Assembly (NCBI GenBank): GCA_963722065.1
Contig: CAVRMI010000007.1
Coordinates: 1,163,389-1,227,388, forward strand
Direction of reading: 5' to 3'
Source: an uncultured Thermoleophilia bacterium
GTDB taxonomy: Bacteria > Actinomycetota > Thermoleophilia > Gaiellales > Gaiellaceae
DNA: 64,000 nucleotides
The translations under genes and the position numbers were made by a program. Positions 1 through 64,000 of this stretch are shown here, piece after piece. The notes beneath the pieces were generated by a model, which was not told where the DNA came from, did no database searches, and worked only from the letters and a program-made list of their open reading frames with translations. Position 1 is the first letter of the stretch, and each line of letters opens with the position of its first letter.

Positions 1-2
1 GT

Positions 3-596
3 GTCTCTGATCAGGATCGGGAGCAAGCTGTGCTCGCGCTTCGGGACGATTTGCTGTTGGGCCGGCTGACGCTTGATGAGTTCTCGGAGCGAGTCGAGAT
101 CGCCTACCGGGCGCAGATAAGTCAGGACTTGGTCCGCGCTCGGCAGGACCTACCGAGCCCGCGTTCGGCAGACGTCGAGTCGGGCCGGCGGCAGAAGCGT
201 CTGACGGTGGCGCTGTTTGGGAGGGTGATTCGTCGAGGTCGACTGCGGCTACGGCGCCGGACGCTCGCAATCAGCGTCTTTGGCGATGTCGACCTCGACC
301 TGCGCGAGGCGGAATTGCACGACCCCCGCGTTGCGGCAAGGCTCTTCGTCTTCTTCGGCAACGTCGATCTGTATGTGCCCGAGGGCATCAACGTCGAGGT
401 TGCCGGAGCGGTCATCTTCGGCCGGTTGCGCGAGTGGGGCCGAGATGTTGTCCGCCCCGACGCGCCGACGATTTCCGTTCGGGCGTTTGGCTGTTTCGGA
501 ACTGTCGATGTCTGGCGCGTCCCTCACGACATGCGAGGCAGCTACAGCGAGATCTTCGCGCAGCTAGAAGCACAGCAGCGGCAACTGCCGGCCTAG
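3..596 (+). CDS. DUF1707 domain protein with LiaF-C/DUF2154-like beta-rich C-terminal domain (5' end outside window)
   Basis: The frame is open from nt 3: SDQDREQAVLALRDDLLLGRLTLDEFSERVEIAY is the DUF1707 signature. The C-terminal half has repeated VFGDVDLDL / FFGNVDLYVPEG / FGTVDVWRVP strands. There is no upstream stop, so the gene starts before the window. Confidence 0.7.
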   Translation, partial: VSDQDREQAVLALRDDLLLGRLTLDEFSERVEIAYRAQISQDLVRARQDLPSPRSADVESGRRQKRLTVALFGRVIRRGRLRLRRRTLAISVFGDVDLDLREAELHDPRVAARLFVFFGNVDLYVPEGINVEVAGAVIFGRLREWGRDVVRPDAPTISVRAFGCFGTVDVWRVPHDMRGSYSEIFAQLEAQQRQLPA

Positions 597-648
597 CAAC
601 TCGCCTCGCCTTGGACTCGCCGGCTGGGACGTCGAGACGCTTCTAACT

Positions 649-888
649 CAGCCGGCGAACCTGCCCGCGACGTGGGCGACCTCGTGACGTCCACTGAACC
701 TCGACCATTACCGAGGTTTTACGTGCACTTCCCAATTCGCAACTAAGGTCACAAGCAGTCGGAGCGGCCGGTGGGGAGGTGTCTCCGACTCATTGACCAA
801 CTGTCGGAGAGAACGGTTGGTCACTGGGCGTCTTGTGAGGTCGGGGCGGCTGACGGTTTTCCCCGTCCCCGGCCTCACATTTTGTTCT
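649..888 (+). repeat. Copy 1 of a ~240-bp structured repeat (candidate sRNA or non-autonomous mobile element)
   Basis: Aligns end to end with 9471-9709. The 3' ~200 nt are near-identical (4 substitutions plus a T/C-run change). Four conserved hairpins lie at 697-718, 757-790, 794-823 and 835-878. Confidence 0.8.
835..886 (+). terminator. Intrinsic-terminator-like hairpin closing repeat copy 1
   Basis: GTGAGGTCGGGG (835-846) pairs with CCCCGGCCTCAC (867-878) with one G.U pair, followed by ATTTTGTT. The U-tract exists only on the + strand. Confidence 0.5.
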
Positions 889-1025
889 GGCTCAACCGCT
901 TCGAGACGCTCAAGAGCTCGGCACGAGACGCTATCGGCGAGGAGGCATTCGAGATCGCCTGGAACGAGGGGCAAGCCCTCGGCTTCGACGACTCACTCGA
1001 GGCGGCTTATCGAGCGGTTCGCTGA
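889..1025 (+). pseudogene. C-terminal remnant (~45 codons) of a TPR/STAND-type transcriptional regulator
   Basis: The translation ...RFETLKSSARDAIGEEAFEIAWNEGQALGFDDSLEAAYRAVR* resembles the extreme C-termini of SARP/LuxR-TPR regulators (compare the end of 4931-7672). There is no gene body upstream; the repeat element abuts it. Confidence 0.4.
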
Positions 1026-1062
1026 CTTTCCAAGATTGCTCCGACTTTGGCGCCTGGCGGTG

Positions 1063-2433
1063 TCAGGCTCCCGTCGAGGGGAGGATCGGGTGATTCGACC
1101 GGAACACGTCTTCCGGATCGACGCTCGTCTTCAGGCCGCGGAGCCGCGGGTACGCGGCCTCGCCCCAGATGCTCGCGGGGTCGCGTCTCGTCTCCGCGAA
1201 GTTGGCGAACATCTGAGGTGCTGTCCACGGAGACAGCGCCTCGCTCAACGCCCCTAGTCGTGCCATGCAGGCGCCGGCCAGTTCCGCTGTCATCGCGAAG
1301 CCGACTGCGTAGAGCGCGAAGTCGCCTGCAACCGACGCGAGCACGGCATGCTCCGGGCGGGGCTCGCTGAGCGCCCCACCGAGCTGCCGTATCTCGACGG
1401 ACAGGAGCGGTGAGCCGGAGCCGGGTCCGGCGACTCGGGCGATCTCGTCGACGGCCTCCGTGGGCAGCGACTCGAGCAGGAGCCCGTCGCCGACCGCCGG
1501 AACGGGATGGTCGGGGTCCATATGAAGTTGACCTAGCACGGGCATCGGCGTTTCCTTGATCGTGTCCATAACCGGTCTCAGCCGGCGAAGCGACTCGAGC
1601 AACTTGTCCGCCTCGGCCGGATCGCCGCAATGGATCACCTCCACGATCGCGAACGACTTCCCACGAACTGGCTCCGGGATCTCCTCGATGGGCGGGAGCT
1701 GGAGCAGTCGACCGATGGTCGTGAGCTCGTCGGGCAGTCCGGCTCGGCACAGCTCGGCCCAGGTATGAAGCACCTCGGAGGCCTGTTCGAACGGGAACCA
1801 GAGAACGCCCGCGTACACCTCCGACACCGGGAACAGCCGCACCTCGAGCGTCGTGACGGCGCCGAGGTTGCCACCGCCACCGCGCAAACCCCACAGGAGC
1901 TCGGGGTTGGCGTCCTCGTCCGCGCGCACCAGTGCGCCGTCGGCGGTCACGACGTCCGCCGCGACGATGGCGTGTGCGGCGAGACCGAACTTCCGTCCGA
2001 GAAAGCTGAGGCCCCCTCCGAGTGTGTAGCCGACCGCGCCGACATCGGCTGACGAGCCGGAAAGCGGAGCCAGCCCGTGTCGTGCGGACGCCTCGATGAC
2101 CTCGGCCCAATGCGTCCCCGCCTGCACGCGGGCGACGCGCGCATCGACGTCGATCTCCACGCCCCGAAGTCGGTCGGTGCGAACCAGCAAGGTGCCGTCG
2201 AGTGGGCCCATAGACGCGGCGCCGTGCCCGGTCCCCTGGACGGCGACCCGCAGGCCGTGCTCGCGCGCGTAGTCCACACCCTCGGCGATGGCGCGCGCCG
2301 AGTCGGCAACCGCAATCGCCGCCGGCCGCTGGTCGACCGCAAGGTTCCAAGCGCGCCGCGTCTCGTCCCATTCCGGCGCGTCTGGATGGACAACGCGCAA
2401 ACCTTCCTCGGACCCCAAGCTCGTCATCGACAT
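1063..2433 (-). CDS. FAD-binding oxidoreductase, BBE/PCMH family
   Basis: Motifs VQGTGHG and GGGGNLGAVT, plus a BBE-like tail SVDPEDVFRSNHPI. The start was set at ATG 2433 (MSMTSLG) after GAAAGG; the ORF extension to 2577 looks non-coding. Confidence 0.85.
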   Translation of the reverse strand: MSMTSLGSEEGLRVVHPDAPEWDETRRAWNLAVDQRPAAIAVADSARAIAEGVDYAREHGLRVAVQGTGHGAASMGPLDGTLLVRTDRLRGVEIDVDARVARVQAGTHWAEVIEASARHGLAPLSGSSADVGAVGYTLGGGLSFLGRKFGLAAHAIVAADVVTADGALVRADEDANPELLWGLRGGGGNLGAVTTLEVRLFPVSEVYAGVLWFPFEQASEVLHTWAELCRAGLPDELTTIGRLLQLPPIEEIPEPVRGKSFAIVEVIHCGDPAEADKLLESLRRLRPVMDTIKETPMPVLGQLHMDPDHPVPAVGDGLLLESLPTEAVDEIARVAGPGSGSPLLSVEIRQLGGALSEPRPEHAVLASVAGDFALYAVGFAMTAELAGACMARLGALSEALSPWTAPQMFANFAETRRDPASIWGEAAYPRLRGLKTSVDPEDVFRSNHPILPSTGA

Positions 2434-2575
2434 CACCTTTCGTCGTGGCCGCTCAAGCGAACCTATTCCCTTGCGGCCGAAAATGCGGCGCCCACGCTCG
2501 CCCACCCCCCAAGGCCGCCCATGAGAGTGGTGCACGAGCTCGGTTCCACCTGCAATCGAGCCATAGGATCCAGCC

Positions 2576-3178
2576 ATGCTGCTCTATGACAACCCCGTCT
2601 CCGGCAACTGCTTCAAGGTTCGTCTCTTGCTGGCGCACCTCGGCATCCCGTACGAGCGACGCTTCGTCGACGTCGTCGACCGTTCAGACCCGCGCGAGTC
2701 GCTCGCCGGTTTGAACCCGGCGCGCGCTCTGCCGACAGTCGTGCTCGACGACGGGCGTCCGCTCGCGGAGTCGAACGCGATTCTCTGGTACTTCGGCGAG
2801 GGCACGCGCTTCGTCCCTACTGAACAGTTCGAGCGGGCGAAGGTTCTCCAGTGGCAGTTCTTCGAGCAGTACGAGCTGCTCCCGTCCATCGGCGTAAGTC
2901 GCTGGCTGGTCAGCTACTCGGGGTGGCCGCGCGAGCGCTACGAGTCGCGGCTTCCCGAATACACCAGCCGCGGCGAGAAGGCACTCGCGGCACTCGAGGA
3001 AGGGCTCGAGGGTCGTGACTGGCTGGTCGGCGAATCCTTCAGCCTCGCCGACATCACGCTCTACGCGTACACGCATGCCGCCAACGAGGCCGAAATATCC
3101 CTGAAGCCCTACGAGAACATCCACGCCTGGCTCGGCCGCGTCGCCGCCGAGCCCGCCCACGTTCCAATCGACGCCTGA
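2576..3178 (+). CDS. Glutathione S-transferase family protein
   Basis: The N-terminus has a thioredoxin-like GST fold (LYDNPVSGNCFKVRLLLAHLGIPYE...LPTVVLDDGRPLAESNAILWY). The C-terminal helical domain carries SLADITLYAY. Confidence 0.85.
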   Translation: MLLYDNPVSGNCFKVRLLLAHLGIPYERRFVDVVDRSDPRESLAGLNPARALPTVVLDDGRPLAESNAILWYFGEGTRFVPTEQFERAKVLQWQFFEQYELLPSIGVSRWLVSYSGWPRERYESRLPEYTSRGEKALAALEEGLEGRDWLVGESFSLADITLYAYTHAANEAEISLKPYENIHAWLGRVAAEPAHVPIDA

Positions 3179-3315
3179 CCCGTGGGTGCCTCAGCCCGAC
3201 CCACTTCTCGGAAAGACGCCACCGGCAGACCTACCCGACGTCGCTGAATACCCCCACGCCCGCCGCCATCGACCTCTACTGGCTCCCGCTCGGCGCCGGC
3301 GGACACTCCGTCCGC

Positions 3316-3849
3316 TTGAACGGAAAGATCTTCGAATGGCTCGCGGCCCGGCTCGGGCACCGCGCCCGCTGCGACCTCTACCACTCGGCGCTCCAGGTGT
3401 ACGTGCCCGAGGGGCGGTTCGTTATCGAGCAGGCGCCGGCCTGGGGCGAAGGCTCGCGCCGTGGCGTGGTCGCCGAGGGCGCCGTCGGAGCGCGGGCGTT
3501 GGGCCGCTTCCGGCTCTTCCGCTACGAGATCCGCAGCTGGCACGAAGGGATCATTCCGGACCTCGCAGAGGCCGTGGAGAGCCCACTTCGAATCAGCGAT
3601 GAGCTCGAGTACGCGCAGCGACTGGTCGAACTCGCCCCCCATGTCCCCACCCCCGTCTGGGGGCGCGACGAGCTAGGTACGGGCGAGATGTGGAACTCGA
3701 ACTCGACGGTCTCATGGCTACTCGCCTGTAGCGGACTCGACGTCGAGTCGATCCCGCTTCCCCCCGGTGGGAGAGCTCCAGGGTGGAAAGCCGGCATCGC
3801 GATCGCGCGTCGCCAGCAGACAGTAGGCGGTGCGGGCACGTGGCAGTAG
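3316..3849 (+). CDS. Conserved hypothetical protein (start uncertain)
   Basis: Codon-biased 177-aa ORF (DLYHSALQVYVPEGRFVIEQAP...MWNSNSTVSWLL). The in-frame upstream stretch IDLYWLPLGAGGHSVR (3268-3315) also looks coding but has no ATG/GTG/TTG. Confidence 0.55.
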   Translation: MNGKIFEWLAARLGHRARCDLYHSALQVYVPEGRFVIEQAPAWGEGSRRGVVAEGAVGARALGRFRLFRYEIRSWHEGIIPDLAEAVESPLRISDELEYAQRLVELAPHVPTPVWGRDELGTGEMWNSNSTVSWLLACSGLDVESIPLPPGGRAPGWKAGIAIARRQQTVGGAGTWQ

Positions 3850-4185
3850 AGATCGGAGTGCGACTGCACTGGCAGCTGTGGAGACCGTCCTCGTCGGCTA
3901 CAAGCGGTAGTCCCGACCAGCTCAACGGCTCAGAGAACCAAAGCGAACGCACAGGAACCAAAACGAACGCACAAAGGGGCGCTCGCCCTTGGTGTTCACC
4001 AGGAGGCCGTCTGGATCGTGGCCGCTCGGCTTCGGCGCTGCGCACGCTGCGCAGACGGCAGGCTGCATTGATGTACGACGAGTTTGTCTTGTCGCGGGGT
4101 GCTGTCACCCCAGTCGGCCTATGCGGTTTCTATGCGGCCGGTTGGAACGATCGTCGCTGACGTAAGCCACGATCGGAGGAGACCG

Positions 4186-4839
4186 GTGAACCTGCACAAG
4201 TACGCACTGCCTGCGGCCGCGATGGTGCTTGCAACCGCGCTCGCAGCGCTGGCGCTCGCCGGCGGCGGCTTTGCCCGGTCGTCCGCCTGCTCGTTCTGCG
4301 GCAAGAACCTGATCAAGAACCCCGGGGCCGAGGGCGGACGAGGGCAGAACGAAGCCGGCGAGACCGGCAACGTCCCCGGCTGGACGAACACCGCGGGAGC
4401 CTTCGGCGCCGCTGCGTACACAGGGTTCGGGGTGGGCTGGTTCAACGCCACCTCCAAGGGGCCGAAGAACCGCGGCAGGAACTACTTCTTCGGCGGGACG
4501 TCGACCGCGGCGACGAGCGCCCACGCGACGATCGGCACGCAGACGATCAAGCTCCCGGCGGCCGCCGCGGGGCACAAGGCGACGCTCAGCGGCTGGCTCG
4601 GCAACTACAACGCAGACACTGCGCAGGTCCGAGCGGCGTTCACGGACAGCTCGGGCAAGGTGCTGGCGGCGGTCAGGATCGGCCCGGACACGACGATCGG
4701 CGGCTCGGACATGGCCTTCCGGACGCGCAGCGGCAAAGTGCCGAAGGGCGCCACCGGCGTCAGCGTGATCGTCACGTTCACCGACCACGCCAACTACAAC
4801 CTGGCGGGGGCCGACGACCTCTCGCTGGTGCTCTCCTGA
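4186..4839 (+). CDS. Secreted hypothetical protein (signal peptide; possible galactose-binding-like/jelly-roll domain)
   Basis: GTG 4186 lies 5 nt after GGAGGA. The N-terminus VNLHKYALPAAAMVLATALAALALAGGGFA looks like a signal peptide. The body is beta-rich and ends NLAGADDLSLVLS. Confidence 0.65.
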   Translation: MNLHKYALPAAAMVLATALAALALAGGGFARSSACSFCGKNLIKNPGAEGGRGQNEAGETGNVPGWTNTAGAFGAAAYTGFGVGWFNATSKGPKNRGRNYFFGGTSTAATSAHATIGTQTIKLPAAAAGHKATLSGWLGNYNADTAQVRAAFTDSSGKVLAAVRIGPDTTIGGSDMAFRTRSGKVPKGATGVSVIVTFTDHANYNLAGADDLSLVLS

Positions 4840-4930
4840 ACGGCCACGCGCGAAAGGTGGGCTGAGCCCGAGCTAGCCAGTCGGCGAAAGGGGTGCCCCA
4901 GCACGGACGCCTAGAATCCATCGCTCGCAG

Positions 4931-7672
4931 ATGGAAGTCCGGGTGCTCGGCCAATTCGAAGTGGTCGTGGACGGCGCGCCGATCGAGCTGAGCGCGCAGC
5001 GTCCGCGAGCGGCGCTGGCCGCCCTCGTCCTGCGAGCGGGCAGGCCAACCTCCGTCGACGCCCTGACGGAGGCGGTCTGGAACGGCAACGCGCCGGCGTC
5101 GGCCGCAAGCGTGCTGCGCCTGTACATCACGCAGATTCGGCGTGCGCTTCCGCCCGGCCGCCTCGTGACGAGCCCGCCGGGCTACCGGCTCGAGCTCGAG
5201 GAGGGCGAGCTCGACGCGGCCCGCTTCGAGCTGCTGCTGGCCGACGGGAGGCAGGCGCTCAGCGAGAACAACGCCCGGCTCGCGCGCGTGCTCTTCGCCC
5301 GCGCGTGCGACCTGTGGCGGGGCGATGCGCTGGCCGACCTCACCTCGAGCGCGTTCGCGCGGGACGAGGCCTCGCGTCTCGACGACCTGCGGCTCGCGTG
5401 CATCGAGGGCCGAGTCGACGCAGATCTCCGGCTCGGCAGGCACGACCAGGTGCTGACCGAGCTCGAGCAGCTCGTTCGGGAGCACCCGCTGCGCGAGCGC
5501 CTGCGCGGGCACCTGATGACCGCCCTCTACCGGTCCGGGCGGCAGGCCGACGCGCTTGCCTGTTACCGCGAAGGGAGGACGCTGCTGGTCGACGAGCTGG
5601 GTCTCGAGCCGTCCGCGGAGCTGCGCGAGCTGGAACGCCGGATCCTCGCCCACGAGCCCGCACTCGACGCCGAGCCGGAGCCCGAGCCCGACGTCTTTCG
5701 GGTGCCGCGCCCGCAGACCGCGACGATCGGCCGTGAGGCTGCGCTGGCGGAGTTGGGCGGCCGCCTGCTCGATCCTGCAACCCGGCTCGTGACGTTGCTC
5801 GGCCCGGGCGGCATCGGCAAGACGCGGCTCGCCGTCGAGCTCGGCCACGAGCTCGGTCCGTGGTTCGCCGACGGGGCGGCGCTCGTCGACCTCGCCCCGA
5901 TCACCGAGACGGAGCTCCTGCTGCCGGCGATCGCCCGGGCCGTCGGGCTGCGGGAGACCGGCTCCGCGAGCTGGCGCGAACTGCTGGATGACGAGCTTCG
6001 GGACCGCGAGCTCCTGCTCGTCCTCGACAACTTCGAGCACCTCGTCGACGGCGCAGCGCAGGTCTCCCAGCTGCTCGATGCTGCTCCGCGTCTGACCGTG
6101 CTCGTGACGAGCAGACGCCTGCTTCGGCTGGCCGCCGAACGGGTCTTCGACGTCGACCCGCTCGACGGAGACGCCGCCCGCCGGTTGCTCGCCGCCCGAA
6201 CGGCGACCGCGGGCGCCGGGGTCGATCCCGACGGAGCCGAGTTTCGCGAGATCTGCAACCGGCTCGAGGGCCTGCCGCTGGCGATCGAGTTGACCGCGCC
6301 GTGGTTTCGGACGCTGCCGTCCGGAGAGCTGCTCCGGTTGCTCGACTCTCGCCTCGACACGCTCGCGCGAGGGGCGCGGGATGCGCCGGTGCGTCACCGG
6401 ACGATGCGTTCGGCGATCGACTGGAGTATCCAGCTGCTCGATCTCGAGGAGCAGCGGCTGCTCGGCCGGCTCTCGATCTTCAGCGGCGGCTTCACGACCG
6501 AGGCGATGCTCGATGTGGGCGGCCCGCAGGCCACGGTCGAGCAGCTCGACGCGCTCGTCTCCGCCAGCATCGTCCAGTCCACCGACGGGCGACACCGGCT
6601 GCTCGAGGTCGTTCGCGAGTACGCCGCCGAGCTGCCGTCGGCAGATCCAGAGGGAAGGAGCCTGCACGCAGGCCACTTCATCCGCTTGGCAGAGGCGGCG
6701 GAGGGCGAACTGTCGGGCGCCCGCCAGGCGGACTGGCTAGAACGCCTCGAGGTCGACCACGACAACCTCCGGGCCGCGCTCGACTGGCTCACGCGAGCAG
6801 GCGAGGCCAGCCTGGAGCTGAGGCTCGCCGCCGCCCTCGGCCGGTTCTGGTACATGCGCGGCTACCTGAGCGAGGGCCTGACGCGCCTGCAACGAGCCGT
6901 CGCAGCTGCCGCGGACGACGACGCGACGGTTGCGAAGGCGCTTCGAACATCCTCCGCGCTCGCCCTGCTGCGAGGCGACTACCCGCTCGCTCGAGCTTCA
7001 GCCGAGCACGCCCTCGAGCTGTACCGGCAGGCAGGCGACGACGCGGGCGTGGTCCGCTCGCTCAGCAACCTCGGCGCGATCCTCCACGCCCTCGGAGACC
7101 TCACGCTCGCCGCAGAGACACTCGACGAGTGCATCGACGCCTGCGCGTCCGTCGACGACGACCGGCTGATGGCCCTCGCGCGCAATAACCGCGGCGACGT
7201 CGCGCTGTCGCAGGGTGAGCTCGACCTCGCAGCTGACCAGTTCGCCCAGAGCCTCGCGCTCCTACGCACCGCGAACGACACCGCGAACATCGCACGCGCC
7301 CTCTACAACCTCGGCGCAGTTGCGGTCGAGCAACGGCGAAGCGACGAAGCCGGTGAGCTTCTGCGCGAGAGCCTCGAGCTCTCGGATCGGGTGGGCGACG
7401 TCGAGGACCTCGCCTGGTGCCTGATCGCGCTGGCAGTCGTCGCCGCCGACAACGGCGCTTCGCTCGACGCAGCGGCGATGCTCGGCTACACGACGGCGCT
7501 GCTCGACCGGATCGGTGCGTCGATGAAGCCGTTCGAGGAGCGCCTCTTCGAGCGGACACGCAGCCGGTTGCGTGAGGCACTCGGCGATGCCGAGCTCGAG
7601 GATGCCCTCGCAGCGGGCGCCCATCTGCAACGCGCAGACGCCGTCGGGCTCGGGATGAGCGTCGGCGCCTGA
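4931..7672 (+). CDS. SARP/AfsR-family regulator (OmpR-type wHTH + BTAD + NB-ARC P-loop + TPR)
   Basis: The N-terminus reads MEVRVLGQFEVVVDGAPIEL...GYRLELEEGELDAARFE. A Walker A motif LLGPGGIGKTRLA is present. The C-terminus has TPR-like repeats (LSNLGAILHALGD, LYNLGAVAVEQRR). Confidence 0.9.
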   Translation: MEVRVLGQFEVVVDGAPIELSAQRPRAALAALVLRAGRPTSVDALTEAVWNGNAPASAASVLRLYITQIRRALPPGRLVTSPPGYRLELEEGELDAARFELLLADGRQALSENNARLARVLFARACDLWRGDALADLTSSAFARDEASRLDDLRLACIEGRVDADLRLGRHDQVLTELEQLVREHPLRERLRGHLMTALYRSGRQADALACYREGRTLLVDELGLEPSAELRELERRILAHEPALDAEPEPEPDVFRVPRPQTATIGREAALAELGGRLLDPATRLVTLLGPGGIGKTRLAVELGHELGPWFADGAALVDLAPITETELLLPAIARAVGLRETGSASWRELLDDELRDRELLLVLDNFEHLVDGAAQVSQLLDAAPRLTVLVTSRRLLRLAAERVFDVDPLDGDAARRLLAARTATAGAGVDPDGAEFREICNRLEGLPLAIELTAPWFRTLPSGELLRLLDSRLDTLARGARDAPVRHRTMRSAIDWSIQLLDLEEQRLLGRLSIFSGGFTTEAMLDVGGPQATVEQLDALVSASIVQSTDGRHRLLEVVREYAAELPSADPEGRSLHAGHFIRLAEAAEGELSGARQADWLERLEVDHDNLRAALDWLTRAGEASLELRLAAALGRFWYMRGYLSEGLTRLQRAVAAAADDDATVAKALRTSSALALLRGDYPLARASAEHALELYRQAGDDAGVVRSLSNLGAILHALGDLTLAAETLDECIDACASVDDDRLMALARNNRGDVALSQGELDLAADQFAQSLALLRTANDTANIARALYNLGAVAVEQRRSDEAGELLRESLELSDRVGDVEDLAWCLIALAVVAADNGASLDAAAMLGYTTALLDRIGASMKPFEERLFERTRSRLREALGDAELEDALAAGAHLQRADAVGLGMSVGA

Positions 7673-7863
7673 CCACGGTCGTTCAGGCTGCCCCGTCGAA
7701 AGGTCGATCACAGCCGGCCGCTCGAGCCGTGAGCCAGGGGCGTCGCTCCGGACGTGACACCAGAAGGCCAGGAAGCTCTCAGCCTGTGTCTGCTGCTCGC
7801 GAGCGGCGAGCTGGGCGCGCACGGGCAGAGGCGGCGCCACGGCGACGATTCTCGGACGAGAGG

Positions 7864-8217
7864 CTAAGCGAGTACGAGTTCGCGTACCGGCTCTGCGGCC
7901 GGTCCGTGTTCGAAGCCCATCACGAAGCGCATCTCGAGCGCGGCGGCGAGTCGCTGCAAGGTCTGCACGGAGGTGCTGTGCTGGCCGCTCTCGATGCGTG
8001 AGATCGCGGAGTGGCTGGTGCCCATCCGCTGGGCGAGCTCTTGCTGGGTCAGGCCGAGTTCCGTGCGGCGGCGAATCACGATCCGGGCCAGCTGCTCGTA
8101 GGGCTCGAGCCGTTCCCGCGCAGCCTGGTAGCCGGGGCTGCGGCGCGCGCGGCGTCCCGCCGCTTCGGCGGCCGTGGAGCCTGCGGGGCTAACGCTCTTG
8201 CTCTTTGCCTTGGGCAC
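7864..8217 (-). CDS. XRE-family HTH regulator (HigA-like antitoxin candidate)
   Basis: HTH sequence LGLTQQELAQRMGTSHSAISRIESGQHSTSVQTLQRLAAAL. GTG start at 8217. Confidence 0.8.
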   Translation of the reverse strand: MPKAKSKSVSPAGSTAAEAAGRRARRSPGYQAARERLEPYEQLARIVIRRRTELGLTQQELAQRMGTSHSAISRIESGQHSTSVQTLQRLAAALEMRFVMGFEHGPAAEPVRELVLA

Positions 8218-8292
8218 GATTCATCACGTCCTTCGCCTGACTCCACGTAGGTTACCAGAATTGATAAGATCCGCAACTGCCGTCCCAGGCGA

Positions 8293-8471
8293 TCACGGCG
8301 CGTCGTGGCCGGCAGCGCGTGGTGGTGCCCGCCGCCGCGCATCCATGCGCGACTTGAAGTCCGTCCAACGGTGCCGGGCGATCTGGAGCTCGGCCTCGGT
8401 ACCTGGCCGGTGTCCTTGCGGAACATGTGGAGGCTGTACGGGGCAACCCTGACGCCACTTGCGTTATCCAT
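8293..8471 (-). pseudogene. Decayed HigB/Gp49 (RelE-superfamily) toxin remnant
   Basis: Two frames together read ...VRVAPYSLHMFRKDTGQ | GTEAELQIARHRWTDFKSRM, resembling the C-terminal LLHaFkKKtqkTP..EielA..R motif. The N-terminal half is not recoverable and at least one frameshift is present. Confidence 0.3.
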
Positions 8472-8738
8472 GGACGGCTGCTTCGGGGATGCAACCAGTA
8501 GGCCGCCCCGTGAGCAACGGGCCCTCGAGCTTCATGCCGGGAGGCCGCCGGATCGCGGGGTCGCAAACCAAGAAAGCGACGCCCGCGAGGATCCGACTTG
8601 CTGCCGCCGCCGAACGGCGGTGACCTCGACCGCGGCGCAGGTGATCAGCGCGAGCGCGCCGAGGAACAACGCCACTCCGTGACTCGATCCGCCTCCGAAC
8701 GCAGCCGAAAGGGCGTTGGCTGACCGAGTTGCTCGGGT

Positions 8739-8933
8739 TCAGCGAGGCGGGTCAGGGACGCCGAGCTGACGGCAGATCGCCCGCGCGGTCCCGAACGGAA
8801 GTTCGCGATGGCGCGGAACGGTGACAGGCCGCTCGGCAGCCGGGCTGCGCCAGACGTCGTGTCGACCTCCGTGCCGCACCCGCTCGCAGCCGTACTCGAT
8901 TAGATGCCGCTCGAGCTCGCGAAGCGCCGTCAC
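8739..8933 (-). CDS. hicA: HicA-family mRNA interferase toxin
   Basis: 64 aa: LERHLIEYGCERVRHGGRHDVWRSP...PVTVPRHRELPFGTARAICRQLGV matches the HicA/YcfA pattern. GTG start at 8933. Confidence 0.8.
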   Translation of the reverse strand: MTALRELERHLIEYGCERVRHGGRHDVWRSPAAERPVTVPRHRELPFGTARAICRQLGVPDPPR

Positions 8934-8946
8934 GATACGGAGTATC
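8934..8946. promoter_or_regulatory. Palindrome GATAC-GGA-GTATC in the hicA/hicB divergent intergenic region (possible operator)
   Basis: Perfect 5-bp inverted arms inside the 47-nt spacer between the two divergent start codons. Confidence 0.3.
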
Positions 8947-8980
8947 CCGCGTCCTGGGCAGGCCCAGTACGCTATGCAGC

Positions 8981-9199
8981 ATGGAACTGCATGTCGTGTT
9001 CGAGCCCGACGAACAGGGATGGGTACATGCGACCATCGAGGAGCTACCCGGAGTGATCACCTGCGCCCCCACGCTCGACGAGGCACGTGAACTCGTCCGC
9101 GATGCGCTCGACGAATGGCTCCAGGCATTGACCTCGACTGAGCGAGCCGCCATCGGTTCGCAGGCGACGCGCGAGACGCTCACGCTAAGCGTCGCCTGA
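8981..9199 (+). CDS. hicB: HicB-family (UPF0150) antitoxin, short form without an obvious DNA-binding domain
   Basis: 72 aa: MELHVVFEPDEQGWVHATIEELPGVITCAPTLDEARELVRDALDEWL is the typical HicB N-domain. Confidence 0.7.
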   Translation: MELHVVFEPDEQGWVHATIEELPGVITCAPTLDEARELVRDALDEWLQALTSTERAAIGSQATRETLTLSVA

Positions 9200-9470
9200 C
9201 GCGGTCCCGGCTGAGACGCTGAGGTAACGACCCCCTCTCGCCGATGATCCTGGACCCAACGACGCCCTGACGCTGTCGCGACCCGGGCACACGGTCAACC
9301 TCCTTCTCATAACCCAGGAGATCGTTACCCCCGGACGTACAGGGCTCGAACTGCTTTGCCGCTGCGTGGGGTGCACCTCAGGGCCGCCCGGAAGGCACGG
9401 GCCCGGGCATAAAGCACCACGAGGCCGGCCGCTCCGTGTCAGTCAGCCGCCCCTCTTCCGAGTGAGGACA

Positions 9471-9709
9471 CAGCCGGAGAAGCTGCCCACGACGAGGGCG
9501 CCTCGTTACGTCCACTGAACCTCGACCATTACCGAGGTTTTACGTGCACTTCCCAATTCGCAACTAAGGTCACAAGCGGTCGGAGCGACCGGTGGGGAGG
9601 CGTCTCCGACTCATTGACCAACTATCGGAGAGAACGGTTGGTCACTGGGCGTCTTGTGAGGTCGGGGCGGCTGACGGTTCCCCCGTCCCCCGGCCTCACA
9701 TTTGCTTCT
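9471..9709 (+). repeat. Copy 2 of the ~240-bp structured repeat
   Basis: See 649-888; same four hairpins. It is followed by ~625 bp with no convincing ORF. Confidence 0.8.
9656..9707 (+). terminator. Intrinsic-terminator-like hairpin closing repeat copy 2
   Basis: Same GTGAGGTCGGGG / CCCCGGCCTCAC stem as copy 1, followed by ATTTGCTT. Confidence 0.45.
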
Positions 9710-10204
9710 CGGCACCCGACCCTTGGCTTTGCACCCGCTAGAGAGGCGTATGGTCACCTGTTGTCCGCCTCTCAGCAGGGCTCGCTTGAGACTTGTCGGG
9801 CGCTTGACAGTCCTAACGAACTGTTCAACGAGTTCCCGGCTCCGCCATACGTACGTGGCCCAGGGTCAGACACATCGACGTCGACCCGTCGAGAGCGACG
9901 AGCCGGAGGGGGTTGCCTGCCACTCTGCGGCACGTCGCCCCCCTTGGATGTGTCCAGTTCGTCACCGAGCCTTCACTCGGTCGACCCCATCCCCATGGCT
10001 AATGTCGCAGTCGGCGTGTCCATGGGGTGACGGCGCCGCTTGCGAAGCCGGGGGCGGAGTGACGCCCTTCCTTTCCTCTGTCCTCGGCCTTCGCCCTCTT
10101 CTGACGGTCAGGCGCCTGGAGCGCATTGCTAGCGGCTTCTCTTCCTGATCGCTGCGCTGCCGTGGCCCTGAACTCCGCGAAGGCGCAGGCAGAGCAGCAG
10201 GTTG

Positions 10205-10226
10205 CCAGGAGGCCGCTTCGTGTCGT
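10205..10226 (+). repeat. Intergenic motif CCAGGAGGCCGCTTCGTGTCGT (22-nt perfect match to 16966-16987)
   Basis: Exact 22-mer shared by two unrelated intergenic regions. A second core copy lies at 10254-10264. Confidence 0.9.
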
Positions 10227-10336
10227 CCACCGCAAGGCGCTCCTGGCCGTGCGCCAGGAGGCCGCCGCTCTGTACGTCCGCCCGGAGACCGCCTCGAAAA
10301 CTCGGGGGCTGCGACCATTGCCGCGAGAGCGATGCG

Positions 10337-13300
10337 CTACATCCGGACGGCGGCCGGCAGAGCGACCGCGTCGACCCGTTCCGCCCACGGCTGAGCACCG
10401 AGCTGCACGAATAACTCACGCGCCTCGGCGAATGCTGCGGCGGGGTCCGGGCGTCCCGCGGAGACCAACACGCGGCCGAGATCGTAGAGCGCACGCGCTT
10501 GCTCGAACGGCATGTGCATCACACTGAATCTTCGCGCCGCGTCGCGAAGCAGGTTCTCGGCCTCTTCTACGTCGCCGTCGAGCGCGCATATTCGTCCCCG
10601 TGACACGACCTCGATCGCGTCGAGCAGCGGTGTCCGGTCGCCCGGGCTCGCCACCTCAACCGTCTCGATCAGCTCCTGGAGAGCCCCGCGGTCGCCGAGC
10701 TCGACCGCCGATTCGAGCGAGCGGAGAAGGAGCCATTTCGTGAACGGGTGGTAGTGGGTGAAGCCGTTGTCGAGGCAGATGCTGTAACCGCGGCGGGCGG
10801 TCTCGAGCGCCTCCGCCGCACGACCCTCGCCGAGGAGCAGGCACGCTTCGACGTGCAGCCTGCCGGCCAGCATCTGCAGCTCGGCATCGTCGAAATGACC
10901 GGAGATCGAGTCGAGCTCGTTGCGGGCGGCCGCCATGTCCCCGCGCCAGACTTGGATGCAAACCCGCATCGCGCGGTCGGCCGGTGCGCGGGTCGATGCG
11001 TCAACGTCGATGTTCTCGATCAGTGCAAGCGCTTCGTCCCAGCGCCCGAGGACGGTCAGCGACGTGCCCATGTGACCGAGCGACATCAGTTCCTCGACGC
11101 GCTCCCCGCGCCGCCTCGCGACCTCGAGTCCTTCGCGATCGATCTCGATCGCGTCGACGTGGCGATCGCGAGCTGCGAAATTGTACGAGAGGTTGTAGAG
11201 CGCACGCGAGTACGCCCGGGTCGGCTCGTGCGCCCGCCCGATCGCGATTGCCCGCTCGACGAGCGCCAGCGCCTCCTCGTGCCGGCCGCGCGTTGCCAGC
11301 ACGAGGTGCTTCGTGTTCAGCGCATCGACGAGGACGTCGCGCAGGACGAGCGACTCGGCGATCTCGAGTGCCCGCTCCACCCGCTCGGCCGCGGTGTCGA
11401 TGTCGCCGAGGAAGTAGCGGAGCCGCGCGTAGATCTCGATCAGTGTGGCCAGATCGGCGTCCGGCTCCTCGTCGGCCAGCACCTTAAGGGCCTGCTCGAG
11501 CCGCTCGGCGCCGCCGGTGAGATCGCCCGCGAACCACATCGACCAGCCGAGCTGGCCGGCGACGCGGGCGGCCCGCGAGGCTGAACCGGCCTCCTCGTGG
11601 AGCGCGATCGACTGCTCGAAGCGCTCGCGCGCCGCCTCGTAGCGGCCGCCACCGAATGCCGCGTCGCCGGCCTCTGCAAGCAGCTCCGCCCGGACGGACG
11701 GATCGTCGATCAAGTCGGCGGCCTGCACGAATGCGCGATCGGCCTCTTCGCTCGCTCCGAGCGACGCCGCCCGGCGGCCGGCTCGAACGAGCGCCTCGCC
11801 TGCCTTGGCTCGAATCTCGTCTGCGCCGGCGGCATTCGGAGCGGCGCGGTAGGCGTCGAGATAGTGCGCTGCGACGACCTCGGCGGCCTCGGCTTCGAGC
11901 ACCGATTCGAGATACTCCGCCGCGGCCAGGTGACGGACTCGGCGGTCTGCCCGCGACAGGGTGTCGTACGCGACGCGCTGGAGCAGATCCTGGAGAAAGC
12001 TGTACTGCCCGCGCTCCGGAGACCGCGGGTCGGCCTGCACCGACAGCACTTCCTTGCGCACGAGCGAGCCGAGCAGCGGCTCGAGCGCGTCGCCGGCACG
12101 GCCGCTGAGCGCGATCAGGCCGGCGAGCGAAAACGACTTCCCGAGCACGGAGGCGTCCTGCACCACCGCCCGTTCGTCGGGCGCGAGATCGTCGATGCGC
12201 GCAGCGATCAGCGCATGCAGGGTCTCCGGCACCTCGAGCGAGCTGATCGGTCCCGTGATCGAGTACCGGTCGCCCTCCGGCTTGAGCAGGCCCCGGTCGA
12301 GCAGCATGCGCACCGTCTCGACCGCGTAGAGGGGAACGCCCTGCGAGCGCTGAAGAATCTCACCGACGAGCTCGTCGGGCAGCCCCGGCACGAACCGGCT
12401 CATCAGCTCGCCCATCGCCCGGTCGGACAGAGGATCGAGCGAGAGCGTCGTCGAGCTTCGCCCGGCGCTCCCCCACCCCGGCCGCCGCTCCGCGATCTCC
12501 GGCCGGGTCAGCGCGAGGACGAAGACCGGATGGGCTCTCGACCAGTCGAGGAGATGCTCGATGAAGTCGAGCAGGCTCGCGTCAGCCCACTGCAGGTCCT
12601 CGAAGACGAGCGCGACCGGCGCAATGTCGGAAAGGCGCTCGAAGAAGAGCCGCCACGCCGAGAACAGATCCTGCCGTTCGAACGACTGCGGTTCGCCTAG
12701 GGCCAGCAGGTGCGCAAGCCGTGGCTCGACCCATGCTCGCTCCTCCTCATCGGGGATCGTCGTCGCCAGCACCGCCAGCAGCTTCGGCAGTGCCTGCTCC
12801 GCCGGCTCGTCCTCGGCGATGCGCGCCCGCATACGCACCATTTCAGCGAGCGCCCAGTACGCGACGCCGTCGCCGTAGGCGAGGCAGCGGCCGCGGTGCC
12901 ACCAGACCTCCTCGGCCAGCCCGTCGAGATATTTCTCGAACTCCCAGGCGAGCCGTGACTTGCCTATCCCCGCGATGCCGACGACGGTGAGCAGCTTGGA
13001 GACGCTGTCGTCGGCCGCACTATGGAAGAGCTCCTTGAGGAGGCGGATCTCGCGGTCGCGGCCGACGAACGGGGGCTCGAGCGCAGCCGACTTCACCGCC
13101 CCACCGCGCGACGCCGTCACCTGCAGCGCGCGCCACAGGTGCGCTACGTCGGACTTGCCTTTGAGCGTGTGCGCGCCCGCGTCGTCGTAGCCGATCGCCG
13201 CGCTCGAAGCGCGACGCGTCGCATCGTTCACGAGCACCGTGCCCGGCTCGGCCGTCGACTGGATGCGCGCCGCAGTGTTGACGAGGTCACCCGCGACCAT

Positions 13301-13840
13301 CCCCTGTCCCTCGGCGCCAAGCGTGACCGCGGCCTCGCCGGTGGCGACACCAGCGCGAAGCCTGACGTCGGCCCCGGCGTCCCCGCCGAGGTCGGCCACA
13401 GCCACCACGAGGTCGAGCGCCGCCCGCACCGCCCGCTCCGCGTCGTCCTCGCGGGCGACCGGCGTTCCCCAGACAGCCATCACCGCGTCACCGATGAACT
13501 TCTCGATCGTCCCCCCGTACCGCGCGATCAGCGTTCGCGCGGTGTCGAAGTACAGCGAGAGAAACTCACGCACCTCTTCCGGATCGCGCCCCTCCGACAG
13601 CGTCGTGAAGCCGACGAGGTCAGCGAAGAGCACTGAGACGAGGCGCCGCTCGGACGCGGCGGCGTCTTGGGCTCGAGCCGGGGCCGGTTCGAGTGCCGTC
13701 CCGCACTCGCCGCAGAAGCGAACGCCGGGCTCGTTCGGCGATCCGCACGCGCCACAGGCGCGCGAGAGCGCCGACCCGCATTCGCCGCAGAACTTGCGCG
13801 AGAGGGCGTTCTCCGCTCCGCAGGCGAGGCAGACGACCAT
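10337..13840 (-). CDS. Zinc-ribbon + class III adenylate/guanylate cyclase + AAA(STAND-like) ATPase + TPR signalling protein
   Basis: The N-terminus has a double zinc ribbon (CLACGAEN..CGECG, CGACGSPN..CGECG). Cyclase motifs VSVLFADLVGFT and KFIGDAVMAVWG are present, with a P-loop VVGIAGIGKSRLA and a long TPR-like C-terminus. Confidence 0.9.
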   Translation of the reverse strand: MVVCLACGAENALSRKFCGECGSALSRACGACGSPNEPGVRFCGECGTALEPAPARAQDAAASERRLVSVLFADLVGFTTLSEGRDPEEVREFLSLYFDTARTLIARYGGTIEKFIGDAVMAVWGTPVAREDDAERAVRAALDLVVAVADLGGDAGADVRLRAGVATGEAAVTLGAEGQGMVAGDLVNTAARIQSTAEPGTVLVNDATRRASSAAIGYDDAGAHTLKGKSDVAHLWRALQVTASRGGAVKSAALEPPFVGRDREIRLLKELFHSAADDSVSKLLTVVGIAGIGKSRLAWEFEKYLDGLAEEVWWHRGRCLAYGDGVAYWALAEMVRMRARIAEDEPAEQALPKLLAVLATTIPDEEERAWVEPRLAHLLALGEPQSFERQDLFSAWRLFFERLSDIAPVALVFEDLQWADASLLDFIEHLLDWSRAHPVFVLALTRPEIAERRPGWGSAGRSSTTLSLDPLSDRAMGELMSRFVPGLPDELVGEILQRSQGVPLYAVETVRMLLDRGLLKPEGDRYSITGPISSLEVPETLHALIAARIDDLAPDERAVVQDASVLGKSFSLAGLIALSGRAGDALEPLLGSLVRKEVLSVQADPRSPERGQYSFLQDLLQRVAYDTLSRADRRVRHLAAAEYLESVLEAEAAEVVAAHYLDAYRAAPNAAGADEIRAKAGEALVRAGRRAASLGASEEADRAFVQAADLIDDPSVRAELLAEAGDAAFGGGRYEAARERFEQSIALHEEAGSASRAARVAGQLGWSMWFAGDLTGGAERLEQALKVLADEEPDADLATLIEIYARLRYFLGDIDTAAERVERALEIAESLVLRDVLVDALNTKHLVLATRGRHEEALALVERAIAIGRAHEPTRAYSRALYNLSYNFAARDRHVDAIEIDREGLEVARRRGERVEELMSLGHMGTSLTVLGRWDEALALIENIDVDASTRAPADRAMRVCIQVWRGDMAAARNELDSISGHFDDAELQMLAGRLHVEACLLLGEGRAAEALETARRGYSICLDNGFTHYHPFTKWLLLRSLESAVELGDRGALQELIETVEVASPGDRTPLLDAIEVVSRGRICALDGDVEEAENLLRDAARRFSVMHMPFEQARALYDLGRVLVSAGRPDPAAAFAEARELFVQLGAQPWAERVDAVALPAAVRM

Positions 13841-14037
13841 CTCGACTGAGCGTAAACGGAACTACCCGAAGGCGCGAGCCATCCTTCGAACCAACCTGCT
13901 CCTAGCGCTCGACCGGCAGGTGCTCCCCACAGGAGACGCTTCGTGTGGCTACCAAGGTAGGGCAGCACTCAAGGTCGAGATCCGCGAAGCTACCCATGGC
14001 CGTCGCGGCTCATTTTCCTGGCCGGGACCTGCTGGGG

Positions 14038-14880
14038 TTAAGCCTGGCCGTCCGGGGCGGGAGCCGTTTCGAGCACCCAGATTGCTCCGTCGGCACAGTC
14101 GATGCGCGTGCCGCCTTCGGTGTCGTCGAGCCGCGTTCGACGAACGTAGACACGCTCACCGGCGAACTCGGCCAGCGGCCCACGGACACCGTCTCGTGAC
14201 GCGGCGACCCACCAGGCACGAACCTGCCGGTGCACCTCCTCGGCCGAACGGGACCAGTCGAGCTCGGCGAACTCCGGCTCGAAGAAGCCCGCGTAACTCG
14301 CCCCGTCCTCATCCTGTGGGTCACCGGCATCACCGGCTTCTGCACGCTTGAGCGCTCTTGGCAGGAGCGACGCCCAGAGGCTGAACAGGGCCGCCAGGAC
14401 GTCATCGGCGCGCTCGGCACCGCCAATCTCCACCGAGCCCTGGGCAAGGATTGGTCCCGTGTCGAAGTCGGCATCCATGCGATGGAAGCTGAAGCCAAGC
14501 TCTGGATCGCCGTTGCGCAGCGCCCAGCCGATCGGGTTCGGGCCTCGGTAGCGCGGCAGCGGCGCCGGGTGGCCGTTGACGACACCGAGTCGCGGCACCG
14601 CGAGCGCGTCCGCCGGTATTCGCACCGGGAAGCCGCCGCACAGCGCCAGATCCGGATCGAGCGCTTCCAACAACCTTGCAAATCGCGCCGGTCCGCTCGC
14701 GACCAGGACGTCCAGGCTCTGCGGTCGAACGTCGATCAGACTCGACAGCGGCACGTCCCCATAGCGGCCTCGAGGCCCCTCGGTGGTCACCACCCCGACG
14801 CACTCGTGGCCAAGCATTTTCAGCACCGCCTCCAGGCGCACCGCCAACTCAGGAACCCGCGAGAAGAGAGCCACCCGCAT
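14038..14880 (-). CDS. Formyltransferase family protein (Fmt/PurN-like fold)
   Basis: MRVALFS..., catalytic-region motif VVNGHPAPLPRYRGPNP, and a C-terminal Fmt-like domain. Start set at ATG 14880. Confidence 0.8.
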   Translation of the reverse strand: MRVALFSRVPELAVRLEAVLKMLGHECVGVVTTEGPRGRYGDVPLSSLIDVRPQSLDVLVASGPARFARLLEALDPDLALCGGFPVRIPADALAVPRLGVVNGHPAPLPRYRGPNPIGWALRNGDPELGFSFHRMDADFDTGPILAQGSVEIGGAERADDVLAALFSLWASLLPRALKRAEAGDAGDPQDEDGASYAGFFEPEFAELDWSRSAEEVHRQVRAWWVAASRDGVRGPLAEFAGERVYVRRTRLDDTEGGTRIDCADGAIWVLETAPAPDGQA

Positions 14881-14968
14881 CACGAGAGTTCTAGTCGATG
14901 CTTGCGCCCTGAGAGTTCCAGCGGCCCACCGGCAGGCTGCCTCCGGTGTGCGTGGCCCTGGCCGAAAG

Positions 14969-15053
14969 CCAGGAGGCCGCCACTCCGTGACGTCCACGAG
15001 GAGACGCCCCGCGTCGCAAGCCAGGAAGGCGCGCCGCGCAATCCAGGAGGCCG
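14969..15053 (+). repeat. Cluster of CCAGGAGGCCG-family motifs (14969, 15021, 15043)
   Basis: Three core copies in one intergenic region. The first continues ...CCACTCCGTGACGTCCAC. Confidence 0.85.
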
Positions 15054-15089
15054 TCGGCGGGCGACGGTTTAGGCTCTTACTGTGAACGT

Positions 15090-16904
15090 TTGCTCGAGTT
15101 GCGGTACCGATGCTCGGTGAGCACCGACACGACGACCCAGCCCGAAGCGCAACCCGTCGGAGCCTTGCTGTCCGTCAACGTCGGCAAGCCGAAGGAGGTG
15201 CCCTGGCAAGGGAAGACAGTCTTCACCGGCGTCTTCAAGCACCCTGTTGCCGGCGCTCGCCGGGTGCGCAAGCTCAACGTCGATGGCGACGGGCAAGGTG
15301 ACCTTGCCGGCCACGGAGGCGAGCAGCGCGCCGTCTTCGTCTACCAGCTCGACTCGTATCGCTACTGGGAGCGCGAGCTCGGGCGAGACGACTTCGTCTA
15401 CGGACAGTTTGGTGAGAACTTCACGATCGACGGGCTGAGCGACAACGAGGTCTGCATCGGCGACCGCTACCGCATCGGCAGCGCGCTCTTCGAGGTCACA
15501 CAGCCTCGCGTCACCTGCTACCGCGTCGGGATCCGTATGAACGACCCGCGCATCCCCGCTCTGCTCGTCTCGCACCACCGGCCCGGATTTTACTTCCGCG
15601 TCCTCGAAGAAGGTGACGTCGAGGCCGGAGACGAGATCCTCCAAGTCGCGTCCGGCCCGGAGAGGTTGACGGTCGCCGAGACCGACGCCCTCCTCTACCT
15701 TCCCGGCCATCCACGCCAGGAGCTGCTGCGCGCACTGCGCGTCCCCGCTCTCAGTCCCGGCTGGCAGGCCTCGTTCCGCGCTCTGCTCGACGGTGAGCCG
15801 GGTGGCGGCAACGCGGGTCTGACCACTGCCAGCCCACCGCCCGCCTGGCCCGGCTTCCGTCGGTTGACCGTGACGGCGATCGAGCGCGAGAGCGACGCTG
15901 TGATCTCCATCCAGCTCGACGATCCCGACGGTGCGCCGCTTCCGGCGGCCCGCCCTGGCCAGTACCTCACTCTGCGCATCCAGTCCGGGGACGAGGGACA
16001 CTCGGTGCTCCGCAACTACTCCCTCTCCGGTCCGCCCGGCGCCGACTACTACCGCGTCACCGTGAAGCACGAACAGGACGGCGCCGCCAGCAGTTACCTG
16101 CACGACCGGCTCGCGGTCGGAGACTGGCTCGACGTCGCTGCACCGCGCGGCACCTTCATCCTCGACCAGACGCAAGCGCCCGTTCTGCTGATCGGTGCCG
16201 GCATCGGCGCCACTCCGGTGCTCGCCATGCTCCATGCGCTCGCAACGGAGCACTCCGACAGGGAGATCTGGTGGCTCCAGGGCGCCCGCAACGGCCACGA
16301 GCACCCGTTTGCCGCCGAGGCTCGCGCGCTCCTCGCCTCGCTCCCGAACGGTCACGCCCACATCTGCTACAGCCGTCCCGACCCGGACGACCTCCAAGGC
16401 CGCGACTTCGACGACGCCGGCCGCCTGACCGGGTCGCTGCTCGCCGAACTCAAACTACCTCTCGACGCCACGGCATACCTGTGCGGACCCGCACCGTTCA
16501 TGGAGGAGGTCAGCGCCGGTCTGGCCGCGATCGGCCTCAACGCTGTCGACATCCACACCGAGCCGTTCGGGCCGACACCGGGCCTCACCCCCGGCATCGC
16601 ATCAGCGCCAAACCGAGCGCCACATCCACCGCACGGACAAGCCGGAACCGGCCCCACGATCGAGTTCGCCCGCAGCAACCTCGCCGTCCCCTGGAGCAGC
16701 GGATACGCCAGCCTGCTCGAGTTCGCCGAAGCCTGCGACGTTCCCGTCCGCTGGTCCTGCCGCACGGGCGTCTGCCACAACTGCGAGACCGCCCTCATCG
16801 CCGGCACGGTCGACTACAACCCCGATCCGGTCGAACCACCCACCGACGGCAGCGCACTCATCTGCTGCTCACGGCCGCACGGAACCATCGTCCTGGATCT
16901 CTGA
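15090..16904 (+). CDS. MOSC domain - FAD/NAD ferredoxin-reductase - 2Fe-2S ferredoxin fusion oxidoreductase
   Basis: MOSC domain (GDRYRIGSALFEVTQPRVTCYRVG), RNYSLSG FAD motif, LLIGAGIGATPVLAML NAD motif, and the cysteine cluster CRTGVCHNCE...LICCS. An alternative start is GTG 15117. Confidence 0.85.
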   Translation: MLELRYRCSVSTDTTTQPEAQPVGALLSVNVGKPKEVPWQGKTVFTGVFKHPVAGARRVRKLNVDGDGQGDLAGHGGEQRAVFVYQLDSYRYWERELGRDDFVYGQFGENFTIDGLSDNEVCIGDRYRIGSALFEVTQPRVTCYRVGIRMNDPRIPALLVSHHRPGFYFRVLEEGDVEAGDEILQVASGPERLTVAETDALLYLPGHPRQELLRALRVPALSPGWQASFRALLDGEPGGGNAGLTTASPPPAWPGFRRLTVTAIERESDAVISIQLDDPDGAPLPAARPGQYLTLRIQSGDEGHSVLRNYSLSGPPGADYYRVTVKHEQDGAASSYLHDRLAVGDWLDVAAPRGTFILDQTQAPVLLIGAGIGATPVLAMLHALATEHSDREIWWLQGARNGHEHPFAAEARALLASLPNGHAHICYSRPDPDDLQGRDFDDAGRLTGSLLAELKLPLDATAYLCGPAPFMEEVSAGLAAIGLNAVDIHTEPFGPTPGLTPGIASAPNRAPHPPHGQAGTGPTIEFARSNLAVPWSSGYASLLEFAEACDVPVRWSCRTGVCHNCETALIAGTVDYNPDPVEPPTDGSALICCSRPHGTIVLDL

Positions 16905-16965
16905 GAAGAGAGAGGTCTGGCCAGAGGCTTCGCCGAGTGGTTGCCCAAGAAACCCTGGCATCGCA

Positions 16966-16987
16966 CCAGGAGGCCGCTTCGTGTCGT
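16966..16987 (+). repeat. Intergenic motif CCAGGAGGCCGCTTCGTGTCGT (22-nt match to 10205-10226)
   Basis: Exact 22-mer, here followed by TGA, which gives a GTG-TCG-TGA mini-ORF 7 nt after AGGAGG. Confidence 0.9.
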
Positions 16988-17035
16988 GAACCAGGGGGCC
17001 CGGGAAACACACGCGACCGTCGAGGGGGGTCAGCG

Positions 17036-18448
17036 TCACCGCTCAGCCCCGGGCGGGATGTTCTGGTTGAGTCGAAAGAAGTTGTCGGGGTCGTAGCTGT
17101 TCTTCAAGGCCTTCAGTCGGTCGTACGTCTCGGGCCCATAGCTGCGCCGGATCCGTTCCTCGCCTTCGTCCATGAGAAAGTTCACGTAGACGCTTGTCTG
17201 GTGGGGTTCGAGCGCCGCCCAGAGTCCTTGCGCCCATTCGCGCTCGGCGTCGAACCCGTCGACTGTCTCCGTGATGGCAGCGACGTTGATTGAGTGGCCT
17301 GCGGCTCGTCCGTTGAATGCGGTGCCGTGCTCGGCGACTCGCGCTACAGCGCCACCCTGGTGGAAGATCGGGAAGGTTGTGCGCGGGGAGCTCATGCGGA
17401 GCGCGTGCTCCACGGTGATGTCGATCACGTCGTCCGTGAGTTCGGCGACGTCGCAGGAGCGGATGTAGTACTGCCAGCCGTGAAGGAAGGATGGGTCGAG
17501 CATCGCCTGGAGGCGACTGAACGGCATCGGCATGCAGAGGTCCAGGAGCGGTGATCCGAACTGCCTGAGCGGCAGGACCGCTGCTTCGCCCTCCTCGATC
17601 GGGCCCGCGTAGCAGCAGCCCACAATGACGACGAGCTTGCCGCGTATTTCGGGCGGCACGCTTGGCAGGGATGGCGCCGTTCGGTGAAAGACGATTGTGG
17701 TGAGCTCGTCTGGCACCTCGGCGAGCCAGTCTCGATAGAAGCGCAGGACGCTTGGCGAGCTTTCCATCGGCCAGTAGATCGGGCCGGCGAGCAGGATCGG
17801 GCCGACAGGGTTCAGGCCGAACTCGAACTCGGTGACGATGCCGAAGTTACCGCCGCCGCCCCGCAGCCCCCAGAACAATTCGGCGTTCGCGGTCGCGCTC
17901 GCCTTCACGAACTCTCCGTCGGCGGTCACGACATCCACGGCAAGGAGTTGGTCGATGGTCAGCCCGTGTTTGCGCATCAGCCAGCCGATGCCTCCTCCGA
18001 GCGTCAGCCCGGCGACGCCGGTGTGTGAGACGATCCCGGCCGGGACGGCGAGTCCGAACTCTTGGGTCTCCCGGTCGAGATCTGCGAGGCGGGCACCGGC
18101 CTGCACTCTCACGGTGCAGGCGTCGGGATCGACCCGGATCCCTCTCATCGAGCCAAGGTCGATGACGACTCCGTCGTTGCAGACCGAGAACCCGGGGAAG
18201 CTGTGGCCTCCGCTTCGGACTGCGACCGTCAGACCGGTCCGGCGCGCGAAGCGCACGGCTCCCCTGACGTCGGCGACGCCGGCACAACGGGCGATCAGGG
18301 CAGGGAAACGGTTGACCGAACCGTTCCAGACCCGTCGCTGCTCGTCGTAGCCCGGGTCGACTGGACGAAGGACCTGGCCGCCAAACGAACGTTCGAGTTC
18401 GCTGACGGCAGCCGGGTCTAGCTCGATGGTCGAAGAGGTGGCAGACAT
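17036..18448 (-). CDS. FAD-binding oxidoreductase, BBE/PCMH family (paralog of 1063-2433)
   Basis: Motifs VRSGGHSF and GGGGNFGIVTEFEF, with tail SYDPDNFFRLNQNI. Start set at ATG 18448 (MSATSST). Confidence 0.85.
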   Translation of the reverse strand: MSATSSTIELDPAAVSELERSFGGQVLRPVDPGYDEQRRVWNGSVNRFPALIARCAGVADVRGAVRFARRTGLTVAVRSGGHSFPGFSVCNDGVVIDLGSMRGIRVDPDACTVRVQAGARLADLDRETQEFGLAVPAGIVSHTGVAGLTLGGGIGWLMRKHGLTIDQLLAVDVVTADGEFVKASATANAELFWGLRGGGGNFGIVTEFEFGLNPVGPILLAGPIYWPMESSPSVLRFYRDWLAEVPDELTTIVFHRTAPSLPSVPPEIRGKLVVIVGCCYAGPIEEGEAAVLPLRQFGSPLLDLCMPMPFSRLQAMLDPSFLHGWQYYIRSCDVAELTDDVIDITVEHALRMSSPRTTFPIFHQGGAVARVAEHGTAFNGRAAGHSINVAAITETVDGFDAEREWAQGLWAALEPHQTSVYVNFLMDEGEERIRRSYGPETYDRLKALKNSYDPDNFFRLNQNIPPGAER

Positions 18449-18534
18449 CGGGCGTCGGACATCGGGGATTCTCACACGCGTGGGGTGGCGACGCGGGGCG
18501 GCGCCGATGCGCCTGCCCCGCGTCCTCTCGCTCT

Positions 18535-19800
18535 TCAGTTCTTCTCGAAGAAGTGGCGCAGGTCCCACTGGGCTACGTCGGTGCCGAGCTTGAAGCCGAC
18601 TTCGCCCGAGGTGCGGAAGTGAAAGCCCACGAACACGCGGGCGTCGATGATGTCGCGCTTGAAGTCGTCGATTTGACGGTAATGCCGAGTCGTTCCAGTG
18701 ACGGTGCTCGAGACGTCCAGGTTGATCGCGTCACTGCCGGCAATCTTCGACAGCGCCACCGAGAGCGCTCCGGCGAGGCAAGTGTGTGCCGACGGATACT
18801 CCGGAAAGTTCGGCGTCGGTCGGAGCGGCAGCCAGTTCGGGTCGGCCGTCGTGCGATCGTTGCCGTCCGTGCTGCCGGCCGGGATTGCCGTTACCGGCCG
18901 CCAGAACGCGTACGTGTCTTTCGCATCGAAGCACGCGATCAGAGCATCGGCCATTGTCGTGTCGGCCATCGCGAGCGCCCGAGCGGCATCTCGCAGGTTC
19001 AGGCTGTGGGCGGAGACGAAGCCGCGGAGCGCCCGGTTGTACAGCTGGGCCGCGTTTTCGGTCCAGAAGAGCGCCGTCTCCGTCTGCTGCGTTGTCCGGA
19101 GCGACCCGTTGAGGGCGCCGTAGAGCCGCGTCTCGTTGTAATCGCGCGCGTACTGGTGGCTGTCGATCGCCGGCGGCGGGCCTGGCCGGAACTGTGAGGC
19201 GCTGTTGAGCAGCAGCGGCTTCATCGCGCCCAGCCAGGGAGTGAGGACCGGGAGGAACGCGGGTGGCGTCGGCTGCCAGACGCCGGGTCCGGGCGTGTGG
19301 ACGAACGGCACGTTGGCGTCGCGTCCGTCGTCGATGCGGGCTGCGAGCAGTCCGGCGGCGACCTGCTGTCCGACGAGGACGCCCCTATCTTTCGGTGTCC
19401 CGTCGGGGATGCCGGCGAGCGAGGTCGCGTAGGCCGCGTCGAGGGCGGGCTTCTGAGCCGGGAAATAGCCGACGAGGACGCCGTACGCTGCAGCGACGGC
19501 TGCCGCCTCGTCGGACGACCCCGGCGGAACGCCCGGGACGATCAGGTAGGGATGGAAGCCGCCGTCGACCGCGATCACGGCGTCGTAGACCGCCGCCTGC
19601 GTCAGACCGACGTAGAGGCCCGATTCGGGCTGAGATTTTCCCGCGGCGATCGTCGTCGCCACCGCGGTCGCATTCCAATCCAGCGCGACCTGCGGACTCG
19701 CTGCGACTCCTACAGCCCGCTGGTGCGACGCGGTGGAGACGGCCGCAAAGAGCGCGATCACGAGGAACAGAGCTCCAAGTACAACAGAGAACCGGCGCAT
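18535..19800 (-). CDS. Secreted PAP2-superfamily protein, vanadium-dependent haloperoxidase-like
   Basis: Signal peptide MRRFSVVLGALFLVIALFAAV. PAP2/V-HPO motifs KDTYAFWRP (K-x6-RP), PEYPSAHT and VGFHFRTS. Confidence 0.75.
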   Translation of the reverse strand: MRRFSVVLGALFLVIALFAAVSTASHQRAVGVAASPQVALDWNATAVATTIAAGKSQPESGLYVGLTQAAVYDAVIAVDGGFHPYLIVPGVPPGSSDEAAAVAAAYGVLVGYFPAQKPALDAAYATSLAGIPDGTPKDRGVLVGQQVAAGLLAARIDDGRDANVPFVHTPGPGVWQPTPPAFLPVLTPWLGAMKPLLLNSASQFRPGPPPAIDSHQYARDYNETRLYGALNGSLRTTQQTETALFWTENAAQLYNRALRGFVSAHSLNLRDAARALAMADTTMADALIACFDAKDTYAFWRPVTAIPAGSTDGNDRTTADPNWLPLRPTPNFPEYPSAHTCLAGALSVALSKIAGSDAINLDVSSTVTGTTRHYRQIDDFKRDIIDARVFVGFHFRTSGEVGFKLGTDVAQWDLRHFFEKN

Positions 19801-19906
19801 GTTTCATAGCCTCCTTCGGTTGGCCGCTCAACTCGTGCGGCGGCGTCTTGAGGTCGAGGCTATGAAGCGACCAGCGGGTTGAGATCAGTAGTGATACGGA
19901 GCCGAG

Positions 19907-22795
19907 TTACTGGTTCAATGCGAGCTCCGACGCGCGACGAGTCAGTTCAACCTTCGAGCGGACGCCGAGCTTCGCGTAGACACTTGCCAGATGGGTTTCA
20001 ACGGTCCGCGGGCTGATGAAGAGCCGCTCGCCGATCTCCCGTGCGGTGAGACCGTCGACGGCCAACCGCGCGACTTGTCGTTCGCGGGCGCTGAGATCGT
20101 CGCCAGGGACGGCCGCGGTCCTGCGGGGACGGCCTTCGACAGACCGTTCGAACTCCCGTGCGCGCTCGAGCCGCCACATCGCGCCAGACGCCCGGAACTC
20201 CGACCTGGCCCGCTCGAATGCCTTGCGAGCGGAGTCAACGTCAGTGGTGGCGAGCGATCTTCCGAGCAGATCGAGGGCACGACCGTGAAAGCCGCGGCAC
20301 CCGGACGAGTGAAGAAGTTCAACAGCTCGCCGCGCACGATCGGCGGCCTCGTCGGTTGAACCTGCGGCGAGCGCCGACCATCCCGAAGCGATCGCCGCCA
20401 ACGCGTGATACAGATCGCGATCGATCTCGTGGGCGATCGTCTGCAGCCGACGAGAAGCAGCCGTAGCGACCGGGGAATCGTCGAGCTCAGCCGCGACCGC
20501 TGCAAGGTCGACGAGCACAAGAGCGGCAAACGGTGTCGCGCCGGCAGCAAGGCAGGCCTCGGCAACATCCGCCAGCCTTGCGAGCGCATCCGACGCCCTC
20601 CGTTCGTACCAGTCGAGCAGGGCTTCCGCGTGGGCGGCCGTGAATCCGGCGCAGAGGAAGTCGACCCTACCGAGGGTCGCCCGAACTCGACGCAAGTGGT
20701 CACGGGCCTGAACGGGTTCACCCGCCTCGACAGCCGCAAGCGCGGCAAATGTGACCCCGAGAGCGCGGCGCTTGCTGAGCTCCCCGACGAGCTGGGCGGC
20801 AGCAGCTTGCGAGCTCGTGAGCGCCGCACGAACGTCGCCCGCGAACCACTGAACGATCGCCTCCCACTCGGGTAGGAGGGTCTCGCGCCACTCGGGAGCC
20901 TCCTTGGCCTGCTCGACGAGATCGGCGGCCTCCTCGGGGCGTCCCTCGAATGCGAGTGAGCAGGCAAGGAGCGCGCGGCTTGTCGTCAGTCTGTACGTCT
21001 TTGCTTCCTCGGTGGCGATCGCGATGCTCCGCCGGTGATGTTCCTCCGCCTCTGCGAAGCGGCCCCGGAAAAACGACGCCTGAGCCAGCACCGTCAGTGC
21101 TTGAATCGTCGCGAAGCGATCACCTGCCGCTTCCGCCGAGACGAGGACGCGCTCCGCAACGGTCTGCATAGCCGGGTACTCGTTCCGCAGGCCGTGGATC
21201 CACGCCAACTCGTTCTCGGCAAGCAGCGCCCCAGACCGGACACCGGCGTCGTCGAAGAGCGATCTCGCTTCCTCACAGGCGCGTTCGGCGGCGTCGAAAT
21301 CCGCCACCCCCCAGGCAAGGAAGTTGGCGAGACGGAACTTCACCATCGCGCGAACGGCTGGATCGACCGAGCCCGAGAGGACATCCTCGATCGCCCGCAT
21401 GGCCTGGATCCCCAGCCGCGCGTTCGAGTCTGCTCGATGGTCTACCACCCACTCCGCCTGCCATGACAACGCCTCGAGGACGTCGAGCCAGCGCTCGTCG
21501 CCGGCCGGGACGAGCTCGACCAAGGTGTCGAGGATCATGAGCGCCTCGTGGTAGGCGCCACGTTCCTCAGCTTGCCGAACGGCGTCGCAGAGCGTTCGAA
21601 TGGCCTCGTCGTCTCCGACTTCGGCGGAGCGGGCGAAGTGAGGAGCCGCCTCGCCGAGCCGAGCTGCAGCCACCAGTGCTCGACCCGCGAGACGATGCAG
21701 GGCCCGTCGCCGGACCTCGCTGATTCGCTGGTAGATCGCCTCCTGAAGCAGTGGGTGGGCTAGTTCGTAGCTCAAGTCCCGGCCGTGCTGCGCCTCGGTC
21801 ACGAACTGAGAGCGGACCAGCCGCTCGAGCACCGCGGTGAGCCGGTCCGAAGAGAGGCTGGTGACCGCGGCGAGCTCGCGCGTCTCGACACTGCGGCTGA
21901 TGATGGCGAGCGACTGAAGCGTTGCCAAGGCGGGTTCGTCGAGCGCTCGCAACCGTGTCTCGACGCGCTCCGCCAGGTCCTCCGGCAGCCGTCGTAGCAT
22001 GGGCGCCGCCAGATCGGCCCCCTCGTCCAAGAGCGCGTCGAGCAGTCCGAGGGAAAAGAGCGCGTTGCCGCGAGAGCGCTCCTCCAGCCATGCAACGAGC
22101 TCGGGGGGTGGTCTCTCACCGAGCCTCCCCGCAGCGAGATCACCGAGCGCATCGACGTCGAGGACATCGAGCCGAAGCCTCCGCAGCACTGCCTCCTGCT
22201 CCAGACCGTGAACGGCCAGCATCGCTTCGGCGTTATCTGCGAGCTCGGTTGGCCGAGCAGCCACCAGCACGAGCACGCGCGACTGCGGGAGCGCCCCGGC
22301 GAGATAGCCGAGCGCGCCCCACGAGGACGCGTCGGCGACATGGGCGTCGTCCAGAAACGCGATGACCGGAGCCTTCGCTGCGAGGTTGGACAGTGCGGCG
22401 GCAAGGCCCTGAAGCAGCCGCACACGTGGAGGCTCACGTTCTGGAGCCGAGCCACGGACGGCGGCGACGCTGTGCAACAACGCTGCCAGATCGTCGAGAT
22501 ACCCACTACACAACCGGGTTACGTCTTCCGCAGGCAGTCCACGGAAGTGGTACTCGAACGCCTCAGACCAGACTCCGAACGATGCGGAAGCACCAAGCGG
22601 GAAAGCCCGCGCAGAGAGTCCGATCGTTTTCCGTCGGTTGCGCGCCAAGAACTCGCGCGCGATACGCGTCTTGCCGACTCCCGGATCAGCGAGGAGGAGG
22701 ACCACTCGGAACTCGCCCGCCGCCGCCAGCAGACGCTCACGCTCCAGCTCAGCTAGCTCGGCCGCCCTGCCGACCAGCCTTGTCTCCCGCGGCAT
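19907..22795 (-). CDS. LAL/MalT-like LuxR-family regulator (AAA ATPase + TPR-like + LuxR HTH)
   Basis: P-loop LLADPGVGKTRIA and C-terminal LSARERQVARLAVDGLTAREIGERLFISPRTVETHLASVYAKLGV. Start set at ATG 22795. Confidence 0.9.
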   Translation of the reverse strand: MPRETRLVGRAAELAELERERLLAAAGEFRVVLLLADPGVGKTRIAREFLARNRRKTIGLSARAFPLGASASFGVWSEAFEYHFRGLPAEDVTRLCSGYLDDLAALLHSVAAVRGSAPEREPPRVRLLQGLAAALSNLAAKAPVIAFLDDAHVADASSWGALGYLAGALPQSRVLVLVAARPTELADNAEAMLAVHGLEQEAVLRRLRLDVLDVDALGDLAAGRLGERPPPELVAWLEERSRGNALFSLGLLDALLDEGADLAAPMLRRLPEDLAERVETRLRALDEPALATLQSLAIISRSVETRELAAVTSLSSDRLTAVLERLVRSQFVTEAQHGRDLSYELAHPLLQEAIYQRISEVRRRALHRLAGRALVAAARLGEAAPHFARSAEVGDDEAIRTLCDAVRQAEERGAYHEALMILDTLVELVPAGDERWLDVLEALSWQAEWVVDHRADSNARLGIQAMRAIEDVLSGSVDPAVRAMVKFRLANFLAWGVADFDAAERACEEARSLFDDAGVRSGALLAENELAWIHGLRNEYPAMQTVAERVLVSAEAAGDRFATIQALTVLAQASFFRGRFAEAEEHHRRSIAIATEEAKTYRLTTSRALLACSLAFEGRPEEAADLVEQAKEAPEWRETLLPEWEAIVQWFAGDVRAALTSSQAAAAQLVGELSKRRALGVTFAALAAVEAGEPVQARDHLRRVRATLGRVDFLCAGFTAAHAEALLDWYERRASDALARLADVAEACLAAGATPFAALVLVDLAAVAAELDDSPVATAASRRLQTIAHEIDRDLYHALAAIASGWSALAAGSTDEAADRARRAVELLHSSGCRGFHGRALDLLGRSLATTDVDSARKAFERARSEFRASGAMWRLERAREFERSVEGRPRRTAAVPGDDLSARERQVARLAVDGLTAREIGERLFISPRTVETHLASVYAKLGVRSKVELTRRASELALNQ

Positions 22796-22944
22796 CACTC
22801 GATTATGACCCTCGCCCACTCCTACTCAGGGCTGACCTTTGAGCGCGGAGTTCCGGTCACGGGCCTTTCACGGACATTTCGACCGACGCAAACCGGCGTC
22901 ACGCTGGCTGAGCCGGGATCGCTGGAGGATCTTCGGGCATAACA

Positions 22945-23020
22945 CCAGGAGGTCGCTCCGTCTCCGTCACCCGAGGCCGACTCCGATGTGCCTATGGGCT
23001 GGTCGCAGCCCAGGAGGCCG
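22945..23020 (+). repeat. Two CCAGGAGG(T/C)CG motif copies (22945, 23010)
   Basis: The first carries the CATAAC prefix also seen at 9307, 26334, 27645 and 31589. Confidence 0.8.
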
Positions 23021-23100
23021 TCGCGGCGCGAGTGACGTCGAAAGCACCTCTTCGCGACGATCTGGATTCCGTGATCGGGAGCGCGAAATGTCGGAGTGCT

Positions 23101-24246
23101 CTAGGCGCAACTTGCCCGACGGCGCGCGGCTTCGATTCGCTCGGCAGGGGTAGGGTGGCTGAAGAACGCGAGGTAGATCGGCCGGGGCGGGTCGAGATCG
23201 GCGAGGTTCGCATTCGCCAGCGAGCGGTGGGTCGCCTCGAACGTGGCGACGTCGTCAGTCAGTTCGAGCGAGAAGCGGTCAGCCTCACGTTCCCAGTTCC
23301 TCGAGAGCGCGGCGCCGAGCAGCGCCCCGGGGATCTGCACGATCGCGGCGAGCAGCAGGACGAACGGTACGACGCGAGGATCGCTAGCGCCGCCGGGTGC
23401 CCCGATCAAGGTGCGGAGGGCCGGCGAGAGCAGAAGCGCCCAGAGAAGGACGACGAAGCCCGCGAGGCCGGCCATCCCGAGCAGCGTGCCCTTGACCAGG
23501 TGATGGGCACGTCGGTGCCCGAGCTCGTGCGCGAGGACAAGCCCAATCTCCAGCCGGTTGGCGCGCGTCAGCAACGTGTCGTAGAGAACAAGGCGGCGCG
23601 TGCGCCCGAGCCCCGATACGTAGGCGTTGGCCTTGCGAGTTCGCCGGCTTGCATCCGCGACGAGCACCTCCTTGATCGGAGTCTGCGCCCTCGCGGCAAG
23701 CTCCAGCAGTTCGGCGCTCAGTTCAGAGTCGTCAAGCGGAAGGAAGCGGTTGAAAAGAGGCTCGACGAGGAGCGGGGCAAGGAAGCCGAGGGCCAGCACC
23801 ATCGCCGCCGCAGCAGCGGCCGCAACCAAAGGCCAGGAATGAGGTAGAAGCCGCGCCGATCCAACCAGTCCGAGGAAAGCAATGCACGACAGCACGAGGC
23901 CCAGCACGAGCGACTTCGCCCGGTCGGCGGCGAAACCCGTGAGGTTCTGTGTCGAAAACCCCCAGCTGCGCTCGTGCACGAAGCCCGTCCAGAACGAGAT
24001 CGGCAGGCCGACTGCGGTCGTCAAGACCTCGATCAGTGCCGTGAACCCGAGAACCTGCGCCCACCAGGGCCATCCCCGCACCGGCTCGAAGAGCCAGTCA
24101 CCGAGTCGGCCGAAGACGATCAGAGCGAGGACCAGCAGTCCGAGGACGAGCTGCGCTGCCGCAGCCGCATACAGCGGCCGGTGGTAACGCCATGCCCGAG
24201 CGACCTGATCTTCGCCGAACAGGCCAACTGCATCCGCTCTCACCAT
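23101..24246 (-). CDS. M48-family (Ste24/HtpX-like) zinc metalloprotease, membrane
   Basis: HELGH motif (LAHELGHRRAHH), multiple TM segments, and C-terminal SHPTPAERI. Confidence 0.85.
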   Translation of the reverse strand: MVRADAVGLFGEDQVARAWRYHRPLYAAAAAQLVLGLLVLALIVFGRLGDWLFEPVRGWPWWAQVLGFTALIEVLTTAVGLPISFWTGFVHERSWGFSTQNLTGFAADRAKSLVLGLVLSCIAFLGLVGSARLLPHSWPLVAAAAAAAMVLALGFLAPLLVEPLFNRFLPLDDSELSAELLELAARAQTPIKEVLVADASRRTRKANAYVSGLGRTRRLVLYDTLLTRANRLEIGLVLAHELGHRRAHHLVKGTLLGMAGLAGFVVLLWALLLSPALRTLIGAPGGASDPRVVPFVLLLAAIVQIPGALLGAALSRNWEREADRFSLELTDDVATFEATHRSLANANLADLDPPRPIYLAFFSHPTPAERIEAARRRASCA

Positions 24247-24638
24247 TCTGGAAATGAATAGCGCTAGCGCAGCCCGTGCGGACGGTGTCGAGCTCGACTG
24301 CTGCGTCGAGCTCGGCGTGAGCCCGGGACCGCCGCCTAGCCGACTTCGGTGGGTCCACCCGGAGGCCGCTTGAGAGGGTGTCCCGGGCAGGACACCAGGA
24401 GGCCGACCAGCGTTTCGGGTGCTCGTGGGTCGACTGTGACCGTGCCGGCTGCCAGAGCACGCGCCGGCATTTCACGACGCGTGAGGTGGTCGTGGAGGCA
24501 ATTTTCGAGGTCGACACGGCGGTCCGTGAGTGGGCTTCGCGCGCGGAGAGCCAGCGCGGATGCGAACATGAGGTTGTGGGGGTACCGCCACCGAGCGGAG
24601 AGCCTCGTTTGGCGGGACGCTCCGGTCGCCCGAGGTGG

Positions 24639-25613
24639 ATGCGCGACGCGGGACGTGGGCTGCTGCTACTCGTCACGGGTGTCTCGCTCTACCTGCTGCT
24701 TCCGAGCCTTCTCGCCGTCTTCTCCTCGTGGCATTCGCTCGCGCATCTCAACTGGTACTGGGCGGAGCTCGCACTGCTGGCCGAGATCACGAGCTTCGTC
24801 TCGCTCTGGAGGCTCGACCAGGTCGCGTTACGGACCACAAACTGGTTCGCGGTCGCGTGCGCGCAGCTGAGCGGAAATGCGTTCGGCCGGATCGTGCCCG
24901 GCGGAGGCGCCACAGCCAGCGTGTTCGCAGTCGGCATGCTCCGCCGCGCCGGCATCGAGGTCGGACGGGCGGCGGCAGCACTTGCCGCGTCAACCGCGCT
25001 CCAGATCGCCATGACGCTCGCGCTGCCACTGCTCGCGCTACCTGCGATAGTCAGTGGGGCCCCCGTCAACCCGAGCCTGGTCGCTTACGCCTACCTCGGC
25101 ATTGCCGCTCTGCTGCTACTGCTCGCGGCTGCAGGCCTCGGCTTCGCGGCTGACCGGCCGCTCGCACTCCTAGGCCGCGGGATCCAGTGGACCGTGAACC
25201 GGACCGTTCGCCGCCGCAGGAAGGTCGCCGCGCTGCCGCAGAGGCTACTCGTCGAGCGGGACTTCATCCGCACGACGATCGGCGAGCGCTGGGCGGCCGC
25301 AATCTTCTCCGCAGCGGGGAACATCGGCTTCGACTACATCGCGCTGCTCTGTGCGGTCCGGGCAGTCGGCGCTCAGCCACGACCTTCGCTCGTCCTGCTC
25401 GCCTACACCGCCGCGGTGCTGCTCGCTTTGATCCCGCTCACGCCGGGCGGGCTCGGCTTCGTCGAGGCAGGACTCGTCGGCACGCTCACCCTCGCAGGCG
25501 TCAACCCAGGCGACGCCCTCGTCGCGACACTCGTCTACCGACTCGTCTCCTTCTGGCTCCCGATCCCGGTCGGCGGGGTCGCCTACGCCCTCTTCCGACG
25601 CCGCTACCCGTAA
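24639..25613 (+). CDS. Lysylphosphatidylglycerol-synthase-TM-region (UPF0104, flippase-like) membrane protein
   Basis: Polytopic protein with SGNAFGRIVPGGGATASVFAVGMLRRAGI and LTPGGLGFVEAGLVG. ATG 24639 follows GAGGTGG. Confidence 0.75.
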   Translation: MRDAGRGLLLLVTGVSLYLLLPSLLAVFSSWHSLAHLNWYWAELALLAEITSFVSLWRLDQVALRTTNWFAVACAQLSGNAFGRIVPGGGATASVFAVGMLRRAGIEVGRAAAALAASTALQIAMTLALPLLALPAIVSGAPVNPSLVAYAYLGIAALLLLLAAAGLGFAADRPLALLGRGIQWTVNRTVRRRRKVAALPQRLLVERDFIRTTIGERWAAAIFSAAGNIGFDYIALLCAVRAVGAQPRPSLVLLAYTAAVLLALIPLTPGGLGFVEAGLVGTLTLAGVNPGDALVATLVYRLVSFWLPIPVGGVAYALFRRRYP

Positions 25614-25785
25614 TAACGAAGCGACGTCAACCAGCTCCTCCTTTAGGGCGGATCTCCGGTCATGAACCAAAGGCCGCCGCGAGTTGACGCAACCAGGACG
25701 CGGCACGGGCGAAGTTCTCCAAACGATTCACGGGGTTAGGCTCTCGCTGCCAACGGCACGCCGCCCGGGCGAGGTTCTGTCCCCG

Positions 25786-26238
25786 TTAACGAACGTGCCA
25801 GCCGCTGCCGAGCGCGTTCATGTGCGGCCAGGTGCGGAACTTGCAGATGATCTTGTCGCCGTACTTCGCGGTCTCGGCGCCAGGATCGGGCCAGGAGGCC
25901 GCCCAGCCCTCGGTTTTGGCCATTGGGCGACCGGTGAGCCGCTGAAAGTCTGACAAGCAGATCGACCTGGCGATTGCGTTCGCGCTGCTGTTGGACGGAG
26001 GTGAGTGATGGCCCCAACCACCGTGCCCGATGGCGTACACCTCCTGATCGTGCGCCGGATCCGAACACGGAACGACGAGCAGCGTCTTCCCGGGAGCGCC
26101 GTGTGGCGGAACAACCAGACACTGCCGCGGATGAACTGCCAGATAGAAAACATGGGTACCGACGGCATCCGCGCTTCCGGTACCGACAAGAACGATTGCG
26201 AGCACTGCAGGCAGGATCAGAGCATGAGCCCGACGCAT
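25786..26238 (-). CDS. Small secreted hypothetical protein
   Basis: Signal peptide MRRAHALILPAVLAIVLVGTGSADA. The mature part contains cysteines, and an SD-like GAAGGGA lies upstream. Confidence 0.6.
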   Translation of the reverse strand: MRRAHALILPAVLAIVLVGTGSADAVGTHVFYLAVHPRQCLVVPPHGAPGKTLLVVPCSDPAHDQEVYAIGHGGWGHHSPPSNSSANAIARSICLSDFQRLTGRPMAKTEGWAASWPDPGAETAKYGDKIICKFRTWPHMNALGSGWHVR

Positions 26239-26338
26239 CCCGATCGTCCCTTCTCCCTGCCGGCCAGCATCTCGCTCGAGACTCTCCCACGAGACCGTCC
26301 GAAATTCAACGCGAGAGTCAATCCGCTTCGTGTCATAA

Positions 26339-26409
26339 CCCAGGAAGCCGCCGCTTTTTCGGTGTGCAACCAGGAGGCTGGCTGCTTCGGGGACTCAACC
26401 AGGAGGCCA
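26339..26409 (+). repeat. Cluster of three CCAGGA(A/G)G(C)C motif copies (26339, 26368, 26399)
   Basis: CATAACCCAGGAAGCCG, AACCAGGAGGCTG and AACCAGGAGGCCA. The last is followed by an ATG 7 nt downstream. Confidence 0.85.
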
Positions 26410-26878
26410 GAAGATGCTGAGCCTACGTGGCACGCCGCCCTGCACGCCTCCATGCTGCACGTCATCAAGATTGGGTTCGTTTCGCAGAATCGATGTCTAG
26501 GTCTTGTTGTCTATATTGACAACGATCTGCGCCACGCCATGCGAATCCCTCGATCGAGGGAGGTGTTTTCGAGAAGTACCAGAACCCGCACGACTCGCAG
26601 AATCTCGCGGCCGGGCCGTTGCCGTGGCCGCGCAGATTGTCACCACATGACCCTAGACCCCCCCTCCCGCGCAACGACAACCGCCGCCTACGAGTCTCCG
26701 ATGTCAGGTTCTCCTCAAGCCGGCAGGCCGTTTTGCCGACCGGGGGTCTTACCAGAAGCATTTCAGGGCCGTGGTATCGGCCGAATGTGCCCACTTCTGG
26801 GTTTTGGAGCAATCGTTCCCCGAAGCAAGAGGCAGGGCGAGAGGCCGAGTCCGACCGAGCGGTTACCCCTAAACGGTT

Positions 26879-27574
26879 ATGGCGACCAACAAACAAATCG
26901 AAGCGAACCGGCTGAATGCCAAGAAATCGACTGGTGCTCGAACTCCAGAGGGAAAGACGCGGTCATCGATGAACGCGCTCAAACACGGCGCCCTTGCTCG
27001 GGACGTCGTTCTTCCCAACGAGAGCGAGGAAGAGTTCAGATCGTTCAATCTCGGATTGGTTCGTGAACTGCAACCCGTCGGAGAACTCGAGGAACTCCTC
27101 GTCGATCTGATCGCAGCCTACGCCTGGCGACTTCGGCGCGTCGCCCGCGTCGAGAAAGGGCTACTCGTCCGATACGTCTACGGACACGTCGCAGAAGACG
27201 CCCGCGAAGATGCGTACCACGCTTTCAACGGGCTTGGAGTGTGGGGCTCGGCCCCCCGACCGGCAGCGAAGGCACTAAGCGAGATCGATCCAGAACAAGT
27301 AACGCCGGAGGAACTCAAAGATGCGGAAGAGGCAGCAGCCCTCGAACGCGTTGACAAAGCAGAGGAAATTCGCAGCCACCCCGATGCGCTCCTTGGCCGG
27401 GCCTTCCTAACCGATGCACGGGAAACCGATGCGTTCTCGAAGCTCTCGCGCTACGAGACGCACATCCAACGTTCCCTGTCTCGAGCTCTCGGCGAACTAG
27501 AGCGCCTCCAGGCGGGCCGCAGCTGGGCCGAGACCACTGATCAAAGCTACCCAGATGCGCTTAGTCCAGGCTGA
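26879..27574 (+). CDS. Conserved hypothetical protein (basic N-terminus, helical)
   Basis: 231 aa: MATNKQIEANRLNAKKSTGARTPEGKTRSSMNALKHGALA... I recall this N-terminal pattern from uncharacterised proteins of several phyla. No function is known to me. Confidence 0.65.
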   Translation: MATNKQIEANRLNAKKSTGARTPEGKTRSSMNALKHGALARDVVLPNESEEEFRSFNLGLVRELQPVGELEELLVDLIAAYAWRLRRVARVEKGLLVRYVYGHVAEDAREDAYHAFNGLGVWGSAPRPAAKALSEIDPEQVTPEELKDAEEAAALERVDKAEEIRSHPDALLGRAFLTDARETDAFSKLSRYETHIQRSLSRALGELERLQAGRSWAETTDQSYPDALSPG

Positions 27575-27641
27575 AGCTGGCGTTTCTGCAGCCGTGCCCG
27601 GACATTGGCCGCTTCGCGATTCCCACCAGAGGCGGCTGTCT

Positions 27642-27688
27642 GGTCATAGCCCAGGAGGCCGACATGCCGGGCGTGGCACCAGGAGGCC
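27642..27688 (+). repeat. 47-nt perfect direct repeat (partner 31586-31632) containing two CCAGGAGGCC cores
   Basis: GGTCATAGCCCAGGAGGCCGACATGCCGGGCGTGGCACCAGGAGGCC is identical at both sites. Further cores follow at 27721 and 27758. Confidence 0.9.
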
Positions 27689-27858
27689 CGGCGCCCCACC
27701 GCGTTGAACCTGGCCGTCCACCCGGAGGCCGCTGGAATGGACCGCTCAGACGTAACACCAGGAGGGCGGCGCGCGGCGTTCGCGCTGACGGATTGCGTTG
27801 AGGCGTATCGCGACCCGCCCTGCTGGACTTCCAATCCCAAGCTCGACCGTTCGATCCC

Positions 27859-30845
27859 TCACGGCTCACTGAGCTCCGCGAGTCGCTCGCGGGTGCGACG
27901 GGCGAGCGGGATGATCTGTTTGCGCTCGTAACAGGCGAGTGCCTCGCGGAAAGCAGCCACGGCCGCATCGTGGCGATCTGCAGCTGCAAGCACTTCGCCG
28001 AGGTCGAAGAGGGCGTCGCCCTTCAGGCCGAGGGCGTCGCTCCGCGCCACGATCTCGACAGCTTCGCGGGCGAGTCGTTCGGCTTCTGCGTGGCTACCGC
28101 GGCTCGCCTCGACGAGCGCCTGTACCTGCCGCCAGATCGTTCGCGCCCACATGTCCGAGGGGTCGGCGAGCGAGCGTCCCTGCTGGGCGAGTGGTTCTGC
28201 CTCGCCGTGGCGGCCCAGCCTACAGAGAACACGGCCGAGCATCGGCCCGTATCCCGACAGGTTGCCCTGCCAGCCTTGCGCCTCAAGGTAGTCGCAGAAC
28301 TCTCGTAGCTGGAGGACCGCTCTCTCGTCGTCACCGGCAAGGAGTGTGACCTCATGCTGTAGGGCGCCCGGGGGAAGGCCAAGCTCGGATCTTCTCTCGG
28401 CGGCCGCGCGAGCGATCCGCGACGCCTCGTCGAGACGGTCGAGCATCGCCAGCAGCCAGGCCCGCCGATCATCGAACGCCGGCGACAACGACGGCTCCCC
28501 GGGCACGAGGTCATCGAGGGCTCGCAGTGCCTGTCCGGCCGGACGCGGCCCTAGTGTGAGCGCGACCGGTAGCCCGTAGAAGTGGGTCGTTCTGATGCCG
28601 GCGAGCTGGGAATGGTGGAGCGCGTGCTCGGCCGCGCGCGCCATGTCCTCGAATTGGCCGCGCCAACTCGCGACGCCCGCGAGAGCGCCCCAGATGTATG
28701 CAAGGCCGGCGTGGTCTGCGCGCGCTTCGAGCAGCGGGAGCGCCCGTTGCGCCAACCGCTCCAGTTCGTCGGCCGAGCTTGATCCGGAATGAAGGCCGAC
28801 ATATGACGCCCAGGTGCGGGCGAGCAACTCACCTGCCTCGTCGCCGGCGGCGTGGGCGCGTTCCGCCGCGGCTGCGGCGATCGTCGCGGACGCCGTCGAC
28901 CCGCCGCGCCAGCGCATCACGTTCGAGAGATCGAGCTCAAGCCGGACGTCCAACCGGAGGGGCCGGGTGAGGGTCAGCGCCCGCTCGAGAAACCCTGCGG
29001 CAGCCGGGTCGTCACCGCGCCACTCGGCCCTGCGCCCCGCAGCGACCAGCCGGGCAGCAGCCTGCTCTGTCAGCGCGGGTTCCGGTCGGCCAAGCTCGCC
29101 GAGGTAACGGGCGGCCTGCTCGAGGTGGTAGCCGAGGATCTCGTCAAGTTCGACAAGGTCTTGGCCATGGGTTTGGAGCCAGCCTGCGAAGCGTCGGTGC
29201 AGGTCGGCGCGCACGGACTTGGGGAGGGCCTCGTAGGCGGCGTCGCGGATCAGCAGGTGGCGGAAGCGGTACGCGTCGTCATCGGGGAAGATGCGGTTGG
29301 TCGGGGCGGACGAGCTCCTTGCGGATCAGCGAGACGAGCCGCCGGTCGACGTCTCCGTCGCCTCGTCCCGAGCGCCTGCGACCGCGCCGCGGTGGAAGAC
29401 GCGGCCTTCGACCGAGCCGCGCTCGAGCACGGCCCGTTCGGCCGGGTCGAGTTGGTCGAGCCGGGCGGCGAGGAGCGCCTGGATCGTCGGTGGCACGTCC
29501 ACCTTCCCGTCGTGCCTTCGCGGACGAGGGCGAGCATCTCCTCGAGGAAGAGCGGGTTGCCCTCGGCGGCCTGGACGATCCGCTCCGCTCAACTCGTCCG
29601 GAGACCTCCCGAGCTTGCCGATCAGTTCCGCGGACTCGGCGGCGTCGAGTGGCTCGAGCAGCACGGTGGTCGCGTTCCACTTGCCGCCGCCCCACGACTG
29701 CCTGCGCTCCAGCAGGTCGGGCCGGGCCATGCAGAGGAGCAGGATCGGCGCGTCGCGGGCGAGGTCGGCCACGTGCTCGACCAGATCGAGCAACGTCTCC
29801 TCCGCCCAGTGGAGATCGTCGAACACGCAGACCAGCGGCTGCGGTCTGCGCCTGCTGTTCGAGCAGCTTGCGAAACCCCCAGGCGATCTCCTCGGCCGAC
29901 GCCAGCTCGTCGGTCTCGCCCAGCAACGCCCGCAGCGGCCGCGCTGCGTCCCCGTGCGGCAGCGCACCGAGCTGCTTGAGGATCTCCACCACCGGCCAGT
30001 AGGTGATGCCCTCGCCGTACGACAGGCAGCGGCCCGCGAACAAGCTGCGCGTCGACACCGTGCGAGGAACTCGGCCGCCAGCCGCGACTTCCCAACTCCC
30101 GCCGAGCCGAGCACCGTGAATAGCTGACAGGAGTGGTCATGCACCGCCTGCGGCGAACGCATCGCGCGAGCCGCCGCAACTCGGTGCCGCGGCCCACCAT
30201 CGGCGTCCCGAACTGCCGATCCAAGCCGGCCGCCACCGCGAGCAGACGGAACGCCGCCACCGGCTCGCGCCTTCCCCTTCAGCGTCAGCGGCGCCACCGG
30301 CTCCGACATCGACCGCTGTCGCTCACGAGCTCGTGCGTCTACTCGCCGATCAGCACCTCGCCCGGGGCCGCCGCCTGCTCCAGCCGGGCCGCGACGTTGA
30401 CGGCGTCGCCGGTAGCAAGCCGCTCCTCCGTCCCCGTCACGACCTCTCCGGTGTTGACACCGATCCGGCCTTGCGATGCCCGAGTTCCGGCAGCGCGTCG
30501 CGCATCTCCACCGCCGCGCGGCACGCCCGAAGCGCATCGTCCTCGTGCAGCCACCGGCACCCCGAAGACCGCCATCACCGCATCGCCGATGAACTTCTCC
30601 ACCGTGCCGCCATGCCGCTCGATGATCCCCTGCATCCGCTCGAAGTAACGAGCAAGCAGCTCCCTCAGCGCCTCCGGATCAGTCGACTCGCCAAGCGCAG
30701 TCGAACCAGTCACATCACAAAACAGCGCCGTGACGGTCTTGCGCACCTCACGTGCCGGAGAGGCGGCAGCGAGCGCCGCAGCGCACGACATACAGAACCG
30801 CGCCTCGTCTGGGTTCTGGTGACCGCAGCTCGCGCAGACCAACAC
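27859..30845 (-). pseudogene. Frameshifted paralog of the zinc-ribbon/cyclase/AAA/TPR protein
   Basis: Homologous pieces are spread over all three frames. The zinc ribbon and cyclase lie at 30845-30339 and include an internal out-of-frame patch. The P-loop LGSAGVGKSRLAAEFLA and CLSYGEGITYWPVVEILKQL occur in other frames. The TPR tail 29214-27859 is intact. Confidence 0.8.
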
Positions 30846-31014
30846 CAGCCGAGGCTAGAACATCCACAGACCGGCAGCCACACACAACACCGCTCGCTTT
30901 GGCCCACTGTCGGCGCTAGGCCGAGATGAAGGCGCGCGTCGCTGCAGTCCGGGCGGCGATCCGAACGCCTCAGCTACCGCCGGCGTCTGGGCATCAGCAA
31001 GGGGTGCCTCCGCC

Positions 31015-31281
31015 TCAGTCGCTCGCCGCAGACCGGGCTGAACTGGAACTCGCCTTCGGCCACGTCATGACCGTTGCTGCAACACCGCATGAGGTGACCC
31101 TAGACCTGAACTCACCGCACCGGAGACGCTCATGCTGCGATCCATGCCGCGATCGGATGACCGGGGGCTTCTGTGTGTGGCTGGAGACGTCAGCTCCGGC
31201 GCTGCCGGCGAAGACAGCTGCCAGGACGACGATCATCCCGACGACGACGAAAGCGGCTGCGTTGCGGATCGTGGCGGACAT
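31015..31281 (-). CDS. Possible small membrane-anchored protein
   Basis: ATG 31281 lies 7 nt after GAGGAG. The N-terminus MSATIRNAAAFVVVGMIVVLAAVFAGSAGA is hydrophobic. No homology recognised. Confidence 0.35.
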   Translation of the reverse strand: MSATIRNAAAFVVVGMIVVLAAVFAGSAGADVSSHTQKPPVIRSRHGSQHERLRCGEFRSRVTSCGVAATVMTWPKASSSSARSAASD

Positions 31282-31585
31282 CTGCGATCTCCTCTTCGGT
31301 CGTAGTGCCCACAAGACGGCCCACGACGCAGGCCCCTTCCATGTGTGTGACGAGCGCGACACATCGTGCTCCTCCCGGAACAGCAGGTATCTGAACGCCT
31401 ACCTGCATCTGCTGCCGGGCGACGCGGGCCAAGCGCCCGACTCGTTCGATCACCTACAGCCAGGAGCCGAAGAACAGAAGGCCGCTCCGTGACGTCCACT
31501 ACAACCGCGCGGGAGGCTGGCGCAAGCTGACGGTTCGAGTCCGTTGGGGGTGGTCGCGTTGACCAAACCAGGGGGCGCCGCTCAG

Positions 31586-31632
31586 GGTCATAGCCCAGGA
31601 GGCCGACATGCCGGGCGTGGCACCAGGAGGCC
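31586..31632 (+). repeat. 47-nt perfect direct repeat (partner 27642-27688)
   Basis: See 27642-27688. Confidence 0.9.
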
Positions 31633-31727
31633 GCCAGATCGGGGGGCCGCTAAGAAGCTCTAACTGAATGAAGGGACCCGTTCGTCGGTAGCGAAGTCCG
31701 TCGGCACCTGTCGTCAATCTCGGAGGG

Positions 31728-32147
31728 GTGTCGATGAGGGCGAAGCCGTGGGAGGTGCCGGACGGGTTGTGGGAGCGGATCGAGCCGCTGTTGCCGACGA
31801 GGCCGCGGCGGTTCCGCTATCCGGGTCGCAAGCCGTTCGATGACCGCCTCGCGTTGCAGGGGATCTTGTTCGTGTTGCACACCGGGATCGGCTGGGAGCA
31901 TCTGCCGCAGGAGCTCGGCTTCGGTTGCGGGATGACGGCCTGGCGGCGGCTGCGGGCCTGGCAGCAGGCCGGCGTCTGGGAGAAGCTGCACGCGTTGCTG
32001 CTCGCCGAGCTGCACGCCGCCGACCAGCTCGAGTGGGAGCGTGCCGTCGCGGACGGCAGCCATATCCAGGCGAAAAAGGGGGCGCGAAAACGGGTCCCAG
32101 CCCCGTTGACCGCGGCCGGGCGGGCAGCAAGCACCACCTGCTCGTAG
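31728..32147 (+). CDS. IS5-family transposase, orfA (N-terminal DNA-binding part)
   Basis: KPWEVPDGLWERIEPLLP...GRKPFDDRLALQGILFVLHTGIGWEHLP..GMTAWRRLRAWQQAGVW is the typical DUF4096/IS5 N-terminus. Confidence 0.8.
   Translation: MSMRAKPWEVPDGLWERIEPLLPTRPRRFRYPGRKPFDDRLALQGILFVLHTGIGWEHLPQELGFGCGMTAWRRLRAWQQAGVWEKLHALLLAELHAADQLEWERAVADGSHIQAKKGARKRVPAPLTAAGRAASTTCS
32070..32084 (+). promoter_or_regulatory. Probable programmed -1 ribosomal frameshift site of the IS transposase
   Basis: GCGAAAAAGGGGGCG: an A5/G5 run exactly where orfA homology ends and -1-frame orfB homology begins. Confidence 0.5.
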
Positions 32148-32713
32148 ACGGCGGCGGCGTCCCGCTCGCCTGGACGCTGACCGGCGGCAACCGCAACGAC
32201 GTCACCCAGCTGATCGAGCTGCTCGACCGCGTCCCGCCCGTCCGCGGACGCGTCGGCCGGCCGAGACGACGGCCGACGATGCTGCTCGCCGACCGCGGCT
32301 ACGACCACGACAAGTACCGCCGCCTCGTCCGCAAGCGAGGCATCAAACCGGTGATCGCCCGCCGCAACACGGAACACGGGACCGGCCTGGGCCGCCACCG
32401 CTGGGTCGTCGAACGCACCTTCGCCTGGCTCCACAACCGCCGCCGACTCCTCATCCGCACCGACCGCCGCGACGACATCCACGAAGGCTTCCTCGCCCTC
32501 ACCTGCTGCCTCATCTGCTGGAGCCGGCTGGAGACCTCATTGAGTAGGACCTCTAAGCCTGGGCGGTCGGAGCGGGAGCCGTCTCGAGCACCCAGATTGC
32601 TCCGCCGGCGCAGTCGATGCGCGTGCCGCCTTCGGCGTCGTCGAGTCGCGTTCGCCGAACGTAGATGGCATGTTGGAAACCACGCTCTAGCCGCAGGCGA
32701 TCGCCCGTACTAG
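32074..32713 (+). CDS. IS5-family transposase, orfB (DDE catalytic part, reached by -1 frameshift)
   Basis: GPSPVDRGRAGSKHHLLVDGGGVPLAWTLTGGNRNDVTQL...ADRGYDHDKYRRLV...RWVVERTFAWLHNRRRL. The ORF has no stop inside the element and reads through the right end to 32713. Confidence 0.75.
32555..32668 (-). pseudogene. 3'-terminal fragment (~37 codons) of a formyltransferase paralog
   Basis: IYVRRTRLDDAEGGTRIDCAGGAIWVLETAPAPTAQA* matches the end of 14038-14880 (VYVRRTRLDDTEGGTRIDCADGAIWVLETAPAPDGQA*). DNA similarity stops abruptly at ~32668. Confidence 0.7.
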
Positions 32714-32921
32714 TTTCACTCGACCGACGGTTCTCTCCTTTTACCCTTCCTCGGAGAGCGTCGGCCCGGGGGCAGCAGCGGCTACGCGAGCGCTATGGGA
32801 GCGTGCGTAGCCGCGCCGCCCTATTGCGCCGCGGCACTTGGACTCGGCTCACCACTTGCTTGCATTCGGGAGAGCGCGTAGCGTCGGCTGCGTGTCGAGT
32901 TGAGCGGCCGAGGGGTCTCTA

Positions 32922-33851
32922 TTGACGATTGAGCTGATCGAGGGCACGCGAGACACCGCGAGCGTGTCGAGGATCGTTTCCGAGGTGCTTCGCTGGATGA
33001 CGTTCGATCCAGACGCGATCGAGCATATGCGAGCGACGAGTCCGACCTGGCGCGACTGGATCGGGCTGCTGGACGGGGAGCCGGTCGGTGTCGGTGGCTG
33101 CGGCGTCGGCGCCGGGATGGAAGAGAGCAGCGCAGTCTTTGCATCGTTGTGTGTGCTTCCGGCAGCCCGCCACCGAGGTGTCGGAGGGACGCTGTACCGC
33201 CGTGTCTCCGAGTACGCCCGCGAACTCGGTCGGGAGCAGTTGGAGCTGTTCTCGTTCTCCGACGATCCAGACTGCGATGGTTTCGCCGCACGACACGGAT
33301 TCACCATCGTGATGCGCGCCCGGGGTCTTCGCCTGAAACTCGAGGACTGTCCACGCCCGGAGGTGACGCCTCCTGCGGGAGTGACGATCACGACGCTCGC
33401 AGAGCGACCGGATCTCGGTTACGGAGTCTGGGAGACCGCAGGCGAGGCGCTGCCGGACATTCCCTACGACAGCGACGTACCGCCGCAGCCTGGAACCTAT
33501 GAGCAGTTCGCAGCCCGGCAACTCGCCGGGCCCCGATACATCCCCGAAGCGACCTTCGTCGCCCTCGAAGGCGAGCAGGTCGTCGGCTACGGGAAGCTCG
33601 GCTGGATCAACCGCTCGGCGGGGATCGCCGACCACGACATGCTTGCCGTCCGCCGAGCCTGGCGCGGCCGTGGCATCGCCCAGTCACTCAAGGCCGCTCA
33701 GATCGCCTGGGCGCTCGACAACGGACTCGTCGAGCTTCGCACCGGCAACGAGGAACGAAACACGGCCGCCCGTGCCGTCAACGCCCACTTCCCCTACACG
33801 CCGATGCCAGACGGACTCGCGTTCCGCGGCCCCTGCGCAGCCGTGGAGTAA
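32922..33851 (+). CDS. GNAT-family N-acetyltransferase (two GNAT-like halves)
   Basis: Acetyl-CoA motifs LCVLPAARHRGVGGTLY and LAVRRAWRGRGIAQSLK. TTG start. Confidence 0.8.
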   Translation: MTIELIEGTRDTASVSRIVSEVLRWMTFDPDAIEHMRATSPTWRDWIGLLDGEPVGVGGCGVGAGMEESSAVFASLCVLPAARHRGVGGTLYRRVSEYARELGREQLELFSFSDDPDCDGFAARHGFTIVMRARGLRLKLEDCPRPEVTPPAGVTITTLAERPDLGYGVWETAGEALPDIPYDSDVPPQPGTYEQFAARQLAGPRYIPEATFVALEGEQVVGYGKLGWINRSAGIADHDMLAVRRAWRGRGIAQSLKAAQIAWALDNGLVELRTGNEERNTAARAVNAHFPYTPMPDGLAFRGPCAAVE

Positions 33852-33883
33852 CCCGCTGATTCGTTCGGGCCTCGGGTCACAAG

Positions 33884-33936
33884 CCAGGAGGCCGTGTTAG
33901 TCATGCGCCCGTCGGTCGGCTGGAACTAGGAGGTCG
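33884..33936 (+). repeat. CCAGGAGGCCG plus a degenerate CTAGGAGGTCG motif pair
   Basis: These are the last + strand-oriented copies before the low-GC polysaccharide locus. Confidence 0.8.
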
Positions 33937-34204
33937 GCCCCGTCGGCATCGCAACCGCTTCCGCAAGTCGGCCGTACCCTGGAGGCGCCGCTGCCGACAG
34001 CAAGCCTGCGAGTGCTTCAGCGGGCGCGTTCGACTGCGTGGATTCCACGATGCTACCCCGACCTGGTCGGTTCACTGTCACTAGAAACGAACAGGTTCTC
34101 GAGCTCGCGCCTTGCGACTTTCAGGATCCGTGCGACTATGAGGCTCGCAGTGATTCGCTGCGGCGACGAACGGTAAGGACAGGGAGAGGATTCAGGGGAG
34201 GCAT

Positions 34205-35790
34205 TTGCTCAGAGAGGGGAGCAGGCAGCAGCATCCGGGGAATCGGCCGGCGCCCTGGCGTCGACCGCTGTCAACGGCGTTCCGGCCGCTGCGGACAAGG
34301 AATCCCAACAAGGCGCCACGTTCGCTCTCGGCCGGTCAGGTTGACCAGTTGCTCGAGCCCAAGGTGCCGAGCCATCGACGCGGCTGGATGTTGCGGCGAG
34401 CTCTTGCCGCCGCGGACATCGTCGGCCTAACGGCCGCGCTCTTCATCGCGGAATGGGCTGTCGGCAGCGCCCAACGGCGTCGGGAACGCTGAGTCAGTCG
34501 ACTGAGATCGCCGCGTTCATCGTCAGCCTGCCGGTCTGGATCGTTGTCGCCAGGGCTTACGGGCTCTACGACCAGGACGAGGAGCGCACCGACCACTCCG
34601 CTCCCGACGAGTTCTCCGCGCATCTTCCACATGGTCACGGTGTGCACGGCCGGAGCGGCCGCGCTGAGCTTCGTGACGGGGGTCGCCCATCCGACGACGC
34701 CGAAGCTCGTCATCTTCTGGGCGGCCGCAATCGTCTGCGTGGTCTCGGCGCAGGGCCGCAGCACGAGCGCTGGCCCGAAGAAGCCCGTGGTACCTCCAGA
34801 ACACGCTGATCCTCGGAGCCGGCGACGTCGGGCAAACGATCGCGCACAAACTCCTCCAGCACCCCGAGTACGGGATCAACCTCGTCGGCTTCGTCGACGG
34901 CCAGCCAAAGGAGCGCCGCGACGATCTCGAGCACCTGACCGTGATCGGTGGATCATCCGACCTGCGCGAGGTCGTCGAGGTGCTCGACATCGAGCGCGTG
35001 ATCGTCGCCTTCTCCGGCGACTCGGACGTCGACACGCTTCAGCTTGATCCGAACCCTGAAGGACCTGGACGTCCAGATCGACGTCGTGCCACGCCTCTAC
35101 GAACTCGTTTCACCCGGCGTCGGACTGCACACGGTCGAGGGAATCCCGCTCGTCGGACTTCCTCAGCTGAGGCTTTCGCGCTCGTCCCAATTCCTGAAGC
35201 GTCTCCTCGACGTCGCCGTCTCGTCGATCGCGCTCGTCGTCCTGGCGCCGTTCTTCCTGGTCATCGCCCTTGCGATCAAGCTGGATTCTCGCGGGCCGGC
35301 GTTCTTCCGCCAGACCCGCATGGGCGGCGACGAGAAGACATTCACCATCCTCAAGTTCCGCACGATGGCCGCCGACGCCGAGCAGCGGAAGCATGAGATC
35401 GCTCACCTGAACCAGCACCGCGGCGCCGACGAGAGGATGTTCAAGGCTGCCGCCGACCCACGCGTCACGCGCGTCGGCGCCTTCCTGCGTCGCACGTCGA
35501 TCGACGAGCTTCCTCAGCTCTTCAATGTGCTGCGCGGCGAGATGAGCCTGGTCGGCCCACGGCCGCTGATCCTCGAGGAGGACAGCCACGTCCTGGAGTG
35601 GGCGCGCGAACGGCTGCGGATCAAGCCCGGCATCACCGGGCTCTGGCAGGTCCTCGGCCGCAGCGACATCCCATTCGGCGAGATGGTGCAACTGGACTAC
35701 CTCTACGTCACGTCCTGGTCGCTCGGCGGCGACGTGAAGCTCATCGCGAAGACGATTCCCCGCGTGCTGCTTTCTCGATCGACAACGTAA
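34205..35790 (+). pseudogene. Frameshifted polyprenyl-phosphate glycosyl-1-phosphate (priming) transferase, WbaP/EpsB-like
   Basis: Homology runs through frames 2>1>2>0>1, with switches near 34.49, 34.61, 34.75 and 35.04 kb. The C-terminal catalytic domain is intact (RLLDVAVSSIALVVLAPFF...KFRTM...DELPQLFNVLRGEMSLVGPRP). Confidence 0.8.
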
Positions 35791-35869
35791 CGCCGCTGAT
35801 GCTCGAGATCACGGACGCAACGGCGAGCACGATGAGCGTGCCGACGCAGCGACGACGGCTCGCGCGTAG

Positions 35870-36821
35870 CTGGCGCGAACCACTTAACGTTGCGGACCAG
35901 TTCGAGGTGATGGTCTTCTGGATGGGCGACGAGCCGATGTTGCGCGGCCGCACCTATTTGCTGCGCGCTGGGGCGCACGACGGTTGCCGCGACTGTCGCT
36001 CCGCTCAAGTACAGGTTGAACCTCGACAACCTCGAGCACGTCGCGGCGAACCAATTGGAGCGACGCGAGGTTGGAGTGTGCTCGATCGAGCTAGCCGAGC
36101 CAATCGCCTTCGACCCACATGTCGAGAACAGACACACTCGCGGCGTCGTTCTGATCGACCCGATAACGCAGGACACCGTCGGCGCCGGCCTGATTCGATT
36201 TGCGTTACGACGCTCTCAGAACGTGCGCTGGCAGACGCTCGATGTCGGCAAGACGGGCGCGCGCGCCGCGAAGCACCAGCGACCGTGCATCATCTGGCTC
36301 ACCGGCCTCTCAGGCGCAGGGAAGTCGACCATCGCGAACCTTGTCGAACGCAAGCTGCACGACCGAGGGCTGCCATACATACCTCCTTGACGGCGACAAC
36401 GTGAGACAAGGTTTAAACAAGGATCTCGGCTTCACGGCCTCCGATCGAGCCGAGAACATCCGCCGAGTCGCCGAAGTCGCGAAGCTGATGGTGGACGCCG
36501 GCCTGATCGTGATCGTCGCCTTCATCTCCCCGTTCCGCAGCGAGCGCGAAATGGCACGAACCGCACTCGTCGAGCCCGGCGAATTCTTCGAGATCTATGT
36601 CGATGCGCCCCTCCACGTTGCCGAGGAGCGGGACCCCAAAGGGCTCTATGCGAAGGCGCGGCGCGGCGAGCTCGCCAACTTCACCGGCATCGACTCGCCT
36701 TATGAAACGCCGACGAACTCCCGACCTGCGAATTGACACAACCTCTCTCGATCCTGCGCATGCCGCCAAGGCGATCATCAGCCTCGTGACGCATCGGACA
36801 ATTGATTTAGCATGGCGTTAA
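35870..36821 (+). pseudogene. cysNC: 5'-truncated, frameshifted bifunctional sulfate adenylyltransferase subunit 1 / APS kinase
   Basis: Only CysN domains II-III remain (ADQFEVMVFWMGDEPMLRGRTYLL..., [15 protein letters not shown]). The CysC P-loop is [13 protein letters not shown], followed by [18 protein letters not shown] in another frame. Frame switches lie near 35.98, 36.39 and 36.72 kb. Confidence 0.75.
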
Positions 36822-37000
36822 TGGGGCGTATCGATCGAGCCAGAGATGGGTACCTTGCCTTTTGCGTCGGCGCCGTCAGCGGATGTCGGCCACCCGGGTT
36901 TGTTACCCAGCGTCGAGTGTCAGACGCAGACGAGACCGCTGAGCCGAACTGAGAGCAGGAGTTGCTTCGATGCATACTGAGACAGGTCTGATCGCACTAC

Positions 37001-37996
37001 ATGCATGTACTGCGCCGAGGTTGGTGGATCGTCGTGATCACGACTGTGCTGACGATCGCTGCAGCAGCGTACGTATCGGCCCGGCAGACCTCCCTCTACA
37101 GTTCATCCGCCGACGTCTTCCTAAGCACGCAGAATCTGGCCGCGATCGTTTCGAACGTCCAACTGCCCTCGAGCGACCCGATTCGCGCAGCCGCCACCCA
37201 GGCCGATCTCGCACGCAATCCCGCCGTAGCCGAGCGGGCCCTCGCGCTCGCTGGGCTGTCAAGCCGGGACGCTCGATCGCTCCTCTCGAAGTCGTCGGTC
37301 AGTGCAGCGACCAACGCTGACATCCTGACGTTTTCCGTGACCGATCACCGGCCTCAAATCGCCGAGCGACTCGCGAACGACTACGCCATTGCATATACGC
37401 AGTACCGTCGGCACCTCGACACGGCAGCCGTCGCAAGCGCTCGGCAAGGAATCGAAGCACAGCTGACGCAGCTGAAGGCTTCAGGCGGCGAGAGCGGCGC
37501 GGTGTATGCGAGTTTGTACGAAAAGGACCAGGAACTGAAGACACTGCAGGCCCTGCAGGGCTCGAACGCACTCGTCGTACGCTCGGCCGAGCACGCTGTG
37601 CAGACGCAGCCGAAGTTACTTCGGAACGGAGCCCTCGCCGCGGTGCTAGGACTCCTTCTCGGCGCGGGACTCGCCTTCCTCCGCGACACGCTCAACACCC
37701 GGGTTCGTAGCGCCGGCGAGGTGCAGAGCTTGCTTGGCCTGCCATTACTCGGTCGGATGCCCGAACCTCAAGGGCGACGTCGGGGAAGTAATGGGCTCGT
37801 GATGCTGGCAAACCCCTCCAGCCCTCTGGCAGAGCCTTACCGGATACTCGCCACGAATCTTGAGATCGTGAACCTCGAACGGGACGCGCGTGAAGATCAT
37901 GTTCACGAGCGCCACTCGCGAAGAGGGAAAGTCCACTACGGTTGCGAACCTTGCTGTCGCTCTCGCTCGAGCAGGGCGACGCGTCATCCTTGCTGA
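37001..37996 (+). CDS. Polysaccharide chain-length determinant (Wzz/GumC-like) protein
   Basis: N-terminal TM (RRGWWIVVITTVLTIAAAAY), a coiled periplasmic region, and a second TM (LLRNGALAAVLGLLLGAGLAFL). The last ~35 codons overlap the kinase ORF and look non-homologous. Confidence 0.7.
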   Translation: MHVLRRGWWIVVITTVLTIAAAAYVSARQTSLYSSSADVFLSTQNLAAIVSNVQLPSSDPIRAAATQADLARNPAVAERALALAGLSSRDARSLLSKSSVSAATNADILTFSVTDHRPQIAERLANDYAIAYTQYRRHLDTAAVASARQGIEAQLTQLKASGGESGAVYASLYEKDQELKTLQALQGSNALVVRSAEHAVQTQPKLLRNGALAAVLGLLLGAGLAFLRDTLNTRVRSAGEVQSLLGLPLLGRMPEPQGRRRGSNGLVMLANPSSPLAEPYRILATNLEIVNLERDAREDHVHERHSRRGKVHYGCEPCCRSRSSRATRHPC

Positions 37997-38538
37997 CCTC
38001 GACGTGCGGAAGCCGTCCCTCGCCCGACTTTTCGAACTCGGCGAGCGACCAGGGCCTGACAAACGTGGTGCTGGGCCGCGTCCCACTCGATGAAGCACTT
38101 GTCTCGATCCCCTTTCACGACTTCCGCGCAGCCAACGACTCGCCTTGGGACGACGGGGTAGTAGATGCACTCCAGGTTCTTCCTGTGGGCCCCCTCCCGC
38201 CAAACCCGGCCGAGTTTGTGGGCTCCGACGGAATCGCGGCACTCCTCGCAGGTCTCGAAGAACGTGCGGATCTGGTCCTCATCGACGCGCCGCCGATACT
38301 TGATCTCAGCGACACAGTGACCCTGTCCGGACGAGTCGACGGTCTCGTGATTGTTACGCGCGTGCCGTTCGTTAAGCGATCGGCTCTTGCTGAGCTCCAT
38401 AGGGTCGTTAGCGCGGCGCCAACAATGAAGCTCGGCTTCGTGCTCACCGGAGCGACTGCTGGTGGCAACTATGGTGCTTATGGCTACGGCCAGGGTCAGC
38501 CAGCCGAGGTCCCGGCAGCCTGGGAAACGACGAAGTGA
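37890..38538 (+). pseudogene. BY-kinase (CpsD/Wzc-type tyrosine autokinase) with an internal frameshift
   Basis: Walker A TSATREEGKSTTVANLA and ADLDVRKPSL occur in one frame. GLTNVVLG...VLPVGPLPPNPAEF...LIDAPPILDLSD plus a Y-rich tail GNYGAYGYG occur in the next frame. The shift lies at GGGCCTG near 38.05 kb. Confidence 0.7.
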
Positions 38539-38570
38539 GCGGAACGTGGCTCGCAACCGCGCGATGAGTT

Positions 38571-38626
38571 GCCCGGGCGGTCCACGGCGCTCCGCGTCGG
38601 GGTGACCTGTCCCGGGCCGTTTTCTT
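38571..38626 (+). terminator. Possible terminator after the kinase gene
   Basis: GCCCGGGCGGTC ... GACCTGTCCCGGGC followed by CGTTTTCTT. The apical region is long, so this is tentative. Confidence 0.3.
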
Positions 38627-38650
38627 GATGCCGCCGGAGGGTCGCTGACG

Positions 38651-39562
38651 ATGTCGACTTCGAATAGAAAATCGAGTTTGGCCGCAAGCACGCCATGGGA
38701 TGCTGTTCGGCCAACTCGCATCGGCGTTCTCGATGTTGATTGCTTCGCTGGGACACTTGAGCAAGCTGCAACCCTTGTCACCGAGCGAGCTTGCGCGACC
38801 CGCGGCGGCTACGCCTGCTTAGCAAATGTCCATGTCCTTGTGAGCGCTCAGCACGATCCGCAACTGCGCCAGGTCCTCGGTGATGCATGGGAGGTATTCC
38901 CGGACGGAGCGCCGGTGGCATGGTTGCAGCGAAGAAGCAGCTCAGATAGCGCGCAAAGAGTTGGAGGGCCGGATCTCATGTCGCGCGTTTGTTCACAGGG
39001 CGTGGCCCGAGAACTGCGGCATTTCTTTCTCGGCTCGACAAACGCGGTTCTCGCACGCCTCCTCGAGAACCTTGAGCGCGCACATCCGGGCATTCGAGTG
39101 GCGGGGTCCTACTCTCCTTCGAGAGACGAGATCGAGCAGGATCAAAAGACGGTTACCGCGCGCATTCAGCTTTGTAGACCAGATGTCGTCTGGTGCGCAT
39201 TCGGAGCTCCGCGCCAAGAGCTTTGGATGGCACGAAACGTGACGGAGCTTCCCCGAACGCTACTTGTCGGCGTTGGCGCTGCTTTCGATTTCATCAGTGG
39301 CACGAAGAATCGGGCACCCCTTTGGATGCAGAACAGAGGACTTGAGTGGTTGCATCGTTTCGGCTCCGAGCCGGGAAGGCTCGGGGGCCGGTACATTCGC
39401 ACCAATTCGGAGTTCCTGCTGCGCTCCTTCGGCCACATCGCTCGCGCGCGGTACTCCTCGAGATCCAACGACGAGAAGCAAGGCACTACGCCCGCCTCGG
39501 TTTGGTTTGACGTACGCGCAACCCGAGGAATTGATCAACGACCGCCGGAGACCGAAGAATGA
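38651..39562 (+). CDS. WecG/TagA/CpsF-family glycosyltransferase (GT26)
   Basis: VFPDGAPVAW, FFLGSTNAVLARL, CAFGAPRQELWM and GVGAAFDFISGTKNRAP are family-typical motifs. Confidence 0.85.
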   Translation: MSTSNRKSSLAASTPWDAVRPTRIGVLDVDCFAGTLEQAATLVTERACATRGGYACLANVHVLVSAQHDPQLRQVLGDAWEVFPDGAPVAWLQRRSSSDSAQRVGGPDLMSRVCSQGVARELRHFFLGSTNAVLARLLENLERAHPGIRVAGSYSPSRDEIEQDQKTVTARIQLCRPDVVWCAFGAPRQELWMARNVTELPRTLLVGVGAAFDFISGTKNRAPLWMQNRGLEWLHRFGSEPGRLGGRYIRTNSEFLLRSFGHIARARYSSRSNDEKQGTTPASVWFDVRATRGIDQRPPETEE

Positions 39563-40382
39563 CGATGCTAGTCCCGCGCGCGACGGAGACGCTGTTGAGC
39601 GCCTCCGGACCATCGTCGTGGTCTCCCCTCACCTCGACGATGCCGTCCTTTCGCTAGGGGCATCCATCTCCGAACTGACGCGAGGCGGCGCTGAGGTTCG
39701 AGTTGTGACGGTGCTTGCCGGCGACCCCGGTCATTCCGCCGAAGCTGGCGAATTCGATCGAAGCTGCGGGTTCGACACCGCAGGTGAAGCAGCCTTGGCC
39801 CGACAGGCCGAGGATGCGCGGGCGTGCGCGATCGTTGGGGCTAAGCCCTTATGGCTCCCTTACTGGGACGGCTACTACAGCGCGGGTGGAGCCAGCGTCC
39901 AAACCATCCTTCGCGCGTTGTCGGGTGTGCTGCACGAAGCAGGCGCCGTCTTGCTTCCAGGGTTTCCATTGCTCCACCCCGACCATCGATGGCTAGCAAG
40001 GCTCATGCTTGCAAACCTCGAATTTCCCGCGACGGCCTATCTCTACGTGGAACAGCCGTACGCCATGAGTCGCTTCTTTGGCTCAACGATGCGCGTTGAG
40101 TCGCCGATTCGCGGCATAACACGCGGCCTAAGGGCACGGACACGCGATGGATCTCCAATCGAAACGCCCAGCGACATTGCGACGCTCATCTCCGGGAACT
40201 GCACCTGGGAGCGGGTCAGCAGTTCCGTTGGCGCCCGGATGCTGAAGAACCGGGCGATAGGAGCGTATAGCTCGCAGCTTTCGAAGCTCGGACATCTCGT
40301 TAGGACGCGACTCGCGATCTACGAATCGTGTTGGGGAGGAGAAGCGGTCGCGTCGCTTCCCTCACGTCCGGTTGCTCGATGA
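39531..40382 (+). CDS. PIG-L/LmbE-family deacetylase
   Basis: IVVVSPHLDDAVLSLGASI...VVTVLAG. The start is uncertain (TTG 39531 or later GTG ~39615) and the gene overlaps the end of the upstream gene. Confidence 0.7.
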   Translation: MINDRRRPKNDDASPARDGDAVERLRTIVVVSPHLDDAVLSLGASISELTRGGAEVRVVTVLAGDPGHSAEAGEFDRSCGFDTAGEAALARQAEDARACAIVGAKPLWLPYWDGYYSAGGASVQTILRALSGVLHEAGAVLLPGFPLLHPDHRWLARLMLANLEFPATAYLYVEQPYAMSRFFGSTMRVESPIRGITRGLRARTRDGSPIETPSDIATLISGNCTWERVSSSVGARMLKNRAIGAYSSQLSKLGHLVRTRLAIYESCWGGEAVASLPSRPVAR

Positions 40383-41617
40383 AAGTCTTGCTGGTTCACA
40401 ACCGGTATCGACGGGCTCAGCCAAGCGGTGAAAATGTGAGTTTCGATGTCGAGGCGCAACTGCTCGCCGAACATGGCTGCGAGGTGTTTCGTCTTGAACT
40501 CGAAAGCGACGAGATCGTCGAATGGCCTCTGCGGAAGAAACTGGGTCTACCCTTCCGCGTCGTCTGGTCACGGGAAGGCAGCCGCTTAACGCGCGAGGCG
40601 ATTGTCGAATCGGGCGTGCAGCTTGTTCATTTCCACAACACCTTCCCTCTCTTCAGTCCGGCTGTGCTGTGGCAGGCGCGACGGATGGGTGTACTGGTAG
40701 TTCAGTCGCTCCGCAATTTCAGGCCTCTCTGCCCGTCGGGTGACTTTCTTCGAGATGGGACGATCTGTGAGGACTGCCTCGGTCGCCTCCCATTACCTGC
40801 AGTCATCCACGGCTGTTATCGAGATTCTCATCTCGCTTCTGTTCCGATCGCCGCAATGGACGCTTTCCACCGATCAATAGGCACTTGGTCCGCCTGCGTC
40901 GATGCATTCATAACTCCCTCGGAGTTTACGCGAGGTAAGTACATCGAAGCTGGCTGGTCGCCGGACAAGCTCTTCGTTAAGTACAACACCGTCGTTCGGC
41001 GCGAAGCTCCCGACGAAGGATGCAGGAAAGGCTTTGTATGCGTGTCGCGTCTTAGTGACGAGAAGGGAGTGGATGTCCTGCTTGAGGCATGGCAAGACGC
41101 CTTTCCAGACGGGAGTGAGGGCCTTAGCATCATTGGATCGGGACCTGCTCAGGACCGACTTGCGTCCTATGCCGCCACAATCCCGGGCGTCGCGTTCCTG
41201 GGACAGATCCCTAGACACGACGTTGTGGAGTTGCTCTCACGAACTCGCGCTGCGGTGATCCCTTCGCTTTGTTACGAGACATTCTCACGTGTCGTAGCTG
41301 AGGCTTTCTCGGTGGGGACGCCCGTCATCGCATCGCGAGTTGGAGCACTTGCCGAAGTCGTGACGGACGGCGAGGACGGCCTATTGACCGAGCCTGGGTC
41401 AAAGACTGACCTGGCAAGAGCCCTCCGCGTTCTTGAAACATCCAGCGAGCGCGTCTGCACATTCGGCCAGCAGGCACGAGCCACATTTGAGGCGAAGTTT
41501 GCGCCTGAGGTGACCACAGCGAGGTTGTTGTCCCTTTATCGTGACGCAGCCGAGCGTCGGCCGAAGAAACCGCCAACGACCCGTACCTCCTTCCCACCGA
41601 AGATTGACCGTCAATGA
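40379..41617 (+). CDS. Glycosyltransferase family 4 (GT-B)
   Basis: MKVLLVHNRY...; EX7E region CYETFSRVVAEAFSVGTPVIASRVGALAEVV. ATGA overlap with the upstream stop. Confidence 0.85.
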   Translation: MKVLLVHNRYRRAQPSGENVSFDVEAQLLAEHGCEVFRLELESDEIVEWPLRKKLGLPFRVVWSREGSRLTREAIVESGVQLVHFHNTFPLFSPAVLWQARRMGVLVVQSLRNFRPLCPSGDFLRDGTICEDCLGRLPLPAVIHGCYRDSHLASVPIAAMDAFHRSIGTWSACVDAFITPSEFTRGKYIEAGWSPDKLFVKYNTVVRREAPDEGCRKGFVCVSRLSDEKGVDVLLEAWQDAFPDGSEGLSIIGSGPAQDRLASYAATIPGVAFLGQIPRHDVVELLSRTRAAVIPSLCYETFSRVVAEAFSVGTPVIASRVGALAEVVTDGEDGLLTEPGSKTDLARALRVLETSSERVCTFGQQARATFEAKFAPEVTTARLLSLYRDAAERRPKKPPTTRTSFPPKIDRQ

Positions 41618-43044
41618 GCGTCTTCTCGGAGCCAGCTCTGGCGACACTGCGACGCCTGGCAGTGGCATTCGGCGTCCTCGGTCTTTCTGCCCTCGTGGGC
41701 GCTCTCGCGGTGGTAAAACCGCAGGTCGCCTTTTTGGCGGTTCTTTTTGTCCTCTGCATCGGCGCGCTGGCCGCTCCCGTCGCATACTGGGCCGCAGCCG
41801 CATTGGTTGCGGCCATCTTGTTTCGCGGGCTCGTAACCTTGGGGGCGCTACCCTCCGTCGCCACCTACATCGACATCCCGCTCTGTTGGGGCGCGCTCAT
41901 AGTTGCGGTCTTAAAGACATCCGGCCTGCGAACCCGTCCGAAAGACGCGCACCGAATCCTGAGTTGGCTCGGGGCGCTCTCGCTGGCCATGGTGATCTCG
42001 TGGGCCTTCTCGAACGCGGAGTTGATGCGTCCGATTCTTGACCTTGCGCTGCTTGCCGAGCCTTACGCCTTAATTGCGGCTCTTTTGATTGATGCTCCAA
42101 GGCACCGAGAACGACGCATGCTAAAGGCGACTGTCCTTGTAGTCGTGCTTGCTCAAATACCGTTCGCCTACTGGCAAGTCGCAACTCTCGGAACCAGAGA
42201 CCCCGTCCAAGGAACGCTATATGGAGCCGGGGCTGGCGCACACACAATGTCAGCCGTTGTAACTGTCGGCGCCATCTGGATCGCGTTGAATAAGCGCTAC
42301 TCGTTGGCCTGGCGCTGTGTCTTGGTCGCGCTCCTCGCACCGATTCCGTTTCTCGCGGACGCAAAGCAGGTGATATTCGCTCTACCAGCTGTCCTCGTCA
42401 TGGTCCGGTGGGGAAGTTTGAAGGACGTAGTTCTGCGAGTGGCGGGGGTCGCCATGGCCATTGCAGCGCTCATACTCCTCTTCCCCGCCGGTCGAACCTC
42501 GATTCGATTCATCAACGAATCTCTGTCAGGGCACGGGGGAAAGGAAGCGTCGACCAAGGTCATTTGGGACAGGGCTAAGGCGGACCCCGCGACTATTGTC
42601 TTTGGAGAAGGTCCGGCTGAGAGTGTTAGTCGAGCGGCGTTCATGACTACCGATTTGCTGCTCAAGGCGAATTCGCCGCTTCGCGTCTTCGACCTGAAGC
42701 CAGCGCAGATTGCTCTGCAAGCGGAGGCGTCGGCGCATTCTGCGTCCGGAGGAGGCTCGTCACTTAATAGCGGGCTCTCGAGTGCGCTGGGCGTGTTCGG
42801 AGATCTTGGGCTCATCGGACTCTTCGCATACGGAGGACTTCTCCTCTCCGTCCTCGGCCCCCTTCGCCGAACCACATCACCTGAGGGCCTCGCTGCGGGA
42901 GCAGGGTTCAGCATGTTCGTCGTTCTGGGGCTCGTCTTCGACTGGTGGGAACAACCTCCCTTTTCGATGTTGCTAGCGGTGCTCGCTGGCCTGGCTCTCA
43001 GCCGTTCCTCTGACGAGGTTTCGCTTACCTCAGATCCCGTGTGA
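41614..43044 (+). CDS. Polytopic membrane protein, O-antigen polymerase (Wzy)-like
   Basis: About 10-12 hydrophobic segments with a larger loop region, positioned between GT and flippase genes. ATGA overlap upstream and GTGA overlap downstream. Confidence 0.65.
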   Translation: MSVFSEPALATLRRLAVAFGVLGLSALVGALAVVKPQVAFLAVLFVLCIGALAAPVAYWAAAALVAAILFRGLVTLGALPSVATYIDIPLCWGALIVAVLKTSGLRTRPKDAHRILSWLGALSLAMVISWAFSNAELMRPILDLALLAEPYALIAALLIDAPRHRERRMLKATVLVVVLAQIPFAYWQVATLGTRDPVQGTLYGAGAGAHTMSAVVTVGAIWIALNKRYSLAWRCVLVALLAPIPFLADAKQVIFALPAVLVMVRWGSLKDVVLRVAGVAMAIAALILLFPAGRTSIRFINESLSGHGGKEASTKVIWDRAKADPATIVFGEGPAESVSRAAFMTTDLLLKANSPLRVFDLKPAQIALQAEASAHSASGGGSSLNSGLSSALGVFGDLGLIGLFAYGGLLLSVLGPLRRTTSPEGLAAGAGFSMFVVLGLVFDWWEQPPFSMLLAVLAGLALSRSSDEVSLTSDPV

Positions 43045-43820
43045 TTGCCTCGCAGCGATACCTCCGACTCGTAGGACAGCGCGCACCCAGAACCTTTGTC
43101 TGGGGCTTCATCGATCAGGGTGCATCGTCCGCCGGGAATCTGCTTGTAAGCGTTGTAGCCGGTCGTCTGCTTGGCCCCAGCGGCTTAGGGATCATCTTCA
43201 TTGGCTTCTCGTCCTATCTGGTGACCCTCGGATTACTGCGAGCGTTCGTTGTTGATCCCCTGATTGCGATGTCGTCAACAGCCACCGCCACGGCCAAGGG
43301 TTTGGCGGACCGGGCCGGGCTGACGATCGTGGGATGTGTGGGGTCTATCGGTTCTGGGATTCTGGTCGCTGTCGGCCTCTTCACGTCCGGATCCTTCACG
43401 CGGGGACTGCTGGTCTTCGGTCCGTGGCTCTTGCCTGCGCTAGTTCAGGACTATCTGCGCTGCCTTCTCTTTCGGGATGGACGAGGCAAGTTCGTAACCG
43501 TGTTGGATGGCACTTGGCTGTTGATTCTGGTTTGTTCAATCCCGTTCGTTGTATGGATCGATGCGGACTGGGCCGTTGCTAGCGCGTGGGGTATTGGAGC
43601 GCTTGTAGCAGCGACTATGGGACTCGTCTCCCTGCGAATCCGTCCGCAACGACCGTTGAAGGCGCTTCACTGGTGGCGCGAGAACGCGGTTTCTCTTGGC
43701 CGTTGGCTCGCGGGCGCAAGCGTTGTCTACACCGTCTGTTCGTACGCCGGTGTGCTCATTCTGGGGCTTGTGCTCGGCACGGCGGACCTCGGAGGGTTCC
43801 GTGCGGTCCTTCGGCGATGA
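43041..43820 (+). CDS. Wzx/MOP-type flippase, N-terminal portion (split or frameshifted gene)
   Basis: Polytopic protein: GFIDQGASSAGNLLVSVVAGRLLGPSGLGII.... It ends ...GGFRAVLRR* exactly where the next ORF starts. Confidence 0.6.
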   Translation: MIASQRYLRLVGQRAPRTFVWGFIDQGASSAGNLLVSVVAGRLLGPSGLGIIFIGFSSYLVTLGLLRAFVVDPLIAMSSTATATAKGLADRAGLTIVGCVGSIGSGILVAVGLFTSGSFTRGLLVFGPWLLPALVQDYLRCLLFRDGRGKFVTVLDGTWLLILVCSIPFVVWIDADWAVASAWGIGALVAATMGLVSLRIRPQRPLKALHWWRENAVSLGRWLAGASVVYTVCSYAGVLILGLVLGTADLGGFRAVLRR

Positions 43821-44344
43821 CACCACTGTCGTTGATCGTGCCGGCTCTGTCTCTCCCCGGTCTGCCCGCGCTCGCCCGCGCGAGTGCGACGTCCACGGGT
43901 GAGGCGACACGGTTGGCTACACGACTCGGGCTTGCCGCCAGCGTCATCGCCTCGGGATACGTGCTGATCTTCGGCTTAGCGCCTGGGCTCTTGGGTGCGT
44001 TGTTCGGGGACAGCTTTAGCGGTTACGCAAGTCTCGTTTGGCCCCTCGGGTGCGGACAAAGCGTTGCTGCAGCTGCGATCGGTTTCATTCTCCTCCTAAA
44101 AGCGCAAAGACGAGGTCGTGCTTTCTTCGCTGCGCGATCGGTTGCCTCCGTGATGTCCCTGGTCGTTCCTGTTTCACTCGCGATCGCCTACGGGCTGGAG
44201 GGAGCAGCTTGGGGGTTTGCCGCCGCAGCGATGGCTGGAGCGTCTGTGACCGTGGTGGTGGCGCTATCGCCCCCCCGACACCGTCCGGCCGTAACGCACA
44301 GCGCCGACGGCGCTACCGCTCCACGTTGGTCAGGGTCGCCGTGA
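43817..44344 (+). CDS. Wzx/MOP-type flippase, C-terminal portion
   Basis: The ATG overlaps the upstream TGA (ATGA). MTPLSLIVPALSLPGLPALAR... continues the flippase topology with 4-5 TM segments. Confidence 0.5.
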   Translation: MTPLSLIVPALSLPGLPALARASATSTGEATRLATRLGLAASVIASGYVLIFGLAPGLLGALFGDSFSGYASLVWPLGCGQSVAAAAIGFILLLKAQRRGRAFFAARSVASVMSLVVPVSLAIAYGLEGAAWGFAAAAMAGASVTVVVALSPPRHRPAVTHSADGATAPRWSGSP

Positions 44345-45478
44345 CCGGCAAGGATGAGCTGAGGCTGGAGCCGACCGCCGCGCACCTAAGCCCAACGTTG
44401 GCGCTTGTTCTGACGCCGTTGGGTCGCAACGAGAGCTCCCTACCACACTTCTACTGGACGCCCCTCTTCGAGGCTCTAAAGTCGGAAGGAATTGCGCTTG
44501 CCATACATCAGCCTCGCAGGCTCAAAATCTCGGTTCCTCACAAACGGGGTGGCCGGCCCCGCCACATTCCCATTGTCTCTCCGCTGTTTGTCTTCTCGCT
44601 GCTCCGCACGGCGCCATCAGCCGTCTTATCGACGGAGTATGGCCCCCACACGCTGATGTCACTCGTCGCTGCCCGTCTGATGAAATCGAAGGGGCTGATC
44701 TTCAAGGAACACGCCGACTCCGCGGGACTTTCATACGTGCGCCTCCTCTATCGCAGGGCCCTGACGGCGCTCGCTTGGGGGACCGTCGCAAATACGGATG
44801 CCGGGAGTCGGGACGTGAAGTCTTCTCTCAGGGCGCATCCGGACCGCGTTCATCGACTCTCCTTGCTCGTTCCCCCCGAGCGATCGCAACTGATGCGGGG
44901 GGCGATCCCACTCAGCTTACAGGGGAGCGTCCGGCCCATATTTCTATACACGGGACGACTGGTCGAGCTAAAGAATGTCACCAATATCCTCGAGGCGGCA
45001 GCCGCATTGCGGAGCGATGGCCTTCGGTTCTCCGTGCGGATCGTAGGCGACGGGCCGTCCGCGGCCGGCCTCGCTGCACGGGCAAGCGAACTCAATCTCG
45101 ACGACACAGTGACCTTTACAAGAGCTGTGCCCTACGACGCGATTGGACACCTCTATGGCGGTTGCGATGTCTTCGTGATGCCTTCGCTTGCGGACTATCG
45201 GAGCGTCGCGGTACTCGAGGCCATGCGGTTCGCAATGCCGATCATCGACTCCACCGGCGATGGGAATGCCGGTGATTCGGTCATTCACGGACTGAACGGT
45301 TTGCTATTCGATCCGCGCGACGTTCCGGCCCTGGTGTGGTCGATGAAGCAATTCGATTGACGATCCAACCCTGATCAAGACTATGGGGGAATCATCTGCG
45401 CGGCTCATTGCGGATCAGACTCCATCCACGGCGGCGTCCAAGCTCCTGACCTTGCTGACCCAGTCGGACCCACTGTGA
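44341..45478 (+). pseudogene. Glycosyltransferase family 4 with a frameshift ~40 codons before the natural end
   Basis: GT-B C-terminal domain (FLYTGRLVELKN..., VMPSLADYRSVAVLEAMRFAMPIIDS). The ORF stops at 45360, but the +1 frame continues with a family-typical tail IDDPTLIKTMGESSARLIADQ...* to 45478. Confidence 0.7.
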
Positions 45479-45517
45479 TCGTGCCTAAGGGTCGCCAACA
45501 TTCGAGCCATCGAGCCG

Positions 45518-46366
45518 TTGAACGCAGACGCTAGAGCAGACGCCATCGTCGTGGCCTATCGATCGACGGCAGTCATCCGAGGATGTGTCATGAGCCTTCT
45601 TCGCGATCCCAGCATCAAGCAGATCGTCGTCGTCAACAACTCTCCGGACGACTCAACTGCAACGGCACTGGAGGGGATCGACCGGGTTACGTACCTCGAG
45701 GCAAGCACCAACGTCGGCTTCGGCTGCGGTGTGAACGTTGCTCGGAGCGTCGTAACCTCACCCTACGTCGTACTGGCCAACCCGGACACCATTCAGGATG
45801 CCGGCACAGCCACTTCTCTTCTTCGTTTCATGGCCGCTCATGACCGCTGCGCAATGGTTGCTCCGCGAATGGTCACCGCCGCCGGCTCGATTGATCGAAA
45901 TTCGCAACACGATGTCCGTCTGGCTCGAATGGCTTTTCAAGCGCTCGGATGGCCCGGATCGCTGCAGGTCATGCGTTCAGAGGCCGACCACCTTCGAGAA
46001 CATCAAACAGAAGCGCTGATTGGGGCGTATGTTCTTTGTCGCGTTAAGGCCCTAGACGAGGTCGGCTGGTTTGACGAGACAATCTTTCTCTTCGGTGAGG
46101 ACCAGGATCTTTGCCGTCGGCTACGTAGAGCCGATTGGGAGATATGGTTCACCCCCGTCGGCCGTGTTCAGCATCTCGACGGGCACTCATGGCGCCAGTT
46201 GCCGGACAAGGGCGCCAGCCTTTTCCGAGAGGCACGCAGTCGTGAAGTGCAAAAGGCAGGTGGAAGGATTGAGGCTGCAATGTATCGGGCACTAGCAAAG
46301 ATTCGAGACAACGGCATGCGAAGGAATGGCGGAGCGGACATCCGTCAGAGCTCGAGCGATGAGTAG
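45518..46366 (+). CDS. Glycosyltransferase family 2
   Basis: AIVVAYRS...VVVNNSPDDST...NVGFGCGVN...LANPD...FLFGEDQDLCRR. TTG start. Confidence 0.8.
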   Translation: MNADARADAIVVAYRSTAVIRGCVMSLLRDPSIKQIVVVNNSPDDSTATALEGIDRVTYLEASTNVGFGCGVNVARSVVTSPYVVLANPDTIQDAGTATSLLRFMAAHDRCAMVAPRMVTAAGSIDRNSQHDVRLARMAFQALGWPGSLQVMRSEADHLREHQTEALIGAYVLCRVKALDEVGWFDETIFLFGEDQDLCRRLRRADWEIWFTPVGRVQHLDGHSWRQLPDKGASLFREARSREVQKAGGRIEAAMYRALAKIRDNGMRRNGGADIRQSSSDE

Positions 46367-46404
46367 CCGATCCGTGTCGGGATTGGGTTAGGAGGGGCGC
46401 TGCG

Positions 46405-47151
46405 ATGCCAGCTCTGGCGACGGTATGCGAGCGGCTGAAGTATTTCGTGGTAGAAGGTGCATATATCCCACGGGAATACTACGTCTTTGAAGATCGGCAC
46501 CTCGTCTACATGCCGATCTATAAAGTCGCGTCAACCAGTATCAAGACAGCCCTCATTAACTCGGAGAACATCGCGGCGTCCTATCCCGAGTATATGGAAA
46601 TTCATCAGGTTGGCACTGCTGGCAGGCATACGCTCCTCAATCCCAAGCACTGGAGATACTTCAAGTTCGCCTTCGTACGAGATCCCTTCGACCGTTTAGT
46701 CTCCTGCTATGAAGACAGGGTAAGGAGGCCAATCTACATACCGGTCAATAGACACTACTTTGACACAGACTATAACCACGTCTTGATCAAGCAGCTATTT
46801 GGAGAGTGCTTCGATCAAGAGATGTGGTTTGAAGACTTTGTCAGTCTTGTTTGTACAGATCCTGATTCACTTGCCGATGGTCACTTTAAATCACAACACG
46901 CATGGACACATCACCTCCACAAAAGAATTCCCAATTACATAGGAAGGATAGAGTCGTTCGAGCAAGACTGGGAATGGTTGTCGTCACGCTTCAACCTTCC
47001 AGCTATCGAACATCGTAATCCGTCTAATCGCGAGCGTGCCATTCACGAGTATCACTCGTCGCCCGCCCTCGTCGAGGCTGTCGCACGTCGGTATCGGAAG
47101 GATATTCACACGTTCGCCTACGAAGACTCATATCGCCGACTGGCCGTATGA
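46405..47151 (+). CDS. Sulfotransferase (Sulfotransfer_2 / carbohydrate sulfotransferase-like)
   Basis: PAPS-binding 5'-PSB-like IYKVASTSIKTAL and 3'-PB-like FAFVRDPFDRLVSCY. Strong SD TAGGAGGGG. This is by eye the most AT-rich gene in the window. Confidence 0.8.
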   Translation: MPALATVCERLKYFVVEGAYIPREYYVFEDRHLVYMPIYKVASTSIKTALINSENIAASYPEYMEIHQVGTAGRHTLLNPKHWRYFKFAFVRDPFDRLVSCYEDRVRRPIYIPVNRHYFDTDYNHVLIKQLFGECFDQEMWFEDFVSLVCTDPDSLADGHFKSQHAWTHHLHKRIPNYIGRIESFEQDWEWLSSRFNLPAIEHRNPSNRERAIHEYHSSPALVEAVARRYRKDIHTFAYEDSYRRLAV

Positions 47152-47300
47152 ATCGAAGGGCGGCACCACCAGGTGCTCGACCGAGATCGATGAGCCTCCC
47201 CCACAGCCATTGTTTGAAGGGCGCCGAGGATGGGACAAAGTGCGGGTGGGCCTGGACCGGCGCGGCAATCGCCGGGATCCGGAATGAGCAATGATCGGCT

Positions 47301-47632
47301 CGTGAGGGGCCGCTTGGGATGCGCCCGCACTGGACGGCGTCCGCGCCATCGCTATCACGGCGGTAATTGGCCTGCACTCGGGCTTCCTCGTTACGACATT
47401 GCTGCTGGAGGAGCACGAGAAGACCGGATCGATCAGGCTCAGCGTCGACCTGCGCCGCGCCCGGCGACCCCTGCCAGCGTTGGTCACCCTGCTGGTCGCC
47501 GTCGCCGTCGTCGGAAGCGTCGCTTACCGTCCTTGGCGTCTAGCCGAGATCCTTGCCGCCACGATGACGTCCGCGCGCCAAGGGCCGGCTTCAACGTCAC
47601 GTTCCCGCCACAAGCTGTCTCTGATTCCCTAG
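47301..47632 (+). pseudogene. Remnant of an acyltransferase-3 (OafA-like) N-terminus
   Basis: ALDGVRAIAITAVIGLHSG-[gap]-FLVTTLLLEEHEKTGSIRLS..RRARRPLPAL matches the family N-terminus with an internal deletion. There is no start codon and it is truncated after ~100 codons. Confidence 0.5.
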
Positions 47633-49210
47633 CGGGTGCTCAGGGACGCTCGTGCTTGCTTAATCGCAGGGGTACGGCTGCGAAGGAGGCGAGCCGGTCT
47701 CGGCACGGTGTAGCCGGGGGGGCCCCAGTCGCGCGGGAGCGAATGAACGACACCGGTGGACCGTTGACCGGACTGCCGGCTGGCCAGCACATATGTCCAG
47801 CAGGACAGCTGCGGATCAGCGAGGACAGGAGCGGCGTCGCCGTTCAGGCCATTGAGACCGCGGGTGTAGATAGGGGCTCCCGCGTATTGGTAATAGACGT
47901 TGTTCCTGATCGGCGGCGAGGCACCGAATGACTTGCCGTCGTACCAGCCTCCGCCTCCGCCAGAGACGATGAGGTTGCTCTGCACGGTGTTGCCGGTCAT
48001 CCTCTCACTCCGTCTCCTTGGTAGAAGAGTATCTTCTGATTGTTGGACGGCCCAGGTCGACGATGTTTGACGAGATCGTGTTGTTACTGCCGCCGTGAAT
48101 CGTGAAGGCGAAGTTGAAGACTCCAGCGGAGATGTTTTCGTGACGACTGCTCCGGAGACGCCGTCATCTAGGTAGATGCTTCTGGCCTGGGAGTGGGGGT
48201 GCCGCTGTCGCGAACAAAGTTGTTGCTGATGCGGATGTTCGTCGAGGTCGCGTTCGTGTCCTGGACGTAAATCGATCCGCAATCTCTGACCAGGAGGCAG
48301 GTCGAGAGAACGACGTTGTTGGCGATCCGTAGCGAATTCATGTCGCCGCCCGAGCCGGCATTGCCAGCGCCCCTGGAGACCGGACGCGGAGACGTTGTAG
48401 ACGGCGTTGTTCGTGACTGTCGTGTTCGGAATATTGCCTTCGTTGTAGAAGGCAGCCGCCACCGTAACCGGAGACGGGACTCGTGTCGTAACTGCCGTCG
48501 TGAACAATGTTGTTCGTGACCGTGTTGCTGTCTGCCATCGCGGTGGAAGCCGGGAACAGATCGCTGAGCTGCCCGCCGCCATGCAATCCGATTCCGACCC
48601 AGCGGAAATGCTGGAGCTGCAGACCGTCGATAGTCACGTGCGAGGCGCCGTCAATCGTGATCAACTCCTGGATGCCCGTGCTCGAACTGGTGGAGCCGCC
48701 GTCGAGGATCGCGCTGTCATAGCCGTCGGGTGGGTAGTACGACCAGGTTTGGCCGCTGTCGGCGGCCGTCAGATGGAGGCCGTAACTGATGCCGTTCTGC
48801 GCCACGGCGGGAAGCGCGTAGAGCCGCCACGGATGTACGCGATCTGGGGCCGCCGAGCCGCATCGTCGCTTGCGCTTTGGCTAGCGTCGCGAACGGTTTG
48901 AAATGCTTCCGTCCCCACTCATATCGCTGCCCGTCGGAGCTACGAAGATGCCAGCAGGGAGATTCACGGCCTGGCCGCGGCCTGCGCCCCGGGCCTGCCT
49001 CGCCCGGAGGCGCCGAGCCTGAGGCGGCCGGAGGGGCGCCCGCAGCGGTGGGGTTGCGGACGCGGGTGTTGGCGAAGGAGCTGAAGCCGGAGTTGGCGAG
49101 GGCGAGGGCGACGGCACCGGGCGCCGGAGCCACTCGGAAGTGGCTTGACCAACGAGGTTGGGCGGGCGAAGACGCGCGCCGACGCCCATCGAATTCCTGG
49201 CGATCACCAA
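47629..49210 (-). pseudogene. Frameshifted secreted right-handed parallel beta-helix repeat protein
   Basis: Pieces lie in three frames. They comprise the linker PSPSPTPASAPSPTPASATP, then AGIFVAPTGSDMSGDGS..KPFATLAKAQ, YALPAVAQNGISYGLHLTAADSG...ITIDGASHVTIDGLQL, and NTVTNNIVHDG / NTTVTNNAVYN repeats. Confidence 0.6.
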
Positions 49211-50123
49211 CGCCGTGATCGCCTTTCCTACGTCGGCCGAGGCGATGCGATACCTCTCGGCGGTCGCGCCGCGTATTCGTGTACACCCGCGAGTGACAGA
49301 CCCGCTCCGCGGACAGTCGCATCCAGCGGTAGCCGAACCGGAGCGCGCCTTGGCTTGACCAGTGTCCGTTGGAGACTCTCAGACTGTCGATTCTCGATCG
49401 CGCGCCCCATGATCGTCGGGGCCCGGCGCGGCAGCGGTGCAGACCTGTTGATCCCGGCGGCGCCGATCGTGACGGTCAGAGGAAGATCATCGTCGCAGTA
49501 GCGGCAAGAGGCAACGCGATCCGTTTCACACTTGCCTGGATCGACCCGCCCACCACTCCGGCACGATCCCTCATCCGAGCGAGAGGCCAGGCTCTCAGCG
49601 TCCGTTTACGGGAAAGGGCATCGAACGGTGGAAACCGCCCCAGTGATCGCCTCAATCGCCTCACTTCTTTTTCGATGCATCTCCAAGCGAGGTAGCGCCT
49701 CCCGACGAGAGAGGATCGGTCGATCAAAAGTACCAAGGCTCGGAGGTTCGGTTCTGTGTTCGCCCCCCCCTCCGAACGCCAGCTTCGGCGTAGCACACAC
49801 CTTCGATGAGAGATCGAGCGTGGTGCGGCGTCGTGATCGTCACTGTGCACGAGCCCATTCCTGAAGTGAATGTCGAGGGGTCGTGGAACAGGACCGCCGC
49901 ACGCCGGCTTCGCGCGCGCAGACCACGAACCGGGCCGCGGTTCCCCGGAGCGGCGCTCCGCTCCGCCGGTCGCACGCATCAATAACCCGCCTCCCATCGC
50001 CACGACAACGGCGCACCCCTGTCGGTCGCGCTAGCGTCCTGACCGCCGCGCCGGCTAGCACTGACTCTCAGCCGCGCAGTGTCCTCTCATGTGAGCGGCG
50101 ATTGGTCAGTCGGAGTTGCGCAC

Positions 50124-50134
50124 CGGCCTCCTGG
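50124..50134 (-). repeat. CCAGGAGGCCG motif in reverse orientation
   Basis: The + strand reads CGGCCTCCTGG. This is the first reverse-oriented copy in the window. Confidence 0.8.
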
Positions 50135-50211
50135 TTGGGGCAAAGGGACGTCCTCGGTTCGAGATGCTCGTCGACGCGACCAGGCCGGAGAGATGCCCCT
50201 CAGGTTGCCTC

Positions 50212-51201
50212 TCAGGTTTGTCTTCCCCGTCTCAGAAACCGACGCCCGGCAACACTCTGGGAACCTTGTGTCGCTCCAAACGCCAACTCGGCGTATCGCG
50301 CCCCTTGGTGAGGATCGAGGGCGTAGTCGGCGTAGATCAGAGTTGTGCGGTAGTCGGTGTGGCCTAGCCACTCCTGAACAGCGCGCAAAGGGGCGCCCGC
50401 CGCGGCCATCTGCGTCCCGAAGGTGTGGCGGAGGTCGTGGAAGCGGACCGGGCGAACGCCAGCTTCCAGCGCGCAGTCCACGAACCGTCTCCGCAGCTTC
50501 GATGGGTCGAGAACCGTGCCGCTCACTGGATTGGTGAAGACGAGGTCGAGCGCGTCGTGGTTCGTCGTGAGTTCGTAGTGCGTGCGGAGCTCCGCGACGA
50601 GCCGATCGGCGAGCGGGACGGCGCGGCTCGAGCGGCGTGATTTGGGTGTTCCGAATTCGCCGCGGGTGTAGTTGCGTCGGACGCGGATCACGCGGGTGTC
50701 CCAGTCGATGTCTTGCCAGCGGATCGCGACGACCTCACCTCGACGCATCCCGGTCATGACCGCCGTGAGGTAGACGAGGCGGTCGATACGGCCGAGTTCA
50801 GTTGGCGGCGCGGCAGCAAGGATCGCCTCGACCTCGGTCAGCGTGAGAAACCGGATGTCAGGGTTGCGAGGGTTGCGTGGTTTGTCGAGCAACTGCACCG
50901 GGTTGTGCTTGCACCAGCCACGCCTGAGCGCGTGGTTGAAGATCCCGTTCAGCAACACGAGGTGGTTGAGGATCGACTTCGGAGCGAGGCCTTCTTCTTG
51001 TTCCGCGCGGACGAACGCTTCCAGCATTTCCAGGTCGATCTCATCCAGCGGCGTGCTGCCGAAGAACGGGGCCAGGTGCCCCCGCAGGTAGCCCTCGTAG
51101 TCCGTCAGGGTGGACTTCTTGAGGCCGAGGGAGCGCTTGTGCTCGCGGTGGCGGGTGCCGGCGGTCGCGACGTCGAGCGGACGGTTAAGGTCGTCGTGCA
51201 T
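50212..51201 (-). CDS. Tyrosine recombinase / phage-type integrase
   Basis: Catalytic-domain motifs TGMRRGEVVAIRWQDID, HDLRHTFGTQM, LGHTDYRTTLIYADY, and a core-binding SAM-like region. ATG 51201 follows GGAGG. The N-terminus appears short. Confidence 0.85.
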   Translation of the reverse strand: MHDDLNRPLDVATAGTRHREHKRSLGLKKSTLTDYEGYLRGHLAPFFGSTPLDEIDLEMLEAFVRAEQEEGLAPKSILNHLVLLNGIFNHALRRGWCKHNPVQLLDKPRNPRNPDIRFLTLTEVEAILAAAPPTELGRIDRLVYLTAVMTGMRRGEVVAIRWQDIDWDTRVIRVRRNYTRGEFGTPKSRRSSRAVPLADRLVAELRTHYELTTNHDALDLVFTNPVSGTVLDPSKLRRRFVDCALEAGVRPVRFHDLRHTFGTQMAAAGAPLRAVQEWLGHTDYRTTLIYADYALDPHQGARYAELAFGATQGSQSVAGRRFLRRGRQT

Positions 51202-51314
51202 GGGAGGTCTGCCTCCTGTGCCACGGCCGGGGCTGTTCACGCAGCGCCCGGCCACTTTTTATAGGGACAAACGCATACTAGCGTTTTGGCTTAAACAGAC
51301 GGGTTGAGCGGGGG

Positions 51315-51380
51315 CGGCCTCCTGGCCGTTTGACCGAAGCCGGCCGCGGCCTCCTGGCCGTTGCCAACGGGGCCTCCTGG
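51315..51380 (-). repeat. Three direct copies of the CCAGGAGGCC(G) motif in reverse orientation, upstream of the integrase
   Basis: On the + strand, CGGCCTCCTGG lies at 51315 and 51347 and GGGCCTCCTGG at 51370, spaced ~22-32 nt apart. Confidence 0.85.
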
Positions 51381-51419
51381 CGGGCGCAAAGGCGTCGTTC
51401 CTCAGCGGTTTCTAGCGCG

Positions 51420-53291
51420 TTAACCGGCGGGGCCGCCACCCTCACCATGCGCGAACTGCGCGAAGGCAGCGGCGGCTGGCTTCGGATTGAGGTTTGAATC
51501 GAGCAGCCCCTGACCGTAGCCTGGGCGATCGAAATCGCAGAAGTAGAACGCGTACGAAACGTACTTGAAGTCCGTCATAAGCAACTGCAGCGATCTGAGT
51601 ACGTCGTCAGCCTGCGTCTGCAAGCCGGTGACTCCCGAATCCCAGCCCCACTCGGTAACCCAGATGTCGACGTTCTGGAGGCCTTCAGAGTCGAGGAAGT
51701 CGCGGATCTGGCCGATGTCGTCAAAGTTGCCATCCCAGGGCACGTGGAGATCTGGCGACTGGTTGTGGATCGAGTACGGGTGAATGGCGACGTGGTCGAT
51801 GGGCGCGCCGAACGCGATCAGTTGCTGGAGAAACGCCTTGCCGTTGATGTCGCCCGCGCCGGAGTAGAGCAGACCGGCGAGCCCGCCGACCGCGACCTCG
51901 GCGTTGGGGTTGCCAGAGAGGATCGCGGTACGACATGCGGTGTACCAGGTCAAATACTGGTTGACGTTCGGGACAGGTTTCCAAAAGTAGTGTTCGTTCT
52001 CCTCGTTCCCGCACTCCCACAAGTTGACCCTGCCCGCATACCTCGATGCCGCCGCGCGCAGGAAGGCAGCGTAGTCGCTGACCCAGCGTTGGAATGCGGT
52101 CGGGTCCTGTGGCACGTAGAGGTAGAAGTCATCCACCGATGTCGATACTCCGTTGGCCCACGAGGGTGAGCCGTACACCGTGAACTCCGGCTTGATCCCG
52201 GCAGCGACGAGCTTGTTTACCACGTCGTCGGTCGTACCCCAGTCGAATGTCCCCTTCGTCGCTTCGATGTTGTGCCAGAGAAGACTGTTCCTGGACACCG
52301 CGGGATGGAGGAGGTGCACGTCCGCGTCGATGACTGCCGAGTGGAAACTCGGGTCGTTGTAGAAGGTCAGGTCCGAGTGGACGCCGAGGACCGGCCCCGA
52401 GGCCGGGGCGGAGCTTGCCGAGGCGATGCGAGCGGTTGGCAGCGATGTAGCACTGGTCGAGCCGGCCGCGTTCGATGCTGTGACGGTCACGGTGACGGTC
52501 GAGTTGACGTCCTGCTGCGTCAACGTGTAGGTCGGGCTCGGACCGCTCGCGACCGCCACGCAGTTGACTCCCAAAGGGTCGCAGCGCGCCCAGGTGTAAG
52601 CGAAGTTCAGTCCGGCCCCGGTCCAACTCGACGTGGCCGTCAGGACTGAGCCCGATGTCAGCGGCCAGCCAGAGATGACCGGGGGCGCGGCGCTTGCCGG
52701 GACCATAAGAACCGGGGCGGCGCCGGGTTTCGGTGAGGGCGAGGCGCCGGGTTTCGGTGTTGGTGCGACCGGCGGATTCGCGCCAGGGGAAGACTTCGGC
52801 CCCGGCGAACCGTCAGAGCTTGTCGGAGTCGTCCGACCTGCAGGCACGCCCGGGGCGACGCGCGAGCTGGTCGCGCTCGACGCGTTGGCCCGACCAGCCG
52901 AGTTCGCCGCCGTGACGCGAACGTAGATCGTGTCACCGACATCGCGTGGCGCCAGCACGTATTGCACGCCGCGCGCCTTGCCGATCGCGCTGCAGCGGTG
53001 CACTCCGTGACATCGGAACCACTGGTACGAGAAGCGAAGCGGGCGTCTCCCTGACCAGGCGCCCCGTACTGCAGACAACGCTTGTCCGCTGACAACCTTG
53101 CCGCGTAGCTTTGGGCGGACGACCGTCCTCGGATGTTGCGCCGACCGTACGCCAACCGGCTGACCGTGATGTTTGCCAAGCGCAGTCTGGGCGCCTGCTG
53201 CTTCGCCTGTCGAGCTGACTACGGCGGCAAGAGCGATCAGGGCAAGACCCGCGCGCAGTTGCGAGGCGCGTACATGTGACACACAAGCTGA
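51420..53291 (-). CDS. Secreted glycoside hydrolase (TIM-barrel, GH5/GH39-like) with two Ig-like repeats and a Pro-rich linker
   Basis: GTG 53291, signal peptide LRAGLALIALAAVVSSTGEAAGA. Two repeats are present (SYQWFRC...YVRVTAANSAG and AYTWARC...VTVTASNAAG). The catalytic-type motifs are WECGNEENE and WVTEWGW. Confidence 0.7.
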   Translation of the reverse strand, partial: SACVSHVRASQLRAGLALIALAAVVSSTGEAAGAQTALGKHHGQPVGVRSAQHPRTVVRPKLRGKVVSGQALSAVRGAWSGRRPLRFSYQWFRCHGVHRCSAIGKARGVQYVLAPRDVGDTIYVRVTAANSAGRANASSATSSRVAPGVPAGRTTPTSSDGSPGPKSSPGANPPVAPTPKPGASPSPKPGAAPVLMVPASAAPPVISGWPLTSGSVLTATSSWTGAGLNFAYTWARCDPLGVNCVAVASGPSPTYTLTQQDVNSTVTVTVTASNAAGSTSATSLPTARIASASSAPASGPVLGVHSDLTFYNDPSFHSAVIDADVHLLHPAVSRNSLLWHNIEATKGTFDWGTTDDVVNKLVAAGIKPEFTVYGSPSWANGVSTSVDDFYLYVPQDPTAFQRWVSDYAAFLRAAASRYAGRVNLWECGNEENEHYFWKPVPNVNQYLTWYTACRTAILSGNPNAEVAVGGLAGLLYSGAGDINGKAFLQQLIAFGAPIDHVAIHPYSIHNQSPDLHVPWDGNFDDIGQIRDFLDSEGLQNVDIWVTEWGWDSGVTGLQTQADDVLRSLQLLMTDFKYVSYAFYFCDFDRPGYGQGLLDSNLNPKPAAAAFAQFAHGEGGGPAG

Positions 53292-53424
53292 GTCGGCGCA
53301 GCGGGCGGCCCGCCACACCCTCGTCCCAGGGATCCCGTGGCGGTGTGGCCCGATCCCGTCGCTTCGAGGTTGACGACCTGATATCAGTCGCGCCCTCGTC
53401 CTGCACCGTACCCTCGACCTGACA

Positions 53425-54920
53425 GTGATGGAAGACCAGGCCGAACTCGAACTCGCAGCCCAGTCCGAGCTTCTCCGAGAGACGCCTCGGGTCGCAGTCG
53501 GCTGGGCGAGTCTCACCGCGGTTATCTCCCAGGGGCTGCTTGCGCTCGTCTCGCTCTCCGTCGCGGCCGCGGTGTCGCCGAGCCAGTATGCGCTGTGGGG
53601 GCTGGGCGCCATTCTTTTCAACGCCCGCATCCTTGGGACACTCGGCCTCGAACAAGCTCTGATCTACTTCTCGCGGCAAGGTCGCGAGAAGGATTACCTC
53701 GACACCGCCTTTGTGGCGACTCTGGCGTTCGGCCTGGCGCTCGGCCTAGCGGGCTTCTTCTTCGCGCCTCTCATCTCCGGTTACTTCAAGCGCGGCTTCT
53801 CGGAGCAGGACGTCGTACTGGCCCTGCGGCTGATGAGCGTGACACTGCTCTTCGCGACACTCGAGAGCATTCCGGCAGCAATCCTCGAACGCCGTCTAGC
53901 CTTTCGGCGGCGTGCTGTTCCGGATGTCGGCAGCACTGTCTTCTATGCGGCGCTCGCCTTTCTCTTGCTCGCCGCGGGGGCCGGCATTTGGAGCTTGATC
54001 GTCGCGCGCACCCTGTACAGCGTTGTGCGGACGGTTGCTTTCTGGATCGCCGCCCCGGTCCACCCCAGATCCAAACCACAGTTTCACCTACAGATCTTGA
54101 AGGTGATGCTGAAGTACGGCGTCCTGCTCAACCTCGCAGGTCTCCTGGCGGTCATAACCCAGAACCTGGACACGGTCTCCGTGGCGCGAGTAGCTGGAGC
54201 GGCGCCCGCTGGCGCCTACGTGCTTGCGTTCACGATCGCGAGCTTCGTTCCAACATTCTTGAGCGGGTCGCTGATGAAGGTTTCATTCCCGCTTCTTGTA
54301 AATGCCAGCTCCGCACCAGAGCGGCTGCGCAGCGGTCTTTCTTCCGTCTTGCATGCGACCGCTCTTGTGATGTTTCCGACGACTGCCGGGCTCGTTTGGA
54401 TCGTGCCAGATTTGCTCGTCCGCGTCTTCGGTCCCGAGTGGCATGCGGTGGAGAACCTGCTGAAGATCCTGGCCTTCTACGGGCTGTTCCGCGTTCTGAC
54501 AGATGCCCTGTCGATTTTCCTGAACGCGACTGGTCGTCCCAGCGCTCCCCTGCTGACCCAGGGAATCGCGCTTGGCGTGGCGCTTGCCCTCCTTTGGCCG
54601 CTCTCGCGCATGGCGCTCCGGGCATCGCACTCGCCTTCACGCTCGGCCAGGGCGCGGCGTTTCTCGCGGCACTGTTCCTCGCCCGAGACGGCTGGTCGAC
54701 GGAGATGCTGCTGCAGCTTTCGCGGCCCCTCGCAGCCACCGCGCTCGCGACGGCCGGCTCGCTCGGCCTTGGCCTCTTAGCGGCCGACACAGCCGGCCCG
54801 TGGATCGCTGCAGCCGCCTTTCTCGTGCTCGTGCCGACCGCAACCTTTCTGATGGATTCGTGGACGCGAAGCCTGGTTCGCGACACTTTGCGGTCGCGGG
54901 CAGTTTCCTTGGCGCCCTGA
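53425..54920 (+). pseudogene. Wzx/MOP-type polysaccharide flippase with one frameshift near 54.60 kb
   Basis: About 12 TM segments. The main frame degenerates after ...GVALALLWPL into an Arg/Ser-rich tail, while another frame continues with hydrophobic APGIALAFTLGQGAAFLAALFL...AAAFLVLVPTATFLM to stop 54920. Confidence 0.7.
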
Positions 54921-54967
54921 AACCGGCTGCGATCTACGAGGCTAGGTCGGTCCCGCGGGGTGGGGGC

Positions 54968-56158
54968 TCACCGGAGCTCGGAGGTGCGCTCGGAGCGACT
55001 CTTGCCGAGCACGTCCATATAGACATCGTCCAGCGTGTGCGCGATCTTGTCCCACGTCAGCGACCGGGCGCGAGCAAGACTCGCCGCTCGCAGCGCGGAC
55101 CGCAACGGGCGATCCTCGGCCAGACGCGCAAGTGCCTCGGTGAGGGCCGCGTCGTCGCCCTTCGGGACGAGTACCCCTGCGTCACCGACGGCATCGCGGA
55201 GTCCCGGCACGTCCGTGACGACCACCGGAAGCCCGGAGGCCATCGCCTCGACGACCGATTGATTCCAAACTTCGTGCAACGAGGTGAGGACGAAGACGTC
55301 GGCCATCCGATAGATGTTTCCGAGTTGCTCCTGGGGCACGTGACCAAGCAGGCGCAACGACACGCCGGTCCCGCTGATGACTGATTCCAACTTGGCACTC
55401 AGAGGCCCATCTCCGGCCACCGTGAACTCCACTGCGAACCTCGTCCCGAGAGCAGCCACTGCTCTCGCGGCCGTGAGTGGATCCTTCTCCGCGGTCAGAC
55501 GCGATACGACCAGGACACGCAGTGGAACGGGCTCAGTCCGCGGGCGTGGATCGGGCGAGAAGATACGCGGGTCGTACCCGTTGGGCGCGAAATACGTCAA
55601 TCTCGCCGGGAAGCCCGATGCGGCAAGCTCCTCTGCCGTTTCCGCTGTCGAGACAATGCAGGCTCCCAGCTTTGATTGGGCGCGCCGGCCTGCGGCCGCT
55701 TCGACCCCACCGACCAGGCGCCTGCCCTGGTCGTGCGCGACCACTGGAATACCGTGGCGAGCGCACCAATACGCGACCCCGGCAAGCATGATCTGCGAAT
55801 TTCGCAAGCCGTAGAAGTGGACGAGATCGAACTCCTCGGGTTTCAGCGCACGCAACATGCCAACGCTGACCTGCCGACCAAAGCGCTTCTGGAGTCCCGT
55901 TCTGGCGGGAGGTTGCAAACAGCGGTGGAAATGAACATCGAACCCATTCACTCGGCGACCGCTGGGCCGCTGCGAAGTCAGCAGATGAACGGTTGGTCGA
56001 TGGCCGAGCCCTACCTGCGCCTCGGCGATATTTGGCAGGAAGTATCGAACCCCGTCACCGAAGTCTTCGTCGCGTTGACCGAAGAGGTCGAGTGTCATCG
56101 GCTGGACATGCGCGATGCGGAGCGATTCATCTCGACGCGCGCTCATCATCGGCGGCAC
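54968..56158 (-). CDS. Glycosyltransferase family 4
   Basis: LRIAHVQP...; the C-terminal domain has VFVLTSLHEVWNQSVVEAMASGLPVVVTDVPGLRDAV. Intact. Confidence 0.85.
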   Translation of the reverse strand: MPPMMSARRDESLRIAHVQPMTLDLFGQRDEDFGDGVRYFLPNIAEAQVGLGHRPTVHLLTSQRPSGRRVNGFDVHFHRCLQPPARTGLQKRFGRQVSVGMLRALKPEEFDLVHFYGLRNSQIMLAGVAYWCARHGIPVVAHDQGRRLVGGVEAAAGRRAQSKLGACIVSTAETAEELAASGFPARLTYFAPNGYDPRIFSPDPRPRTEPVPLRVLVVSRLTAEKDPLTAARAVAALGTRFAVEFTVAGDGPLSAKLESVISGTGVSLRLLGHVPQEQLGNIYRMADVFVLTSLHEVWNQSVVEAMASGLPVVVTDVPGLRDAVGDAGVLVPKGDDAALTEALARLAEDRPLRSALRAASLARARSLTWDKIAHTLDDVYMDVLGKSRSERTSELR

Positions 56159-57126
56159 AAGTCAGGCCCAGAGGGAACGCGACCGAACGCACGCTCGCAA
56201 CGACCAACGGGGTAGCCAAGCATCTTCGCAACGTCCCCGACCGCAACGATCGCGGGCGCGGCTCCCAGGGCTGCGAGTTGCGCAACTGGATTTGTCGAGA
56301 CGGGCCGGCGAGCGACGCGCCGGAGATGTCGTCCGAAGTGATAGATCGTTCCGGCAGCGAGGGTGACGCGAGACGCCCCGTTGTGGCGGCTGGCCACAAT
56401 CAGCCCGGTTCCCGCGATGTATGCGGCATAGCGCGCAGCGTGACGGCGGGGCCACAGCTGAGCGTGACCGTCGCCGCGGGCGTAGTTGAAGACTGCCGGA
56501 AGAAAGCACGCAACTCGGGCCGAGCGTGCCACGTCACCAGGGCGTCGGGCGCAAACGCGAATCGTGCGCCGGCTCGCCGCAAAGCAAGGTCGAAGACCAG
56601 GTCTTCGCAGTGTCTCAGCCACTCCGGGTACCCGCCCACGTTGTTCCAAGCGTCTTTCCGAAACGCAACAGAGCGACTGCTTGGCAGAAACGTCTCTGGA
56701 TCGACCTCGGGGAGTTGTGGCGTGATCACGGTGCTGAGGCTGCGCTCGAACCAGGTTGACCCACCAGCTAGGAAGAAGCCCGAGCTCACATCGATCCGCG
56801 GGTCGGCGTCGAGCGGAGCCACCAGTCGCTCCAACCAGGTTGGCTCGGCGATGGTCCCGGCGTCGGTCACGGCGATGACCGGGCCGAGCGCGTGCTCGAT
56901 CGCGATATTCCGACCCTGGGCGATCGTCGCCCCCGGCGCCGAGATGACTCTAAAGCGCGGGTCGGCTGCGCCGATCCGTTCGAGGCTCTCGAGCGTGCCG
57001 TCAGTCGAACCACCGTCGACGAACACGAATTCGTCCGGCTGTCTCGTCTGGTCGAACAGCGCAGACAGGAACTCGTCCAGGACGATGCTCGTTCCTCATC
57101 GTGACGACGAGGCTGACGGCGTTCAT
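56146..57126 (-). pseudogene. Glycosyltransferase family 2 with two frameshifts
   Basis: MNAVSLVVTMRNE is in one frame (the ATG overlaps the upstream TGA). SIVLDEFLSALFDQTRQPDEFVFVDGGSTDGT... is in a second frame (shift ~57.09 kb). FNYARGDGHAQLWPRRHAARY... is in a third frame (shift ~56.50 kb). Confidence 0.7.
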
Positions 57127-58355
57127 CGCGGGACCCCGGCTTGGTGCCCTGCCAGCAGGTCGGAGTAGACCGCGACGAGGCGGGCAACAGCGCTCTCCCA
57201 GCCGTATCGCTGCTCGGCCTGGCGTCGAGCCGCAACTCCGATTCGCTCACGCAAGGTGGGGTCTTGCACGACGGCGACGACGCGCTCGGCAAAGGAGCTG
57301 CCGTGTCAGCGATGAGGAGATCCGAACCGTCCTCCGCGTCCAACCCCTCGACGGCGAGGCTGGTCGCGACCACGGGACGCCCCATCCCCCACGCTTCGAG
57401 AATCTTCAGGCGCGTGCCGCTGCCGGCACGCAACGGCACGACCACGAGAGCCGCTTCATCGAGGAAGGGACGTGTGTCGACAACGTACCCCACCACGCGC
57501 ACGCCCGGTTGCCGCGCGAGCGCGGCAACCGACGGCGACGTCGGCGCGCCGCAGATCGTGAAGACGAAGTCTGGAATCTCACGTCGGACGACCGGCAAGA
57601 TCTCGGCGCAGAACCACTCGACGGCCTGCACGTTCGGCCTGTAGTCCATCTTCCCTATGAAGACGGCTCCTGGCGCGCGTTCACTCTCAGCGCGGCCGGT
57701 CGGGACGAAGCGTTCCAGGTTGACGCCGTTCGGTACAACCGCGGCATTCAGCCCCGGAAGCTCGCCGAGCAGCACACTTCGATCGACTTCCGAGACCGTG
57801 ACGACGCGATCCATCCTGAGGCATACGTCCAGTTCCTCCGATCGCCGCAACCTCTGCTCCCGCCGCGCGTACACACGATACGTCGCGCCTTTGAACCCGC
57901 GTGTGTCCTGCGCGAGCGTCTCGTTGAGTCGAAACTCGACGTTGTGTGCGTCGAGAACCCATACGGGCGAACCTCGCCGCGGCCGCCGGGGCGCGTACTG
58001 CGCTGTGTAGACGAACTCACACTGCACGACGTCGTAGTCGTGCATCGCAAAGTCGTGCGTTGAGCGCAGCCGCGAACGCGCGCGACGTGAATCGCGTCCC
58101 GTAGAGCGAGCGCCCCGAGCGAAGAGACCGGACGAGGGACGCAGACGTCCGTGGATGACACGGGATCGCCTCGACTTCGATCCCTGCGCGCCGCAGCTGC
58201 TCGGCTGCCGCGACCGACTCGGGCGTCTCATCGGAGAGCGTCAGCACATCGACCGTGCTTCGCGACGAGAGACCCTTGAGGAGCTCGTGCATCCTGATGC
58301 GGCCGCCGTCCACCGGCGGGAACGGGACGAACGGCGTCAGCATCAGGCACCGCAC
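57123..58355 (-). pseudogene. Glycosyltransferase family 4 with two frameshifts
   Basis: The N-terminus MRCLMLTPFVPFPPVDGGRIRMHELL is in one frame. The middle part DYDVVQCEF...GSGTRLKILEAWGMGRPVVATSLAVEGL is in a second frame. The tail SFAERVVAVVQDPTLRERIG...* is in a third. The shifts lie near 58.06 and 57.30 kb. Confidence 0.7.
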
Positions 58356-58383
58356 TTGGCGCTCCGCACGAGTTCGTCGCGAA

Positions 58384-59412
58384 TCAATAGGCCGTTACGA
58401 ACAGATCGCGGTGCGAGGTCACCCAGGAGACCAGCTCCTCGATTCCGGCGGGAGGGGCGGTCTTCGGCTTCCAGCCGAGCTCACGCTCGACTTTGCTGAG
58501 ATCGCTCACGTAGATGCGTTGATCGCCCGGCCGAGCCGGCGCAAAGGCAGGCTCGATCGGAGCGTCGAGGTGAGCGGAGAGGAGATCGAGGGCCTCGAGG
58601 AGCGACAACGAGTACTCGGGGCCACCGCCGACGTTGTAGATGCGGCCGCGGGCGACCTCGATCTGGTCGACGGTCGTTCCGAAGAGCTCGATCAGGTCCT
58701 CGACCCGGAGCACGTCGCGGATCTGCTTGCCGTCGCCGTAGATCGTGAACGGCTGGCCGGTCGCGGCGATGCAGAACCAGGCGATCCAGCCCTGGTCCTC
58801 GACGCCGAACTGGCGCGTCCCGTAGATGCACGACTGCCGGAAGACGACGGTCTTCAGGCCGATAGATCGCGGCGTAGTCGCGGACGTATTGGTCCGCGCC
58901 GCCCTTGGAGCAGCCGTAGGGGCTGTGGAAGTCGAGCGGCTCGTCCTCGGAGACGCCGGGGGGCAGCGTCCTCGTAGGCGTAGCGGCCGTCGCGCTCGAC
59001 GACGCGGACGTGCTCGAGGTTGCCGTAGACCTTGTTGGTCGAGCTGTAGAGGACGGCCGGCCGGCCGCGCGGCGGCGGTCCGGACCGCCTCGAGGACGTT
59101 GAGGGTCCCCAGGGCGTTGATCTCGAAGTCGGTGCGGGGGTCGGCGACGCTGGTGGTGACGGCGACCTGGGCGGCCAGGTGGTAGACGGTCTCGGCCTTG
59201 TCGACGAGCCCTTGCAGGGTCGACAGATCAGTGCGGATGTCTCCCCGAACGAATCGCACCTCCGGATGGTGGGTCTCCAACCAGGCGGCGTTCTGGTCGG
59301 CTCCTCGACGGGAGAGATCATCGAGCACGGCGACCTCCTCCCCCTGCTCGGCGAGACGCGTCGCGAGATTGACGCCGATGAAGCCGGCGCCGCCGATGAC
59401 GAGGTGGCTCAC
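58384..59412 (-). pseudogene. NAD-dependent sugar epimerase/dehydratase (SDR) with three indels
   Basis: VIGGAGFIGVNL is intact. The central catalytic part reads correctly only in other frames ([17 protein letters not shown]..., then [31 protein letters not shown]), and the main frame is regained at [11 protein letters not shown]. The indels sit at a CCGG repeat (~59.06 kb), a G6/C6 run (58958-58963) and ~58.86 kb. Confidence 0.7.
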
Positions 59413-60599
59413 GCCGTGCGCTCACGTTCGACCATGTGTGCTCCTTCTTGTTCGTATGGCAAAGATCCCGGCTGAGGCGACCTCGCGATGAAAGGCGACG
59501 ACACCGCAGCGCGGAACCGGTCGCTCGAGTACCGCGCGGCAAAGCGGCGAAGCGGCTCGAGATACCGGCCGACGCTCTGTTCCTTCGTGAGCTCCAACAT
59601 TGCCTCGCGCAGTGCCAGCGGATCCGCGCAGTCGACGGAGAGCCCGAGGCCGTGGAGACGCACCAGATGGCCCACAAGTCCCCGTTTGTGGGCGAGGACC
59701 GGAGTTCCTACAGCCGCTGCCTCGAGCAGCACGCGTGAAGCGGTGTAGTGGTTCAGGTAGGGAAGGAGCACGCAGCGGGCGGTGGCGATGACCCGCAGCC
59801 CTTCCTGCTCGGTGTGCCGGCGAAGCCGCAGTTCGACCTCGGCGCCTGCGCCTCGCATAGTCTCGACGTCTCTGTCGAGTGCGCGTCGGAAGCTCGGCTC
59901 GACCTCTCCCGCGAGCACGACGTGCAGCGAGGTTGGTGTGACGCTGACTGCGCGCGCAACCAGATCGAGCCCTTTTCGTGCAGCCAACGTTCCGTAGAGC
60001 AGGCAGCCGTCACGCTCAGCATCCGACTCGGGAAGTTGCCCGATCGGGGGCTCTGGCAGCCAGAACGCACGTCCGCGCCGCGACCATCGCCGCGCGGCTT
60101 CCTCGTCGAGCGTGAACAGCGCGTGCGCGTCGGGCCGCCGCTGCCACCGCCGGACAAGATGTTCGAGAAACCAGGCTCGGAGCAATTCGCGCGGCGCGAG
60201 CGGGCTCTCGTAGCTCGTCGGGTAGTGAGCTCGGGCGAAGAACACGCAGAGCGTGACCGGCATGGGAAGTGGCGGTCGCGAAACAAGGCGACGAATGACG
60301 GGGTCGGCGTAGAGATGAACGAGATGGTCACCGCCGGACTGAAGTGCGACTTCTTCGAACAGATCGAGCTCACGCTCGGCCAGTTGGCGATGTTGTGGAG
60401 CTAGCGGACGGTCGAAATCGACAAGTGGACGAGCCGCTCCGAGCGGAATCGAATCGACGTCGAGGTCTTCGATTTGTGCAAGCACCTCGTCCGGCAGCGC
60501 AACCGCCACGTCTGATTCGGGTGACAGCGCCGCTACGAACCGGCGTACGTAGACGGCGTGGTGGCCGCCGCTCGTCCAGTCGAAGAGCGTGATCTTCAT
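59409..60599 (-). CDS. Glycosyltransferase (GT-B fold, GT1/GT4-like)
   Basis: MKITLFDWTSGGHH...; C-terminal VLLPYLNHYTASRVLLEAAAVGTPVLAHKRGLVGHLV. ATGA and GTGA overlaps with the neighbouring genes. Confidence 0.8.
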   Translation of the reverse strand: MKITLFDWTSGGHHAVYVRRFVAALSPESDVAVALPDEVLAQIEDLDVDSIPLGAARPLVDFDRPLAPQHRQLAERELDLFEEVALQSGGDHLVHLYADPVIRRLVSRPPLPMPVTLCVFFARAHYPTSYESPLAPRELLRAWFLEHLVRRWQRRPDAHALFTLDEEAARRWSRRGRAFWLPEPPIGQLPESDAERDGCLLYGTLAARKGLDLVARAVSVTPTSLHVVLAGEVEPSFRRALDRDVETMRGAGAEVELRLRRHTEQEGLRVIATARCVLLPYLNHYTASRVLLEAAAVGTPVLAHKRGLVGHLVRLHGLGLSVDCADPLALREAMLELTKEQSVGRYLEPLRRFAARYSSDRFRAAVSSPFIARSPQPGSLPYEQEGAHMVERERTA

Positions 60600-62044
60600 G
60601 CCCCGACTCCGTGATCGAGTCCCTCAAGCCGACGGGCGATCTCGACACAGGCGACCAGTCCGACAACAACGGGAGTGGCGTTGTCGACGGTCAGGTGCGG
60701 GCCGGTCAGCGAAAGGATGAGGACTGCGACAAGCGATCCGAGAGTCGCAAGTAGCACCATCCGCGCACGTGGATCGAACGCATCACGGTAACCGCGGTAC
60801 GCGAGCCAGCAGACTCGTCCGAGCAGCACGACGAAAACGAGGGCAGCAAGGAGCCCGAGCTTGAGCGCGAACCAGATGTAGCTGTTGTGGATGTAGTACG
60901 TGCTGAACGTGTAGCCGTAGGCGTTGTAGTCCGACGAGAACATCGGGTTGGTGAACGTGATGCTGTTGCCCAGTCCGATACCGGCCAGGGGATGGTGCTC
61001 GATCTGCCTGGCAGCCTCGCTCCACTCCGCAAACCGATACCGGCTCGACACGTCACCGTGGAGCGCCCCGACCGACTGAAAGCGTTTCAAGCCGGCTGCC
61101 AGAGGATTTGCAACGCCGTGAGCGGAAACCGCATTGAAAGCAACGATTCCGCAAACCGCAACGGCGAGCAGCGCGACGAGCCAGCGCAGCGCCCGTCGTC
61201 GTCGACGGGGCGGGAGCATGACAATCACGATCGGCAGGACTGCGATCAGGGCGACCGACGCTCCTCTCGAAAACGTGAAGTACACGCCGGCGAACGCGAG
61301 CACCGCCAAACCAAGCGCGGCGGCCCTCGTCCGCCCGCTTCGGGCGTACGCAATCACAACCGGGGCCCAGACAAGTGCGATCAGCGGAGCGAGGTAGACG
61401 GTCGACTGGATGCGCAGCGCGCCACCTGTAAACGTCGCCGCACCGCCGTTGCCGTTCACATAGAGGACGATCGCAACACACGCGCTTGCCGCCGCCGCGA
61501 CGAACACCACAGTCAGCCCCCGCTCGAAATCGCGCCATGAGCGAACGCCGCTCACGAGTGGGAACACGAGGAGATACGAGAGGAGCGGACGCAGTTCCAG
61601 CAGGCTGAGTTTGAACGAGGAGCCCATTTCGTGGGCGGTGACAACACCGACGATCGCGAACGCGAGCATCAGGAGCACCAGCGCCGAGACCGAACGGCTT
61701 GGAAGCGGGAAGCGCGCGGGCTGTGTCGAACGGCCGGCGATCCATGCCCCCAGCGTCAGCACGAGCAGCACATCCGTGACCTTGAGGTTGCCACCGCCGA
61801 GCGGGAGCCCACGGTCGAAGAGCACCGATCGAGGGACGATCGATACGAGGACGATGATCAGCAGGGCGCCAAGTTCCGGTCTGCGAAGGATCACGCCGGC
61901 GACGAGGAGCAGCGCAAGAGCACCCGAGACGAGGATTGGTGATGTCGCCGTCAGCGCGAACGAGGTCGCTGCGGCGAGTGCGAGCAGGGCAACCGCTACG
62001 ACCGTCCGTTGGGTTGCTGACTGCGGAGTGGTCAGGTGTCGCAC
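60596..62044 (-). CDS. O-antigen ligase/polymerase family (Wzy_C) membrane protein
   Basis: Polytopic protein with a large loop containing YFTFSRGASVALI and HPLAGIGLGN (family-typical). GTG 62044 lies 1 nt after the upstream stop and is preceded by GAGGGGG. Confidence 0.8.
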   Translation of the reverse strand: MRHLTTPQSATQRTVVAVALLALAAATSFALTATSPILVSGALALLLVAGVILRRPELGALLIIVLVSIVPRSVLFDRGLPLGGGNLKVTDVLLVLTLGAWIAGRSTQPARFPLPSRSVSALVLLMLAFAIVGVVTAHEMGSSFKLSLLELRPLLSYLLVFPLVSGVRSWRDFERGLTVVFVAAAASACVAIVLYVNGNGGAATFTGGALRIQSTVYLAPLIALVWAPVVIAYARSGRTRAAALGLAVLAFAGVYFTFSRGASVALIAVLPIVIVMLPPRRRRRALRWLVALLAVAVCGIVAFNAVSAHGVANPLAAGLKRFQSVGALHGDVSSRYRFAEWSEAARQIEHHPLAGIGLGNSITFTNPMFSSDYNAYGYTFSTYYIHNSYIWFALKLGLLAALVFVVLLGRVCWLAYRGYRDAFDPRARMVLLATLGSLVAVLILSLTGPHLTVDNATPVVVGLVACVEIARRLEGLDHGVGA

Positions 62045-62045
62045 T

Positions 62046-63014
62046 TCAGCCCCCTCGAATGCCGCCGAAGGTGCCTCGAACTGCGGATAGGCCGAGCTTC
62101 GTCCAGATGCCCAGCCAAACCGCGACAGTGACGAGCCGCGACCGCTCGCCCGCCTGATGTGTGCGGTAGAAATGCCACATACCCCAGTGGAAGGCGTAGT
62201 TCTGGCGCCAGGGGCGACCTCCCGATGTGCTGCCACCCTTCGCGTGAATCACCTCGACCTCAGGCCAGTAGAGGATCGGCCAGCCCGCCCTCCAAAACCG
62301 AAAGCACCAGTCGAGGTCCTCCATGTAGAGCCAGTAGTCCTCGTCCATCGGACCAACCGCCTCTAATGCTTCACGACGCACGAGCATGAACGCCCCGTTG
62401 ACGGCATCGACGAGGCCAACCTCGTCCGGATCGAGCCAGCCGGCCGTGTACCGGGCGAAGCGGCGACTTCGCGGACGAACCCTGGTAAGCCCAACGAAAT
62501 GGTAGAGAGCCGACGAAGGCGTCGGAAATCCGCGCTTCGATGCATGGTCCAACTGACCATCGGGCCTTACCAGCTTGCACCCGAGCATTCCGATCTCGGG
62601 TCGTCGGTCGAGCTCGTTCACCGCCAGGACCAACGCGTTCGGCGGTACGACGGTATCCGGGTTGAGGTACAGAAGACGCTCCCCCCGGGCCACCCTCGTC
62701 GCGAGATTGTTCGCCTTGGCGAAACCCAAATTCCGTTCGCGGATCACAGTCTCGATCCACGGGAACTCTTCGTCGACCATCTCGAGCGTTCCGTCGGTGG
62801 AGCCATTGTCGACGAGCAGAACCTCGAGCTCGAGGCGGGACCGCTCCGAAGCGAGGGATGCAAGGCAGGCGCGAAGCAGCGTCCGGCACTCGTAACTCAC
62901 GATGATCACGGACAACGCCGGCAGGGAGAGGTGGCCTGCCGGCAGCGGCGCTTCGAACTTGGCGCCAGCGGAACCCTCGACCCGAGGCTCAGCTGGCGCC
63001 GGCACGAGCAGCAA
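62046..63014 (-). CDS. Glycosyltransferase family 2
   Basis: LSVIIVSYECRTLL...LLVDNGSTDGT...NLGFAKANN...LNPDT...YMEDLDWCFR. Intact. Confidence 0.85.
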   Translation of the reverse strand: MLLVPAPAEPRVEGSAGAKFEAPLPAGHLSLPALSVIIVSYECRTLLRACLASLASERSRLELEVLLVDNGSTDGTLEMVDEEFPWIETVIRERNLGFAKANNLATRVARGERLLYLNPDTVVPPNALVLAVNELDRRPEIGMLGCKLVRPDGQLDHASKRGFPTPSSALYHFVGLTRVRPRSRRFARYTAGWLDPDEVGLVDAVNGAFMLVRREALEAVGPMDEDYWLYMEDLDWCFRFWRAGWPILYWPEVEVIHAKGGSTSGGRPWRQNYAFHWGMWHFYRTHQAGERSRLVTVAVWLGIWTKLGLSAVRGTFGGIRGG

Positions 63015-64000
63015 GAGCCCTGAACGTCTTCGCGAGGATCAACAGGTCGAAGCGAAACGACCAGTTGGAGAGGTAGACCTTGTCGAGCCGCACCCGCTCG
63101 GCGTATGCGATGGACGAGCGGCCGTTGACCTGCCAGAGACCCGTCAGGCCGGGCCTCAAACCTGGAACCTCCCAGTACCCCCGTACGCCTGTCCACGGCC
63201 TGTCGCTACCTCCGCCGAGGACGAAGTGATCGTATTCAGCGACGGTTATCGGGCGAGGCCCAACAAGACTCAGACGGCCGCGCAGGACATCGAAGAACTG
63301 CGGCAACTCGTCGAGGGATGTCCGACGCAACCAGGAACCGATCCTCGTCACCCGCGGGTCGTTCCGGAGCTTGTGCGTCCGCTGAAACTCGAGATGAGCG
63401 TTAACCTCATTGAGCAAGCCAGGCAATTCGTCCTCGGCCCCATCACGCATCGTGCGGAACTTTGTCACCAGGAACCGCTGCCCCTCCGCACCTATCCGTT
63501 CGCTTCGAAAGAGAACCGGCCCCCTCGAATCGAGCTTCACGGCCAAAGCGGCGAGCGCGAAGATCGGCGAGAGCAGCACAAGGCACGAGAGCGAGACCAC
63601 GACGTCGAAAACACGCTTCGCCCGCGATTGGCCAGGCAGCGAAATCGGCGGGAGACCAAGCAACAACAACCCTTCGACGTCGTGGAGCTCCGCCTGTTCT
63701 CCAAGCAACTCGAACATCCGTGGGACGATGTCGACGCGCACCCCACGCGTGCGCAACGAGTGGACGAGGTCGAGTTGGTCATCGTCGCGTTGGCGGGAGT
63801 AACTGAGAACCACACGATCGACGCGCATTCGTCGGGTCAGCTCCCAAAACGCGTCGAGCGTCGAAAGGACCGGGACATCCGACAGCTCTGGAGCCAACCT
63901 GATCGGGTCGGGATCGAGGAAGCAGATCAGCTTCATCCCGTACTCGTCATGCGCCAGCATCTTCATGGCGACCATCTGGCCCGCCTCGCCGGCACCGGCG
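62989..64000 (-). CDS. Polyprenyl-phosphate glycosyl-1-phosphate (priming) transferase, intact paralog of 34205-35790 (5' end outside window)
   Basis: VFDVVVSLSCLVLLSPIFALAALAVKLDSRGPVLF...KFRTM...DELPQFFDVLRGRLSLVGPRP. The frame is still open at nt 64000 (…AGAGEAGQMVAMKML). Confidence 0.85.
   Translation of the reverse strand, partial: AGAGEAGQMVAMKMLAHDEYGMKLICFLDPDPIRLAPELSDVPVLSTLDAFWELTRRMRVDRVVLSYSRQRDDDQLDLVHSLRTRGVRVDIVPRMFELLGEQAELHDVEGLLLLGLPPISLPGQSRAKRVFDVVVSLSCLVLLSPIFALAALAVKLDSRGPVLFRSERIGAEGQRFLVTKFRTMRDGAEDELPGLLNEVNAHLEFQRTHKLRNDPRVTRIGSWLRRTSLDELPQFFDVLRGRLSLVGPRPITVAEYDHFVLGGGSDRPWTGVRGYWEVPGLRPGLTGLWQVNGRSSIAYAERVRLDKVYLSNWSFRFDLLILAKTFRALAARAGAS

What the first reader, a model, noticed from the sequence alone, without database searches (positions are those of the whole stretch)
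649..888. Two near-identical copies of a ~240-bp structured element ending in a terminator-like hairpin: candidate undescribed sRNA or non-autonomous mobile element
649-888 and 9471-9709 align end to end, and their flanks are unrelated. The 3' ~200 nt differ by only 4 substitutions plus a T/C-run change. The 5' ~40 nt are ~75% identical and resemble the intergenic ...CGTGACGTCCAC module described in the next finding.

Both copies support the same fold:
- hairpin 697-718 (AACCTCG / CGAGGTT)
- hairpin 757-790 (AGTCGGAG / CTCCGACT)
- hairpin 794-823 (TGACCAAC / GTTGGTCA)
- a 12-bp GC-rich hairpin 835-878 followed by ATTTTGTT

The last hairpin has an intrinsic-terminator shape only on the + strand.

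Most differences between the copies preserve the predicted structure. A757>G keeps pairing with T790 as a G.U pair. G803>A lies in a loop. The run changes are apical in the last hairpin. The other two substitutions (G767>A, T780>C) fall in the unassigned interior of the second hairpin.

Copy 1 abuts a 45-codon C-terminal stump of a TPR regulator (889-1025). Its arrival or an associated recombination therefore removed a gene body, which hints at mobility. No transposase, RT, TnpB/IscB or recombinase ORF lies next to either copy. I cannot place the element in any RNA family I know.
Basis: seen in the sequence. Interest (0 to 1): 0.75.

Follow-up and report, generated by a model that had tools for sequence, protein, structure and literature searches.

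The report
Duplicated candidate small-RNA gene, Thermoleophilia
The two near-identical ~245-base copies are real and belong to a rare conserved non-coding element of a few soil Thermoleophilia, most likely a small RNA gene ending in a terminator; the second copy sits at a genome rearrangement junction and shows no sign of having jumped there as a mobile element.

Summary
Window 646-890 and 9468-9712 are direct copies with unrelated flanks. An independent short-read contig breaks at the repeat. There is no Rfam hit, no tRNA/tmRNA and no conserved ORF.

Only two homologues were found, one copy each in two Thermoleophilia MAGs:
- L001 is the orthologue of the copy-2 locus, so copy 2 is ancestral.
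- L002 shares only the ~195-nt core, at 84% identity, in a different gene context.

The core is far more conserved than its surroundings (2.8% against 15% divergence between copies; 96.5% against ~83-88% between orthologues). The GC-rich terminator hairpin plus U-rich tail is kept in all four sequences. The three upstream hairpins are not supported: L002 breaks them without compensation, folds no better than shuffles, and covariation is inconclusive (2 compensatory pairs).

Copy 1 lies exactly at a synteny breakpoint. Its left flank matches a relative as far as 644, and its right flank matches another relative from 891. That right flank is the last 44 codons of an 835-aa STAND NTPase gene. There are no significant terminal inverted repeats, no target duplication and no transposase.

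Verdict: a narrow-lineage candidate sRNA gene, locally duplicated. The mobile-element reading is not supported. Interest is modest.

The parts
646..890 (+). Copy 1, the secondary copy: a 245-bp segment sitting exactly between two blocks that are syntenic with different relatives.
   Evidence: Homology to L011 ends at 644. Homology to L007 begins at 891. Homology to copy 2 spans 646-890.
9468..9712 (+). Copy 2, the ancestral locus.
   Evidence: It lies inside window 9406-10263, which is collinear with L001 7346-6494 at 89% identity on both sides of the element.
692..834 (+). Conserved core of copy 1 (copy 2 equivalent: 9513-9655). The first half is AT-rich and poorly structured. The rest contains predicted hairpins 757-790 and 794-823.
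   Evidence: 4/143 differences between the copies, against 7/46 in the 5' part. 96.5% identity between copy 2 and L001, against 72-87% in most adjacent stretches (one 150-nt stretch 93%). About 84% identity to L002, whose flanks are unalignable.
730..755 (+). Invariant 26-nt block TCCCAATTCGCAACTAAGGTCACAAG. It contains a TANNNT-type hexamer, TAAGGT, at 744-749. It is a possible promoter -10 region or a single-stranded RNA segment (inferred).
   Evidence: Identical in all four sequences. The region is not significantly structured (z=-1.9, and 0.3 in L002). The consensus promoter scan did not flag it.
816..840 (+). Invariant 25-nt block GTTGGTCACTGGGCGTCTTGTGAGG. It includes the unpaired linker CUGGGCGUCUU between hairpin 3 and the terminator, which is a candidate functional or seed segment (inferred).
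   Evidence: Identical in all four sequences. The linker is unpaired in the MFE folds.
835..878 (+). GC-rich terminator-type hairpin, followed by the U-rich tail 879-888 (AUUUUGUUCU).
   Evidence: Energies are -28.5 to -32.4 kcal/mol with z from -3.2 to -5.7 in all four sequences, despite sequence changes in L002. A U-rich tail is present in all four. The terminator shape exists only on the + strand (and the sequence itself).
891..1025 (+). Stump of a truncated gene: the last 44 codons plus the stop of a DUF4062/NB-ARC STAND NTPase.
   Evidence: 86% identical to residues 792-835 of the intact 835-aa protein L007:5716-8223. Pfam domains. DNA homology to L007 starts at 891.
30..596 (+). DUF1707/LiaF_C gene forming the left flank of copy 1.
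   Evidence: Pfam assignment. Window 1-644 is 93% identical to L011, where the gene is followed by an ABC transporter and no element is present.
9406..10263 (+). Long non-coding stretch shared with L001 that contains copy 2. It carries 1-nt indels and several CCAGGAGGCCG modules.

Best explanation
The ~200-nt core (692-890 and 9513-9712) is a selectively constrained non-coding gene restricted to a few Thermoleophilia.

It is most likely a stand-alone small RNA, read on the + strand and ended by a conserved intrinsic terminator.

Shown:
- It is non-coding.
- It is much better conserved than the surrounding DNA.
- The terminator hairpin plus U-rich tail is kept in three genomes.
- It occurs in three unrelated gene contexts.

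Inferred:
- The invariant AT-rich block with TAAGGT (744-749) supplies the promoter. The RNA would then start near 755-757 and be about 130 nt.
- Alternatively, the block is a single-stranded part of a ~200-nt RNA.
- The invariant unpaired linker CUGGGCGUCUU, just before the terminator, is the working (base-pairing or protein-binding) segment.
- The upstream hairpins are strong in this genome but are not demonstrably conserved features.

Copy 2 is the ancestral locus. Copy 1 is a secondary 245-bp copy lying exactly at a rearrangement junction. That junction joins the DUF1707 locus to the last 44 codons of a STAND NTPase gene. Copy 1 was most likely laid down as a templated patch or duplicate from the locus 8.8 kb away during that rearrangement, not by transposition. 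Its core has since stayed almost unchanged, either through selection or through gene conversion.
For: Non-coding:
- No frame is open and conserved across the four sequences, and 1-nt indels separate them.

No match to anything known:
- No Rfam family at gathering threshold in the window, L001 or L002. Only E>3 noise appears with permissive filters.
- No tRNA or tmRNA.

Constraint:
- Between the copies, the core shows 4/143 differences against 7/46 in the 5' part (Fisher p=0.005).
- Between copy 2 and orthologue L001, the core is 96.5% identical against 72-87% in most flanking stretches.
- L002 keeps 84% identity over ~195 nt, with invariant blocks of 26 and 25 nt, while its flanks are unalignable.

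Terminator:
- Hairpin energy is -28.5 to -32.4 kcal/mol with z from -3.2 to -5.7, followed by a U-rich tail, in all four sequences. L002 has a different inner stem sequence.

Independent unit:
- The neighbours differ in the window, L001 and L002.
- The 20-mer occurs once in each of the only two GTDB representative genomes that contain it.

Copy 2 is ancestral:
- It is collinear with L001 on both sides.

Copy 1 lies at a breakpoint:
- Homology to L011 ends at 644 and homology to L007 starts at 891. Neither relative carries the element at that place.
Against: - Only four sequences exist, and three of them are close relatives.
- Covariation is inconclusive: 2 compensatory pairs against 0.5 expected, reached by 26/500 shuffles. 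RNAalifold's covariation term is unfavourable at +1.31.
- In L002, hairpins 1-3 carry uncompensated mismatches. Its sequence folds no better than shuffles (z=0.03 and -0.38). A structured-RNA function for the body is therefore not supported.
- The consensus scans found no sigma-70-like promoter, and did not flag the terminator because its loop is irregular.
- TAAGGT has no acceptable -35 hexamer at 16-18 nt.
- No transcript data are available.
- Sequence-level conservation would equally fit a DNA-level function.
- The low divergence of the core between the two copies could come from gene conversion rather than selection.
- Other stretches of the same intergenic region are also 95-97% conserved with L001.
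Confidence: 0.45

Rival explanations
1. It is a cis-acting transcript element rather than a free sRNA. One version: a conserved 3'-UTR/terminator module of whatever gene lies upstream. Another version: a transcription attenuator or leader (riboswitch-like) controlling read-through into downstream DNA.
For: - In each of the four loci an ORF of the same orientation lies upstream: DUF1707 ending at 596; hicB-like ending at 9199; an 87-aa ORF ending 30-40 nt before the L002 core; and ORF 7487-7858 in L001.
- In L001 a 209-aa gene of the same orientation follows ~590 nt downstream. In L002 an HU-like gene follows ~260 nt downstream.
- A segment upstream of copy 2 (9442-9453, GTCAGCCGCCCC) is a perfect 12-nt complement of the terminator's 5' arm. 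This is an antiterminator-like arrangement.
Against: - Copy 2 has no downstream + strand gene. It is followed by ~630 nt of non-coding DNA and then a convergent gene.
- Copy 1 is followed by a gene stump.
- The upstream and downstream genes are unrelated in the four loci, so no regulon logic is visible.
- The antiterminator complement is absent upstream of copy 1 and reduced to ~6 bp in L002.
- The aptamer-like body is not structurally conserved in L002.
- No Rfam riboswitch or leader hit, even at E<10.
Confidence: 0.2
2. It is a non-autonomous mobile element (MITE-like, or an IS-end derivative) mobilised in trans. Copy 1 would mark a transposition, or an element-mediated adjacent deletion or recombination.
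For: - There are two copies with unrelated flanks.
- Copy 1's right end coincides with the truncation point of a gene, and both its ends coincide with synteny breaks. Adjacent deletions ending at an element terminus are typical of transposable elements (established knowledge).
- L001 lacks exactly the first 10 nt (CAGCCGGAGA) of the segment shared by copies 1 and 2.
- The element occurs in different gene contexts in three genomes.
Against: - No transposase, TnpB/IscB, RT or integrase lies near either copy.
- The 5'/3' terminal complementarity is no better than shuffled controls in any of the four sequences.
- There is no target-site duplication. The 10-nt repeat TCGAGACGCT (632-641 and 901-910) lies outside the junctions. 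It is already present, with one mismatch each, in the unoccupied flanks of L011 and L007. Its 9-mer recurs at 924 and 9172.
- The probe 20-mer occurs once in each of the two other genomes, and there is no further copy in 64 kb.
- The homology between L002 and copy 2 runs ~12 nt past copy 1's right end, and L002 lacks the 5' 45 nt. The ends are therefore not shared element termini.
- No match in IMG/VR, phage or plasmid collections.
Confidence: 0.1
3. It is a DNA-level element: a cluster of protein-binding sites, such as an operator/promoter region, a partition, transfer or recombination site, or an attachment site. Under this view its conservation is in the sequence, not in an RNA.
For: - Conservation in L002 lies in primary-sequence blocks, not in base pairing.
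- The element contains short inverted repeats of operator type, TGACCAAC-N14-GTTGGTCA and AACCTCG-N8-CGAGGTT.
- It contains three GTCGGRG repeats, at 758, 805 and 840.
- The neighbourhood is highly rearranged and carries a toxin-antitoxin insertion.
Against: - The strand-specific terminator hairpin with a U-rich tail is maintained through sequence change in L002. That points to a transcript.
- No recombinase, relaxase or partition gene lies nearby.
- The 8.6 kb between the two direct copies holds no integrase, and both copies are complete. It is therefore not an attL/attR pair.
Confidence: 0.1

Closest known systems
Lineage-specific trans-acting bacterial sRNA genes with Rho-independent terminators (for example actinobacterial 6C, Mcr7/MrsI-type sRNAs)
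   Same: - An intergenic, non-coding unit of roughly 130-200 nt.
- A conserved terminator hairpin with a U-rich tail.
- A conserved short unpaired stretch next to the terminator.
- A variable body and a narrow phylogenetic range.
- Different neighbouring genes in different genomes.
   Different: - No sequence or structure match to any Rfam family, including 6C, 6S and Ms1.
- No transcript evidence.
- The promoter is not identified.
- The targets are unknown.
MITEs and other small non-autonomous repeats (Correia, RUP, BOX, ERIC, REP/BIME)
   Same: - A size of about 240 bp.
- More than one copy in this genome.
- Strong predicted secondary structure.
- One copy lies next to a disrupted gene.
   Different: - No significant terminal inverted repeats.
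- No target-site duplication.
- A single copy in the two other genomes.
- The ends are not shared with the distant homologue.
Templated insertions or filler DNA at rearrangement junctions (NHEJ capture, or template switching of the FoSTeS/MMBIR type)
   Same: - Copy 1 is a short (245-bp) copy of a nearby sequence, 8.8 kb away.
- It sits precisely between two segments that are not adjacent in relatives.
- There is at most 1-2 nt of junction microhomology.
- Ku is encoded in a related contig.
   Different: - This describes how copy 1 arose, not what the element is.
- The copied segment corresponds rather neatly to the conserved unit plus its terminator. A random template switch does not predict that.
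TnpB/IscB guide RNAs (omega RNA/reRNA, HEARO) and IS200/IS605 PATEs
   Same: A structured non-coding unit of ~150-250 nt that can occur as short repeats.
   Different: - No TnpB, IscB or TnpA is nearby.
- No Rfam HEARO or IS605-orfB hit.
- The two copies share no common flanking target tetranucleotide.
- The element ends in a terminator rather than running into a guide.

Membership tests
Any Rfam 15 family | Covariance-model score at or above the family's gathering threshold | tested here: not met
   There were 0 hits in the whole window, L001 and L002. With permissive filters on both copies, only E=3.4-8.3 noise appeared, far below gathering.
Trans-acting sRNA gene | Non-coding and intergenic | tested here: met
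   No conserved open frame, and 1-nt indels among the homologues. The element lies between called genes in all loci.
Trans-acting sRNA gene | Intrinsic terminator at the 3' end on the coding strand | tested here: met
   A hairpin of -28.5 to -32.4 kcal/mol, z from -3.2 to -5.7, plus a U-rich tail, in all 4 sequences. The simple scan did not flag it because the loop exceeds 8 nt.
Trans-acting sRNA gene | Own promoter | tested here: inconclusive
   An invariant TAAGGT (TANNNT type) lies at 744-749 in an invariant AT-rich block. There is no acceptable -35, and the consensus scan found nothing.
Trans-acting sRNA gene | Discrete transcript | not testable with these tools
   No expression data are available.
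Structured RNA (conserved fold) | Base pairs maintained by compensatory change across homologues | tested here: inconclusive
   2 of 52 pairs are compensatory, against 0.5 in shuffles (26/500 shuffles reach this). 13 cells are unpaired, nearly all in L002. The RNAalifold covariation term is +1.31. L002 fold z=0.03.
MITE / non-autonomous transposon | Terminal inverted repeats | tested here: not met
   The best 5'/3' duplex is no better than shuffled tails in any sequence (113-426 of 500 shuffles do as well).
MITE / non-autonomous transposon | Target-site duplication at the junctions | tested here: not met
   The junctions at 644/646 and 890/891 carry no duplication. The nearby 10-nt repeat pre-exists in the unoccupied flanks of the relatives.
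MITE / non-autonomous transposon | Many dispersed copies | tested here: inconclusive
   2 copies in 64 kb. The probe 20-mer occurs once in each of the two GTDB genomes that hold it. The rest of this genome could not be fetched.
IS200/IS605 PATE or TnpB/IscB guide RNA | Adjacent or genomic TnpB/IscB/TnpA, and a conserved flanking target motif | tested here: not met
   No such ORF lies near either copy. The left flanks differ (TTCTA against GAGGA).
Riboswitch / attenuator leader | A regulated ORF downstream on the same strand | tested here: not met
   There is none after copy 2 (a convergent gene lies at 10337-13840), and only a stump after copy 1. One is present at 260-590 nt in L002 and L001.
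attL/attR of an integrated island | An integrase inside the bounded segment, with one partial repeat | tested here: not met
   Genes between the copies are an FAD oxidase, a GST, a SARP regulator, an HTH protein and hicB. There is no recombinase. Both copies are full length.
DGR template/variable repeat | A nearby reverse transcriptase and adenine-specific differences | tested here: not met
   No RT is present. All four core differences are transitions, in both directions.

The most novel reading that the evidence does not exclude
Copy 1 is a copy of the transcript rather than of the DNA. The 245-bp patch runs up to 12 nt past the terminator stem, about where an intrinsically terminated RNA would end. 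It sits blunt (0-2 nt microhomology) in a rearrangement junction. It could therefore be a retro-copy or an RNA-templated break-repair patch made from an abundant small RNA. That would be a bacterial case of sRNA gene duplication through an RNA intermediate.
Probability: 0.04. Interest if true: 0.7.

Novelty: new member of a known kind. Interest (0 to 1): 0.3.

Why it matters
If it is transcribed, this would be a first candidate regulatory RNA for Thermoleophilia. That is an abundant but almost uncultured soil class, and my one literature query returned no paper describing one.

The locus also gives a clean, datable example of how a small non-coding gene gets duplicated: a 245-bp copy deposited exactly at a rearrangement junction that destroyed a STAND NTPase gene.

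The family is tiny (three genomes) and nothing about its function is established. The practical value is therefore as a lead for covariation analysis and metatranscriptomics, not as a finding in itself.

Tried and rejected
Searches for more homologues that found nothing:
- A genome-contig scan with a 20-mer gave only L001 and L002.
- The first metagenome scan gave 0 hits. The second gave 4 low-GC coding hits, L003-L006, which are chance matches outside the 18-mer.
- IMG/VR gave 0 hits in two scans.
- blastn against phages and plasmids gave nothing.

Looking for spurious ORF calls over the element:
- I concatenated all six frames of copy 1 and L002 into one protein query for the 5.8-billion-protein database.
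- No hit reached E<=0.01.
- This is a weak negative, because only the 8000 candidates sharing most words with the query were scored.

Fetching the window's own genome:
- Exact-protein look-ups for the GST and for P0121 failed.
- P0121 is the identical DUF1707 protein, listed on a 1.24-Mb contig.
- The genome-wide copy number therefore stays unknown.

Identities rejected:
- Small protein. Frames are not conserved. The TTG ORF at 793/9614 runs through both copies but is frame-shifted in L001 and L002.
- 6S-like rod. The fold is multi-hairpin with no long-range 5'/3' helix.
- Closing stem or TIR. I first thought the C660/G884 against G/C difference was compensatory, but duplex energies are at chance level in all four sequences.
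- TSD TCGAGACGCT.
- Homology of the 5' 45 nt with L002. Alignment scores are below the shuffle mean.
- attL/attR island and DGR (see the membership tests).
- Stump similarity to the two TPR proteins in the window. There is none. The true parent was found through L007.

Full report

Yes.
- Window 649-888 and 9471-9709 align end to end, and the sequence on either side does not align.
- Using relatives to fix the junctions, I place the shared segment at 646-890 and 9468-9712.
- Differences between the copies are unevenly spread:
  - 7/46 in the 5' part (646-691).
- 4/143 in the middle (692-834).
  - 6/58 in the terminator loop and tail.
  - The 5' part against the middle gives Fisher p=0.005.
- There is no third copy in the 64 kb, even a degenerate one.
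- The repeat is not an assembly artefact. An independent short-read contig (L014, Logan ERR11594399) is identical to window 7570-9537 and stops 29 nt into the identical run.
The folds are much more stable than shuffles: z about -4.1 for 247 nt, and -4.9 for 755-888.

**2. What it is not**

- No Rfam 15 family matches at gathering threshold in the window, L001 or L002. Permissive scans of both copies give only noise.
- There is no tRNA or tmRNA.
- No reading frame is open and conserved across the homologues, and 1-nt indels separate them.
- No transposase, TnpB/IscB, reverse transcriptase or recombinase lies near either copy or between them. The genes are:
  - DUF1707/LiaF_C at 30-596
  - FAD/BBE oxidase at 1063-2577, minus strand
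  - GST at 2576-3178
  - SARP-type BTAD/NB-ARC/TPR regulator at 4931-7672
  - HTH_3 at 7864-8217, minus strand
  - hicB-like at 8981-9199
  - cyclase-AAA-TPR at 10337-13840, minus strand

**3. Relatives**

- A scan of one genome per GTDB species with a 20-mer from the core found two loci. Each has one match, and both are Thermoleophilia MAGs from Danish soils (L001 and L002).
- JGI metagenome contigs, IMG/VR, phage and plasmid collections gave nothing real.
- A six-frame trick to find spurious ORF calls over the element also gave nothing.
- The family therefore has four sequences from three genomes.

L001 is the orthologue of the copy-2 locus.
- Window 9406-10263 is collinear with L001 7346-6494 at 89% identity, on both sides of the element. 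1-nt indels show the whole stretch is non-coding.
- Copy 2 is therefore ancestral.

L002 shares only the core.
- The match covers roughly window 9527-9721, at 83-85% identity.
- Its gene context is unrelated.
- Its upstream 45 nt cannot be aligned.
- Its homology runs about 12 nt beyond the right end of copy 1.

**4. Evidence for constraint**

- Between copy 2 and L001, the 143-nt core is 96.5% identical. Most adjacent stretches are 72-87%, though a few downstream stretches also reach 95-97%.
- Between the two copies in this genome, the core has diverged 2.8% against 15% for the 5' part.
- In L002, two blocks of 26 and 25 nt are invariant: TCCCAATTCGCAACTAAGGTCACAAG and GTTGGTCACTGGGCGTCTTGTGAGG.
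- The terminal GC-rich hairpin is kept in all four sequences. Energies are -28.5 to -32.4 kcal/mol, with z from -3.2 to -5.7. L002 has a different inner stem (GACGCG/CGCGTC instead of GACGG/CCGTC). A U-rich tail is always present.
- This shape exists only on the + strand.

**5. Evidence against a conserved fold for the body**

The two window copies and L001 are too similar to test the fold. L002 is the only informative sequence.
- L002 breaks hairpins 1-3 about as often as it preserves them.
- RNAalifold finds 2 compensatory pairs among 59, with an unfavourable covariation term.
26 of 500 shuffles reach this, and 13 cells are unpaired.
- L002's sequence folds no better than shuffles: z=0.03 for 207 nt, and -0.38 for the hairpin 2-3-terminator part.
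- The AT-rich first third, which includes hairpin 1, is not significantly structured even in the window (z=-1.9).

What is conserved is primary sequence plus the terminator. That is the usual pattern for a base-pairing sRNA gene (promoter, seed, terminator), not for a ribozyme or riboswitch-like RNA.

**6. How copy 1 got there**

Two relatives bracket it.
- L011, whose DUF1707 protein is 94% identical, matches window 1-644 at 93%. It then continues into an ABC transporter with no element present.
- L007, whose FAD oxidase is 92% identical, matches window 891-2491 at 91%. There the convergent gene is an intact 835-aa DUF4062/NB-ARC STAND NTPase.
- The window keeps only the last 44 codons of that gene, at 86% identity.

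Copy 1 therefore fills exactly the gap between two blocks that are not adjacent in relatives. Microhomology at either junction is 0-2 nt.
- It is not a simple insertion, because the other 791 codons of the gene are not on its left side.
- There is no target duplication. The nearby 10-nt repeat TCGAGACGCT lies outside the junctions, pre-exists in both unoccupied flanks, and its 9-mer recurs locally.
- Terminal complementarity is at chance level.

The most economical reading is a templated patch or duplication from the locus 8.8 kb away, laid down during a rearrangement. Element-mediated deletion remains possible but has no positive support.

One coincidence is unexplained. L001 lacks exactly the first 10 nt (CAGCCGGAGA) of the segment shared by copies 1 and 2.

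**7. Most likely mechanism (confidence about 0.45)**

I think this is a self-contained small-RNA gene read on the + strand.
- Shown: it is non-coding, it is constrained, its terminator is conserved, and it is independent of its neighbours.
- Inferred, promoter: the invariant AT-rich block may hold the promoter. TAAGGT at 744-749 fits the actinobacterial TANNNT -10. That gives a start near 755-757 and an RNA of ~130 nt consisting of two hairpins, an unpaired CUGGGCGUCUU linker and the terminator.
- Inferred, working segment: that linker would be the functional part.
- Weak points: there is no -35 hexamer, the consensus scan finds no promoter, and there are no expression data.

Rivals:
- A cis-acting 3'-UTR or attenuator element (0.2).
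- A MITE-like mobile element (0.1).
- A DNA-level protein-binding site cluster (0.1).

**8. Novelty and value**

- No described family matches, so this is a new candidate. It is still a new member of a familiar kind: a lineage-restricted sRNA gene.
- It is known from only three genomes and has no demonstrated transcript or fold.
- The rearrangement-junction position of copy 1 is a tidy observation but not extraordinary.
- Interest: 0.3.

Noticed in passing
window, e.g. 10205-10264, 14969-15053, 26340-26409, 27651-27768, 31595-31633, 51325-51380 (minus strand): An 11-nt module, CCAGGAGGCCG, with a Shine-Dalgarno-like AGGAGG inside. It occurs 31 times (up to 1 mismatch) against 3.2 expected. It is almost always intergenic and on the strand of the downstream gene. 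It often forms tandem arrays of 2-4 copies spaced 30-45 nt apart. The last copy sits at SD distance from a start codon. Many copies have an upstream partner that pairs with CCAGGAG (for example CTCCTGGC..GCCAGGAG at 10240-10264). The modules are indel-polymorphic between the window and L001.
   Followed up: partly
window 9425-9453 versus 760-771 and 843-854 / 9664-9675: The module just upstream of copy 2 contains two perfect 12-nt complements of element segments. CCGGCCGCTCCG complements CGGAGCGGCCGG, which is perfect only in copy 1. GTCAGCCGCCCC complements the terminator 5' arm GGGGCGGCTGAC. This is an antiterminator-like geometry. It is only partly kept in L001 and is absent upstream of copy 1.
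   Followed up: partly
window 8598-9222 and 9257-9405: Relative to L001, the window carries two insertions just upstream of copy 2. One is ~620 bp and holds the hicB-like gene (8981-9199). The other is 149 bp and contains a CCAGGAG module. The intergenic region around the element is a hot spot for insertions.
   Followed up: partly
window 9717-10263, especially 9766-9805 and 9886-10005: The ~550 nt of non-coding DNA downstream of copy 2 is conserved with L001. Sub-stretches reach 95-97%, as high as the element's core. In L001 this region leads into a 209-aa gene of the same orientation, which is missing from the window. It may hold further functional non-coding elements or a long leader.
   Followed up: no
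window 891-1025; L007 5716-8223: The truncated gene is a DUF4062/NB-ARC (STAND) NTPase of 835 aa, not a recognisable TPR regulator by Pfam. Only its last 44 codons survive in the window.
   Followed up: yes
window 1-2600 versus L011 and L007: Synteny with close relatives (91-93% DNA identity) holds only in blocks of 0.6-1.6 kb. Window 1-644 matches L011 and 891-2491 matches L007, and the neighbours differ beyond each block. The genome is strongly mosaic in this region.
   Followed up: partly
window 632-641, 901-910, 924-932, 9172-9180: TCGAGACGCT flanks copy 1 at 5 and 10 nt outside its junctions. Its 9-mer, CGAGACGCT, recurs at 924 and near copy 2 at 9172. The two flanking copies pre-exist in the relatives' unoccupied flanks, each with one mismatch. 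It is not a target duplication, and its significance is unclear.
   Followed up: yes
window 9471-9480 versus L001 around position 7270: L001 lacks exactly the 10 nt (CAGCCGGAGA) with which the homology between copies 1 and 2 begins. The coincidence of this indel with the left boundary of the duplicated segment is unexplained.
   Followed up: partly
window 758-764, 805-811, 840-846: Three GTCGGRG repeats lie inside the element: in the hairpin 2 5' arm, the hairpin 3 loop and the terminator 5' arm. Each can pair with CUCCGAC at 783-789. They are only partly conserved in L002.
   Followed up: no

What the first reader, a model, noticed from the sequence alone, without database searches (positions are those of the whole stretch)
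9313..33936. Strand-oriented, intergenic-only motif family CCAGGAGGCCG (strong SD-like core) that flips orientation next to the integrase
I find more than 20 copies of the core (C/A)CCAGGAGGCCG or one-mismatch variants, and every one lies between genes.

+ strand copies are at 9313, 10205, 10254, 14969, 15021, 15043, 16966, 22945, 23010, 24358, 24395, 26339, 26368, 26399, 27651, 27679, 27721, 27758, 31460, 31595, 31623, 33884 and 33926. These keep the + orientation regardless of the orientation of flanking genes.

The only reverse-oriented copies are at 50124, 51315, 51347 and 51370, around the integrase. None was seen inside the low-GC polysaccharide locus.

Subfamilies exist:
- a CATA(A/G)C prefix at five sites
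- a 22-nt perfect repeat CCAGGAGGCCGCTTCGTGTCGT (10205 and 16966)
- a 47-nt perfect repeat (27642 and 31586)
- a downstream module ...CCGTGACGTCCAC (14980, 31488, and at the 5' edge of both 240-bp elements)

In at least 7 copies a GTG or ATG follows AGGAGG by 7-11 nt, opening very short ORFs (for example GTG-TCG-TGA at 16981).

The motif could be a REP/BIME-like element, a protein-binding or replichore-polarised signal, decoy or mini-ORF translation initiation sites, or decay products of the 240-bp element.
Basis: seen in the sequence. Interest (0 to 1): 0.65.

Follow-up and report, generated by a model that had tools for sequence, protein, structure and literature searches.

The report
tRNA-derived integrase site repeats between gene modules
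The repeated CCAGGAGGCCG motif is most likely the conserved core of recombination (att) sites, copied from part of a tRNA-Ala gene, that a tyrosine integrase left at the borders of DNA modules stacked one after another; the resemblance to a ribosome-binding site is a coincidence.

Summary
CCAGGAGGCCG (≤1 mismatch) occurs 31 times against about 3 expected. All 23 exact CCAGGAGG copies lie outside called genes. 24 copies are on + between 3999 and 33894 and 4 are on − around the integrase.

The motif is not a genome-wide REP-like element and not an RNA signal. Cluster folds are unremarkable, no consistent mini-ORFs follow the core, and several copies are antisense to both neighbouring genes.

The core equals positions 39-49 of tRNA-Ala(CGC): the 3' strand of the anticodon stem, the variable loop and the first T-stem base. 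Its best pairing partner lies exactly 7 nt upstream, which is anticodon-arm geometry.

More distant homologues of the window's integrase (69-71% identity) sit at tRNA-Ala(CGC) genes, next to displaced tRNA fragments that end in this core. Close homologues (95-96%) are again flanked by same-strand units.

Related Thermoleophilia MAGs carry the same gene modules in different orders. Homology blocks end at the core far more often than chance predicts.

Best reading: an array of decayed att junctions from serial integration (accretion) of modules. This is a new member of a known kind, comparable to the tandem ssrA islands of Dehalococcoides. No intact tRNA anchor was found, and current recombination activity is inferred, not shown.

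The parts
3999..4009 (+). single att-like unit (exact core)
8495..8547 (+). two units (1-mismatch cores at 8495 and 8537), downstream of the XRE gene module
9314..9427 (+). two degenerate units (9314 with 2 mismatches, 9417 with 1), after the HicA/HicB module
10205..10264 (+). two units with exact cores. The first starts the 22-nt repeat shared with 16966.
14969..15053 (+). three units (14969, degenerate 15021, 15043). This is the junction between the formyltransferase and MOSC modules. The MOSC module shared with L119 begins at 15040, 3 nt upstream of the 15043 core, so the block includes that core.
16966..16976 (+). Unit at the junction between the MOSC and BBE-oxidase modules. Its arm+loop CCTGG-CATCGCA is the best match to the tRNA-Ala anticodon arm. 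The upstream flank is shared with L119 and the downstream flank with L113.
22945..23020 (+). two units lying between two − strand genes, so antisense to both
24358..24405 (+). two units (CCCGG variant and exact core)
25891..25901 (+). Exact core without a good arm, in a stretch with only an unsupported ORF. Family membership is uncertain.
26340..26409 (+). three tandem units at 29-30 nt spacing
27651..27768 (+). four tandem units. The first two belong to the 47-nt perfect repeat shared with 31586.
31474..31633 (+). Three units (degenerate 31474, 31595, 31623). The flank downstream of 31623 equals the flank downstream of the core at L113 5230.
33884..33936 (+). Two units (33884 exact, 33926 degenerate with the AGGTC variant), ending the GNAT module. 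The homology block with L113 stops at the last base of the 33884 core.
50124..50134 (-). Unit about 70 nt downstream of the integrase stop codon. Its arm 'ccctttgccccaa' is conserved in L234 and L319.
51315..51380 (-). Three tandem units directly upstream of the integrase gene. They are conserved in L234, L235, L237 and L319.
50212..51201 (-). Tyrosine integrase, 329 aa, with the catalytic R..HxxR..H..Y residues intact. It is co-oriented with the units that flank it. It is not XerC/D and not an integron integrase.

Best explanation
Each copy is the core of an att-type recombination junction.

Origin of the core. CCAGGAGG(C/T)CG is the 3' strand of the anticodon stem, the variable loop and the first T-stem base (positions 39-49) of tRNA-Ala(CGC). 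That gene is the integration target of the tyrosine-integrase family encoded at 50212-51201.

How the arrays formed. DNA modules of one to three genes were integrated one after another (tandem accretion), and each event left another copy of the site. Integrative recombination always produces direct repeats. The junctions therefore all point the same way whatever the orientation of the genes inside the modules, and they lie only between genes.

Two arrays. The window holds two such arrays, + at 4-34 kb and − at 50-51.4 kb. They face each other across a variable polysaccharide locus.

Later rearrangement. Recombination between junctions, or loss of modules, then shuffled or deleted modules. Tandem 'empty' units at 23-42 nt spacing may be what such losses leave behind, but no step of that was tested.

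Shown:
- sequence identity of the core to the tRNA segment, and the anticodon-arm geometry;
- integrase homologues located at tRNA-Ala genes, next to displaced fragments that end in the core;
- ends of homology blocks that coincide with the core.

Inferred:
- this integrase made, and can still use, these junctions;
- the modules are or were mobile.
For: 1. Core matches tRNA-Ala(CGC).
- The tRNA-Ala(CGC) gene in L236 reads ...CCTGG ATCGCAC CCAGG AGGTC GCCGG TTCGAGC...
- The unit at window 16953-16976 reads CCTGG CATCGCA CCAGG AGGCC G.
- Of 12 tRNAs compared with the 71 units, tRNA-Ala scores best: mean 20.8 against 12.2-15.6 for the others.

2. Anticodon-arm geometry. Across 71 units the best 5-bp partner of CCAGG lies exactly 7 nt upstream. 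37 of 71 units have ≥4/5 pairs at loop length 7, against 0-25 at other loop lengths.

3. Integrase homologues at tRNA-Ala.
- L241 (P0008, 69% in the alignment): [tRNA-Ala 5' fragment]-int-...-[intact tRNA-Ala(CGC)].
- L240 (P0006, 69% in the alignment): directly upstream of int lies a tRNA-Ala 5' fragment that ends ...CCTGGATGCTGACCAGGAGGCCG, after which the sequence diverges. An intact tRNA-Ala gene lies 3.7 kb away.
- L236: tRNA-Ala lies 2.7 kb from int.

4. Close integrase homologues.
- The 95-96% homologues in L234, L235 and L237 have same-strand units directly upstream of int; L234 and L235 also have one downstream.
- L319 holds a full-length copy (about 91% nucleotide identity) and an 84% partial copy in tandem, each module bounded by units.
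- L318 (88% homologue) has only a single 1-mismatch core.

5. Mosaic structure.
- The MOSC, formyltransferase, BBE-oxidase, GNAT and XRE modules occur in different orders in the window, L113 and L119.
- The flanks upstream and downstream of a core assort independently.
- Each gene keeps its orientation relative to the core in every genome.
- L119 carries an extra gene bounded by cores between the formyltransferase and MOSC modules.
- 7 of 23 homology-block ends fall within 5 nt of a core (2% expected), and 11 within 60 nt (8% expected).

6. Uniform orientation. Every array has a single orientation: window 24+ and 4−, L113 6, L119 8, L215 3, L216 5, L223 6, L234 5, L235 8.

7. Low copy number. 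Subtype patterns scanned over 185,579 species representatives return only these few Thermoleophilia loci, so the family is clustered rather than genome-wide.

8. Published precedent. Dehalococcoides has over a dozen direct repeats of the ssrA 3' end bounding tandem islands, some of which lack integration genes (PMC3146451). Displaced tDNA fragments mark island ends in Islander (PMC4383910).
Against: - No intact tRNA-Ala gene lies at either end of the arrays, in the window or in any close-relative locus.
- Only 11-13 nt match the tRNA convincingly. The D-arm, T-arm and acceptor parts are not recognisable with confidence, and Rfam's tRNA model finds nothing in the window at E≤1.
- The usual left arm is TCGGG, which pairs with CCAGG only through a G·U pair and a G·A mismatch.
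- Most modules carry no integrase, and the left array (30 kb) has none.
- Tandem units 23-42 nt apart are not what simple serial integration predicts.
- Units were found by searching for the core, so its apparent invariance is partly ascertainment bias.
- The close-homologue loci are orthologous regions and count as one evolutionary observation.
- The source genome itself could not be scanned.
Confidence: 0.65

Rival explanations
1. An integron-like gene-capture platform that is active now. A non-IntI tyrosine integrase would use the tRNA-derived sites to excise, capture and reorder integrase-less gene cassettes, so the array would be more than passive scars of old integrations.
For: - Modules of 0.8-6 kb are bounded by directly oriented cores, and most lack an integrase.
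- The same modules occur in different orders with their orientation relative to the site preserved.
- A HicAB toxin-antitoxin module sits between unit clusters.
- Contigs of related MAGs break inside or near the arrays. L119 ends within a unit.
Against: - There is no evidence of recent movement, such as identical cassettes at different sites within one genome.
- The integrase scores far below the integron-integrase cut-off: 70.6 bits against 265.
- There are no attC-like palindromes.
- Modules contain large regulators, which presumably carry their own promoters.
- Module identities between genomes are 86-96%, which is compatible with slow rearrangement.
Confidence: 0.2
2. A REP/BIME- or MITE-like short interspersed repeat spread by a HUH (RAYT / IS200-IS605-type) transposase through single-stranded DNA. 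This would give an orientation bias tied to the direction of replication.
For: The copies are intergenic, short and clustered. All copies in a region share one strand. A weak stem-loop overlaps the core.
Against: - Cluster folds have no significant folding energy.
- There is no alternating orientation.
- No Y1/HUH transposase is encoded in the window.
- Relatives hold only a handful of loci per genome.
- This reading does not explain the tRNA identity or the link to the integrase.
Confidence: 0.07
3. A polar chromosomal signal, such as a KOPS-like FtsK guide or a Ter-like fork barrier. The two opposed groups would converge on the replication terminus.
For: - Two groups of opposite orientation converge on 34-50 kb.
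- Gene orientation also converges near 47-48 kb.
- Cumulative GC skew changes slope around 37-46 kb.
Against: - No dif-like site is present, and the window has no 28-mer with 20 or more A/T bases.
- GC skew is weak and inconsistent across loci.
- The skew minimum and the convergence of gene orientation give opposite readings.
- Known polar motifs are not excluded from genes and are not tandem.
- Orientation relative to contig ends is mixed: in L235 the units point inward.
Confidence: 0.04
4. An RNA-level element that exploits the strong SD-like AGGAGG: a ribosome standby or decoy site, a mini-ORF initiator, or a 5' stabiliser.
For: AGGAGG is a perfect SD core. About 12 copies have a start codon 5-12 nt downstream.
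Against: - About half the copies have no start codon, and the ORFs are 2-64 codons long with nothing in common.
- Several copies are antisense to both neighbouring genes.
- Many lie downstream of stop codons or between convergent genes.
- There is no Rfam hit and no significant structure.
Confidence: 0.04

Closest known systems
Tandem genomic islands at tRNA/tmRNA genes bounded by displaced tDNA fragments (Islander-type islands; the Dehalococcoides ssrA islands, PMC3146451, PMC4383910)
   Same: - A site-specific integrase targets a t(m)RNA gene.
- Every integration leaves a direct repeat of a gene segment.
- There are arrays of a dozen or more same-orientation repeats within tens of kb, in a hypervariable region.
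- Some modules lack integration genes.
- A conserved nucleotide difference separates the repeat copies from the real gene (AGGCC here, AGGTC in the tRNA).
   Different: - The recombinase here is a tyrosine integrase, whereas Dehalococcoides uses the serine recombinase DsiB.
- The repeat comes from the anticodon-stem/variable-loop segment, and the fragments next to int carry the 5' side of the tRNA, not its 3' end.
- No intact tRNA anchor is in view.
- Modules are small.
- Units often occur as 2-4 tandem copies 23-42 nt apart.
- Two arrays face each other.
Accretion and cis-mobilizable elements (CIMEs) of ICESt1/ICESt3-type elements (reviewed in PMC5704250)
   Same: Integrase-less modules are flanked by att sites that an integrase supplied by a neighbouring element could use. 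Elements are stacked by site-specific recombination.
   Different: CIMEs are few per locus and were shown experimentally. Here there are 13 or more junction clusters and no functional data.
Integron cassette arrays and CALINs
   Same: Directly oriented recombination sites separate gene modules whose order differs between relatives. Array stretches lack an integrase. A toxin-antitoxin module is present.
   Different: - The integrase is not of the IntI type.
- The sites are not attC hairpins.
- Modules hold 1-3 genes, including 900-1,170-aa regulators, in both orientations.
REP/BIME elements
   Same: Short, GC-rich, intergenic and clustered.
   Different: No real palindrome, no alternating orientation, low copy number, and linked to an integrase and a tRNA sequence.

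Membership tests
tDNA-targeting integrase islands (Islander-type, tandem accretion) | A tyrosine (or serine) integrase gene lies next to an att junction | tested here: met
   The integrase at 50212-51201 has three units directly upstream and one about 70 nt downstream. L234, L235, L237 and L319 also have units directly upstream of int, and L234, L235 and L319 have one downstream.
tDNA-targeting integrase islands (Islander-type, tandem accretion) | The direct repeats are identical to a segment of a tRNA/tmRNA gene | tested here: met
   The core equals tRNA-Ala(CGC) positions 39-49 apart from T47C. The arm/loop geometry is 5 bp / 7 nt. tRNA-Ala is the best match among 12 tRNAs. The match is short, at 11-13 nt.
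tDNA-targeting integrase islands (Islander-type, tandem accretion) | An intact target tRNA gene lies at one end of the island or array | tested here: not met
   ARAGORN finds no tRNA in the window or in L113, L119, L215, L216, L223, L234, L235, L237, L318 or L319. The feature is met only at the more distant integrase homologues L240, L241 and L236. The arrays may continue beyond the sequence held.
tDNA-targeting integrase islands (Islander-type, tandem accretion) | Repeats mark the boundaries of horizontally exchanged segments (breaks in synteny) | tested here: met
   7 of 23 homology-block ends lie within 5 nt of a core, against 2% expected. Flanks on the two sides of a core assort independently.
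tDNA-targeting integrase islands (Islander-type, tandem accretion) | The integrase recombines these sites | not testable with these tools
   This needs a recombination or binding assay.
Integron | IntI-type integrase | tested here: not met
   TIGR02249 scores 70.6 bits against a cut-off of 265, and NF011946 scores 37.6 against 435.
Integron | attC sites: 57-141-nt imperfect palindromes with R''/L''/L'/R' boxes | tested here: not met
   Units are about 26-32 nt, are arranged as direct repeats, and the clusters show no significant folding.
REP/BIME | Imperfect palindromic unit, often in alternating orientation, with hundreds of copies genome-wide | tested here: not met
   - Fold z-scores range from -1.2 to +1.3 for 10 of 11 clusters.
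- All copies in a locus share one strand.
- Relatives hold only 1-2 loci per genome for two subtype patterns.
REP/BIME | Associated RAYT (Y1 HUH transposase) | tested here: inconclusive
   None was found among the window proteins scanned. The rest of the genome was not available.
KOPS/Ter-like polar chromosomal motif | Orientation tied to the direction of replication and converging on dif | tested here: inconclusive
   No dif-like site is in the window. GC skew is weak and inconsistent. A whole-genome position is not available.

The most novel reading that the evidence does not exclude
The arrays are a working integron-like gene-capture system in uncultured soil Thermoleophilia. A non-IntI tyrosine integrase, using att sites that evolved from the anticodon-arm/variable-loop segment of tRNA-Ala and are no longer attached to a tRNA gene, would excise, capture and reorder integrase-less gene cassettes next to a hypervariable polysaccharide locus.
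Probability: 0.2. Interest if true: 0.7.

Novelty: new member of a known kind. Interest (0 to 1): 0.4.

Why it matters
The result replaces an apparent 'oriented ribosome-binding-site motif' with an ordinary cause: scars, and possibly still usable sites, of integrase-mediated accretion.

It also identifies a very plastic region in an uncultured soil actinobacterial lineage where regulators, oxidoreductases, a toxin-antitoxin pair and a polysaccharide locus are exchanged as modules.

In practice, the core could be tried as a marker for delimiting such arrays in metagenome assemblies, whose contigs in this sample tend to end in or near the arrays.

Tried and rejected
- Rfam at gathering thresholds and at E≤1 found nothing.
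- RNA folding of 11 clusters gave one significant z-score only.
- The mini-ORF tabulation showed no consistent ORF.
- A search for dif, by consensus with 3 mismatches, an ATAA-N6-TTAT pattern, and AT-rich 28-mers, found nothing.
- GC skew compared with motif strand in six regions was inconsistent.
- The first two-core scan of genome contigs was swamped by coding repeats such as (RQEAEERA)n.
- The JGI metagenome scan gave 76 hits, none from this family.
- The look-up of encoding contigs failed for two window proteins, which were not on record, so the source contig could not be extended.
- The idea that repeats always point toward contig ends was dropped, because in L235 they point inward.
- blastn-short of the whole tRNA-Ala against the window found no larger tRNA remnant.
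- An alignment of right flanks to the tRNA 3' half shows T-arm-like starts (GCCGCTCCGAGCC, GCTGCTTCGGGG) in only a subset of units. This is suggestive and not conclusive.
Full report
**1. The observation**

CCAGGAGGCCG with at most one mismatch occurs 31 times in the window. Dinucleotide-preserving shuffles give a mean of 3.2 and a maximum of 8.
- 24 hits are on the + strand between 3999 and 33884.
- 4 hits are on the − strand, at 50124-50134 and 51315-51380.
- Three one-mismatch hits (11597−, 20936−, 48290+) lie inside long ORFs and look like chance.

A codon-usage gene map, supported by Pfam, puts about 47 kb of the 64 kb in genes. All 23 exact CCAGGAGG copies lie outside those genes.

Five copies were missed: 3999, 8495, 8537, 9417 and 25891.

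**2. What the motif is not**

- Rfam finds nothing, even at E≤1, and the window has no tRNA gene.
- RNA folds of 11 clusters are no more stable than shuffles, with one exception.
- About half the copies have no start codon 3-15 nt after AGGAGG. Where one exists, the ORFs are 2-64 codons long and share nothing.
- Orientation is not set by transcription. The copies at 22945/23010 lie between two − strand genes. In related loci, several copies are antisense to both neighbours (L119 8869/8899; L215 3113 and 5737/5766).

**3. Distribution**

The window comes from an uncultured Thermoleophilia (Actinomycetota) lineage.
- The closest species representative, L119 (MAG MFD05537.bin.1.28, MOSC protein 96% identical), has 8 units on one strand.
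- 79 more distant relatives carrying the same MOSC gene have essentially none.
- Pattern scans of 185,579 species representatives return the family only in four Thermoleophilia MAGs (L113, L215/L223, L216, L119), with one or two loci each.
- A JGI metagenome scan returns no member of the family.

The family is therefore lineage-specific, low in copy number and regionally clustered. It is not genome-wide. The source genome itself could not be scanned.

Within every locus all units share one strand.

**4. Units mark module boundaries**

blastn between the window and the relatives shows a mosaic. The formyltransferase, MOSC, BBE-oxidase, XRE and GNAT genes recur in different orders and neighbourhoods. 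Each gene keeps its orientation relative to the units.

At single-nucleotide resolution:
- The flank upstream of the 16966 core (the MOSC 3' end) is shared with L119. The flank downstream (the BBE-oxidase module) is shared with L113 and not with L119.
- The homology block shared with L119 that carries the MOSC module starts at 15040, 3 nt upstream of the 15043 core. Further upstream the two sequences differ.
- L119 has an extra gene bounded by cores between the formyltransferase and MOSC modules.
- The GNAT block shared with L113 stops at the last base of the 33884 core. The sequence that follows the core in L113 equals the sequence downstream of a different window core, at 31623.

Of 23 homology-block ends, 7 lie within 5 nt of a core (2% expected) and 11 within 60 nt (8% expected). 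Crossovers have therefore occurred in or at the core.

**5. The link to the integrase**

The gene at 50212-51201 (−) is a generic tyrosine recombinase with its catalytic residues intact. It scores far below the cut-offs for XerC/D and for integron integrases. It is co-oriented with the − units. Three units lie directly upstream of it and one lies about 70 nt downstream.

Close homologues on ENA contigs:
- The 95-96% homologues in L234, L235 and L237 also have same-strand units directly upstream of int, and L234 and L235 have one downstream. A polysaccharide locus of differing gene content follows in each.
- L235 has eight intergenic units over 9.7 kb, with genes in both orientations.
- L318 (88% homologue) has only a single 1-mismatch core upstream of int.
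- L319 has a full-length integrase (about 91% nucleotide identity to the window's gene) and an 84% partial copy in tandem, each bounded by units.

**6. The link to tRNA-Ala**

More distant homologues of the integrase sit at tRNA-Ala(CGC) genes. Their identities are 66-71% in the multiple alignment and 68-73% in the search table.
- L241: [tRNA-Ala 5' fragment]-int-two genes-[intact tRNA-Ala(CGC)], all co-oriented.
- L240: directly upstream of int there is a fragment, TCTATAGCTCAGCTGGGAGAGCACCTGGATGCTGACCAGGAGGCCG. It ends with exactly the window's core, including the C variant, and the sequence diverges after it. An intact tRNA-Ala gene lies 3.7 kb away.
- L236: tRNA-Ala lies 2.7 kb from int.

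The tRNA reads GCG CCTGG ATCGCAC CCAGG AGGTC GCCGG TTCGAGC. The core is therefore the 3' strand of the anticodon stem, the variable loop and nucleotide 49.

Supporting measurements:
- In 71 family units, the best 5-bp partner of CCAGG lies exactly 7 nt upstream. 37 of 71 units have ≥4/5 pairs at that loop length.
- The unit at 16953-16976 (CCTGG CATCGCA CCAGG AGGCC G) is nearly the tRNA arm.
- tRNA-Ala scores best of 12 tRNAs against the units.
- A subset of right flanks resembles the T-arm (GCCGCTCCGAGCC, GCTGCTTCGGGG), but this is weak.

The Shine-Dalgarno look of AGGAGG is thus inherited from the tRNA sequence.

**7. Mechanism**

Shown:
- identity of the core to the tRNA segment, and the arm geometry;
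- integrase homologues located at tRNA-Ala, next to displaced fragments that end in the core;
- same-strand arrays;
- module boundaries at cores.

Inferred:
- Modules carrying a copy of the site were integrated serially by this integrase family (accretion).
- Integrative recombination yields direct repeats. This explains the uniform strand and the intergenic location.
- Later recombination between junctions, or loss of modules, reordered or deleted modules. The tandem 'empty' units (spacing 23-42 nt) may be remnants of such losses, but this was not tested.
- The units directly upstream of int may also serve as arm-type binding sites.

The 'flip' in orientation reflects a second, inverted array that contains the integrase gene. 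The two arrays face each other across the low-GC polysaccharide locus.

**8. Weak points**

- No intact tRNA-Ala is seen at the end of any close-relative array.
- Only 11-13 nt match the tRNA with confidence.
- The commonest left arm, TCGGG, pairs imperfectly with CCAGG.
- The 30-kb left array has no integrase.
- Tandem units are not predicted by simple serial integration.
- Units were ascertained through the core.
- The close-homologue loci are a single evolutionary sample.

**9. Comparison with known systems**

The closest described system is the set of tandem islands downstream of ssrA in Dehalococcoides. There, over a dozen 20-bp direct repeats of the gene's 3' end bound islands within 100 kb, and some islands lack integration genes and were interpreted as cis-mobilizable elements (PMC3146451). 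The general case is Islander-type tDNA islands with displaced fragments (PMC4383910) and accretion/CIMEs (PMC5704250).

This case differs in several respects:
- the recombinase class and the target (a tyrosine integrase and tRNA-Ala);
- the sublocation of the repeat (anticodon stem and variable loop, with 5'-side fragments next to int);
- the missing tRNA anchor;
- the small modules and the tandem units.

It fails the defining tests for integrons and for REP/BIME elements. I file it as a new member of a known kind. An active integron-like cassette system remains the most novel reading not excluded (about 0.2).

**10. Verdict**

Interest is moderate, at 0.4.

Noticed in passing
window 646-888 and 9468-9709: A 244-nt repeat with two copies at 93% identity. 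It folds very stably (+ strand -112 kcal/mol, z -4.5) and ends in a GC-rich hairpin followed by a U-rich tail. It has no Rfam match and is absent from the related loci held. It begins with a segment like the right arm of a unit (CCTCGTGACGTCCAC). It is a candidate structured RNA or non-coding module.
   Followed up: partly
window 27859-30845 (-): A cyclase / AAA_16 / TPR gene is split into three ORFs (30339-30845, 29326-30537, 27859-29214). It appears to be a pseudogenised paralogue of the intact 1,167-aa gene at 10337-13840.
   Followed up: partly
window 32554-32665 and 31728-32713: A 112-nt copy (91% identical) of the 3' end of the formyltransferase gene (14039-14150) lies between an IS5-family insertion sequence (DUF4096 + DDE_Tnp_1 ORFs) and the GNAT gene. 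In L113 the whole formyltransferase gene neighbours GNAT, so this is a rearrangement scar.
   Followed up: partly
window 8739-9199: HicA (8739-8933, −) and a HicB-like antitoxin (8981-9199, +) form a 0.8-kb module between two unit clusters. The two genes are arranged divergently, which I believe is unusual for a HicAB pair (my own knowledge, not checked here).
   Followed up: no
L319 6542-10693: Two integrase modules lie in tandem, one full-length (329 aa) and one truncated (230 aa). Each is preceded by units plus the conserved 'aacccgtctgtttaagccaaa' leader. Units follow the first integrase gene; they lie between it and the second module.
   Followed up: partly
L238 about 1990-2040: Next to a 71%-identical integrase lies a perfect 10-bp inverted repeat, GACCTCCTGG...CCAGGAGGTC, followed by a T-arm-like GGGTTCGAATC. 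ARAGORN calls no tRNA here. It may be an unusual tRNA-like gene or an att site.
   Followed up: no
L251, L261, L274, L280, L284, L294, L315 (JGI metagenome contigs): An unrelated tandem repeat family, ACAGGCCAGGAGGCCTGTCCCAC, which is palindromic around AGGA and has a period of about 28-29 nt. It recurs in several metagenome contigs, some with shared accession prefixes.
   Followed up: no
window 35-47 kb; L234, L235, L237, L318, L319 downstream of int: The low-GC polysaccharide-synthesis locus next to the integrase has different gene content in every contig examined. It is a hypervariable surface-polysaccharide region flanked by the arrays.
   Followed up: no
L119 17968-18004: The 368,776-bp MAG contig ends inside a repeat unit. 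Several other array loci lie within about 60 kb of contig ends, so the arrays seem to break long-read metagenome assemblies.
   Followed up: partly
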